This document shows positions 1 to 64,000 of a stretch of 64,000 nucleotides of DNA, one piece after another. The first letter of the stretch is position 1. Each line of letters begins with the position of its first letter. Under the pieces are notes generated by a model that was given only the letters and a program-made list of their open reading frames with translations, had not been told where the DNA came from and did no database searches. Source of the stretch: Nageia nagi (taxonomy: Eukaryota > Plantae > Pinophyta); the NCBI GenBank assembly GCA_050084985.1, contig JBITNC010000001.1:145700001-145764000 (forward strand), in the 5' to 3' direction. Position numbers and translations under genes: made by a program.

Positions 1-1150
1 GATTGATTTGTTTTAACAATCCTTATATGGAGCTATCCTTTGGCCACTCCTATTTAACTTTATCCAACCATTAAGAAATAGGATATGAAAGAGCTTATAG
101 TGCTATCTAATCTTCAAATTCTCTAGATAGAGTATCAGTAACCACATTCTCTTTACCTTTATAGTGTACTATCTCATAATCATATCCTAATAGTTTGGTC
201 ACCCATTTTTATTGCTTAAGTGTAGAAATATGATGCTCAATAAAAAATATCAAACTATGATGATCCATGAGGATGATAAAATGGTGGCCAATTAGATATG
301 GTATCTAATGTTGAATTGCATGAATAATAGCAAGCATTTTTTTTCATAGATGGATTTACCCAATTTTTACCAAAGTGCTTTACTAGTGAACACCAAAGGA
401 TACCCCTCTTGCATTAATACTACTTCGATTCTTACTCTACAAGCATCATTTTCTATCATAAAGGTTTTAAAAAAATCTAGCATTGCCAATACTGGGGTGA
501 TACATATTGCATCTTTGAGCTTAAGGAATTGAGGGGACCATTGGAATGCATTCTTTTTCAACAACATTGTTAGAGGTGCTACAATCTTACTATAATGTTT
601 CATAAATTTTCTATAATATCCTATCAACCTTAAGAATCTTCAAATACTTTTCAAAGATGTATGAACATTTGGATTTTTTTTGCATATAGCCAATGTTCTG
701 TCAAAATTTGTAAGGTTTGGTCAACATGTGCCATGTGTTCCTACCATGTCCTACTGTAGATCAAGATATTATCAAAGAAAACTAAAATGAACTTCCTGAA
801 GAATGGATGAAACATCTGATTCATCAAACTTTGAAATATGGATAGAACATTTGTGAGGCCAAAAGGTATGACCAAGAACTCATAATGGCCCTCATGGGTG
901 TGAAATGCAGTTTTTAGTATATCCTCCTCCTTGAGGTGGATTTGGTGATATTCAAATCGTAGGTTCAACTTGAAAAAATATCTTGCCCCATGTAGTTTAT
1001 CTAATTATTCATCAATGATTGATATCAAAAATTTATCCTTGATGGTAATTTTATTGAGGGCCTTGAAATCTACATGTACACCATAAGCCATTTTTCTTAT
1101 GAACCAATATAATTGGAGAAGAATATGGGCTTACGCTAGGTCAGATTCCA
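1..1150 (-). mobile_element. Degenerate Ty3/gypsy (chromovirus, Reina-like) pol fragment: RT and RNase H, running off the left edge
   Basis: ORF 741-968 [22 protein letters not shown]...[11 protein letters not shown] matches the gypsy RT core (FDD decayed to FDN). ORF 367-627 GYYRKFMKHYSKIVAPLT...ENDAC is the RT/RNase H linker. Many stops and frameshifts. Confidence 0.9.
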
Positions 1151-2033
1151 ACCTTGAATGTGCTAGTAAGTGTATCTACCATTTGTTGGATCATAGCCTG
1201 AAATATCATCATGATAGGATCAACTTACGCTACTATTTGGGATCTTATCTTAGGTGCCATTTCTAGAAACTACTATTTCTAAAATTGTTATTTTTGAAAA
1301 CTACTATTTTTAAAAATTAATATTTTTAGAAAGTACTCAAAAAAGTGTATGGGTGTAATATACCAAAATGATCAACTCAAAAAGATGATCGTAATGGGCT
1401 AGGTCTTCCGATGGTAATTTTTGGACTCCCAATTTTTTTTATGTCTTTAGGTTTGTCTACTTTTGTTAACAAATGCTAAAACAAAATAGATTTTTTGTTA
1501 TTTAGCTCCAAAGGTTTTGCTACCTCTGAATTGCTATTTTTGGTAGCTTTAAAAAATTGCAAGCCATACATTCTACCTCCCAATTCAAGATTTTTTGTGT
1601 GAAGGAATGATTTTAGGATAAGGATTATCTATTCTATAGGCTTATCTAAACACCCCTCCTATCCAACTTTTGCAAGAAAAGAGGCTACAAAGATAGCTTT
1701 GTGATAAGTAACTTTTTAACAGTACTTGTTGGTGCACTACAATTTATAAATGGTCGACATAGCTTCCTACCTAATTTTCATTTATAGCCTAGATAATCTT
1801 TGATATACCTTTCGATATGTGAAGTTCAATTTCATATAAGGTTCTATCTGAGGCTTGGGTATTGGTGCAGAGTTTTTTGTATTTAACTTCATACATAGCT
1901 TTATGGATAAGTGTGCTTAGCCAAAAATGATAGATCTTGTTGGATATTTTAAACCTCCCATATAGAGTTTCTAGCTTTGGCCTTCAAGAATTATTTTTTT
2001 TAATTTTTTTTCCTATAGCAGAATGGCCCTGGA

Positions 2034-2049
2034 AAGAGCTGTGATACCA
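2034..2049 (-). other. Primer-binding site (tRNA-iMet type) of the minus-strand gypsy element
   Basis: Minus strand reads TGGTATCACAGCT, 2 nt after a ...GTATCA LTR-like end. Confidence 0.75.
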
Positions 2050-2051
2050 GA

Positions 2052-2671
2052 TGATACAATGCTACAAATATGAAAAGAAAATATTGTAGAAATGTAAACA
2101 AATATCAATTTGAACATGAAAATGACAACTAATCTAATGGAAATAATAGAGCATGTATTGATAATAAAATACAAAATAGCAACAATAAGCAGATAAGGAT
2201 AGGATTTTACTGAATATTAACAGAATCATAGGCCATTTCGAGGAGGCTACCTTCTTATAACTTCAAAAGTGAAAATAATGTTCAAGATCCATTTCTCCAC
2301 ACACTTCCATCTACTTATAATATACTAACCCTAATCCTAATAGTAATGCAAAATCATACCCCACCCTTACAATCACAATATTATGGTTTACAATATAAAC
2401 CAACAATTTAATTAAAATAACTAATACTAACACTAAAATGTTAGGATTTGGTTGCTCAAATATCCATTCTCTCTCTTTGGAGATTTGTAGGCCTACTTTT
2501 TTTCATCATCATGCAGCAAAATGGTGATGCCACTTGCATTTGAGTGAGGGATTAATCCTAATGTGAGAGCTGGGTCAGGTCAAGGTGGGTAGTAATTCAT
2601 TCTCATACATTGTGCTACTTATTCAAACATGTCAATAAATTGCTCTGGATTTAATCCTAGACTCTCTATCA
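2052..2671 (-). mobile_element. Putative 5' LTR of the Reina-like gypsy element
   Basis: The 3' end is fixed by the adjacent PBS (minus ...TATCA at 2052). The 5' end is inferred only from an inverted TGATA motif at 2671. The partner LTR is outside the window. Confidence 0.45.
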
Positions 2672-3305
2672 ATAGACATAAAATCGTATCCCCAACCCTC
2701 TGGATCTCAACAGAATACTACTCAATAGTCTCCCTACGATACAAATAAATAAAGTTAGTGGTAGGGAGATGGAGATGGAGCTCTCGAGCTACAACTTCCT
2801 CAAGCTTTATAGTTTTCTCTAGCAATTAGTTATTGTAGAAGTAAAATAAATGGGCTTGGAAAGCTTGACACTTACCTAAAGTCTGCTATTTTGATTGGCC
2901 ATATGACCATGTTCCTATTTTGTAGAGGATGAGTACATAAAAGCATGATATTTTCCCAATCTAATTTTTGGTCGTCTGAAGCAACGAAGGCTAGTCCATA
3001 GCCATCAAGCCCCTGCAATGCACACTTTAGCCTTTCTCGTAATGGAAGAAGAAAAAATTCCCTCATCACTTCCTTCATTCATTTCATCAGAGACTCAGGG
3101 ATCCCATGATTTACAACCTTTACACCACCAAAAAGAAATTATCAAATCATGCAACAAGGAAACAAAAGAAGAAAACTATTTCTAAGGAAGTCAGTTACCT
3201 GGAAGAAGCCCCATTCTTAGTAGGCAAGTGTTAGTTTTTTCAATCCATTTTGTTGGGTATTATCATGTAGGAAGCTAGCCATGTCAATTATGGGTATGCT
3301 ACTAT

Positions 3306-3508
3306 TGTTGAAGATTCTAGAGTAATTCCAAGTTGGTATACTTCCATATATATATTGATTGTAAATATATATATTTCCTGGATTAGAGATATGCTCTGCT
3401 AGCTGATAGATTTGTAGTCCTAAACTTTAGCATTCCAATTATGTATAGTGGCTATTTATGCCCATAATATTGTAAAGAGTGAAGTATGAATGAAAACCAA
3501 TTTTGATT
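3306..3508 (+). repeat. Copia 5' LTR
   Basis: Starts TGTTGAAG and aligns ungapped to 7878-8080 with about 12 substitutions (counted by eye). Confidence 0.95.
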
Positions 3509-3538
3509 TGGTATTAGAGACACCCAAAAAAACACCAT

Positions 3539-6500
3539 ATGGCTTTCGAATCATCAAATCCAGTAATCCATATCCAATCTAAAAATTTTGGCTTCTAGGC
3601 CGGAGTTGTCCTCACCGAAAGTAACTATAATGTATGATCCCAAATATTAAAGATGCAAATCATAGGATGTGAGAAGCTCGAATATACTATTGGTAAAACT
3701 ATCCACCAAAGGAAATTGATGCTACCTATGCAAAGTGGTATGCAGAGAATCAAAAGGTCAAGGGTTGGTTGTTGACCTCCATGTCACCAAAGATAGTGAA
3801 GCATTATCTCCAACTGCATACCATAAGGGAAATCTGGAGTGGTCTTGCCAAAGCATTCTATGATGGATCAGATGAGACATAACTCTTTGCACTGAATCAA
3901 CATGCCTTCACCATCAAATAAGCTGGTTGACCTTTATCAACTTATTACAGTGAGCTTGTCAAAATTTTCCAAGAATTAGATTATCATGATAAAGTTATCA
4001 TGAAGGATCCTAATGATATTGTCACCTATAAGAAATCTATTACCCAGTTGAGAGTGCACATCTTTCTTAGTGGCCTGGATGCAGAATTTGAATAAATTAG
4101 AGGTGAGGTTCTTTGAAAGGACCCTGCAATGGACCTTGATGACACCTATGATTATGTCCATTGAGATGCTTTATGTTAAGCCACCTTAAATGTTGAACCT
4201 AATAATCTTGAGTCTTCCACTCTAATGGCTCGATGTGCTAAGCCTTAACCATGATAATCTGCTCAAAAAATTGATTCTGACCAAGTACGATCTCAGAAGG
4301 GCAACTATGAAATAGGTGCTGCCAAACCTAAACATTTGTGCACTCACTATGGTGAGACAGGCCATACAAAGGCATAGTGTTATGATTTAATTAGCTATCC
4401 AGATTGGTGGAATCCAACAAAGGCACCATGCAAGCGTAATTTGAAGCCAAAATCACTAAGTTTTTGTTGCTATGACCAAACCTTCTAATGATGGTGTAGA
4501 AGCTTCCTCTTTGATTGCTACTTCAGGTAACATTGGTAAGGATTTCCATACTTCTACATCAGATTGTAGTAGTAGTACATGGATAATTGATTTCAGTGCT
4601 ATGGATCACATGACCTTTGATAGTCAGCATATTTAGTCTATGAAATAGTCCACCACATATATAGTCTCTACTGCCAATGGCAATCCCTCACCTGTGATTG
4701 GAGAATGTTTAGTTCCTCTATCACATAATTTGAATCTTAATTCTATTTTAGTTGTACCTTCCCTTAACCATAATTTATTGTCTATTGCCCAAATAACTAG
4801 TGTATTGTATTGTGTTGTGATTTTCTGGCCTAACCATTATGTTTTTAAGGATATTCAAACTCAAAAGATAATTGGTTATGGTACTAGAAGGGGAAAGTTG
4901 TACTATCTAGATCTGAAGACTACTAGCTCACATCAGTTGGCTCAAGCTCTTTCAGCAGATCAGATTGATAAATCATTCGAAATTTGGTTATGGCATAAGC
5001 ACTTGGGTCATGTGTCTTTTGGATATTTAAAGAAATTGTTCCCAAATTTGTTTTCTCAGTTAAGTACTTCAGATTTCAAATGTAGTATTTGTGAACTTGC
5101 AAAAACTCACCATGTATCATTCCCATTGAGCATGAATAAAAGTCCAATACCTTTTATGTTGATTCACTCTGATGTATGGGGGCCAGCCAAATACCCTTCC
5201 TTGAATGGTTCTTGTTGGTTTGTCACATTTATTGATGATCACACTCATATGACTTGGGTTTGCTTGATGAAATCAAAGAATGAAGTTAGCTCCTTGTTTC
5301 AAAAATTTCATAAGATGATCACCACTCAATACCAATCTCACATACAAGTTCTTCATACTAATAATGGTGGAGAGTTTGTTAATTAGGACCTAAAGAAGTA
5401 CTTGTAGGAACATGGCATATCTCACAAGATGACTTGCCCTTATTCCCCTCAACAAAATGGGGTTGCAGAGCGCAAGAATTGCCACCTACTTGAAGTTGTA
5501 TGAGCCTCTTTATTTGGAGCTCACATACCCATCAATTACTAGGGTGAAGTGCTTAGTGTTGCAGATTACCTCATTAATCGTGTGCCCTCCATCTCGCTGA
5601 ATTTTTAGACTCCTTTTGAAGTTCTTCATTCGACTATAACTACTCCTACTACTCTAAGTTTATCACCTAAAATTTTTGGGTGCATGGCATTTATGCATCT
5701 TTCTAAGCCATTGCATGATAAGCTAGAACCACGAGCACTACGATGTGTCTTTGTTGGCTATGCCCCACTTTAGAAGGGCTATTGCTGCTATCATCACCCA
5801 TCATAAAAAATGTATGTCACCCTTGACATTATCTTTCATGAAAATGATATGTACTATGTTGTTCCTGAGTCCTCAATTCAGGGGGAGAGATAAAATGAAT
5901 TGCAGACTCTAAATCTAAATCTTTCTTTGGACCAATCAGATACAAGTGGCGAATTTTTGGATAAAAGTGGTGAGTGTCCAGAGGAGGCAACTAGGCAGTG
6001 TGAGCAACCTATTCTTGACCAACCAGACGTTAGTTTAAATGAGAAAAATATTCAGAATCAGATGGAAGCAACTCCACTTCAAGTACCATCTAACCAATTA
6101 TTTTCTGAAGACAATTCCTTTCCCGAACCCCAGGTACAACCCTAGGTACATTATGAATCTTAATTCCTTCCAAAAGTACTACTTAATCGAGCCACGAGAG
6201 GTATACCTAGAGCTAACAATGAACCTGTTCTTAGTTCCAATCCTAAGTATCCCATGAGCAATTATGTATCCTACCATAGACTGTCAAAAGAAAGTGAGTC
6301 ATTTGCAAATCAATTATATACTGTATCTATTCCTACTAACATGCAGGAAGCTCTGGGAGATCCTAGGTGGAAGGAAGCTATGAATGAAGAAATGAAGTCA
6401 CTTCAAAAGAACTCAACTTGGAATGTTGTTGAGCTATCTAAAGGAAAGAAACCTATTGGATGTAGGTGGGTTTTCACAATCAAATACAAGGCAGATGGAA

Positions 6501-7870
6501 CCATTGAACGATTCAAAGCTAGACTAGTTGCCAAGGGGTACACTCAAACTTATGGAATTGACTACATGGAGACATTCACACTAGTAGCAAAAATCAATAC
6601 TATCCGTACTCTTATATCCTTGGTGATGAATCTTGACTAGCCATTGCACCAGTTTGATGTGAAAAATGCCTTCTTGTATGGATACCTTTAAGAGGAAGTA
6701 TACATGGAGTTGCCCCTTGGATGTAATATGCAGTCAAAAGGTGGAAAACATGTCTGCAGATTAAAAAAGGCCCTATACGATCTAAAGTAATCTTTGAGAG
6801 CATGGTTTGGAAGGTTTACGAAGTTAATGAAGGCTTTTGGATACAAGCAGAGTAACTCAGATCATACTCTTTTTGTGAAGCATAATAAAGGAATGATTAC
6901 TTGTTTAATTGTGTATGTTGATGATATGATAGTAACAGAAAATGATTCAGAAGAGAGGAGAGCATTGCAGAACCATCTGGCTCAAGAATTTGAGATGAAG
7001 GACCTTGGTCCATTGAAGTACTTCCTTGGTATTGAAGTGTCAAGATCAAAGGAATGTGTCTTTCTATCTCAACGAAAATATGCCTTAGATTTACTAAGTG
7101 AGACTGGTATGATAGCATGTAGTCTAGTTAGCACTCCTATGGAAGAAAACTTGAAGCTACGCATATATCTAGATCAAGTTCCAACAAACAAGGAGAGGTA
7201 TCAAAGATTAGTTGGGAAACTAATGTATCTTGCACATACTTGGCCTGACTTGGCATATGCACTAAGTGTCATAAGCCAATTCATGCATTCTCTAAGTGAA
7301 GAACATATGAATGTAGTTACCAGCATTTTGCGCTACTTGAAGTCATCTCTAGGGAAAGGGATTATGTTTAAAAAGGGGAATAATCTAGATGTCAAAGTAT
7401 ACACTGATGCAGATTGGGCTGGATCAGTAAAAGATAGGTGGTCTACAGCAGGGTATTTCACTTTTGTAGGAGGAAATTTTGTCACTTGGCAAAGCAAGAA
7501 GCAAGCTATAGTTGCTCTATCTAGTGCTGAATCCGAGTTCAGAGGAATAACTAAGGCAATATGTAAATTGTTATGGATCTGTAATTTATTAAAAGATCTG
7601 AATATTAAGCATATCAGCCCAACGAAGCTATATTGTGATAACAAGGCAGCTTGTGATATTGCCCACAACCCAATTCAGCATGATCGAACCAAACATGTGG
7701 AAGTTGATAGGCATTTCATCAAGGAGAAACTAGAAGCAAAGATCATTGAAACACCTCATGTCTCGTCTCAAGAACAACTTGCTGACCTACTCACCAAGGC
7801 CATATCAAGTCGAGCATTTCATGATGGTCTCAACAAATTGGGAATGAGCGACATCTACGCACCAACTTGA
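3539..7870 (+). pseudogene. Copia gag-pol polyprotein, disrupted
   Basis: ATG at 3539. Integrase HSDVWGP...FIDD (4694-5386). [11 protein letters not shown]...[19 protein letters not shown] (6254-6640) and IVYVDDM. RNase H YTDADWAG...HDRTKHVEVDRHFIKEK ending ...IYAPT* (6794-7870). Multiple stops. Confidence 0.95.
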
Positions 7871-7877
7871 GGGGGAG

Positions 7878-8080
7878 TGTTGAAGATTCTAGAGTGATTC
7901 CAAGTTGGTATACTTCCGTATATAGATAGATTGTAAATATATATATTTCCTAGATTAGAGATATGCTCTGCTAGCTAATAGATTTGTAATCCTAAACTTT
8001 AGCATTCCAATTATGTATAGTGGCTATTTATGCCCACAATATTGTAAAGAGCAAAGTATGAATGAAAACCAAGTTTGACT
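7878..8080 (+). repeat. Copia 3' LTR
   Basis: TGTTGAAG...TTTGACT, directly after the PPT and followed by TSD GCTAT. Confidence 0.95.
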
Positions 8081-9224
8081 GCTATTGTTGTGATGGTAAT
8101 GGTTTTAGAGAGATGGTCTTTCTTGTTTGGATCTGATATATCTATCAGGAATCATTTGAAGAAAAATGGCTGCTAACTCCTGCATAATGGGAAATGAGAA
8201 TGCTTCCTGCTTTCCATCAGCTTGGCCCAATATATTGACTGCATTAAACATTTTCTGAAACCTAGGACTTTAAGATTTCGAGAACAAGGGAGTTGTGAAG
8301 GAGGAGAGAAGGCAATGGGGTTAGTTTCTCTGATGTGTTCTTTTGCTTCTCTTTATTGATGAGTAGGCCCATGCCATGTATTTCTTACACTACGTCTTGA
8401 CATGGGAAAGGTGACATAAGAAAAATATGTCATACTTAATGAGGCTTATTCTTTCATCACCATTCTTCATCTCAACCATTCTTATTGAGGGTACAAAAGT
8501 GAATCGTGCGAGAGCGTTGTCAAAGGGAGGGGCAGCGTTATGTCGGTGAGACTTAAGAGCGTATTTATCAATACTATGGATTGGACAGCATATCTGATAC
8601 AAGAAAATGACATCATACTTTATGAAGTCTGTTCTTTATTTTAGATGTCTTTATCTCAACGACTCTTATTTATTCCTTTGATTTTAATCTATTCCTTCCA
8701 TGCACAAAATAATTGATTATTTTCAATCTTCCTTTGACATCCATCCACATTTCAATTCCTATATTTTTGCTAATTCAACAAATTAATTCTCATTAGCATC
8801 TCTTGGTGCCCATGTTGTAACTCTTAGTTGATTGAGATACATGTTATTCAAGTCTACCTACATTTGAAGGTCGCATTGATCACTCTTAGTAATGTGGAGA
8901 TGATAATAATTTTTTTTCTTTCTTTTTGTTTAGATTTTTTTCAATATTTTGTATCTTTCATTTCAATGAATAATATTTTAGTATTTTTTAATATTATTAT
9001 TAGTTCTTTTACATAAATCATTTAATGGTGTATATATATATTTTAAGTTAAATTATTTCATATATTTCAATTAGTTATTAATTTTATCTTGTATAATATT
9101 TTTATCTTTTTTAAATTTTATTTTTTTGAAGATAATGATTTAGCTTATATAGATACAACATAAGCAAAAACTGGATCAACTAAAAATTTGGAATTCAATT
9201 TGACTCAAAACAATAAAATAAAAA

Positions 9225-9295
9225 AGTTTGATCATATTCCCAAAGTACAAAATAAAATAATTGATTATTTAGTAAACTAAGCTCTTCATAAGGGA
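9225..9295 (+). mobile_element. Small retroelement RNase H-like remnant
   Basis: Translates FDHIPKVQNKIIDYLVN*A, resembling the F.HIPR..N..AD.LA C-terminal motif of plant RNase H-like domains. Confidence 0.4.
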
Positions 9296-10849
9296 AACCT
9301 CACTTTCTATGGAGATCCTCCCAAATGGTGGCAACAATAAGGAACCAAGCTCTACTTTCCATTTTACTTCTTGTTGATATCAATATCTATTCTTCCTAGT
9401 TCTAAATAATATTATTATTCTTTTTTCTTATTTTTTCATAGCTTATGTTTACATTTTCCTTGTTAAGAGGAATATTTGTCCATTAGTTACAAATATTTGG
9501 TCAAAAAGCCTCTACATGTAAAAAGGCCAAAGACGTTTTTTTTTCCTAAATAACTAAATAGAATTTTTTTTAACTTAAAAAAATAATGGATAATCTAATA
9601 TAACTTAAAAGATCTTTATTAAGTGACTAAAAACTCATTCCTTTACCTCCCTTTTAACTTCTTGCTTGATCTATGATAAAATTCATTTGTTTGCATCCCT
9701 TTTAACTTCACCCTTTATCTATAGCATCGTTAATAATCGTTTCCCATTTGGACTCGAAATGCTAATATTTTAAAACATCATAGATATGAAAGATCATAAC
9801 CATCACATGTACTGGTGTTTTACATTATGATAAAATATAATCTAAACCCTTTCCTATAATTATTTTTGTTTATACAACTAATTAATAGTTCTACAAACTA
9901 CCAAAATTATTAAGTCACTACTTTTGTTCCCTTATAGATATTTTTTTAAATGATTTTGAAAATAATATTTTCAAAAAAATTATCTTTTCTCAATTGCATG
10001 TGAGGAAATAGAAATCTAGTCCCCAAATTGTATTAGTAATGAATTCATAAATATATAAATAATTTTTAGCATTCTTATTTTGACATAGATATTCATAAAG
10101 CTTTTAGCATCCATTTTTTATGGTTCAATAAATTTTTGCTTCTTTATAATAATAATTCTTTTTCATGAAATGTACCATGAATTTGTATATCCATAAAAAT
10201 GTATTATTAGAAGAAGGTGAGTTTAGATACAAACTTAATGAAAATACTTATATTAATATCAAATTCATTTTAAAAAGAACTTCAAAAATAGGGAAAGAGT
10301 ATAAGAATGAAACCAATAATATAATAAACATAATATTGAATACATAACAAGAAATAACCCTCAATAGAAATAAGAAACTAAAAATTAATTTTTTTGAAAA
10401 ATTTATGACAAACATAATGATATCATGGGTAGAATATTATAAGAAAAATTCATGAATCATCATAAACTAGAACTTATTGATATTTCTAAAGGAATATGAT
10501 ATTATTATAAAGAAAATGTTTTCTAGGAATTTAATATAACTAAAGGATATAAAATGGAAGGATAATTATATTTATGAGATATTAGAAAGGACATTATTGA
10601 GAATTAAATCATTAATGCCTTGAAGAATATATAACAAGAACAGTGAATCTATTAATATAATCACCAACAAATAATTACACTCTCACTCAATACACAAATA
10701 TTTTATTTTATAACTATAAAATTATGAATGCAATTGATACACCTAAACACTTTATAAAAATATGTGTAGATTCAAGACTAAAGAATGACATCATTGTTGA
10801 GAATATATATGAACATAATATCATACCTTAACAATACTAACCAAGGTTT

Positions 10850-13800
10850 CTTATTGCTATTTTTGATTACAAAGTACCTTTAACATCCCCGTCTATTATA
10901 CTTATAACCATGCTTATTATTGTTCCCTTATAATGTACCTTAATTGTATCAATTTTTCTATTTTTTCATATGAACAGTAATATCTTTAGGAAATTTATTA
11001 TTATAATAAGATTACAAATTATAGATTTACATAATATACTTAAGCACCATATCCTCCTTTATGTACTTCCCTTCTATAACCTTTGGTGTATCTATGATGT
11101 GGTTTCTTTAAAAATATCTTGAATATGATAAATATCTTTATTTACCTTTAATAAAATTAGTAACTTAATCTACCAAGATTCAAGGTACTAAACTTTGATC
11201 ATCATATCTTTGATTTCCCACCATTTTTAATTAAAGATAGTATTTGCATAAGATTGGATTGGCATATTTAATTAGCTAGAGAGAGTTGATCCTATCTCAT
11301 TTTTGTACCATACTTTCTAGTATGATGTTTAAAATGATTTAGTAAGATAATGCAAACTATCTAATATATATTATATCATAATTCATTTTATACTAAGTCA
11401 ACCATATCTAAGATTATTATTTCCTATCAATTTGTATTTATTTCTCTAATTTTGGTATTAAATGAGATTTAGGGAAATGTTATAGCTTTTCATTTTTTCT
11501 CAAAAATGTTGGACTAACTAAAGGTAATGGTAATGTATAAGATAACAAAGGTCACTGCGATTGATAAGTTAATGTATGTATCACATAATTAGATGGGTAT
11601 CATATATACAAATGGTAAATTAATTTATTTAAAATATATTTATATTTTATTTTTGATCAATAGGAATTGGTCTTAGGCTTCACACCTTAACAATTTCAAA
11701 AAATAATTAAAACATTAAAGATGATAACTTTTAGTGTTCATGGTAAGAGAAAAATCATCTCTTGAATTAATTTACTTAATTATAGAAATGTAAATCAAAT
11801 AATATATTCTTAGGCATTTATTTTCTCTCATCATCCCTTATATATTTTTAAATGATAATATAAGCTTTGAATATAATCATTTTATATTATATGGATGGAT
11901 TCATTATATTTTATGGTCAATGATAACATATTATCTCTTATTGAATATATATGTCACCTACTATTAAATTCTATAATCTATTATGAAAAAGCTCATTTAC
12001 AATCTTGTATTCAATAATGGTATTATATTTCATCTTAACTACCATGTGACCATCCTACATAATATTTTCCCCATTATGATTTTTAAAGATATAAGGTTGG
12101 AATACAATAAAATCTTGATATTATTTATATAAAATTTAATTCTCAAATCTTTGATATAATATATAGTAATCACTTCTCTTACATACATTAATATCAATTT
12201 TTGAGAACCCTACATAGATCATAGAAAAAGATATTATTAATCGATTACTAAATCAAGTAATGATAATAAATTATCATCATTTTAAGTACTATAATAATTA
12301 AGTTTATTATATGAATGTGTATTATATTTTTATATTAAATATAAATACATCATAGTTATTATACAAACACAATGGTATGTAGTACAATTTACAAAACTTA
12401 TGAAAAAGTTACAATGATGGTGTAAAATGTTATCATAGAATAATGAAAATGCATTCAAAATATTATTATAATAATATAATAATAATTAGTATACAATGCA
12501 CAATATGATGGTTTTATATTGGTATTATTCATATAGATACCTAAATATAATTTCTTATTAGTTAATAAATCATATTTTAGGTTTCTAAAAGGATAATTAT
12601 CAATAATACAAGAATCAAGATTAATGTACTATTAAAGTGTTATATCATGTGTTAGGTTTAAAATCTTAAATTATTAATCATATTTGTATCTATTTATGTC
12701 TTAATATTACAAATACTATATTATTATTGGTATTATTAACCTTCACATCTTTCTATGTATTTGTAGGTATAAAAATTTTTCAAGCACTTCAAGGTGGTTG
12801 TCTTTAGTTTTGGACTTAGTAAATAAGTCATCAACATAAAATTCAACAATATAACCCATATAGTCATGAAAAATATAATTTATTATACATTTGTAAGTGG
12901 TACCTTCATTATTTAAACCAAAGGGTATGACCTTATAGAAAATAATTTCCCAAGATGTTGTGAATAAAATTTGATATTGGTCATCTTTTACAATGTGACT
13001 TTGACTGTAACCACCAAACCATCCATAAGTGAAAGCATTTCATAACCAACAATTGCATATAGAGTATTTTCAATGCTAGGTAAGGGAAAATCATCTTTAG
13101 GGAAAATTTTATTAATGTCTCAAAATTAGATACAAATATGAAGTACCCATATTTTCTTAACCATATCAACATCATTTGACACCCATGTAGGATAGTCGAT
13201 ATGTGTAATAAAGCCTACATCTAAAAGCTTTTGAACTTATTCTTTAATAAGGATTGTAACTTTTAAATATATTTTCCTAAGTTTTTACTCAATAGATTTT
13301 TCAAATTCATCAAGAGAAAATTATGAACAACCAAGTTAGAGTATAACCCATACATATTAACATACATCTAAGAAAAAACTTTGTGATCTACTTTTTAAGA
13401 ATTTTTTTAAATTGAAGTTATTCTTCTTTTGTTAAGAATTTTCCAACTAAGATTATTTTTGTATCCTTTGGGTTTGTACCAATATCAATCTTAATAGTTT
13501 TTTAAATAAAATGTGTGAGATATCATCATGTATATATACACATATATACATAAATACATACATACATATATATATTGTACACTTTTTACAATAGGAAGAG
13601 CTTAAAGGATTTTTAATATATCATGCTTATTATAATTTTCAAGAATAAATTAGATAAATATGACATGATCATTTTTGAGTGTGCACATATGAAAATCTTT
13701 TTTTGATAGGTAAGTCTCAACCATCCTCTTATCTGTAGGAGTTTGAAATTATTCCTCTTGAAAAAATGCCAACTACAAATATTGAGGTTCATCATCTATT

Positions 13801-16282
13801 TGGACCTCCTAATTTAATAATTTTATTCTTTAATCTCTATAATACTTCACATAAACTTCAATATTATACAAAGAATCCTCAATATCTCCATGATATGATT
13901 ACTTTTTTGGTTACCACACTTCTTTTTCTTAAGAAGGTTATACTTTTGTCTTTGGAATTTTTCTCTCAATCATTCACTTTACCTTTAATTTTTTGGTACA
14001 AGGTAACAAAGAGGGTTTTATCATATACCACAACTTAGAAAAAGAATACCATAATATTACTTATAGCATATTATACTAATAATGGTAAAATCTAACCAAT
14101 ATCTAAAATATCCTAACACAACTACCACTGGACTAATTTACTATTTTTATTCCACCACTAACACCCTACTAATGAATAAAAAGAGAAAGTTATATAAAAT
14201 AATAAAAAAGGAAATACTACATATGATCTTAACTACTATCATTTTTCCTTCTTCTCCTGATATGATGTAGTTATAGCTACCATTCTTTTAGATTCAAAGG
14301 TGCCCATTCAAGGGGCCACTAGTAGGACTAAATTTTTTATCTCTAGTATCTATTTTGCATCTTCCTTATGGTTTTTTATTTTCTTTCTAATTTAGTATCC
14401 TTCCCTTATTTTCACTATAGTCATCTTACATCAAATTAGATCCTATTTATTCTTTATGTGGGTTTCAACACCATTAGATGTTATAAAATTCAAAAGAATC
14501 TTAGACATTAGGGCCCTTTACTTTCCTATTTTTACTTTACTTTTTCTTTTATCCTTATAATTATAATTGGGAGTGGTATTCCCCTTGTTTACAAATAGTC
14601 CTATGGGATTCTTGAACTTAGGGATGTTAACTATCTCTATCCTACTTACTTCCTTCCCTTTAGTGCTAGAACAAGAAAGGATTTTCCTCTTATTTGTTGA
14701 AGACTCTAGGCTGGATTTAGTATCCTAGAAATCAAATAACTTAATTTATTTTTATTCTTGAATTTCCATTTTAGTTTTAGACTCTATGGTATCTTGTGAA
14801 GCTTAGGCTTATCCTGCTCCATGGGTTGTATGGACTTTTAGGAATATTTGAACTCCTTCTACTTCAAGGGTTCCATGTGCTCTTGAGAAACCATGTTCTT
14901 AGGTGTAGTTGCTCCCCCATACTTAGAATCATCCCCACTAGTATAAATATAATATTTAATGATAACAATAATTTCCTTGAACACCATTGGAGATACAACC
15001 ATCTTGGGATCATATTTTCTATCCTTCTTTAATAGGTATGAGGATAAAAACTCTAACTTTCATACCCTTCACTTCTTTTCTAAGTAAGTAGATACTTTTA
15101 AAGTGTTGGGATCTAAATTTTCAATCTCCTCATTGGATATATATTTTTTATTTACTTCATTTAGGAAATGCCTTCAATCATATGTATCTTTTATAACATA
15201 TAACATGTATCCATTCCCTTCTATCCTCCTTCAAGTTGATTACTATAATTATCTCTTATAATTCCAATTATGTAATTCTCTTCATGGATGACCATATTCC
15301 TACCTTATTATGTATAGCGGAATACCTATAGAGCATTAATTATTTCCCACTCATAAATACAATATATCAAATCTTCATACAATGGAATATCCAACTTTTC
15401 CTTTTTCAATAGGGTTATCGATTTCCTCATTGAAATGAAGAAAAAAAATGAAAACATACCTTCCTATATTTCCATATGAAGTGCTTCATCATAATGAGGT
15501 GTGGTCCATAAACATGAGTAAGTTTCACCTCTATGGTGAAGTATCAAAGTATCTAGTTACTCATCTAATCTCAAGGCCTTGGGAGGTTCTACTACTCATA
15601 TCCCAAATTTTCCTTCTCAAATACCTCATCTTCCTCCTAGAATTCATTGAGCTATACTTTCTTAGCCTTAATTCTTGTATCATAGAGACTCCCTTCCAAG
15701 CTTAGGATTTTCATCTCTACTATAACTTCTTTAAATAATTTCATCCAAATAGATCCCATCATGGAAAAATCATCTGTCCATGCCTTGCACACCCTACATA
15801 AGAGCTCCATATAATGGCCATGATATCACTTAAAATATTTAGTAACCCCTCCTCACTAGAAATATTTCTATACCCTTTTGTTAGCCTTAACATCATGAAA
15901 GTTACTTGTTTCTTCCTCCTTGATTTCCCCCCTACTTATGATTGCTAAAATTATAAATATGTGATAAATCTTAAATAATTAGAGTGATGGTGATTCTAGC
16001 CCCTTCCACAAGCTCCTTAATAAGTCATAATATCTCTTGAACTCTAGTGTATGTCATCATCTATAATCAATCACACTATGACATGGTGCATGGTACATGG
16101 TGGTGTGATAAATATCATGTCACCCAAGCCATATTACCAAGATCCCCCATCTTACATAACTAATCCTCTACATTATGATAAATACATCACATCCTCCACC
16201 TCACCATATAATGTGGATGGTAGGGCCTCTAAGATTAGGTTTTTAAATAGATCAACAATAGTTGGGTCCAAGGTGGGACCCA
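10850..16282 (-). mobile_element. Highly decayed Ty3/gypsy non-chromovirus (Tat/Ogre-like) internal region
   Basis: RT remnants at ~12780-13300 (YPTWVSN..., FYKVIPFGLNNEGTTY, VDDLFTKSK). Candidate PBS at 16264-16282 (minus TGGGTCCCACCTTGGACCC, resembling TGGCGCCCACCGTGGGGCC). Boundaries approximate. Confidence 0.7.
13529..13578. repeat. (TA)n/(TACA)n microsatellite within the Tat-like element
   Basis: gtatatatacacatatatacataaatacatacatacatatatattgtac. Confidence 0.8.
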
Positions 16283-16329
16283 AATTTAAACAAACTATTC
16301 ATGTTCTCCTTGATGGATTTAATGTTCTT

Positions 16330-19300
16330 TTCTAGTATTTTCTCTAAAGACATTATACATTCTTAGAAAATCCATCTATTTCTCTCCTTTTAGAGTGTTT
16401 AGATAATATGTGGTACCATCAATCTTCATGATTTTGTTAAATTTTCTCTCTACTACTTGGGATCCATTATTCTATAAGTCCTCCTATATCTAACAACATC
16501 ACCCATTAAACACCTAACATCCCACTCAAAGCATACCATACTTATGAGGAAATTGGATAATGTATGAATAAATATCTAATTATTTCTTCCTCTAATCCAT
16601 ACATAACACACTAGTTAGGCAAAATATTTCTTCTTTTTTAAGGTTATCATTGATCATGATACCATTTAAAATGACTACACATATGAAGTAAAATATCTTC
16701 CAAATAAGGTCCTAATATCATACCTTATTTAAAAGGACTTTTCTATCATCCTTGTTATTAATATTCAATGTTTCACAACCAATATTAACTGAGAAATAAA
16801 ATTTTGTAGCTCTCCCTCCTACCCAATTAAACATGTTATTCTCATTTGAGGGGAATATTTTATAAATATGCACTTATTCCATAATATGTTGGAGGAATTA
16901 TACTATTTCTATATAAGGCATAGGGGGAATGAAACATCAAGCATCCATGTCTTCTTTCTAAATAGTCTTACACTTTTTACCCTACATTGAATTTTACCCA
17001 TTCTATAACCAAAGAGTATTTTTGTTGCTACCCTAGTTGAATTGGTGATAGCCATGGATCATCCCAAAGTATGACTTCATTACCTTTGTTTATTTCCCAT
17101 TTTGAGGGTAATCATATTGTATCCCTTATGTTAATCAATCCATTCTAGAAGACTGAGCCTTTTAATGCTCTACTAATTCTTTATAAACTATTATCTCCTT
17201 CCATATTATTGATACAAACAATCTCAATCTAATCATTGGTTGGAAAAAAATAAGCTTCCATGCCATCTTTATTTTGAATGCTTGATTAACCATCTCATTG
17301 ATTTGGAGCCTAATCTTCCTTAGAGTTTTCTTCTAAATGTTTTTTCCCAAGCCACTAGATAGATTTTTTTCTGTACCTTACTCCTATCCATAGGATGTTT
17401 CTATAAATTTAGTAAATCTTCTCAACCACCAGTGCTAATATTTTTAAAATATTGGTAAAGTAAACTAGGATACTTTGTAGGGTTATCTTGACCAATTGTA
17501 GTTTTTTGTATTGGCTCAATACGACTACTCTTCATCTTAATAGCTTATTGCAAATTCTCTGTATGACTCAGTTCTTATTTTGTTAACCTTACCTCCAAAA
17601 AAGGGCATACGTAAATATTTTGATGGTAAGGATTCTATTATATAATTTAAAGTGTTTGCAATCTATTTATGTATTCCCTATAGTGTATTGAAAAAGAAAA
17701 CCCAAGTTTTATTGAAGTTACTTTTTTTGTATGAGGCCTTGTTATACTCATTCAAGATCTTCATCGGTTCATTTTCATCCTTCATAGATTATGTACAAAC
17801 TAGTATTGTATAATCCACAAACTAATGGTGTCCAAAATCTTCACATATAGTGGCAAGGATAATCCCTTTAATTCTCATTTTTATTTTTGTATTTTTAGTG
17901 ATCTACCAAGATCCTCTTCCATGATGATGAATAGGTAGGGTGAGATTTGCTATCCCTATCTTAGCCTTGATATTGAATTAAATAATCTTGTTTGTTCATC
18001 ATTAAATAGTATTTAGAAGGTGTTTATTAGGATACAAGTATGAATCCATTTCCTCCATTGGTTGTTTACACAAAAAATTCTAACACTTTATCCAAAAATA
18101 CCCATAAAACCTAATCATAGTATTTATGCATATCTAGATTCATTAGTATTCTTACTTAATTCTTTATCCTAATTATGGAGATTAGTTTATGTATTATAAT
18201 GATCCAATCTACAATATATCATCCTTTGGAAAAGCCATCATGTTCTTGGGATATTAGCTTTGGTAGGATAAACTATAATCTATTTACTAATATTTAATTT
18301 TTAATATTATATATTGTATTACAAAAGTTGATGGGTTTGAATTTCTTCAAACTCTATTTCTCTTTAAAATTTAGTAATAAGGGTGAGGAAAGTGGTATTT
18401 CATATTCTTAGGAGACAATCATTTTGATGGAATTCCTACACTACCTATATTACCTTGTTCCTTATGATGTGCAAAAAGGTTAAGAAGAAGAATGTAAAAA
18501 ATTCATCTGAGCCTAACATCTTATACTTTTCTATCATAAGCATGTTCATATCAACTTTTTTCTTCTAAGAAAGATTTTGTAAGTGTGGCATTATCCTCCT
18601 ACTGAAGTATCAGTAGGATGCATCTAAGGTTGTTTTGAATTAATGAGGGATTTTTGTTCTTGGTTAGGTGCTAATCACCTCTCATATAACCTTACTACTC
18701 TTTCTTTGATTTTTAGTATATCATCATCTAGGGAACTATCTTCCATTTGGATATGTTTAATTTGGATAAAGGATAAAAGTATCATTATGGTGATGAAAAA
18801 AAATTTGGTATTCTTGTCAACCTCCTATAGCCAACTGATTAGGAGTTTTGTATCCAATTTATTTACTCCTAGAACCTAGTTCTCATATATTCTCTTCTCA
18901 CTTATCTTCCCTATTGTACCTCATCATTGGATCTTGCTCTCTCCTCCTATTAGTAAGAGCTTTCAATTTATTGATATCTTTTCTTAATGTATTATTTTAC
19001 TCTACTAATATTTTAGAATATTGACTTATTCTATTCCTTTGATTACCTTTTAGAAACTATAATTTGGAAATTAGAATATTTATATTTATATACTTATTTC
19101 CCATCCCACCATTCCTTAATTCTATCCTTTATTTCAAGATGTTTGATCCATAGAGACTAAAATATGAATGTATTTTTTATTAACAAAAGGTTATACGATC
19201 AAGAGAGTTGGGCTATGATTAAAGTCCATATTTTTCTTATAGCATATATAATATCTAGAGAATTAATCTAGTCATTCTAAATAATAGATATTTATATCTA

Positions 19301-21450
19301 ATCTACATTAGATGAATATTTCCATAACTTGATTATTTGACCAAGTGAAAGTACTCCTAGTTAGGCTTAGGTCCATCAATTTCAATTAGTTTATAAATTT
19401 TCTTAGATATTCCTTGTTACTTCTAGGTTCCTTATTATACTAAGTTTTTCATGATCATATAATATTGCGAAAAAGTACCCCATAATTAGCCAAGGTAGGT
19501 GACTTAAGTCTATTTTATCTCTAGTAAAACTCTCTACTAAGGATGATTATAGGAATAAATATTTATTATAATAAATTCAAAATTGGTAGTAATAATCTTA
19601 TTGTGCATATGAATATATCTATTAGAAAAAATAGAAGGGGTACTACCTTGCATAGTATATTATTTCCTAAGGGTGAATAATCCTCTAGATGCTCCATCCA
19701 ACTCCCACAAATTATATCTTACTCCTCTTCAAATTTTCTTTGTTAATTATTTCATATTATACTTCATCACCTTTATTTCCTGAATAAAAAAAAATATATT
19801 TAGATACCCTTATCTATATAGGTATTTTATATCCCTCTTTCTATCTAGGGTAGTGGATCCCCTTATATTCTAATCAATTATAATCATTAAGAGCCTCTTG
19901 AGGCCTTACAACCCCCACTCTACTCTAGATCGCACTATATTCCATTAGCAATATCCGTAATGGTCCTCTTCATCCTCAAATTTTGATTTGAAAGTATACC
20001 TATATGAGCCTTTTCTATATCTATTATTGTTTTTTTAATTTTTAAATACTCTTATTGGTGTTATTATATCTCCATCATCTACATCCATCACCTTCTCTTT
20101 TATTGAATTATTATAATTACTCAAAGGATTGGTTGATCCTTTTCCATATTTTATAAATTTGATCTAATTTCATTCCTTTATCACTCCCTTCCTCAAGTAT
20201 TTTCCAAATTCTTCACCTTTACAATTACCATTCCATATGTAATTTCCAAAAATTAATCTTTTACTTAATACCTCTAATAGAATATACTAGCTGAAATGGT
20301 TTTCTAGTTACATATTTGTTTTTTTTTATAAAGTATCCTCTTCCTATATTAGTTTTAAATCAATTATTTCTTTGATATCCTTGATTTGTTTAGGTAAGAG
20401 TATTATAGCCTTCCTAAAGGTTGGGGTCTTCCATCTTTTCTTCCTACTCTTTTTTGGGACATTCTCTAGGATAATGGGCAAACATACCATGAATGTTGCA
20501 TCTAGTAGGAAGATTTTAATAAATTATTTCTTTTTATTAGGTTTCACAATATTCCTATTTAAAATATATTTTATTCCAAATTTCCTTAGTAATATAAATG
20601 TTGATACAAAATAAAGCTTCATTCATATGATTTTCCACTCTTCTCACCTTTTCAATAGAGATTATCGATTTGAATGAGTTAGCAATACCAACCATCACAC
20701 TCATATCCTAATAATTTGATGAAATATTATGTAAGTTTACTCAAAGTGGTACAGGATCAATATTCTCCTTTTCTATATGAAAACCATGACACCATAACTT
20801 TATACCTAATGCATGTTATAACATAAAAACCACTATCCTAGTTCAAGTAATTTACTCATGTCATCTATATTTATAAATTCAAATAAAAAAATTCATGAAG
20901 AGAGAAAAAACATGCAATCATATTGAGATATTTGAATGTTTAATTACCCATATGTGACTTTGGTCTATGTTGCATATGAGTCCAACAACATGCTTGATTA
21001 AGGTGTTCCTTTGCTTATATCTTTATTTTTCATGAATTTCTTTTGGTATGACTAGCCTAGCCATATTGTCAATGATTTTTACCTCCAATTTGGTTGCAAC
21101 TACATCATCAAAACATTTTTTGGCCTAGATGGAGTCTTTTGGTTAATATTTTCCATGGAATATTCACTTTATTTATAATTTATTCACAATTTCATTCTAA
21201 TTCAACACCTTGGAATATTCTCAATATCATACTTCTTAAGATTTTGAAGAGGTTTGAAACTTTTTCTTTGTATGGAATCAAAGTTTTATCTTTTGTATTA
21301 TAAACATCCTTGGATTATTCACTTTTCCTTATTTGAACTTATTTAGTAGTAGCCATTCTATTTTTATTATATTTATTTTTCTAAGAAGAATAAGTACCAC
21401 ACTCATTGTTAGTTTTTCCACATGAAATATTTTCATTTATATTTTTTACT
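16330..21450 (-). mobile_element. L1-type LINE #1, decayed (ORF1 DUF4283-like ~21400-19887; ORF2 EN-RT-zf 19887-~16330)
   Basis: ORF2 start MIIID*NIRG (SWNIRG motif) at 19887. GLR.G..SPYLF near 17940-17965. HH.FVDYT near 17810-17830. zf-RVT-like remnant at ~16540-16620. DUF4283-like VIPKEI...TLIKHVVG near 21000. Confidence 0.85.
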
Positions 21451-21549
21451 CCTTGAGCATTGTTTAATCTTTGATTGGCTTCTCGTGATAACTATCCTTA
21501 GGGATTAGGGAATTAGGTTCTAGAATCATCTTGGTAGTTTACATAGGTG

Positions 21550-22579
21550 AATCTTTTGGTTCATCAAGGTATTTTGAAGTTGAACCCAAGGTATTGATTC
21601 CATTCGTAAGAGAGGGGGATTGACTACTCTCCCCATTTTGAGCTAATGCTATGGGAGGTTCCTTCGAGTGGTCTTCATCTTGAATATCAACAATCTTAAC
21701 CCCTTATAAGTCTTTTGTCTCCTTCATACTTTTAGATTTTTGGTATTGGCTTATCATTCTCTTGCTACTCTGAGGGATTTTTTTCAAATTCTTCTTCAAG
21801 GTTCCTTTATATTTACTAGGTGGTTTTTCTTTTTCACTATTTTATTCTTCTATTTGACTAGGTTATCCTATTGTTCCTTCCTCTTTTTTGTAGGGCTTGG
21901 AGAGGATTGAGATTCTCTTCTACTACTCTTTTCCTTTTCCTTACTAGATTTTATAAGGGTTTCCTTTCCTGAACTTCCTCCCTTGATAACTTGGCCAAAT
22001 TTAATCTTCTTTCATAAGGTTTTCACCAATTCTTTTCTATAGAGAAATGTAATGAGACCCATATGTATCAATTGGATTTCTTCCTTAATTTTTACTTATT
22101 GAGTTGAAACCCTAATTGATTCTACTAGGAAAAAAGGAAAGCAAATTCAATATTCTTCATCCTTTCTGAAATGGTAGAGTAAAATAATATTTGGACCAAA
22201 AATAATTCTATACCTTCCATCTAGCATGAAATATTTGGTTATCCATTTTGCTACATGGTTCCATGGTGTTGGGAGGCTTTCTTGATCATTTTTAGTTATT
22301 TTTTTTATGATAGGGGTATAAAAAGCTTGAATTTCTTCAAGATTTACCTTTGAATTGTGCTTTGGCAATGAATCCTATAGATAAGTTAAATATAACCATT
22401 TTGATCACATCCCATCCATTTTCATAGTTTTTAACCACAAGATCTTTAAGAATAGGATTATGTCCTTGACATTTCATCAAGTATCACTACACTCCTCCAT
22501 TACTAAATATATCCCATACTTCATGATCCCATTGTACCTCTCTATGGTTGCCTAATTTGGCCATAGAATTTTTGCCCAT
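21550..22579 (-). pseudogene. Decayed extra ORF of unknown function between LINE #2 and LINE #1
   Basis: MGKNSM...EVWDIFSNGGV..YLMKCQGHNP...KNYENGW, then ESLPTPWNHVAKWITKYFMLDGRYRIIFGPNIILLYHFR (ORF track 22147-22368), then FFLVESI...LIHMGLITFLY and a Lys/Ser-rich tail. Stops and frameshifts throughout. Confidence 0.6.
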
Positions 22580-22949
22580 GGTTTTGGAGAATGAACTTGC
22601 ATGCAAAAGAACTGGACATAGTTTGTAAGATAGGAGAGGTGGGGAGACATGATGATATTGAAATTAACCCAAAGTGTGCAACCTTTCAATAGATTATCTT
22701 GGATTTTGATATCATAAGGGGTTGGCTAGTGCCATCTAATCACATCCACCAGGTATTTAAAGTCTATAAGGTAGATGAATATGAGAGTTATGTTAATGGT
22801 CACATCATCTACCTTCATATTAAGAGAAGTGATCCACATCATTTTTGCATGTGGGGGCTCCTCCTGTTAGTAACCAAGGTGGTGAGGATGGGATCTAAGA
22901 GGAGCTAACATTGTAGTGAGTCTGACTCAGCATCCTTGGTGGGATCCAA

Positions 22950-25900
22950 CTAGATGCAATAATCTATGTTCTCCCTTAATAGGCTTAGAAACTATTTCCA
23001 TGTTCTAGTGGTATTTTTACTATGTTCTTTAAATAGTCTTTCATTTCGCTCTTTCCAAATAGACCAACAGATATGGGATGGGATCAATGCCTATATTAGC
23101 TTGGATTTCTTATTATTACCTTCTAATATCCATTTCTTTAAAGTGTTAGCTAAAGAATAAGGGGTCACCCAATGGTGTTAGAGTTTAGAATTCACTATTT
23201 CCCATAGCTTCTCAGCATAGTCAAAATGGAGGAATATCTGTTTTAAAATTTCTTTAGCATTTTTACATAAAACACATCTACTTGGGAATCTCATCCCCTT
23301 TTTTTGAGAACTTCATTAGGATGGATCCTACCTAGAACAACTGCCCATAGGAAATTAGCCATTTTAGGGATTAAGACTTTTATCCATACACTAGCCCATA
23401 ATCTCTTTTTGGGATCTTTGTAGTTATGATTAAGGAAGTTATATCTGATCTTGATTGAGCACTCCACTTTTTTTCCTTTTTTATCAATCTAATGTAAATA
23501 ATACAATTTATGAGTGGTTTAAAGTAAAATTCTATCCAATATTTGAAGAAGCTTCTCTTATAATTCTGCTAGCAAGGGATTGTTGGGCAAAGGGATGGTC
23601 CATTACACTACATCATTGAGTTGAGAGATATAATTAACTATTCTAATACCAAGTCTAGTTTTAGTCCATAAGATTAAAGGATTCTATTCTGATTAATCAT
23701 CCAAATAAGTAGGGCCAAATTTTTTTTCATTCGAAAAGAATGTTATTTGCTCGTTATTAACTTCCCATATGGTTTTTGCTACTATGATATACATCATCTC
23801 CAACATATCATTCTAGAAGGAGGATCATTTAGGGGGATTCCTAAGGCTGATAAAAATATTAGTATCTTCAAGATATTTATTTTTCATATTTTAATCCACT
23901 CTCTACCTTCATTTTGACATAGTTTCCAAGCCAATTTCAATCTCATTGCTTGGTTGACTAGTCTAATTTGTCTGATCCCTAGGCGCCTTTAGCTTTTTTT
24001 TTGTACATCATCTCCCAAGACACTAAGGACATCCTTTTCTTATCCTTAGTACCTATATAAATGAATCTTTTACATGTTTGATCAATTTTCTCAGCCACAA
24101 GTGTAGGGATCTTAAATATGCTTATCATATACATTGGAATGCTTTGAAGAGAGGCTTTTGCATGTTGTATTTACCTAGCCATACTCAATAGTGCACCTTT
24201 CCATACTACTATTTCATTATTTATTATATCCAAAACTTTATCCAAAAAAATAATTTGAAATAGGCATTCAAATAGTGGCATTATGAGATAGGTGGCCATG
24301 AGATTTCTTATTTGACATTGAAAAATCTAGGATATTTCTTTGCTTCTCTAGGGGGAATATTGAAGAAGTAGATATTAGTTTTTTCATAATTAATTTTTAG
24401 ATAATAAGCTTCTTCATATTTATCTAAAATTGATTTTATTACTTGAAATTCTCTAATAATTACATTTTTTACCAAAATGGTATCATTATCAAATTGATGA
24501 TGGGTTATAGAAGATCAGTTTTATGTAGGTTTGATTCCTCTGATAATTCCAACTTGATTAGCTCTCTTCAGGGATCTTCCTAGAGTCTCAAACACTGTGA
24601 TAAATAGGTAAGGTGAAAGATCATACCTCTAGAGGAGTTGAAAAAACTATCTACTTCACCATTAGCTAAAATTAACAAAGTGGCTATTGAGATACATTTG
24701 CTTACCCATATTCTCCATTGATTTTGGAATCCAAATCTATCAAGGATTTGATCCAAAATTTTCTAGGAGACTATATCATAAGCCTTTTACATATCTAATT
24801 TAATGATCATGGAATATTCTTTAATAGTTTAGATAGAATTTAAATTTTTATGCATCAGGATAATTCCATAAAATATTTTTCTATCTCTTACAAAATCATC
24901 CTGCTCAATGAATATGATTTTAGAAAGAACTTCAACCATTCTATTTGCTAGTAATTTTGTAAATTATGTTACAAACATTGGTTGACCTACACTTCTTTAG
25001 GTTGCTTATTCCCTAAACTTTATGAGTGAGGGTTAAAAAAGTGGTGTTATAATATTTTAAGAGTGTATTATGTCATTGAAATTCTTGCATTACCTTCACT
25101 ACATCATTCCTGACAATATCCCAAAATTGATGAAAGAATCTTTTTGGAAAACCATCATGTCTTGGGGCTTTATCTTTTCCCATCATGAATACTATTGATG
25201 TAATTTCATCCCTAGATAAAGGTGCTAGTAATTTGATGTTATATTCTTCTATTATTAGAGAGGGTATATTTTCAAGAAGCTCTTTGGTTGTATTTTGATG
25301 TTTTTCTAATAAATTTGTGAGGAGGTTGTTATAGAAAGAAACTACCATATATTTGATTTTAGGTTTATTTTTTGTTATAATTTTATCCTCTCTTTCCAAT
25401 GTATAGATTTTATTGAAGGAATTTCTTCTTAAAGTTGATAGTTTAAACAATTTTCTATTTTGAGCCCCCTCTTTGATCCAAGATATTTTGGATTTTTGCT
25501 TCTAGAATATTTCTTCTATTTTAAGGATAAATTGGTATTGGTCATTAAGGGAGTTTTATTTTATTGTAATTTTCTAGGATCTTCCTTATATTAGGATAGT
25601 ATTTTCTATCAAATCAAGTTCTCTTTTTATTTTTACCTTCTCCTTCTCAATTTTCTTGAAGCTTTTTTTGCTCCAAATTTTTAAACTTTCTTTCAACATG
25701 CTAAGTTTCTTCTGAACTTGGAATATTTTTATCCCCTTTATCTCTATATTCTACCATACATCCATTCTCTTCCAAATGTGGGTGAATAAGACATATGGAT
25801 TGAAATCTAAATGAGGGTAACTTTTTGACATATGGGGATGCTTGTAGTAATAGAGGAATATGGTCTGATTCAATCTTAGTTTGATATAATAATACATAGT

Positions 25901-27900
25901 CTATAAACTTATCAAGCTAAGAGGAAGATCACATTACTTTTTCAACCTAAATTTGAATAAATTCCTTCATACACATGTTGTTCCAAGTAAATTATACTCA
26001 TTAAATCCAAATCAATTGAATTATTGCTATCCAAAAAATTCTCAAGATTAACCATGTCATTGTCTTTTTACCTTCCCCCACTAGATGTTTCATAATGATC
26101 AAGGATTATGTTAAAGTCACCCATAATTATCAATGGGACATCAAGGAATAGAATTCTATATTATGTTAGAAGATCAAACACTTTTCTTCTTTCCATAGAG
26201 TTATTATAAGCATATAGGTTAGTAATGAATATATTAGAGCAATTCATGCAAGGGTGGTTACCCAGTTTCATGGTGTTAGGGTCTTAAAGAGTCATTACTC
26301 TTCTTGAGGCTCCTTCTGAATCTTGCAATAGAAAATTAGCCTCCTTCCATATTTTCCTTTTTTGTGTCTATAATACTATCTTCTTTTACTTTTGATTCTC
26401 AAATTAAAACCATGTTTGGTTTTTTATAATACCAAATATTCTTAAAGGATCTTTATTTTTGAGGGGCATTGCAACCCCTTATGTTCCAAGATAAGATCTT
26501 CATTAAGGACCAAAATAGGCCATTTAGCTTTCAAGAAATATCTTATTTTGTGATTTGATTCATTACTTCCCCTAAGGAAGGTCTTCCTAGGTGGGCTTTC
26601 CCCATAATTGGCATTTTTGTAGTGTCTAAAATATTCCTAGCTTGGATATCCAATCCTATGTTTTGCTACTATGTAACCATAGCTATAGCTTGACTATTTA
26701 TATTTTTAGCCTTTTTTATGTCCCTTATGATCTCTTATTTACTTCCATATTTTTTCTTTTTTTTCAAAACATTATATATTGTATTCTATATTTTCCTTAT
26801 CGATTCCTTCTAGTATACCTAGGACTAGATAGATATTCTTACTAGTCGAGAGGGTGTGGCTTTAGTTATTTTCTTTTATCGATTTGTTTGCAATTTTTTA
26901 GGGAATTTTATTTTCTTCCTTCCTAAATATTTTCTTATTTTTCCAATAATTATTCTTCTATATTTTCCTCCATTCATTTTCTCCATTTTTTTCACATTAT
27001 CTGGTTTAATCTAGGCTCTTTTCTCTTTATGTCTAGATTTTATTTTTCTAGACAATATTTAGTATAGTGATAAAAGCTTTTACATATACCATATTGAAAT
27101 AAAAGGTTTTCATATAATATAGGCTAAATTCATTCTCAGCCATCTTTAATTTTTAATTTAACTTCAATCCTTAAGGGCATAGTAATATCCATATTAAAAA
27201 TAAATATAGCATCCATAAATTTCTATTTTAGATGTGTAGCTCTTTCAATAGTTACCAATGAAGCAACTACTTTAGCTACTCTTGATATAACACTTGGATG
27301 CCAATAGGATGGGTGTAATCCTTTTAATGAGACTTAGCTAGGTATAAGACTAAATTTTATTATTTTTGGCAAAAACCTTTTATCCTACTTCTTGATTGTA
27401 AGCCCTTTTTTTCATAGGAACCAAGGTCCTAAATCCATAAATTTATAAGGATCTTACTCAAATTGAAATTTGAATATAAGGAATTCCTTAGAAAGTGTGA
27501 TTAGGGAAATCTGCCCTTTAGTACTCCAATTATCATGAATCCAACACCAAAAAAGTTTGATCAAAGGTTTTATTCCAATGAATTTACCAACTAGGGCATT
27601 TTTGAAATTATTTTCTTCCACTTCAGTAATATTTTTAGGGATAGTGATACTTACTAATTCCTTGGTGAAATCAAGTTCTAGGACCTTTTTTATGGCCTCT
27701 TCTACAAATGGCTTTTCCTATAATAGCATACTTCACCATTCTCATGGAGTTTTTAGTTCTAGTCTCATTCTAGCTTTATCTATTGTGTTGCTTTGGTTGT
27801 TGGGCCACATCTCACCCAAAACCACTATGTCAAGATCAAATTTCACCCAAATTCTATTTCCTATTACTTTGTGCTCTTTTTTTTGCATATGTTATTATGA
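22950..27900 (-). mobile_element. L1-type LINE #2, decayed (ORF1 ~27860-26503; ORF2 26503-~22950)
   Basis: ORF1 FKNALVGKFIGIKP (DUF4283-like). ORF2 MKILSWNIRGCNAPQK at 26503; KAPRHDGF...FFHQFWDIV (ORF 25073-25450); THHQFDNDT at ~24490; PSRCVLCK zf-RVT at ~23270. Confidence 0.92.
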
Positions 27901-27937
27901 ACCTTTTTAGAAGGAAGTTTACATTCTAGCTGTAGTT

Positions 27938-28056
27938 GACTATCTCTATAATATTATAAATGATTATATCTATAAAATTATAGATAATCACCTCTGTAAT
28001 ATTACATATGATAGTCTTTCTAATATTATTGATGTTAATCTTTTTAATATTGCATA
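27938..28056. repeat. ~24-bp semi-palindromic tandem repeat array A (consensus ~GATGATTATCTCTGTAATATTACA)
   Basis: About 5 degenerate copies; resembles CACTA subterminal repeats. Confidence 0.7.
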
Positions 28057-28687
28057 CACTCATATATTTTTAACATTTTTATATATGGGTTATAACAAAT
28101 TGATAAAAATAAATATGTCACTTTCTAAAGCCCATGAATTTAATCATATATCCCATATCAATATAAATGATATACCATGAGATAGGTATCAAAAAGATCT
28201 TTAAAATGAGTAGACACATGAACCATTTTAACTACAGCATGAATCCTCAAATGAAAAAAATATGGATGATCATCTGTACTAAAATGGAGATGCTTAGATG
28301 TATAAAAATATTGATCAATTTTATACAAATAGACATTTGTATTTACCATAAATGATTGTCTACATTTTACTTCTCCGTAGGATATTAATTTTTTTATAAA
28401 TATAAGTGAAAAATAGTTAATTATACCCCCTATAGTTTTATAAGAACTCACCTTGAAATGATAAATAATTTTATATTTATAGACATTATCACTAATTATA
28501 TCTACTATATATATATTATATCTACACATATCTACTATATATTTATAGAACTCACCTTGAAATGATTTCTTAACATGATCAAACTTGTTAGGAATCAAAT
28601 CTAGGATACATCCCTATGGATAATCATCTCTTTTTCACTAAAGACACTCATGTCTAAGTAATTACAAACAATTTTCTCTGAGTAATC

Positions 28688-28811
28688 AGAGATAATCATC
28701 TATGTAATATTGCATATGATTATCTCTATAATATTATAGATGATCCTTAATAATATTACAGATGATTTTGTTTGTAATATTATAGATAATCATCTTTTTA
28801 ATATTACATAC
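28688..28811. repeat. ~24-bp semi-palindromic tandem repeat array B
   Basis: About 5 copies of the same motif as 27938-28056. Confidence 0.7.
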
Positions 28812-29964
28812 GGTTATATGGTTAAGTGCAAGAAGATGGGTCCACTTAAAGTGGATATTTCATGTTAAAAAAAAAATGGCCTAAAATTAAATTTCTTTAT
28901 GTAAAATGAAAATTGTCAATCTTTAAAAACCAAATTTTTTTTTTGGCTCATGTCACTTAACCAAAAATAAAATTTCATTTTTTAAAGATCAAAATTTTGA
29001 TTCATAATGAAATTTCATTATTTTTTAATGTTAATTTGAAATGAAATTCCATCTCATTTTAACTTTTAAAAATAAGAAATTTAATTATGAACCAAAGTTT
29101 TATAATTTAAATTTAGGTCTGAATTTAGATATGGGAAAGGCTTGATGGGCCAAGTCTTAGCCTTGGACCTAAAACTTCTTATTCATGGTAATGGGCATGA
29201 CAAATCATGAGTTTCAAAAAATGCCTGATCAATTTTTTTGATGAGCTTTTTCATGAAATTAAAACTTATTTTAGATTCAAGAGTGCATATTACAAATATT
29301 TATTTTTTTATAATTTGATTATATTTTATATTTTTAAATTAATTTTCAATGAAATTGATCTTTAAACTTGAAACATTAGATTTTATTACTTTTTTAATAA
29401 CTTTTTGTTTTAGAGGAATTATGAAAAACAATTATATGTGTATAATCTATAGATAATTATCTATTAAATAATTTAACATTTTTAGAAAAAGGATAAGTTT
29501 AGGTCAAATTATGCATGTCATATATTGGTGCTTTTTGAAACAATAATTAGGGGTAGTAAAAAATTAATAAAAAATAAAATATTTAGGTAAAAATTATGAA
29601 AAAATATCCTTCACAATATTCAGTGTGTTAGGATTCTTTTCCCAAAAGGATTTTAAAGGATATTATATTTTATGTCAAAATATACTTGTTGTAGAAGAAC
29701 ATGGTATGGTCATAAAATAGCACATTTTAAACGGTGGCTTTTATAAGTGCCTATTATAAAGAAATTTCTATCAACTATGTATTGCAATAAATTACATATT
29801 TAAAAACTACATTCCAAGAAGTACAATTTTACCTGATTCATATTTTTTAAGATTCCATCACTAAGGGCTTCAAAAGTCTACATAAATTATGATCAAAGAT
29901 GAAAATCAAGGAAAGCATGTCTAGTTTTTGGCCATTTCGTGGACCCATTTGCATTTTTAACCCT

Positions 29965-30430
29965 TGAATTTAAGAACTATACAAATTTATAAAAAAAGAA
30001 TTAGTCACTTTTTAAATCCTTTGAGCTTTATCATAGGTCCTAATTCAATGTGAATGATATACCATTGAATAGCTCTCAAAAATCTATTTAAAATAAGTAG
30101 TTACATGACCCCTTTTGAGTATTGAATGACTCCTCAAAGGTAAAAAATATAGATAGTAATTTGTAGTAAAATGTAAGTGCTTGTTTGCATAAGAATTTTG
30201 ATGAGATTTATGTAGACATCCATCTACATTTTATTTTATATCATCTATATATTTAGTCTTTGATACTCATTCATGGGTAAAAAGCATAATGCAACTACTT
30301 TTTTTAAAGGTCTTTTCAAGAGCTATCTATGGTATGTCATTTACATAAATCTAAGACTTGTGATAAAAATCATGTGCTCTAAAAAGTGATTAATTTATTT
30401 TTATCAATTTCTAAAGTGCATGATTTTCAA
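29965..30430. repeat. Long imperfect inverted repeat (fold-back), arms ~29965-30131 and ~30255-30430
   Basis: Left arm TGTGAATGATATACCATTGAATAGCTCTCAAAAA pairs with right-arm reverse complement TGTAAATGACATACCATAGATAGCTCTTGAAAAG. Similarity extends over about 140-170 bp. Confidence 0.8.
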
Positions 30431-31019
30431 TAAATATCCAATTGAAGATACTCGTATGCATAAAAACAAATACTTATATGTATGAATGTGTGTGTGTGTA
30501 TTTAAAAATTTATTATTTCACTAAATAATAATATATGATATCTCTAACATATTAAAATTTATATGATAGTGAGGAAATCACTTTCAGAAAGGAGGCATAC
30601 AGGAACCATAACTAAAAGGGAACATCCTATAATAAATTATAAAGGGCTTTTTACTATATTTATTTTGTATAATTTTTATGTAATGGTTTGCTCCTATCAA
30701 AACATGATAAGTGTTGAAATAAATACTTGATGTTATCTCTTTTTATGAATTCTTTTCCTTGATGCACTTTGCCTCAAAATCTAAGCTTATTTGTTTTGGG
30801 AAAATGAACATTGTCTATATTTTTGCTACATAATACAAGAATGTATGTGTTCATTTTATAATGATAATATTTCTTTGGTATATTATATTTGATAGACTGG
30901 TCTTACATTTTTAAAAAAATAAACATCAAGATAAATATGAGAAGTATATAACAAGGAATAATCCTTCCAATAGCATTAATATAGCATCCATCAATTACAA
31001 TATTGTCATTATATATTAT

Positions 31020-31438
31020 CCATCATGTACAATATGTTTTCTTCTAAGATTACATTCAATTACAAATCACCTTTTTTCATCTACAACATTTGGGATAACA
31101 TATATTTGATTGCTATGATGAGGTAAAATATAAGGCTCTTTATTGTCAGGGAAAGTGCATGTAGAGTTGATTACAAAGTAATCAATAGGTATATGATGCA
31201 AGATTTTTCTTATATTGAGTATCAAAATACTTATATTTAAATATCGCACATTGGAATTTTCTTGAATTTTTCTAATATATTTAAATTTTTTTTGTATTAA
31301 ATTTGTATCTCTTGAACTTGCATGACTCTCTTGGTCAAAATCATCCATCACTCCATAATCAAATATCATTCTTTTCTCATCATTATTTTCAATTATGAAG
31401 TGTTGACCATATGTCCACATTGTAGGAAAGAAAAATGC
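31020..31438 (-). pseudogene. CACTA/En-Spm transposase (TnpD, DUF4216-like) exon remnant
   Basis: TMWTYGQHFIIENNDEKRMIFDYGVM..FDQES...KYIRKIQE and EPYILPHHSNQIY resemble the C-terminal TnpD region. Exon is preceded by a TGCAG acceptor (31439) and a candidate GT donor near 31530. Confidence 0.65.
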
Positions 31439-31599
31439 CTGCACATATTTAAACAAAAAAGGTTATTAGTGCAATATATTTATATTTTTTTTCAAAATAA
31501 AGTAATAAAAATATTAATAAAAATAATTACCTCAAAAATACATTAAATAGTGAAATTAAACCTTTTATAATAAAGGGGCTCTAAGTTTTTGTTCTACTC

Positions 31600-34500
31600 T
31601 TTTCGCAACTAAGAGGTAGTAAGAGTGATTTTTAGCTTCTCTCTTCATCCCATTTGGGCTCCCTTTTAGGATGCAGTGTGGTGCATATGAAGGAAAGAAT
31701 AAAGCTAAAATTAAATAATGCCCCCATCTCAAAAGGGAATGGTGAAATATTTTTACATAAGATCATCATAAATTAGAAGAAGAAATTGGTTCATACTAGA
31801 AAGAAAAATAGTTTCCAATGAAGTATGAATTATCATCCCTAAGGATTTGATAAATAAGGAAATGAAGAATAGTAAAAATACCCTAATTGGTTAATTTGTA
31901 TGAATTAGACCTAGAATTGAGATGATTCACCAATGGATGAAGGAAAAATTGTTAACAAAAGGCTTTTAATGGGACCATGGTTTCTAGGGAGAAAAGGATT
32001 AACTTTAAAATTATGGTACAAGGTATTAAGACTAGAAATTGAAAATGTTAACTTAATGCCCACCTAGATTAGCTTCCCAGGCCTACCGATGGAATACTAG
32101 GCTACTCCTGTAGTAGCTAGCCTTTTAAAGTTAGAAGGCAAACTCATCTAAAATAAGAATGATAGATTATAGAGTATGTGTTAATATTGATATAATGAAG
32201 AAAAAGGATCTTTTCAGATGAAGAGGAAGGAGGAGCATGGGAGCAAGAGGTGATATATAAAAACTTACATTTTCAATATTCATTCCATAAATAATATCAT
32301 TACTATGCAAATGATTGTCTTGAACAAAATCCAAAATACTAATTACTACTAAATTACAATAAAAAATGGGGGAAATAAAAAAGGACAAATGGAATCTAGT
32401 AAAATGATTAGGATAGAGGAAAAATAATTTCAATAACAACAAGAATAAGTAATATGTCAAGAAAAATAGTAATGGAAAGAATGATGAGAAAGAAATGACT
32501 AAATAAAAAGGAAAGAATCCATTTGCACCTTTGGAAATCTGATATTTGATGATGATACAACTAAATAAATTTAGGAAATTAATACTAAAAACTTAAAAGA
32601 AATGATGGATATTGAAATAATCATAGATGAAGCATATGGTGATGTAATCTATTGAATAAGAAAAAATATTCAAATAGATGAAGGAGAAACCCAAACCACC
32701 CACCAAGTAGATGAAGTTCCTTTGATATAATAAACTAACCATTAAAAGATGCCAAATGCAAGCCAAATAGGCCCTACACAACCTTTAGAATAAAATTTGG
32801 GTGTAGAAGACCATAGTAGACATTCCCAATGGTATCCAAACTAGTTTGGATCAAAGTGAAGTCTTCCCAACTTAATGGAAGTTCTCAACTAAGATATTAG
32901 GGGGTGTAATGATCCCAAAAAAATATATATCTTTTTGAGACTAATGGAAAGATATCAAACTTGAAATTGTGCTAATTCAAGAATTAAAATTGAAAAAAGA
33001 TACGATCATAGATATCAAAAGGAAACTATGGAGAAGGTGCAAACTCTGTATAAAGAGTAGCTAAAGAGGCATTTAAAGGGCTGGTCCCTCTATGGAATCC
33101 TAAATAAATTGAATTCTTGAGCCCACCTTTCCTTCATCAATCCAAAAAGTTCATTCATCTCTTTTTTAGAATAAAATAATTTGATTTGTCTTGTATCATC
33201 ACCAATACATATGCTCCAAATGACCTTGGAGAAAGGAAATGCACCTTCCTTAATATTTTAGAGGATAGAAAAATATTTTTAGAATGAACTTGGTTAATTA
33301 TAGGTGATTTTAACACAATTATTCATCAATATGATAAAAAGTAGGAGGACTAGAAATTCAAAGTAATTTTGATGCTTTTAGAGACTATCTAAATGACATG
33401 TTGATGGATCCTAAATTATATGGAACTAATTTTACTTAAAATAATTTAAGATTGAAAGAGAACTATATCCAAATCAAAATAGATAGAGCTTTATGTTTAG
33501 TAGATTAGTTTCTCCCAATTTCCCAATCATTCCCTCATTAATAAAACTAAAATCTCTTCTAATCATACTCCCATACTCCTTCAATCCCCACTCCTAAAAA
33601 AAGTTTATTCCTTTTAGATTTGAAAATATATGGCTCATCAAATCTTCCCTTCTTAACCTTATTGAAAAATGATGGAGTATTGAAGTAGATGGAACTAATA
33701 TATTTTAGGTATCCTATAAGCTAAAACATGTAAAGTCTAATCTAAAAATTTTGAATAGATAAACCTTAAAACTATAGATAGACAAAAGGAAGAGATTAAA
33801 CTAGAATTTGATAGATTAAAATAAGTGACTCAAAGTATAGGTAGAATTGAGGAAATGGTATTTATGGAGAGAGAACTAGATATTAAATATCATAAAATTA
33901 TCTTTTAGGAGGAACTTCATTGGAAATAGAAATTTTGCAATGACTAGTTAAAAGTTGGGGATCACAACATATTTTTTTTTCATGATGATAACTATGAAAT
34001 ATAGAGCCTATAACAATATAAAAAGGATTCAATATCATGATTGAAGTATCATTAAAGATTAAAGCATCATGAAATATAGTATTATTCAGTTCTATAAGGA
34101 TCTTCTTATTCAACAAGTCAAATGATGACCAAGAAGTAGCTAAAGCCCTTATGGCCAACATTACCTAAAAGGTCATAGAGGAGGAAAATGGGAAACTAAT
34201 AGCTCCATTCATAGAGGATGAAATTATTTTTTCCTTCTTTATAATGGGGAAAGATAAAGCCCCAAGCCTTGATGGTTTTTATCTTAATTTGTTCTAAACT
34301 TTTCTAGGAAATAGTAGAAGAAGATGTAATTAGTACTATTCAAAAATTTCAAGAAAATAATATTCTTCTAACAAGTTGGAATGCAAATTCTCTATCACTC
34401 ATCCTAAAATCTCATGATACCTTAAATATAAAGGAAATTATATCTATTAGCCTTTGCAACAACTTATACTAGTTAATTGCAAACATTTCAGCTAATAGAA

Positions 34501-36600
34501 TCCAAGAATTACCACATAAACATATTTTGGATGAACAAGATGGCATTTCTAGAGGAAGATAAATAGTTGATGAAATTATCATTATGCATGATATAACCCA
34601 TTACATCAATTATAAAAGAGAATAGGCAATGATACTAAAACTAGACATGTAGAAGGCCTACTATAGAGTATCTTATAGTTTTTTAGATCAAATATGGGTA
34701 AATTTTGACTTGAATGAAATATGGAGGAAATGAATCCAAGTATGCACCTCAATGATGTATTTATTTGTACTAATAAATGAAGGGAAATTTGGATTCTTTA
34801 ATGCAAATATAGGACTTAGAAAAGGAGACTCAATCTTCCCATACTTGTTCATTTTCCTCATTAAGGTATTGGATGGATTTGAAAGCATCCATACTAGCCA
34901 GTAGAATAGGTGTCACCCTGGCCTACAATTGCTCACCAATATCTCATTATAAATTCATAAATTATACAATTATAAATGTATAGGCCAATATTAATGAAGA
35001 AAAATAATTTAAAAGGATCCTACATGTATATAAGAAAGCTTCCAACCAAAAACAAATTATGAAAAGATCCACATCTTCTTTCTAAAACCATTATATATGT
35101 GAGAAAATTGAATAGCCCAAGTATTTAACTACTAAATTGGTAATCTTCCATAAATATACCTTAGTATGCCTTTGTTTGTTAGGAGGATAAAAAAATATTT
35201 TTAAAATGGCATACCAAATAGATTTAAGAAAAAAATAGTGGGATGGAAAGGAGCAGTGCTCAATTTCATAGGTAAAATTCAACTAGTCAATGCTACCTTC
35301 CAAAGTATCTTGTTAAATATGTCCAATATCTTCACAATCCCTACATTAGTTGCCTAAAAAATAGATTATATCTATCAAAATTTCTTTTGGATAGGAATTT
35401 AGGAGAAAATGAAGATGTTCTTAGTAGCTTGGCCTCTTGTCTATAAACAAAATTAGATGGAGGTTTGGGTATTAGGAATATTGAATGGATAAACAAAGCA
35501 CCTAGAATGAAGCTCTCCTAAAGGATGGAGAGTGGCATGGAAAATGAATGGGAAATTTTTTTTAGGTTCAAATATATGATGTGAAGGAAGAACCTTATTA
35601 GCTTCTTTAACCCTCTGAAAGAATCTACTTTCTAGAATGGTCTCTTGGATATAATATATATAATATGAAAGAACTCAAAATAGGAGATAAGAAAAGGAGA
35701 TAAAGTTCTATTTTGGGAAGATATTTGGATTCACAATACCCCACTTGCCTAATATAATTCCCTCAAGTTAGTAATTGAATGGAATAAGATTAATTTAGGA
35801 CCTAAAGTTAATAATTAAATCAGCATAATAGATGGGATGACAAGATGAACCCTCCCCCTAGCTTTGAACCACCAAATAATAGCTGGACTATAGTCTCTCT
35901 CCTACCTCCTAGAATCTTATCTAGTATTCATGAAAGAAAAACTATATTCCCTTTGGTGGAAGGATGGATAGGGTAAGAAATCAAATTTTTCTATTAAGAT
36001 AGGATATAATAGCCTAAATATAAACTCTAAAGACCAGAGGAAATGGTTATGGAAAAATATATGGAGAATGAATCTAACCCCCAAAGGGCCCTCTATTATG
36101 TGGGTAGAAGTATTAGGTAAAATACTTACCCTAGATGACCTAAAAAAGAGAGGGATGAAACTCCCTAATAAATGTACCCTATATAAAAAGATGAAGAAAT
36201 GATCCACCACATGTTGCTCAAGTGTGAATTTATGATGCAAATCTAGGATATCAATCTAATAAATATTGTAAAAAGGTGACTATCCCTTTGTCATTGGAAA
36301 TTATTATTAAAGATTAACACTTAGGAGGCTCTAAAAGGAATATTCATGAAGAATAAGGTATCCTTCTAGGACACATCACCTAAAGCATATGGAAAGAGCA
36401 GAATATGAAGATCTTTAGAGAATATAGCCAAACAACTTCCAAAGTAACACACAAAATCATTCAAGTGAAAAAGGAAAATATAATTGCATGTATGAATATT
36501 AACCCAAACAAGGATGATGAGTTTGTTAACTTCATTTAAAAGCTCTAGTTAGAGGACCCACAAAATATACCAACTAGAGTGTATAGAGATCACATCACCC
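31600..36600 (+). mobile_element. L1-type LINE #3, decayed (ORF1 ~31700-32875; ORF2 32875-~36540)
   Basis: ORF1 GPWFLGRKGL.LKLW (DUF4283-like). ORF2 MEVLN*DIRGCNDP at 32875; GDFN at ~33303; KAPSLDGF at ~34256; GLRKGDSIFPYLF at 34811; PNKCTL...EEMIHHMLLKCEF at ~36165. Confidence 0.9.
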
Positions 36601-37349
36601 TCCTATCATGATCACTTGTGTTATGATAAATATAGTTATAAACACTTTGAACATTGAATATTAGAAGCATTTGCATATATTCAATATGTAGACATATTGT
36701 ACATATATGATGCTAATTATTTCCAATCTATTGTTGTGTAAATTTTCCCATATAATGGTATCAATAGCTTTATCTCATAACCTGGAGTAACAACCATAAT
36801 ACTATGTATAAATAAACTATATCTAGAGTACATTTTATATGGTTTGATCATGTATCAATGACCATTATATGGAAAAATATCATAAGCATTTGAAAAAGGC
36901 ATTTCAATTGGCCATGCACTATATGCCCCATTATCATATGTATATTGATATTTATTTTTTAGTTTTTATGACATGTGAATCAAATCCAAATCATCAACAT
37001 CCTCCTTTGGTAGATCAACTGAGTACTTGTGTAACCTAGAACATGCATCTATTGATAATTTATGAAGTATTTTTAAAATCTTGTTATTATAGATATTATT
37101 ATAATTTAATCTGATGGACATACACATTATTTTAGCTTCATCTATTGGATCTACATATTAATTTTATTTATTTATATTCAATATATAATAATTCAAAAAT
37201 GAATTCAAATTTTGACCCTAATTAATTACTTCATAACCATCATCATCTTCTCATGACAAGTTTGTCTTATCGATCCTTTGCACATTTTGTTCCTGCAACA
37301 TTAGCCATAAAAAAAGTTAAATATTACAAACAATATCAGTAAAGTGAGA

Positions 37350-37708
37350 ATTTAGATGATATTTCATTTCTACATTGTACATCATAACATTAAGCTTACA
37401 TCATACTCATCATATGAAATATCACTCCTCGTCACAAGACCTACACAAAATATCTCAAGATCTAATTTAGATGAAATATCTCTCCTTAGCCTTCTAGCAA
37501 CTTGCATAGGTAACTCTTCTAAATTAGATGATATATCACTCCTAACAACCCTTTAACATTGAGGTAATGGTATATGAACATCTAAATCATATGATACATC
37601 ACTCATAAAAACCCTATTTTATTGAGGTAGTGGCATATGAACATCTAAATCTGATGACAAATCAATCCTTCCATGCCTTGACATAGTGATATAAGCCAAG
37701 TCACTAAC
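37350..37708 (-). pseudogene. Decayed exon with 19-21-codon in-frame repeats (RSDISSDLD-like), gene unknown
   Basis: After an AG acceptor at 37709-37710: VSDLAY...RIDLSSDLDVHMPLPQ*NRVFMSDVSYDLDVHIPLPQC*RVVRSDISSNLEELPMQVARRLRRDISSKLDLEIFCVGLVTRSDISYDEYD. A second acceptor (TTGCAG) lies at 37293. Confidence 0.5.
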
Positions 37709-38204
37709 CTATTTTATAATTTAAAGAAAAAAATAGATTATATAAAATAATAATAGTATCAAAGAAGAAAAATATAGGATCCTAAAATATGAATATAAAT
37801 GGTAAGATTATTCAAAATAAAGTGAAAACTAGAAAAATCTGTAACTTCTTTGTTATAAAATATATAAAGGCATAGGAAAATTTTGAATGGCTTGTTAAAC
37901 ATTCAAATTTTACTAAAAACTTAGAGGTTTTAATTTAGAATTTATTGAAAATGGTTCAAATAGAAAAAATATAATTGGCTTTCTATGATTTAATGGGCAT
38001 GTTTGTAATTATTTCTTCAAATGCATAATTTAATTTGATAGCTCGCTATACCTATGGGAGGATAATTCAAATTATTTTCATCATTATTAAATTACATGCA
38101 TAATATTTCATTATTTGATATTTATATAAATTGTACATTGATGTGGATAAGAAAATATCATGTAGTTATATATGGAATATTTCTAAAGTTGTCCACCTTA
38201 AGCA

Positions 38205-38554
38205 CCACTAAAAACCCTAACCACTAACCCAAACCATGAACCACTAATCCTAACCCTAACCACTAACCCTAATCCTAACCACTAAACCTAACCTGAACAC
38301 TAACTCTATTAAGGTATTATTTAGTATTAATACATAATTTTATAATAATTTATTTATAATTATATTATTAATATCTAATTTTATTTTATTAATACCTAAC
38401 CCCTAATCATAACCCTAACCTTAATGCTAAGCTTATGACTAACCCTATTAAGGTATTATTTAATATTAATATCTAATTTTAATATAATTTATTTCTATTA
38501 TATTTAATATCAAATTTTATTTTATTAATACATAAGCCCTAACCCTAATCCTAA
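38205..38554 (+). repeat. Degenerate telomere-like tract (CCCTAA/CCACTAA) interleaved with a ~137-bp AT-rich duplication; left flank of the LTR array
   Basis: ccctaaccactaacccaaacc...cctaaccctaaccactaaccctaatcctaacc. The block 'ctattaaggtattatt...ttattaatac' occurs at both ~38306 and ~38445. Confidence 0.85.
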
Positions 38555-41520
38555 TGTAACAACCCACCCAATGACACTAGTCAACCTTGAACATTATGGA
38601 AGGTGTAAATGATATCATATTTGAACTATTACTATGTGATGATTAATTTTAAGTGAAAATATGTATTGTTTGTATTAAGTTGATATTGGATTTGAAATTT
38701 TATGATGCATGTAATAGGTTACTGAAAGATGAAAGGAGCAATCAAAGACCCAACAAACCAAAGGTGAATTAGTGATGGGAACAAAAGGGTATGAGAAGGA
38801 AATGATTAGCGTTGAATCGTTTACACACCCTATGACCATCGTAGATCATGTAGTTGCATGTAGAATAATTTTTATGACTATCAATTTTTTGATGAAATTG
38901 TATTTGATAATGTGTGTGGGTTAATCTTTCCCTACAGGATGAGGTGAACATCACAGGTAAAGGTATGTTTTTCTTATTTTGTATTTTTGAAATTTAAAAT
39001 TGAAATGGACGTAAAAAGTAATATACCTTATTTAAATTTGATAATTTATACAAGGCTATAAAAATAAATTAAAAAAAAAAATTAAAATGAGTGCCCATAC
39101 TATTTCTACATGGGGTTAATAGTAAAAACACTATTAGAAAAAGACTACAGTCACCTTGTGGTGTTACAAAATATTTAATGGGTAGAAAAATAATAGAGTA
39201 ATGACCCTACATAGTTTTGTTTTCTTATGTTAGGTATGGATAATAGTTGGTATTAATTTGTTAGTTAATAAAAAATATTTCAAAATATTTAATACCATTT
39301 CAATCATCAATAACTTTAAGAGAACTTACCCCAAAAATTATTAAAGGTGTGAGGAGATATCCATTTGAATACACTTGGACCTCCTTGGCTATAAATAAAG
39401 GAGTGAAAACTTTAGCTAATCATCTACCTATCTATATTTTATTATTTCATTCTTATTATTCTTAAGCTTGGATGTAGAGTTACATGAAGAAAAAAGTCTC
39501 TCTTCCCTCTTCAAGTCAAGGTGCATTATTTTACATTCTTTTTGCATAATTAAAGTAGTCCTATTTTTGAGGTATTTAATGAGTTTTATGAACATAAAGA
39601 AGTAAGATTTTCTTTTGTTATTCTCTTTTATTTATATGTAGGGGTAAAAATGTTTATGTACAAATTGTATTATATATTTTATGATATTTTAAAGAGATTA
39701 ATCAAATATTTATTCTTATGCCTTTAGTTAGAAATTAATAAATTTATTTTGACATGAATTTTATTAAATTTCTAATATGATGTTTATCATAATGTTTGCT
39801 AAAGTTTTATAGAAATAATTATTATTAGAAATGTTGTACCATTTGAAAATACATAGTGGTTATTTTATTTAAAGGTTGGCACCATGTCTTTTTCTTTAAA
39901 AAATAAAGGAATGAGATTTTCTTTTATTATTGTCTCTTTATTTAGATGTAGGATTGAAACATTTCACATACAAATTGTATTATATATTTTATGATATCTA
40001 AGGTGATTAGTCAAATATTTCTCCTTATGTCTTTATCTAAAGTTTAATGAATTTATTTTGACATAAATTTTACTAAAGTTTTAATATGATGTTTATCACA
40101 ATGTTTGATAAAATTGCATAGAATTAATTGTTGTTAGAAGTGTTGTACCCTTTGAAGAGATAATGATTATTTTATTTAAAGGTTGGTACCATGTTTTTTT
40201 TTTTTAAATGTAAAGGAGTAGGATATTTTTTTATTTGTTTTTATTTATTTAGATGTAGGGGTGGAAAAGTTTATGTACAAATTGTATTACGTATTTTATA
40301 ATATTTTAAGGAGACTAGTCAAATATTTCTCCTTATTTCTTTAACTAGAGTTTAATAAATTTATTTTGATATTAATTTTATTAAAGTTCTAATATGATGT
40401 TTAGTAAAAAAATATTATTAAATTCAAATGAAAGTAAAAAAATATGAATTACTAAAAATATTTTTTTTTATTATTATCTAAGTTTGATAATTAAACTAAG
40501 TAATATCTAATGAGGCAATAAATATGTTTAATATTTTTAATAACTAATTAAAGTACTCTTTAGAATCTTGTATTAAATAAACTATGGTTTTAAGATTATG
40601 ATATTGGTATAATATTTAGTAAAATAATTCAAACTGTACCAATTACATTAATTAATTAATAAGGTATCCAAGACCTTATTGTGAATGATTTAATTATTTA
40701 AGTTGAATTAATTATAGGGTAAATAAATAATAGATCAATGTACATTGACCAAGGAAAAAAGATAATTTCTCTTGAGGTCTATAGTTAAATTCATTTAAAT
40801 AATGGTCAAGTTTAAAAAGGTTTATTCTAATCCTCCTCCCTCCTAGTACTCGATCCATTCAGCAAGCTCCAAGGGCATGTTCAATGCTCAAAGATCGATA
40901 GAGATGTTTGATGGTTGATACAATGGTCAAAACCATTTGACATGAAAAAATTTGAATTACAAACTCATTAGATATGAAATAGTATGATTTTTCAAAAATA
41001 TCACATTAGTGATTAAATGGGTTATTTTATATTATATTAATTCAATGATTATATTATATGAAATAGTATGATTTATCAATATATTATATTATACTATATT
41101 AAAATATATTGATCATAAGAGATAATTTGAAAATACTATGGAAAATAATTTTGATTATTTGAGACTATTATATGATCTAAATCATAATATTTCTCGAACA
41201 TTGATTAGCACTTAAACTAGCAATATTAAACCTTTACAACATAATAAGTACAACTTCTCAAGATTAAGGATATGATAAATAAGTCCAAATAAAATAAGGG
41301 TACAATCATTAGGAGTATCCACTCACAAGCGAGGATAAGAATGCTTGGTGAATGAACCCTTATACTTAAAAAGAAAGGATGAAGACTAAATAAATTTGGT
41401 AAGGTATCAATATGTAATACATGTAGGATATAAGTCTATTAATAGTAAACCTAATGAATTGAATAGATTGAAAAAATATTTGGTCCTAAATTTAGGGGTT
41501 TTAAATGGAGTAACGTTACA
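38555..41520 (+). repeat. Array LTR1 (2966 bp)
   Basis: TGTAAC...GTTACA, followed by PBS TGGTATTAGAGC at 41522-41533. Confidence 0.93.
39390..39397 (+). promoter_or_regulatory. Putative LTR TATA box (equivalents at ~46434, ~52976, ~59897)
   Basis: GGCTATAAATAAAG is conserved at the same relative position in all four LTRs (GGTTATAAATAAAG in LTR4). Confidence 0.6.
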
Positions 41521-44500
41521 TTGGTATTAGAGCAAGTTTTCCATTAGGAACTAGGGAAAAGTAGTAAGTAAAGAGTGATCCTAATTTATTCCACATCATG
41601 TAAGAAACATGAAGATATAACAAGATGGTATGACCTTAGACTTGGCTACTTATAGAGTCAAATATATAATCGAACATAGATGATATATTATCATACTATG
41701 GTTTATGGACTTTGAAAATCAATGACACTATAAGGTTGGAAAAGGAAAAAGTTGAACTTCAACAAATTTGATGCTAAGAATTATCCAAGAAAACTAAAGA
41801 AAGGTATCTCTCCCCTACAAAGCAAATCATCAATCAGATTGCTAGGAGGAATAAGTAACTAGCAAAAATAGAATGAGATTCAAGGCCCATAGTGGTAAGG
41901 AATAGGTTTGAAAAAGGAGCTATTTTTGCAAATGACATTATAAGTGAAACAAGAGCTCTCCATGATGATTTTTGATGGAGAATGTGAACTTGAAGACACT
42001 ATAAATATTAAGAGTATGATTCTTCTTCCTATGGAAGAAAATCTTATTCAGATTACACCTCCACCTATGCTTAGGCTAAACCATGAAATGAACTTATGGA
42101 TAATAACTGAAAGTTTAAATGCCATGGAAGCTAATGTACACATAAAAGAGTTACATTTCATTGAAGGGATAAAGTACATCATGAATTAGGTTCAAAAATA
42201 TGTTTTATCATACTTTGTAATAGAATATTTTATTAATAAACTTCTTATTTTGTTTGGAATGTAACAAGGTGAATTTTGAACACATTGTAAATGTATATGT
42301 CATTTATTTCAATATGGCAGGTAAAATAAAATTTAGAAAGGGAAGAAAAGGTCAAAAGAAAGTAAAAAAAATTACTAATAACCTTATGGAAGTAAAAGAG
42401 GATACCACCTTGCAAAGTTTCCTAAACTTATAGAAGGAAAAAGAAAAGAAAAAGCTAAAAGAAGTAGCCACTTCAAGAAAGGGAAATAAAATGATGATCA
42501 TCAAACCTAGTGCAAAACAAGATTTTCCTCTCTTATATGGAAGAAATGTTCCTACCCTAACTCTTGAAATCATTGATTACCTTCAAGATAGGAGTGGAAA
42601 AATATTATTGTCTAATGAGGAGACTAAACAAATGATCATTGAGAAAGATCCCACTAGTAAATGAGGATGAAAAGAGCAGAAGGAACCATTTTATGTACTA
42701 AATAATATTAAATCCTTCCTAAATGTATTATTCATTGTCCCTTTTGTGAAATAGAAGTATCTTCTTTTTAAATACATAAAAAGTTTTAATATTAAATAAG
42801 AGTGGATGTATTGTAAAGATTTGAACTTTATTATTAGTTTCTATCCATAAACCCAATGGCTAGTTATCTTAGTCAGATGATTTTGAATTAGCATAGTACA
42901 ATCTATTGATTGGTAATTTGAAATTGAAGGATTGTAAAACTTGATATGGAGAGCTATATACATGGGGATCATGAACATAGGACATTACATTTGGAGAAAT
43001 GGATTGAAAAATGATAAATGAGAAAAATAAATGAGAAAGAACCCAATTTCCTTATCATCTTAAAACTGCAAAGGAATATGTAGTTTTCCAAGGGAGACTT
43101 TGTTGCTAAAGCATCCATGAGATAGTAAGAGGTCCTAACCTTACTCCTGGTGAGATTGAAGATGGACCCATATAAGCTAATATTTGTATCAATAGTGCAT
43201 TATAAGGTGTAAGTAAAATTACCCTCCAAGTGAGACTAGGATAGAAAAATAACCAAATATAGTAGAATAAATGCTCCTCAATTTCAATTTGGATAATCAC
43301 ACAACAACCAAAGTTGTTCAATGGATAGATAGTAATAATGGCTAGATCTGGAAAAAAAAGAAAACCCATTGCCTTTCATGAACACCATGATAGGAAATCA
43401 TAAATCCCATGATGAATAATAGTTTTTTGAATTCCATCCAAAAGAGTAGTGAGGTGTGCAACAAGATGATATCTTCTATGATTCACCATTTTTCATTTTT
43501 CAATGCACCAAAACCAAGAAATCCTACTTATAAAAATAACATCTACCTAGATAGATGATAACTAATAAATGATAAATGGTATACAAAAATACTCAAATGA
43601 GTGGATGATAAGAGAATTTACATTAAATATCCACTAAAGAATTATGGATGATGAGAAGCCCTACTCTCAAAAGCATATTTAAAAAGATACTAAGGGAAAT
43701 ATTGGATGATATTATGGCAAATAAAAATGCATGATATGACACTACCTTTATATGTACAATGTGACATCTCAACAAAAAGGCATTAATACTTCTTAGATGA
43801 CTTTTCTTATGAAATTATAGTGAAAAAAAATTTAGTTGAAAAATACTAAAGAATAGATAAAGCATCATCAATAGGATCATGAGGAATGTGAAAAAATTTA
43901 GAATACCACTTGTTCAGAGAGAAATAAATTAATGATTAAGCTCATGAAACAAGAATGAAAGATGATTAATCAAATTTAAATTGTGTAAGAATAGAAATTT
44001 TCATATCTTAGTGCCTTTATGCAAGAAATAGAAATGTGAAAAACATAGGCACAAAGTTATGAACAATTATTGTTTGAACATGGCATTCATGTAACATCGA
44101 AGTCACTCAATGATAAGGGTGAAAATGTATCTCTAATGCAGAGTCAAATGGGAGAAAGTCATCATTTTTTTGAACTATTAATTGATATAAATAAATGATT
44201 ATTGATAATAAGTACTAAAAATAATTATTTAGTATCATACATTTAAAAAAAAATATGAAAAGTAGAAAAATTCTTAAAATGCTAATGATTATTTGCCTAT
44301 CTTTTAGGTTTACTATAAAAATTTAATGGGAAATCTTTAATCAATTCCTTATATATATATAGACCTTACAAAGATAGGTTAAAAAAGAAATTTTTGATGA
44401 CATTAAAAGTGCATTTATATGCCAATAATTGATCATCAAAGCAAAATGAAGAGAATCTCTTTGGATTTAAAGAGATACTCTAAATTGAAAACTGATCATG

Positions 44501-45622
44501 TTGATGATCGAGTAAGTTTAGTTGGTCATTTTAAACAAAAGTTCTAACTTATTCAAGAAATATTTGAAAGAAATTGAGTTTTTGATAGAAATTTTTGAAG
44601 CAAACTTGACTTTTATCTTAGTTTACGCTAAATGTATTCTCAAAATATGGTAATAAATCCAAATAAAGAAAGTACAGGTGATGTTGAACTTTTTATGTAA
44701 GTACAAATAGAGTTATATTCTTTGATAATGACTATGGTATTATTGTTTTAAAGCAACAATGATGATTTGATTTGAATTTATTGTTCATTTTCTTTTGAAA
44801 AATGACTTTTTGAAATAGTATTATTGATGATACTTGTTTTGAATGAAAAAATAAGAGGATATGAATTGATATGTTTGATTCAAATGTTATGTGCTTAAGA
44901 TCTTGCTTTAATGTTATTATAGTGTACATATCATATGAATAAAAGTGATATAATATATGATTCAAAATATTAGGTGAGGATTTGTTGAAATGATGATAAC
45001 CACCATGATATGGAAGTTTTTGCTTCAAAAATACATTTGGATTCTTAAGATATGGGCAATGGAGCTCGAACCACTGGGGATACTAATCGATAGTTATGGG
45101 CAAGTTAGTTATCTTACCTAAGGAAAAGAGGTAGTAACCAAGAAATTTGTACTATACTAAATGAGGATATATGTTGTAGCCATTTCTTTATCATGGATTA
45201 ATGTTTGGGAATGATTAGTACTATGGAGGCAATGTGTATTATTCATAGTTTAGTGAAAAATATGTTGTGCATATGACCTCATTTTGGATTAGCACTATCT
45301 TAGGTGATATGCACCCCAAGCTGAAACTAAAACACTAACACTATGACCAAATAGCCTACTGTAGTTGACTAGTTTACAGATAGCAATAGTGGTATCATGT
45401 GAACTCTAGAAATGAAGTGGTTGATGAATTTCGGTAGTTGATCAATTTAACCCACTTAAGGGTCAACCAGCCATTGATATCAACTCAAGTTAGATCATCC
45501 TAATTTCCCTTGAAAATATTGAATCTAGTGTAGTAAGTTATGTCACCATGAATTGTGATCCCAAAAAAGTAATAAGAGAAGAAAGAAACACAAAGGACTA
45601 TGTTAATCTTAAGGGGGGAGTA
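41521..45622 (+). mobile_element. Array internal domain 1 (4.1 kb, no intact ORF)
   Basis: Lies between the PBS and PPT AAGGGGGGAG (45611-45620); colinear with 49122-52570 and 54922-59052. Confidence 0.9.
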
Positions 45623-48600
45623 TGTAACGACATAGCTAATGGCACTAGTTGACCTTGGATATTATCAAGGGTGTAAATGATATCATATTTGAACTATTAC
45701 TATGTGATGATTAATTTTAAATAGAAATATTTATTATTTATATCAAATTGATGCTAGCTTTGAGATTTTATGATGCAAGTATTAGGTTACTACAAGATGA
45801 AAGGAGTAATTAAAGACCTAATGAACCAAAGGTGAATTGGTGATGGGAACAAAAGGTTAAGAGGAGGAAATGATTGGAATTGAATCATTGAAACACCCTA
45901 TAACCATCAAAATCATTTATTTACATGTAGAATAATTGTTATGACTATCAATTTCTCGATAAAATTGTATTTTCCAATGTGTATAGATTAATTTTGTCCT
46001 GTAGTATGAGGTGAGCACCTTTGATTTGTATTTTTGAAATTTGTATTCAAAATGGAGGGAAAAAAAGATATAATTTATTTAAATTGATAATTTATATAAG
46101 GTTATAAAAATTAATTTAAAAAAAAATTAAAATAAGTGCCCATACTATTGCCACATGGGGTTAATAGTAAAAACTCTATTAGAAAAAGACTAAGGTCACC
46201 TTATGGTATTATAAGATATTTAATGGATAGGAAAATAATAGAGTAATAATCTTACTTAGTTATTTTTTCTTATGTTAGGTATGGATAATAGTTGGCACTA
46301 ATTTATCAATTAATAAAAAAAATTTAAGATATTTAATACTATTTCAATCATCAATAATTTTAAGTAAACTTACCCCAAAAATTATTAAAGATGTGAGCAG
46401 ATGTGAATTTGGACACTCATGGACCTCTTTGGCTATAAATAAAGAGGTGAAAACTTAAGTAAATCATCTACCTATCTATCTTTTATTATTATATTCTTAT
46501 TATTCTCAAGCTTGGTTGTAGAGTTACTTATTTTTGAGGTAGTTAATGAGTTGTATCAAAGTAAAGAAGTGGAATTTTGTTTTGTTATTGTCCTTTTTAT
46601 TTAGATGTAGCAGTGAAAAATTTTATGTACAAATTGTATTATGTATTTTATGATATTTTAAGAAGATTAATCAAATATTTCTCCTTATATCTTTAGCTAG
46701 AATTTAATAAATTTATTTTGATATGAATTTTATTAAATACCTAATATGATGTTTATCATAATATTTGCTAAAGTTTTATAGATTTAATTATTGTTAAAAA
46801 TGTTGTACCATTTGAAGAGATATAATGGTTATTTTATTTAAAAGTTGGTACCATATTTTTTTCTTTAAAAAGTAAAGGAATGAGATTTTCTTTTATTATT
46901 ATCTTTTTGTTTAGATGTAGAAGTGAAAAATTTTACATACAAATTATATTATGTATTTTATGATATTTTAAGAGATAGTCAAATATTTCTCTTTATACCT
47001 TTAGCTAAAATTTAATGAAATTATTTTGATATGAATTTTATTAAAATCTTAATATGATATTTATCATAATATTTGATAAAGTTTCATAGAATTCATTGTT
47101 ATTAGAAGTATTATACCCTTTGAAGAGATAATGGTTATTTTATTTAAAGGTTGGTACCATATCCTTTTCTTTATAAAGTAAAGGAGTGAGATTTTCTTTT
47201 ATTATTTTTCTTTTATTTACATGTAGGTGTGGAAAATTTTATGTACAAATTGTATTATGTATTTTATGATATTTTAAGGAGATTAATCAAATATTTCTCC
47301 TTATTTCTTTAGCTAGAGTTTAATGGATTTATTTTGACATGAATTTTATTAAAATCTTAATATGATGTTTAGTAAAAAATATTATTAAATTCAAGTGAAA
47401 GTAGAAAAAGATAAATTAATAAAAATATATATTTTTGTTATTATCTAAATTTATCAATTAAACTAATTAGTATCTAATGAGGTGATAAGTATTTTTAATA
47501 TTTTTAATAAGTAATTGAAGAACTCTTTAGAATCTTGTATTAAATAAACTATGGTCTTAAGATTATGATATTGGTATAATATTTAGTAAAATAATTCAAA
47601 TGGTACCAATTACATTAATTAATTAATAAGGTATCCAATACTTTATTATGAATGATTAAATTATAGCTTAAATAAATAATAGATTAATATACATTGATAA
47701 AAAATAGAGATAATTTCTTTTAAAGTTTGTAGTTAAATTTATTTACATAATGGTCAAATTTAAAAAGAGTTGTGCTGATTCTCCTCCCTCGTAGTACTTT
47801 ATCCTTACATGTAGGGGTGGAAAATTTCATGTACAAATTGTATTATGTATTGTATGACATTTTAAGGAGACTAGTCAAATATTTCTCCTTATTCTTTTAG
47901 CTAGAGTTTAATGGATTTATTTTGATATGAATTTTATTAAAATATTAATATGATGTTTACTAAAAAATATTATTAAATTCAAGTGAAAGTAGAAAAAAAT
48001 GAATTAATAAAAATATATATTTTTATTATTATCTAAATTTATTAATTAAACTAATTAGTATCTAATGAGGTGATAAGTATTTTTAATATTTTTAATAAGT
48101 AATTGAAGAACTCTTTAGAATCTTGTATTAAATAAACTATGGTATTAAGATTATGATATTGGTATAATATTTAGTAAAATAATTCAAATGGTACCAATTA
48201 CATTAATTAATTAATAAGGTATCCAAGACTTTATTGTGAATAATTAAATTATATTTTAAATAAATAATAGATTAATATACATTGACAAAAAAAAAGATAT
48301 AATTTCTTTTAAAGTCTGTAATTAAATTCCTTTACATAATAGTCAAATTTAAAAAGGGTTATACTGATTCTCCTCCCTCGTAGTACTCTATCTACCATAA
48401 AGTTGCAAGGGGATGTTCGATGCTCCAAGATCAATGGAGATATTCGATGATTGATACAATGGTCAAAACCATATGATATGACAAAATTTGAATTACAAAC
48501 TCATTGGATACAAAATAGTATGATTTTTCAAAAAGATTCTATTAATTATTTAATGGATTATATTATATTATATTAATTTATTAATTATATTGTATGAAAT

Positions 48601-49121
48601 AGTATGATTTATCATTATATTATATTATATTATATTATGTTATGTTATGTTATATTATATTATATTGATCATAAGGGAAATGTTAGGAACCATTTAGGAT
48701 TAAATGGGATAATTTGAAAATACTATAGGAAATAATTTGGATTGTTTGAAGTTGTTATAGGATCTAAATTATAAGATTTCTTGAACATTGATTAACACCT
48801 AAACTAGTAATATCAAACCTTTATAGCATAACAAGTACATAATCTCAAGATTAAGGATACAATAAATAAGTTCAAATAAAATTAGGTTACGATCATTAAG
48901 AGTATCTGCTCGCAAGTGAGGATAAGAATGCTTGGTGAATGAACCTTTATACTTAGAAAGAAAGGATGAAGACTAAATAAAGTTGATAAGGTATCAATAT
49001 GTAATACATGTAGGATATAATTCTATTAATAGTAAACTTAGTGAATCAAAAAGATAAAAAATAAATATATTTGGTATTAAATTTAGAGGTTTTAAATGGT
49101 GAAGGATGGAGTAGCATTACA
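45623..49121 (+). repeat. Array LTR2 (3499 bp, includes a ~588-bp internal duplication)
   Basis: TGTAAC...ATTACA; PBS TGGTATTAGAGT at 49123; 47217-47804 is repeated at 47805-48393. Confidence 0.93.
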
Positions 49122-52100
49122 TTGGTATTAGAGTGAGTTTTTGATTAAGAACTAAGGAAAAGTAGTAAATAAAGAATGATTCTAACTTATTCCTCATCTT
49201 GTAAGAAACTTGAAGATATAACAAGATGGTACAGCCTTAGAATTGGCTACCTACAGAGTCAAATAGCCTATCAAACATAGATGATACATTATCGTACTAT
49301 GGTTTATGGACTTTGAAAGTTAGTGACACTCTAAAGTTGGAAAAGAAAAAAGTTGAACTTCAATAAATTTGATGCCAAGAATTATCCAAGAGAACTAGAG
49401 AAAGACATCTCTCCCCTGTAGAGCAAATCATTAATTAGACTACAATGAGGAATAACTACATAGCAAAAATAGAATGAGATTCAAGGCCCATAATGGTAAG
49501 GAATAGGTTTGAAGAAAGAGCTATTTTTACAGATGAAATTATAAGTGAAACAAGAGCTCTCCATGATTATTTTAATGAAGAATGTGAACTTGAAGAAACT
49601 ATAAATATTAAAAGTAAGATTCTGCTTTCTATAGAATAAAATCCTATTCAAATTACACCTCCACCTATGGTTAGGCTAAACCATAATATAAACTTATGGA
49701 TAGTAACTGAAAAGCTAAATACCATGGAAGCTAATGTACACATAGAAAAATTATGTTTCATTTAAAGGCTAGAGTACATCATGAATTAGGTTCAAAAAGA
49801 TGTTTTATCATATTTGTAATAGAAAATTTTATAAATAAACTTCTTATTTTGTTTAGAATGTAACAAGGTGAATTTTGAACACATTTTAAATGTATATGTC
49901 ATTTATTTCAATATGGCAAGTAAAATGAAATCTAGAAAGGGAAAAGGAAAGTAAAAGAAGAAATTACTAATAACTTTGTGGATGTAAAAGATGATACCAC
50001 CTTGCAAAGTTTTCTAAACTTATAGAAGGAAAAAGAAAAGAAAAAGATACAAGAAGTAGCCACTTCAAGAAAGGAAAATAAAATAATCATCATCAAACCT
50101 AGTGTAAAATGAGATTTTTCTCTCTTATATGGAAGAAATGTTCCTACCCTCACTCCTAAAATCATCAACTACCTTCAAGATAGGAGTCAAAAAATATCAT
50201 TATCTAATGAGGAACCCAAATAAATGATTGATGAGAAAGATTTCACTAGTAAATAAAAATGAAAAGAGTAGAAGGAATTATTTTATGTACTAAATAATAC
50301 TAAATCCATCCTAAATGTATTGTTCATTATCATTTTTGTGAAATAGAAGTCTCTTCTTTTGAAATACATAATAAGTTTTACTATTAAATAAGAGTGGATG
50401 GATTGTAAAGATTTAAACTTTATTATTAATTTCCATCAAGAAACCTAATGGCTATTTATCTTAGTTAGATGATTTTGAATTAGCATAGTACAATCTATTA
50501 ATTGATAATTTAGAATTGAAAGATTTTGAAGCCTAATCTAAAGAGCTATATATAGGGGGATTAGGAACATAGGACATTACATTTAGAAAAATGGATCAAA
50601 AATGATAAAATGAGAAAAATAAATGAGAAAGAACCCAATTTCATTATCATATAGAAATTGCAAAGAAATATGTAGTTTCCCAAGGGAGACTTTGTTACCA
50701 AAGTATCCACAAGATAGTAAGAGGTCCTGAGCTTACTCTTGGTGAGATTAAAGATAGAACCATAGAAGCCAAGATTTGTATCAACAGTTCATTATAAAGT
50801 GCAAGTAAAATTATCGTCCAAGTGAGACCATGATACAAAAATAATCGAATATAGCAAAGTAAATGCTCCTTGGTTTTAAGTTGTGTAATCATACAACAAT
50901 TGATATTGTTCATCAAATAGAGGGTAACAATAGCTAGATCTTGATGAAGAATAAAATCCATTGCCTCTAATGAACACCATGATAAGAAATCATAAATTCC
51001 ATGATGAATAATATTTTCTCAAATTCCATTCAAAAGAGCAGTGATGCATACAATAAGATGATATCTCTTGTGATTCACCATGATTCATTTTTTAACACAT
51101 CCAAAACCAAGAAATCCAACCTATAAAAACATCTACCTAGATAGGTGATAACTAAGAAATGATAAATGGTATACAAAAACACTCGAATGAGTGGATGAAG
51201 GGAGAATTCATATTAAATATCCACTAAATAATTATGGATGATGATAAGCCCTACTCTCAAAAGTATATATAAAAAGATACTAAGGGAATCATTGAAAGAT
51301 ATTGTGGTAAATAAATACATGGTATGACACTATGATTATACATATAATGTGACATATGAACAACAAGGGGTTAATACTTCTTAGATGAATTTACTTATGA
51401 AACTATAGTGAAAAAAGTTATTAAGAACTATAATGCATGTTATTGTAGAGAATGAATATCTATGGAAATAGTTGAAAAATTGCAAAGAACATACAAAGAA
51501 TTTTTGATAAGAGCATGAGGAATGTGAAAACATTTGGAATACTACTTGTTCAAAGAGAAATAAGTTAATGATTAGGCTCATCAAACAAAAATAAAAGCTG
51601 ATTCATCAAATTCAAAGTGTGAAAGAATAGGCATTTACACACCTTAGTGCCTCTTTGCAAGAAACAAAAAAGTGAAAAATGCACACACAAAGGTATGAAT
51701 AAATATTATTTCAATATGGCATTCATGTAACATCGAAGGCATTGGATGATATTGGTGAAAATGTATCTCTAATGGAGAGTCAAATGGGAGAAAGTCCCCA
51801 TTTTTTTGAACTATTAATCAATTTAAATAAATGATTTTTGATAATGAGTACTTCAAAGAATTGTTTAGTTTCATACATATTTTCAAAATGTGAAAAGTAG
51901 AAAAATTCTTAAAATGCTAATGATTGTTTGCTTCTCTTTTGGGTTTACTATAAAGCTTTAACAAAAAATCTTTAATGAATTCCTTATTTATATACAAAAG
52001 TTATAAAGATAGGTCAATGAAGAAATTTTTGATGACATTGAAAGTGCATTTCTACACCAAAAATTGATCATTCAAGAAAAATGAAGAGGATCTCTTCATC

Positions 52101-52570
52101 TTTAGAAAGATACTTTGAATTAGAAAAAGATCATGTTGATGATCAAATAAGTTCAGTTGGTCATTGTAAAAAATGTTCTAACTTGTTCAAGAAATCTTTG
52201 AAAGAAATTGAGTTTTTGATAAAAAATTTTGAAGCAAACTTGACTTTTATCTTAGTTTGCACTAAATGTATTCTCAAAATATGGTAATAAATCCAAATAA
52301 AGAAAGTACAGGTGATGTTGAACTTTTTATGTAAGTACAAATAGAGTTATATTCTTTGATAATGATTATGTTATTATTGTTTTAAAGCAATAATGATGAT
52401 TTGATTTGAATTTATTGTTCATTTTCTTTTGAAAAATGACTTTTTGAAATACTATTATTAATGATACTTGTTTTGAATGAAACAATAAGAGGATATGAAT
52501 CGATATGTTTGATTCAAATGTTATGTGCTTGAGATCCTGATCTAATGTTATTATGGTGTACATCTCACAT
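49122..52570 (+). mobile_element. Array internal domain 2 (3'-truncated)
   Basis: Homology to internal domain 1 stops at the equivalent of ~44937 and runs directly into LTR sequence. Confidence 0.88.
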
Positions 52571-52572
52571 CA

Positions 52573-54921
52573 ATTTTTGAAATTCAAATTTGAAATGGAG
52601 AGAAAAAGAAATATACCTTATTTAAATCTAATAATTTATATAAGGTTATAAAAATATATAAAAAAAAAAATTAAAATGAGTGCCTATACTATTGCCACAT
52701 GGGACTAATAGAAAAACACTATTAGAAAAAGATAGGTCAACTTGTGGTGTTACAAGATATTTAATGGGTAAGAAAATAATAGAGTAATGACACTACTTAG
52801 TTTTATTTTCTTATATTAGGTATGGATAATAGTGGGCACTATTTTTTCAATTAATAAAAAAGGTTTCAAGATATTTAAAACCATTTCAATTATCAACAAC
52901 TTTAAGAAAACGTATCCCAAAAATTTTTAAAGGTGTGTAAAGAGATCCATATGGACACACTTGGACCTCCTTGGCTATAAATAAAGGGGTGGAAACTTAA
53001 GCAAATCACCTACCTATCTATCCTTTATTATTTTATTTTTGTTATTGTCAAGTTTGGGTGTAGAGTTATTTGAAGAAAAGAAGTCTCTCTTTTCTCTTCA
53101 AATCAAAGTGCATTATTTTATAGTCTTTTTGCCTAATTAAAGTAGTCCTATTTTTGAGGTATTTACTGAGTTGTATGAAAGTAAAGAAGTGGAATTTTCT
53201 TTTGTTATTTTTACTTTTGTGAAAAATTTTATGTACAAATTGTATTATGTATTTTATGATATTTTAAAGTGATTAATCAAATATTTCTTCTTATACTTTT
53301 AACTAGAATTCAATGAATTTATTTTGATATGAATTTTATTAAATTTATAATATGATTTTATCATAATATTTGTTAAAATTTTATAGAATTAATTATTGTT
53401 AGAAATGTTATACCATTGGAAGAGACATAGTGGTTATTTTATTTAAAAGTTGGTACCATGTCTTTTTCTTTAAAAAGTGAAAGAGTGACATTTTCTTTTG
53501 TTACTGTCCCTTTACTTAGATGTAGAGGTGAAAAATTTTACATACAAATTATATCATATTTTTTATGATATTTTAAGGAGACTAATCAAATATTTCTCCT
53601 TATACCTTTAGCTAAAGTTTAATGAATTTATTTCAACATGAATTTTATTAAAGTCTTAATATATATGTTTGATAAAGTTTCATATAATTAATTATTGTTA
53701 GAAGTTTTGTACCCTTTGAAGAGACATAGTGGTTATTTTATTTAAAGGTTGGTATCATGTCTTTTTCTTTAAAAAGTAAAGGAGTGGGATTTTTTTTTGT
53801 TATTTTTCTTTTATTTAGATGTAGGGGTGGAAAATTTTACCTACAAATTATATTATGTATTTTCTAATATTTTAAGGAGACTAATCAAATGTTTGTCCTT
53901 ATATCTTTAGCTAAAGTTTAATAAATTTATTTTGCCATGAATTTTATTAAAATATTAATATGATATTTATCATAATATTTGATGAAGTTTCATAAAATTA
54001 ATTATTGTTAGAAATGTTGTACCCTTTGACGAGATATAGTGGTTATTTTATTTAAAGGTTGGTATGATATCTTTTTCTTTAAAAAGTAAAGGAGTAGAAT
54101 TTTATTTTATTATTTTTCCTTTATTTAAATGTAGGGGTGAAAAATTTCATGTACAAATTGTATTATATATTTTATGATATTTTAAGAAGACTAGTCAAAT
54201 ATTTCTCCTTATTCCTTTAGCTAGAGTTTAATAAATTTATTTTAACATAAATTTTATTAAAGTCTTAATATGATATTTAGTAAAAAAATATTATGAAATT
54301 CAGGTGAAAGTGGACAATGATGAATTAATAAATATATATTTTCTTGTTATTATTTAAATTTGTTAATTAACTAATTAGTATCTAATAAGGTGATAAGTAT
54401 GTTTAATATTTTTAATAAGTAATTTAATCTTTTTGAAATCTTGTATTAAATTAATTAATAAGGTATATTATATTATATTGATCATAAGGGAAATGTTAAG
54501 AATCCTTTGGGATTAAATGGGATAATTTGGGAAGTACTTTGGATTGTTTGAGATTGTTATATGATCTAAATTGTAAGATTTCTTGAACATTGATTAACAC
54601 ATAAACTAGCAATATTAAACCTTCATAACATAGCAAGTACACCTTCTCAAGATTAAGGATACGATAAATAAGTCTAAATTAAATAATTTTATGATCATTA
54701 AGAGTATTCACTTGCAAATGAGGATAAGAATGCCTAGTGAATGAATCTTATTACTTAGAATGAAAGGATAAAGACTAAATAAAGTTGATAATGTATCAAT
54801 ATGTAATACATGTGGGATATAAGTATTTTAATAGTAAATCTAGTGAATTAAATAGATAGATAAAATATATTTGGTCCTAAATTTAGAGGTTTTAGATGGT
54901 GAAGGATGGAGTAGCATTACA
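52573..54921 (+). repeat. Array LTR3 (5'-truncated, internally deleted)
   Basis: Starts at the equivalent of LTR1 ~38984 and ends GCATTACA; PBS TGGTATTAAAGT at 54923. Confidence 0.88.
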
Positions 54922-57900
54922 TTGGTATTAAAGTGAGTTTTCAATTAGAAATAAGGGAAAAGTAGTAAGTAAAGAGTGATCCTAACTTATTCCTTATCTT
55001 GTAGGAAATTTGAAGATATAACAAGATGATATGGCCTTAGAATTGGCTACTTATAGAGTCATATATCCTATCAAATATAGATGATACATTATCATACTAT
55101 GGTTTATGGACTTAAAAGTTAATGACACTTTGAGGTTGGAAAATGAAAAATCTAAACTTCAACAAATTCGATGCCAAGAATTATCCAAGTGAACTAGAGA
55201 AAGGCATCTATCCCCTGTAGAACAAATCATCAATCATACTACTAGGAGGATTAAGTACCTAGCAAAAATAGAATAATATTCAAAGTCTATAGTGGTAAGG
55301 AATAGGTTTGAAGAAAATGCTATTTTTGCAGATGACATTATAATGAAATAAGAGCTCTCCATGATGATTCCAATAGAGAATGGAACTTGAAAACATTATA
55401 AATATTGAGAGTAAGATTCTCCTTTCTATGGAAGAAAATTGTATTTAGATTACACCTCCACCTATGGTTAGGCTAAACCACAAAATGAACTTGTGAACAA
55501 TAAATAAAAGGTTAAATGCAATGGGAGCTAATGTACACATAAAAGAGTTACATTTCATTGAAGGGCTAGTGTACATCATGAATTAGGTATAAAAAGATGT
55601 TTTATCATATTTTGTAATAGAAAATATTATAAATAAACTTATTATTTTGTTTGGAATGTAACAAGGTGAATTTTGAACACATTTTAAATATGTATGTCAT
55701 TTATTTTAGTATGGTAGGCAAAACAAAATCTATAAAGGGAAAGAAAGGTCAAAAGAAAGTAAAAGAATAAATTACTAATAACTTTGTAGAAGAAAAGATG
55801 ATACCACCCTACAAAGTTTCTTGAACTTATAGAAGGAAAAAGCTACAAGTAGCCACTTCAAGAAAGGAAAATAAATTGATAATCATCAAACCCAGTAATG
55901 AGATTTTTCTCTCTTTTATGGAAGAAATGTTCCTAAACTTACTCCTAAAATCATTAATTACCTTAAAGATAGGAGTAAAAAAATATCATTATTTGATGAG
56001 GAACTCGAAGAAATGATTAGTGAGGAAGATTGCACTAGTAAATAAAGATGAAAAGAGTGGAAGGAATCATTTTATGTACTAAATAATACTAAATACTTCC
56101 TAAATGTATTGTTATCCCTTTTACAAAATAGAAGTCTCTTCTTTTGAAATACATAAAAAGGTTTACTATTTTATAAGAGTGGATGGATTACAAAGATTTA
56201 AACTTTATTATTGGTTTTTAATGATAAACCCAATGACTAGTTATCTTAGTTAGATGATTCCAAATCAGCATAGTATAATCTATTAATTGATGATTTGAAA
56301 TTAAAATATTTTGAAGCCTAATCCAAAGACCTATATTTAAGGGGATTAGGAACATAGGATATTACATTTGGAGAAATGGATCAAAAATGATAAAATGAGA
56401 AAAATAGATGAGAATGAACCCAATTTCATTATCATCTAGAAAATGCAAAGGAATATGTAATTTCCTAAGGGAGATGTTGTTGCCAAAGCATCCATGAGAT
56501 AGTAAGCGATTTTGAGCTCACTCCTGGTGAGATTGAGGATGGATCCATAGAATCCAAGAGTCATATCAATAGTGTATTATAAGATGCAAATAAAATTACC
56601 CTCCAAGTGAGACCATGATACAAAAATAAGCAAATATAGCAGAGTAAATGCTCCTCAATTTCAATTTGGGTAATCACATAATAATCAAAGTTGTTCAATA
56701 GATAGAGGGTAATAATGGATAGATCTTGATGAAGAAGAAAACCCATTGCCTCTAATGAACACCATGATAATAAATTGTAAATCCCATAATGAATAATATT
56801 TTCTTGCATTCCATCTAGAAGAGTGGTAAGGCACACAACAAGATGATATCTCCTATGATTCAACATAATTCAATTTTCAATGCATCCAAAACCAAGAAAT
56901 CCTACCTATAAAAAAATCTACTTATATAGGACATAACTAATAAATGATAAATGGTATACAAAAACACTCGAATGAGTGCATGAAGAGAGAATTCACATTA
57001 AATATCCATTGAAGAATTATGAATTATGAGAAGCCCTACTCTCAAAAGTATATATAAAAAGATACTAAGGGAATTATTGAAAGATATTATGTCAAATAAA
57101 TGCACAATATGACACTACATTTATATGTACAATGTGACATATCAACAAAAAAGAGTTAATACTTCTTATATGACTTTACTTATGAAATTACATTAAAAAA
57201 ATTATTAAAAACAATAATACAGGCTATCATAGAGAATGAATATCTGTGATAATAATTGAAAAATGTTGAAGAACATATAAATCATCTTCGAAAGGAGTAT
57301 GAAGAATGTGAAATAATTTTGAATACCACTTGTTCAGAGAGAAATAAGTTAATGATTAAGATCATTAAACAAGAACAAAAGTTGATTCATCAAATTCAAA
57401 GTGTGCAAGAATAGGCATTTGCACACCTTAATACCTTTCTACAAGAAATAGAAAAGTGGGAAATGCAAGCATAAAGGTATGAACATTTGTTATTTCAACA
57501 TGGCATTCATGTAACATCAAAGTCACCTGATGATAAGGGTGAAAATGTATCTCTAATGGAGAGTCAAATGGGAAAATTCCCCATTTTTCTAAACTATTAA
57601 TCAATTTAAATAAATGATTATTGATAATGAGTAATACAAATAATTGTTTAGTTTTCATACATATTTTCAAAAATATGAAAAGTAAAAAATTTTATAAAAT
57701 GGTAATGATTGTTTGCTTATCTTTTAGGTTTACTATAAAGCTTTAACGAGAAATCTTTAATGAATCTCTTATTTATATATAAACCTTACAAAGATAGGTC
57801 AACAAAGAAATTTTTGATGATATTCAAAGTGCATTTCTATGCCAACAATTGATCATCAAAGTAAAATGAAGAGAATCTCTTTAGATTTAGAGAGATACTC

Positions 57901-59052
57901 TAAATCAAAAAAAGATCATGTTGATGATCAAGTAAGTTTAATTGGTCATTGTAAAAAAAGTTCTAACTTGTTCAAGAAATGTTTGAAAGAAACTTAGTTT
58001 TTGATAAAAAATTAAAAGCATACTTGACTTTTATCTTAGTTTGAGATAAATGTATTTCCAAAATATGGTAATAAACCCTAATAAAGAAAGTACAGGTGAT
58101 GTTGAATTTTATATTTAAGTACAAATATAGGTATAATCTTTGATAATGACTATGCTATTATTATTTTTAAGCTATAATGATGATTTAAGTTGAATTTATT
58201 GTTCATTTTCTTTTGAAAAATGACTCTTTGAAATAATACTATTGATGATACTTATTTTGAATGAAAAAATAAGAGGATAAAAATCAATTTGTTTGATTTA
58301 AATGTTATGTACTTGAGATCCAGATCTAATGTTAATATGGTGTAAATGTCACATGAATAAGTGGGAGTTAACATATATGATTCAAAAGATCAAGTGAAGA
58401 TCTATTGAAATGATGATAACCACCATGATGTGGAAGTTGTTGCTTTCAAAAGACATTGGGATTATCAAGATATGGTGATGAGAGCTCCAAACATTAGGGA
58501 TACTAACTAATAGTTAGGGGCAAGTTAGTTATCTTACCTTAAGAAAAGAGGTAGTAATATAGAAATGTGTACTATACCAGATGAGGGTATAAGTTGTAGT
58601 TATTTATTTATCATGGATTAATGATTAGGAATGATGGTTATTATAGGAGTGATGCACTTTATCTATGATTTAGTAGCAAATATATCATGTGTGTATGACA
58701 TCATTTTGGATTAGCGCTATCTTGGGTGATATAGGCCCCAAGATGAAATTGAAACACTAACACTAGTTGAATATATAGTATATAGCAATGGTGGTATCAC
58801 ATTATTACATCAAACCTAATTCATGGAGAGTTATGGTGATGAAATATAGAAATGAAGGGGTTAATCAATTTTGATAGTTGATCAACTTAACCCACCTGGT
58901 CATTGATCCAAACTCAAGTTGGATTATCTTAATGTACCTTGAAAATATTAAATTTGATGTAGTAATTTATGACACCATGAATTTTGATATTATGAAATTA
59001 ATAGGAGAAGAATGAAACATAGAGGAATATGTTAATCCTAATGGGGGGAGTA
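54922..59052 (+). mobile_element. Array internal domain 3
   Basis: Runs from the PBS to PPT GGGGGGAG (59043-59050); colinear with internal domain 1. Confidence 0.9.
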
Positions 59053-62000
59053 TGTAACAACCCACCCAATGGCACTAGTCAACCTTACACATTATCAAGG
59101 GTGTAAATGAAATCATATTTGAATTATTACTATATGATGATTAATTTTAAGTGGAAATATATATTATTTGTGTCAATTTGATGTTGTTTTCAAGATTTTA
59201 TGATGTAGGTAATAGGTTATTGTAAGATGAAAGGAGCAATCAAAGACCCAACAAACTAATGGTGAATCGGTGACTAGAATAAAAGGATAAGAGGATGAAA
59301 TAATTGGTGTTGAATAAATAACACACCATATGACCATCATAAATCATGTATTTGCATGCAAAATAATTGTTATGACTATTGATTTCTCAATAAAGTTGTA
59401 TTTACCAATATGTGTGGATTAATCTTGCCCTGTAGGATGAGGTGAGCGTCATAAGTAAAGGTGTGTTTCCCTTATTTTGTATTTTTGAAATTCAAATTTG
59501 AAATGGGGGAAATAGGAATATACCTTATTTAAAATTGAAACTTTATATAATTTTATAAAAATAAATAAAAAAAATAAAAAATTAAAATTAAAATGAGTGC
59601 CCATACTATTTCTACATGGGGCTAATAGTAAAAACACTATTAGAAAAAGACTAAGGTCACCTTATGGTTTTATAATATATTTAATGTGTAAAAAAATAAT
59701 GGAGTAATGAACCTACTTAGTTTTGTTTTTTTATGTTAGGTATAGATAATAGTTGGCACTAATTTGCTAGTTAATAAAAAAAGTTTCAAGATATTTAATA
59801 CCATTTCAATCATCAACAACTTTAAGAAAACCTACTTCAAAAAAATATTAAAGGTGTGAGGTGACATCCATTTGGACACACTTTGACCTCTTTGGTTATA
59901 AATAAAGTAGTAAAAACTTAAGCAAATGACCTACCTATCTATCTTTTATTATTTCATTCTTGTTATTCACAAACATGGGTGTAGAGTTACCTGAACAAAA
60001 GAAGTCTCTCTTCCCTCTTCAATTCAAGGTGCATTATTTTACATTATTTTTTTCTAATTAAAGTAGTCCTATTTTTGAAGTATTTAATGAGTTGTGTGAC
60101 AGTAAAAAAGTGGATTTTTTTCTTCTCACTTTTATATAGATGTAGGGGTGGAAAATTTTATGTACAACTTGTATTATGTATTTTATGATATTTTAAGGAG
60201 GTTAATCAAATATTTCTTCTTATACCTATAGTTAGAATTTAATGAATTTATTTTGATATGATTTTTGTTAAATTTATAATATCATATTTATCATAATATT
60301 TACTAAAGTTTTATAGAATTAATTATTGTTAAAAATATTGTACCATTTGAAGAGACATAGTGGTTATTTTATTTAACGGTTGGTACCAAGTCTTTTTATT
60401 TAAAAAGTAAAGGAATGGGATTTTCTTTTGTTATTATCCCTTTATTTAGATGTAGGGGTGAAAAATTTTATGTACAAATTATATTATATATTTTATGATA
60501 TTTTAAAGAGATTAATCAAATATTTCTCCTTATGGTTTTAGCTAATGTTTAATGAATTTATTTTGATATGAATTTTATTAAAATCTTAATATGATATTTA
60601 TCATAATATTTGATAAAGTTTTATAGAATTAATTATTTTTATAAGTGTTGTACTCCTTGAAAAGAAATAGTGGTTATATTATTTAAAGGTTGGTACCATG
60701 TCTTTTTCTTTAAAAAGTAAAGGAATGGCATTTTCTTTTGTTATTATCTCTTTATTTAGATGTAGGGGTGAAAAATTTCACTTACAATTTGTATTATGTA
60801 TTTTATGATATTTTAAGAATACTAGTCAAATATTTGTCCCTATGCCTTTAGCTAAAGTTTAGTGAGTTTTTTTTATATGAATTTTATTAAAACCTTAATA
60901 TGATATTTATCATAATGTTTGATAAAGTTTCATAGAATTAATTATTGTTATAAGTGTTGTACCCTTTGAAGAGACATAGTGATTATTTTATTTAAAGGTT
61001 GGTACCATATCTTTTTCTTTAAAAAATAAAGAAGTCAAATTTTCTTTTATCATTTTCCTTTTATTTAGATGTAGGGGTGAAAAATTTCATGTACAAAGTC
61101 TATTATGTATTATATGATATTTTAAGAAGACTAGTCAAAATATTTCTCCTTATGCCTTTAGCTAGTGTTTAATAAATTTATTTTGATATGAGTTTTATTA
61201 AAATACTGATATGATATTTATTAAAAAAATATTATTAAATTCAAGTGAAAATGAGGAAATATAAATTAATAAAAATATATTTTCTTGTTATTATCTATGT
61301 TTGTCAATTAAACTTATTAGTATCTAATGAGATGACAAGTATGTTTAATATTTTTAATAAGTAATTCAAGAACTCTTTTGAATCTTGTCTTAAATAAAGT
61401 ATGGTTTTAATATTATGATATTGGTATAATGTTTAGTAAAATAATTCAAATGGTACCAATTGCATTAGTTAATAAAAAAGGCATCCAAGACCTTATTATG
61501 AATGATTTAATCATTTACGATGGATTAATTATAGGGTAAATAAATTATGGATTAATGTACATTAACCAAGGAAAAGAGATGATTCCTTTTATGGTTTATA
61601 GTTAAATTCATTTTCATAATAGTGAAGTTTAAAAAAGATTGTCCTAATCCTCTTCCCTCCTAGTTTTCGATCGACCCACCAACTTTCAAGGGGATGTTTG
61701 ATGCTCGAAGATCAATATAGATGTTCAAAAGTTTATACAATGGTCAAGACCATATGATATGAATAAATTTGAATTACAAACTTATTTAATATGATATAGT
61801 ATGATTTTTCAAAAATATCCTATTAATGATTAAATGAGTTGTATTATATTATGTTAATTCATTAAAGGTTATTTTGTATTTATGTCATGTTAATATGGTA
61901 AATGGAAAGTAGATGAGTTGTACTTCAATGAATTAGTTTTATTATATAAATGATTAATAAGTTTTTATTTTTATTTAGAATAATATTATGATGGTTTAAT

Positions 62001-63168
62001 GCTATAAATAGTGATAATTACATGAATAAGAGTAGGAATTAATAGTTATTATTTCATGATCAGTAGTGGGTAGTATAAATCGATTTAAGTAGATGATTTT
62101 ACCAAGAATTCTAAAGAAATAGATTATTTAGGTTATTAATTCTAACAAAATCCAAAACTATCCCAAACACTTAGAAATAATCCTAAATTTGAACTACTAA
62201 GGTTCCAAATTACAATTTGTGATCAGTAGGGAAAGTTTAGGAAACCTTAGGATCAAAATAGGTACAAATGAAACCCAATGGTAATAAATGGAATCCTTTG
62301 GGATAAATATGAATTTTTTAGATAAGAATGTCAAAATATTGACAATAAATGTTTAAGGATAAAACCTAATCTAACTTAGAATTAGAATCTACTTGGTTAG
62401 TGAATGAATTGTTAACATTGAGATTTAATGAGTTTATGGTTTACGTAGTAAATTAATGAATGAAATGGGGAACTAAGGTTAGAAAATGTTACCTAAGTAC
62501 GTGACCTTACATATGAAACCAAAGTGGGTTATGGCTTTTATTTATTTGCAAGTTATAAAATTCAATTAATTAAATTTACAATGATCAAATGAATATTTCT
62601 CAATTGCTTGTACAACAGTCTTAAGGATCGATAATAAATAAGAATCCTAAATAAATTCACTATGATTCCAATGTTTTAGAAAAGGATCCCATATTAGTCT
62701 TATGGACCCAAATTTATATCATAAGGGAAATGTTAGGAACCCTTTGAGATTAAATGGGATAATTTGGGAATACTATGGGAAATAATTTGGATTGTTTGAG
62801 ATTGTTATAGGATCTAAGTCGTAACATTTTTTGAACATTGATTAACACATAAACTAGAAATATTAAACCTTTACAACATAACAAGTACACCTTCTCAAGA
62901 TTAAGGATATGGTAAATAAGTCCAAATAAAACAAGGGTAGAATCATCAGGAGTATCTGCTTGCAAGCAAGGATAAGAATGCCTATGAATGAACCCTTGTA
63001 CTTAGAAAGAAAGGATGAAGACTAAATAAAGTTAATAATGTATCAATATGTAATACATGTGGGATATAAGTCTATTAATAGTAAACCTATTAAACTGAAT
63101 AGATAAGAAAAAAAATTTTAGTCCTAAATTTAGGGGTTTTAGATAGTGAAAGATGGAGTAGCATTACA
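59053..63168 (+). repeat. Array LTR4 (4116 bp, longest copy)
   Basis: TGTAACAACCCACCCAATG...GCATTACA followed by TSD CCTAA, with no PBS after it. Confidence 0.93.
60100..61220 (+). repeat. ~310-bp tandem repeat inside the LTR (about 3.5 copies here; about 2.5 in LTR1)
   Basis: Anchor GATGTAGGGGTG(G/A)AAAATTT at ~60139, 60449, 60759 and 61068. Equivalents at ~39636/39945/40252, ~46604/46914/47221 and ~53519/53818/54129. Confidence 0.9.
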
Positions 63169-63415
63169 CCTAATCACTAACCACTAACAACTAATCTTAA
63201 CCAATAACCCTCACCATTAACCCTAACCCTAACAAATAATGAATAATCACTAACCACTAACCACTAAACCTAATGCTAGCTACTAAACCTTAACCATTAC
63301 AAACCCTAACAACTAACTACTAACCCTAACCACTAAACCCTAACTACTAACCCTAATTACTAACCCTAATCACTAACCTTAATCACTAACCCTAACCACC
63401 AACAACTAACCTTAA
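63169..63415 (+). repeat. Degenerate telomere-like tract (CCCTAA/CCACTAA/CTACTAA); right flank of the LTR array
   Basis: cctaatcactaaccactaac...ccctaaccctaac...ctaaccctaaccactaaaccctaactactaaccctaa. Confidence 0.9.
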
Positions 63416-64000
63416 TTTTTTATTTTATTTTTTCAAAATACAATGTAAGTTTAGATGTAGTTTTAGACATAAAAAAGAATGCAAATCTATGTCCACTTTT
63501 GGATCAAATGCAAATAATAACATAAAAATTAAAAAAATTCATTTACTTACCATTTTCATCAGAGACATTTATGTGTCAAAGGGAGTTCAAAACTCATTTT
63601 CTAGTAGGTAAGCACCAAAGAAGTATTTTTATACCTCATTTAACTTCAATCATAGCTAATTTAACTCAATTTTTAGCTGGCGTTTTGAATTTTTAGCATG
63701 TTTTTAATTTTTACTTATAGTGTTTTCCATTTTCTTATAGGAAAGAGGGTTTCTACCTCATTTCATCTTTATTATTCTTCATTTACATAGAGGTTAGTAC
63801 ACTGTAACTTATTTTTTTATTTCCTCATGAATTTGCACTTAATTTGATAGGATTTTCCAATTTTATAGGGGTTTCAAATGTTTATAATAAAAAATCTTTA
63901 AAGGTTTTAAAAGTAAAGACATCCCTATGAAATTCTCAACCATGCACCCATGAAATTATAGTAGGCCATCCATATGAAATTTCTAAAAATCCTGAAATAA

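Follow-up and report, generated by a model that had tools for sequence, protein, structure and literature searches.

Positions 38555–63168 of the window (the whole 64,000-nucleotide stretch of Nageia nagi DNA analysed here) hold a tandem array of a non-coding LTR retrotransposon, in which four LTRs alternate with three internal domains (LTR-int-LTR-int-LTR-int-LTR). One target-site duplication (TSD), a continuous flank repeat and the lack of internal TSDs support the origin of the array from one insertion. This insertion was probably expanded by early unequal LTR-LTR exchange and then underwent neutral decay.

Self-BLAST of the window returned multi-kb direct matches of 82–88% identity. The units begin at 38555, 45623 and 59053, and a further start falls at about 52145, where the sequence is deleted. 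The whole window contained no further copy of the element. Together with direct reading of the junctions, these matches upheld the alternating layout proposed in the first-pass annotation. The LTRs measure 2.3–4.1 kb (3.0–4.1 kb when intact), the internal domains 3.5–4.1 kb and the units about 7 kb. The features of the array and its flanks are the following:

38213–38554, no strand: left flank, degenerate telomere-like repeat (AACCCT-type) inside a 139-bp higher-order repeat, the insertion target (TRF)
38550–38554, + strand: left TSD copy, CCTAA, read directly
38555–41520, + strand: LTR1, 2966 bp, TGTAAC...GTTACA, 2.6 subrepeats, carries the ~850-bp deletion with filler
39594–40403, + strand: LTR1 subrepeats, 309-bp tandem units, 2.6 copies (TRF, monomer tree)
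41045–41120, + strand: LTR1 filler in place of the ~850-bp segment, (TTATA)n-rich, with a templated second GAAATAGTATGATTT at 41060
41521–45622, + strand: internal domain 1, 4102 bp, non-coding
41522–41533, + strand: PBS 1, TGGTATTAGAGC, 11/12 to TGGTATCAGAGC
45611–45622, + strand: PPT 1, AAGGGGGGAGTA, abuts LTR2
45623–49121, + strand: LTR2, shared, 3499 bp, PPT left and PBS right, 2.6 subrepeats, LTR1-type deletion and filler
47212–47803 and 47798–48392, + strand: LTR2-private 590-bp tandem duplication, copies 94% identical
49122–52573, + strand: internal domain 2, 3452 bp, 3′ truncated, about 680 bp and the PPT lost
49123–49134, + strand: PBS 2, TGGTATTAGAGT
52574–54921, + strand: LTR3, 2348 bp, first ~430 bp lost in the 1.1-kb deletion, 3.5 subrepeats
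54922–59052, + strand: internal domain 3, 4131 bp, non-coding
54923–54934, + strand: PBS 3, TGGTATTAAAGT
59042–59052, + strand: PPT 3, TGGGGGGAGTA, abuts LTR4
59053–63168, + strand: LTR4, 4116 bp, more complete than the other LTRs, with 3.5 subrepeats plus the ancestral ~850-bp segment
61866–62717, + strand: ~850-bp LTR segment, within the array retained by LTR4 only, colinear with the LTR of the L001 copy described below
63169–63173, + strand: right TSD copy, CCTAA, read directly
63169–63411, no strand: right flank, degenerate telomere-like repeat continued (CTAACCA-type; TRF)

All intact LTR ends carry TGTAAC...GTTACA / ATTACA termini, i.e. TG...CA with short terminal inverted repeats. After the 3′ end of each of LTR1–3 (..TTACA), a T is followed by TGGTATTAGAGC or a more mutated form of it as the PBS, which matches the plant tRNA-iMet PBS TGGTATCAGAGC (PMC7215508) at 9–11 of 12 positions. 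LTR2 and LTR4 are directly preceded by a PPT (AAGGGGGGAGTA and TGGGGGGAGTA, respectively), giving three tRNA-iMet-type PBS and two PPT in the array. The earlier description of LTR2 as bordered by a PPT (left) and a PBS (right) is correct: AAGGGGGGAGTA stands before it and T plus PBS 2 after it. The four homologous LTRs of the earlier description were all found, but LTR3 proved to be 5′-truncated by a deletion of ~1.1 kb across the int2/LTR3 junction, which took away ~680 bp at the end of internal domain 2 together with its PPT, and ~430 bp at the start of LTR3. The remaining differences in LTR length stem from subrepeat number (310 bp; 2.6 versus 3.5 copies), an ~850-bp deletion in LTR1–3 and the 590-bp duplication in LTR2.

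A degenerate telomere-like repeat makes up both flanks, which match each other at 76–89%, and it runs on without a break in the reconstructed empty site. The sequence CCTAA, previously named as the sole TSD around the whole array, is indeed present at both outer ends. However, it is about 20 times enriched in the flank repeat, so that a chance 5-mer match has a probability of about 1.3%, not 0.1%. The TSD is weakened by the CCTAA-rich target but still backs a single insertion. Read directly, the internal junctions contain neither host DNA nor TSDs. The claim of a LARD-scale tandem array from one insertion is thus borne out by the anatomy, the single TSD and the continuous flanks. The locus should be annotated as a single tandem insertion, now decayed, of a non-autonomous LTR element, rather than as three elements or a satellite.

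We searched 20 open pieces of at least 50 aa, from both strands of the three internal domains, and found no significant Pfam family. The longest ORF in these domains is 101 aa, in agreement with the earlier statement that no intact gag/pol is present. As a positive control, a Copia remnant elsewhere in the window scored clearly with the same Pfam approach; a very degenerate gag in the internal domains is still conceivable. Neither Rfam (at the gathering score) nor ARAGORN detected an RNA gene in the whole window, and therefore 5S sequence and a Cassandra-like LTR are absent. The element shows the LTR ends, the PBS and PPT and a TSD within the 4–6 bp of LTR retrotransposons. It lacks gag/pol capacity, exceeds 4 kb and has long LTRs and a multi-kb internal domain, as LARDs do. 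These features support its assignment as a non-coding, LARD-sized LTR retrotransposon, where ‘LARD’ means size and coding class only. Kalendar et al. reportedly gave the original description of LARDs in 2004. LARDs resemble the element in having LTRs of 3–4 kb, a PBS and a PPT, an internal domain of ~4 kb that lacks gag/pol, and a high copy number implying trans mobilisation; they were defined in Triticeae with a conserved internal-domain RNA structure, and the likeness here is one of size and coding class (class summarised in PMC7215508 and PMC13570524).

The family is abundant in public data, which were low-coverage short-read contig sets (shares ≤0.14), too short to span the array or to count junction types. 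Of all parts of the family, these runs contain the 310-bp LTR subrepeats in greatest abundance. The ~850-bp segment is multi-copy in four public runs, with contigs joining it to downstream LTR sequence, and other deletion joints in this region represent LTR variants in the family. The high copy number in the four runs implies past mobilisation. An independent family copy, L001, was found on a metagenome contig. It has a PBS identical to TGGTATCAGAGC at 12/12 positions and 1.6 LTR subrepeats, versus 2.6 and 3.5 in the window. L001 is the only other family locus that we saw, and it too has an LTR flanked by PPT and PBS.

Alignments were used to obtain distances, trees and indel maps. Pairwise K2P distances among the LTRs were 0.142–0.193, with 0.164 ± 0.008 for the outer pair LTR1–LTR4, and those among the internal domains were 0.146–0.170, compared with 0.19–0.21 between window internal domains and L001. 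The units are thus 14–19% diverged. The maximum-likelihood (ML) quartet had end branches of 0.067–0.098 and an inner branch of 0.010 (aLRT 53), i.e. a star phylogeny, and the AU test could not separate 12|34 from 14|23. Rooting with L001 gave 3–15 shared-derived sites per LTR subset and 39–51 for the internal domains, which is the level of homoplasy, and these sites showed no positional segregation (Mann-Whitney p = 1.0, ‘123’ versus ‘234’). No crossover point could be mapped with quartet site patterns, ML plus AU, sliding windows or L001 rooting. The last 350 bp of the LTR had a mild 14|23 excess (11 versus 5 and 4) that was not significant (chi-square p about 0.12). In the subrepeat monomer tree, first monomers clustered across LTRs and the others were poorly resolved; subrepeat copy number is a weak marker. 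Because the LTRs and internal domains form a star phylogeny, the array was complete at or just after insertion, and all units are as old as the insertion.

These distances also bear on the proposal of the first-pass annotation that a retroelement is turning into a ~7-kb macrosatellite. A macrosatellite consists of many copies kept alike by ongoing exchange or conversion, whereas this locus has three units in a star phylogeny, each 14–19% from the others and with unit-specific deletions. Because there is no homogenisation and no recent growth, the array is a decaying fossil that froze soon after forming, not a nascent macrosatellite.

In LTR1 and LTR2 about 850 bp are replaced by a filler that holds a second GAAATAGTATGATTT 84 bp after the first, and LTR3 has the same right deletion junction, TATTGATCATAAG. 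LTR4 and the L001 LTR carry the full segment with a single GAAATAGTATGATTT copy; LTR4 61780–62800 and L001 7884–8904 are colinear at 88.4% with 2 gaps. From this comparison the ~850-bp segment is ancestral for the family and the deletion is derived in LTR1–3. The outer LTRs are not twins, because LTR1–3 share a deletion and filler absent in LTR4 and L001, and therefore unequal LTR-LTR crossover after integration is favoured over insertion of a concatemer. LTR3 is structurally mosaic, LTR4-like upstream (3.5 subrepeats) and LTR1/2-like downstream (deletion), a polarity expected of an unequal-crossover hybrid.

We infer the following course of events. One copy of a high-copy, non-autonomous LARD-type element would have entered the degenerate telomere-like repeat and produced the CCTAA duplication. 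This element has LTRs of ~3–4 kb with 310-bp subrepeats, a tRNA-iMet PBS, a non-coding internal domain of ~4.1 kb and a G-rich PPT. By the time of integration or very shortly afterwards, its 5′ LTR would have carried the ~850-bp deletion with templated filler and its 3′ LTR not, and the subrepeat number of the two probably differed by one as well. The deletion may have arisen during reverse transcription or just after integration. Unequal homologous exchange, in two rounds between the 3′ LTR on one chromatid or homologue and an upstream LTR on the other, would then have added two LTR-plus-internal units. The new internal LTRs would have taken their 3′ part from the upstream, deleted LTR, which would place the deletion in LTR1–3 and not in LTR4. 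Exchange presumably ceased as the copies diverged. Neutral decay since then would amount to about 0.08 substitutions per site per copy, the 1.1-kb junction deletion and the 590-bp local duplication.

Some observations speak against the crossover. The star-like substitution data give neither an order of events nor a crossover point. Since subrepeat number is labile (1.6, 2.6, 3.5), one of the two characters behind the LTR3 mosaic is robust and the other weak. The outer LTRs came to differ in two structural features with no resolvable substitution divergence, which needs very fast events or reverse-transcription errors. Finally, the shared LTR of L001 hints at a family-wide propensity, also explicable by a replication-linked route.

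Of the two mechanisms suggested in the first-pass annotation, unequal LTR-LTR recombination fits the LTR1–3 deletion-plus-filler better and concatemer integration is less favoured. That the array integrated as one concatemeric cDNA, with its three units already present, seems unlikely. Template switching between co-packaged RNAs could produce such a cDNA, as could read-through transcripts from a tandem master or a one-LTR circle, and the model has been put forward before (PMC1950507, PMC11899658). The star phylogeny, in which the units have diverged as much as the outer LTRs, is the expectation for a simultaneous origin, and the single TSD and the shared LTR at L001 speak for it as well. However, reverse transcription makes outer LTRs identical, whereas LTR1 lacks ~850 bp of LTR4 and shares its deletion-plus-filler with the internal LTRs. 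To rescue the model, one has to add the conversion of a whole LTR or assume that the tandem source was heterogeneous, and a cDNA of at least 21 kb would need packaging. Complex elements made by template switching likewise have at least three LTRs under one TSD, and their diagnostic is the high similarity of the two outermost LTRs (Sabot and Schulman, 2007; PMC1950507); here, LTR1 and LTR4 are no closer than other pairs (K 0.164, within the 0.142–0.193 of all pairs) and differ by the ~850-bp indel. It is similarly doubtful that the family forms shared-LTR arrays habitually by a replication-linked route (read-through or circle-derived multi-unit transcripts, cDNA concatemers) and not by rare chromosomal accidents. 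This reading draws on the PPT/PBS-flanked LTR in both the window array and L001, and on units and outer LTRs that began diverging together. If it were true, a particle or integration complex would have handled a cDNA of at least 20 kb, and the LTR1–3 deletion would have spread later by conversion.

We consider it very unlikely that extrachromosomal cDNAs from several family members, one of them with full LTRs and others with deleted ones, recombined through their LTRs before one integration. This would account for a single TSD despite the unlike outer LTRs, a scheme put forward for complex elements of rice (bioRxiv 10.1101/452573), and the family does include LTR variants in this region, seen as other deletion joints in public contigs. 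Yet a hybrid LTR is then expected to be of upstream type 5′ and downstream type 3′, and LTR3 has the opposite polarity. Equal, star-like distances are unexpected from three different parents, and L001 is more distant from the window internal domains than these are from one another. Slightly less probable still is a set of separate insertions from this family, side by side or one inside another, that inter-element recombination fused afterwards, the classical origin of Arabidopsis complex elements (summarised in PMC1950507), since the flanking 5-mers match, the flanks continue one repeat, the junctions lack internal TSDs and host DNA, all units are equidistant and a unique deletion is common to LTR1–3. 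An assembly artefact expanding a single element into tandem copies is the least probable: the public-read evidence consists of short contigs, none spanning the array, but no assembler can invent units differing by 14–19% with unit-specific indels of 20–850 bp, and contigs at least 99% alike exist in public runs.

The notion that shared-LTR arrays are known mainly from TRIM/Cassandra elements is outdated, as arrays of large gypsy, sugar beet non-autonomous and BARE1 elements have been reported (PMC11899658, PMC13570524, PMC7215508). Large gypsy elements of rice, Arabidopsis, almond and cotton are reported to form single-TSD tandem arrays commonly (PMC11899658), and barley has about 4600 three-LTR structures of BARE1 (PMC7215508). 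The TLI loci of the IDENTAM survey (Morales-Diaz et al., 2025, Mob DNA 16:10, PMC11899658) share with the present array the LTR-bounded alternation, the shared internal LTRs and an outer 5-bp TSD with none inside, so that it is a single-insertion tandem array in their sense. They are attributed to single insertion, lie far from genes and are enriched in long-LTR elements. In contrast, 28 of 28 curated rice tandems encode retrotransposon protein domains, which the element here lacks, and about 80% of rice tandems have LTRs more than 95% identical, compared with ~85% here. That survey left tandem insertion versus recombination undecided, whereas the shared derived deletion here points to recombination (PMC11899658).

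Sugar beet has 97 arrays of 3–21 LTRs from non-autonomous elements of all lengths and LTR sizes (PMC13570524, 2026). Like the present array they are multi-LTR arrays of non-coding elements, in a different species and family; about 71–75% keep TSDs and are read as products of intra-element unequal recombination. They are mostly 3-LTR arrays, and the study neither dates an old array nor analyses the polarity of its LTR states (PMC13570524). Cassandra/TRIM arrays resemble ours in their shared LTRs and their PBS type, TGGTATCAGAGC, and the two mechanisms considered here are candidates for them too. However, TRIMs are smaller than 1 kb and Cassandra LTRs carry 5S rDNA (PMC7215508), whereas the units here are ~7 kb with no Rfam match, and Cassandra arrays can be long and dynamic while this one is short and frozen. 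Tandem TE dimers and LTR subrepeats can seed satellite DNA (McGurk and Barbash, 2018, PMC5932611; Vondrak et al., 2020, PMC7004042), and the 310-bp subrepeats are comparable; unlike these satellites, the 7-kb unit shows neither homogenisation nor any increase past three copies.

Recent surveys find tandem LTR-retrotransposon arrays to be frequent and polymorphic in plants (PMC11899658). This kind of array, large and non-autonomous elements included, is already well described in plants in papers from 2007 to 2026, and the locus adds one more case; it is a useful worked example, but as one locus it leaves the general picture of array origin unchanged. The question left open in the surveys is whether arrays are inserted as tandems or made later by recombination (PMC11899658). 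Two records are kept here, a clock, with all units as old as the insertion, and a unique deletion-plus-filler that the three upstream LTRs share and that LTR4 and L001 lack. Together, they argue that unequal exchange between still near-identical LTRs enlarged the array at the DNA level, and that the array then froze.

Comparison of the window with itself limited the direct-repeat block to 38554-63168, where multi-kb alignments reached 82–88% identity, and detected no sequence related to the array elsewhere in the 64-kb window. The ends and junctions of the array were read directly in the sequence, giving four LTRs that alternate with three internal domains (int1–3) of a non-coding LTR retrotransposon:

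38555-41520, + strand, LTR1 (2966 bp)
41521-45622, + strand, int1 (4102 bp)
45623-49121, + strand, LTR2 (3499 bp)
49122-52573, + strand, int2 (3452 bp, 3′ end truncated)
52574-54921, + strand, LTR3 (2348 bp, 5′ end truncated)
54922-59052, + strand, int3 (4131 bp)
59053-63168, + strand, LTR4 (4116 bp)

Intact LTRs start with TGTAAC and end with GTTACA or ATTACA. Every LTR 3′ end is followed by a single T and then by TGGTATTAGAGC or a more decayed form, which is the plant tRNA-iMet primer binding site (PBS) TGGTATCAGAGC, as quoted in PMC7215508, carrying a common C-to-T change. A G-rich polypurine tract (PPT) lies directly 5′ of LTR2 and of LTR4. Since LTR2 has a PPT directly before it and a PBS after it, it is shared by two units, which confirms its proposed double role as 3′ LTR of one unit and 5′ LTR of the next. 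Neither host DNA nor an additional target-site duplication (TSD), named in the first-pass annotation as a sign of nested insertions, was present at any internal junction. Across the int2/LTR3 junction, a ~1.1-kb deletion has removed ~680 bp of int2 together with the PPT of this domain, and also the 5′-most ~430 bp of LTR3; the deletion junction is simple, with microhomology of at most 1–2 bp. The array structure is real and its outline had been correctly described, while this deletion, the chance value of the TSD and the causes of the LTR sizes are corrected here.

The TSD around the whole array, CCTAA, sits within a degenerate telomere-like repeat (AACCCT / CTAACCA units) on both flanks:

38213-38554, telomere-like repeat, left flank
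63169-63411, telomere-like repeat, right flank

As CCTAA is ~20 times enriched in this repeat and a matching 5-mer at random points of the two flanks has a chance of ~1.3%, not 0.1%, the duplication stands with a weaker case against a chance match. Because the flanks join as one continuous repeat when the element and one CCTAA are removed, a single insertion event is still well supported. The left telomere-like repeat belongs to a 139-bp higher-order repeat of alternating telomere-like and AT-rich stretches, and a 63-bp tandem repeat (37518-37664; 2.3 copies, 82% matches) lies just upstream of it.

The reported lack of intact gag/pol agrees with our results. The longest ORF of the array is 101 aa, and among twenty stop-free pieces of at least 50 aa from both strands of int1–3, none matched a Pfam family at threshold or hinted at gag, protease, RT, RNase H or integrase. 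As a positive control, open pieces from a decayed Copia element in the same window gave clear scores for gag-pre-integrase, rve and RVT_2. This element occupies 3306-8078, and its 201-bp LTRs (3306-3506 and 7878-8078) are 94.5% identical. The array copies have each departed by only ~8% from their common ancestor, and the element therefore lacked coding capacity already when it inserted. Its size and lack of genes place it in the LARD (large retrotransposon derivative) class. A Cassandra-like identity was rejected, since Rfam and ARAGORN found no matches in the window.

Logan contigs from four public runs, two of them air metagenomes, were matched to 57401-63400 at a likeness of at least 80%. 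Thousands of short contigs match across this whole stretch, and thus the family is abundant. Its presence in the air metagenome runs X2 and X5 presumably reflects pollen or debris of an abundant plant. The summed contig depth, which is not a copy number, was lowest in the internal domain, higher in the LTR and by far highest in the 310-bp subrepeat zone (LTR4 59600-61600), exceeding the remainder of the LTR 3–10-fold and the internal domain 10–50-fold. This zone may have been amplified independently as a satellite, or the depth may reflect many solo LTRs. A metagenome scan with one 21-mer from the LTR also found the 13.3-kb contig Ga0181464_1001066 (L001):

779-1603, 5′-truncated LTR, followed by a perfect PBS TGGTATCAGAGC
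1604-5782, internal domain with a PPT at its end
5783-9283, full LTR (3.5 kb)
9284-10281, second PBS and first ~1 kb of a further internal domain, then unrelated DNA

L001 differs from the window units by K of about 0.16–0.21 and is an independent family copy. Its LTR is shared too, with a PPT on one side and a PBS on the other. The L001 units differ by 7.6% (LTR 3′ end) and 12.2% (internal domain 5′ end), and unrelated DNA lies at both ends. L001 could represent a tandem array that was truncated, a concatemer in permuted form or, being a short-read metagenome contig of a repeat family, a chimera.

The LTR sizes of 2.3–4.1 kb have four causes, namely the number of 310-bp tandem subrepeats, an ~850-bp segment, a duplication in LTR2 and the truncation of LTR3. 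Subrepeat number is labile, with 1.6 copies in L001, 2.6 in LTR1 and LTR2, and 3.5 in LTR3 and LTR4:

39594-40403, subrepeats of LTR1
46558-47371, subrepeats of LTR2
53219-54279, subrepeats of LTR3
60131-61221, subrepeats of LTR4

The private 590-bp tandem duplication of LTR2 (47212-47803 and 47798-48392) is much younger than the array, since its copies are 94% identical. Among the four array LTRs, only LTR4 has the ~850-bp segment. LTR4 61780-62800 is colinear with the L001 LTR (88.4% identity, 2 gaps) and public-run contigs connect it with LTR sequence farther downstream, which marks the segment as ancestral. In its place LTR1 and LTR2 have a (TTATA)n-rich filler, which holds a second GAAATAGTATGATTT placed 84 bp after the first; LTR4 and L001 have one copy each. 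The right junction of the deletion, TATTGATCATAAG, recurs in LTR3, whose left side carries an additional private deletion. Deletion with templated filler happens as a single, unrepeated event, so LTR1–3 inherited it from one LTR.

Reverse transcription makes both outer LTRs from one template. Similar outer LTRs are diagnostic of the template-switch model (PMC1950507), whereas in the array the two outer LTRs are unlike and LTR1 falls with the internal ones. The array rather appears to favour unequal exchange after integration, in which a downstream LTR of one chromatid would recombine with an upstream LTR of the other. Every such exchange would leave a new internal LTR with a downstream-type 5′ part and an upstream-type 3′ part, and would never rebuild the last LTR. 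With the deletion placed in the last (3′) quarter of the LTR, a crossover at most positions would transmit it. LTR3 combines an LTR4-like subrepeat number with the LTR1/2-like deletion, the polarity expected of unequal exchange, though this mosaic is a weak character because subrepeat number is labile. If the deletion and subrepeat loss arose in plus-strand strong-stop synthesis, the 5′ LTR would have been unlike the 3′ LTR at integration, which could explain structural differences between LTRs without substitution differences. As exchange requires near-identical partners, this reading also accounts for the early date of all events and for the later freezing of the array.

K2P distances are 0.142–0.193 among the four LTRs (0.164 ± 0.008 for the outer pair LTR1–LTR4) and 0.146, 0.151 and 0.169 among the internal domains. 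In the ML quartet of the LTRs, the end branches measure 0.067–0.098 and the inner branch, which is unsupported (aLRT 53), 0.010; the AU test did not separate 12|34 from 14|23. With L001 as outgroup, 51, 49 and 39 sites fell to the three possible pairings of internal domains, and only 3–15 derived sites to each LTR subset, with no positional pattern. Much of the shared-derived signal looks like parallel transition decay, judging from changes such as the one at the LTR start, where two copies read ACA instead of ACG. These distances and the star-like tree therefore indicate that divergence of the units dates from the same time as that of the outer LTRs. The array was complete by roughly the first tenth of the time since insertion. 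At the rice LTR rate that Ma and Bennetzen reportedly gave in a 2004 paper, which PMC13570524 cites (1.3e-8 per site per year), its age would be ~6 million years, as an order of magnitude only.

Integration as a concatemer also agrees with the star phylogeny and with L001, a second locus that has a shared LTR, but requires a cDNA of at least 21 kb and, in addition, either that LTR1 was converted in a further step or that the tandem source was heterogeneous. Recombination of free cDNAs before integration (bioRxiv 10.1101/452573) predicts unequal distances among units and a hybrid LTR with polarity opposite to that of LTR3. Independent insertions are excluded by the internal junctions, the flanks and the deletion common to LTR1–3, and an assembly artefact is ruled out by the 14–19% unit divergence and unit-specific indels.

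The view in the first-pass annotation that shared-LTR arrays are known mainly from small TRIM/Cassandra elements is outdated. Single-TSD tandem arrays with shared internal LTRs are reported to be frequent and polymorphic in rice (266 in a pangenome) and also to occur in Arabidopsis, almond and cotton, mostly as large gypsy elements (PMC11899658). Sugar beet has 97 non-autonomous arrays of all lengths and LTR sizes, with 3–21 LTRs, about 71–75% of which keep TSDs (PMC13570524), and for barley BARE1 about 4600 three-LTR structures are on record (PMC7215508). LTR identity exceeds 95% in about 80% of the rice tandems, compared with an identity of ~85% in the window array, whose age is slightly unusual beside them. 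The suggestion that the element is turning into a macrosatellite fails, because the array has just three units, which are not homogenised and continue to decay. The kind of structure is already known, and the array is a worked example of modest value for post-integration unequal exchange; its informative deletion, which is slightly unusual, bears on the mechanism left open by the tandem-array papers.
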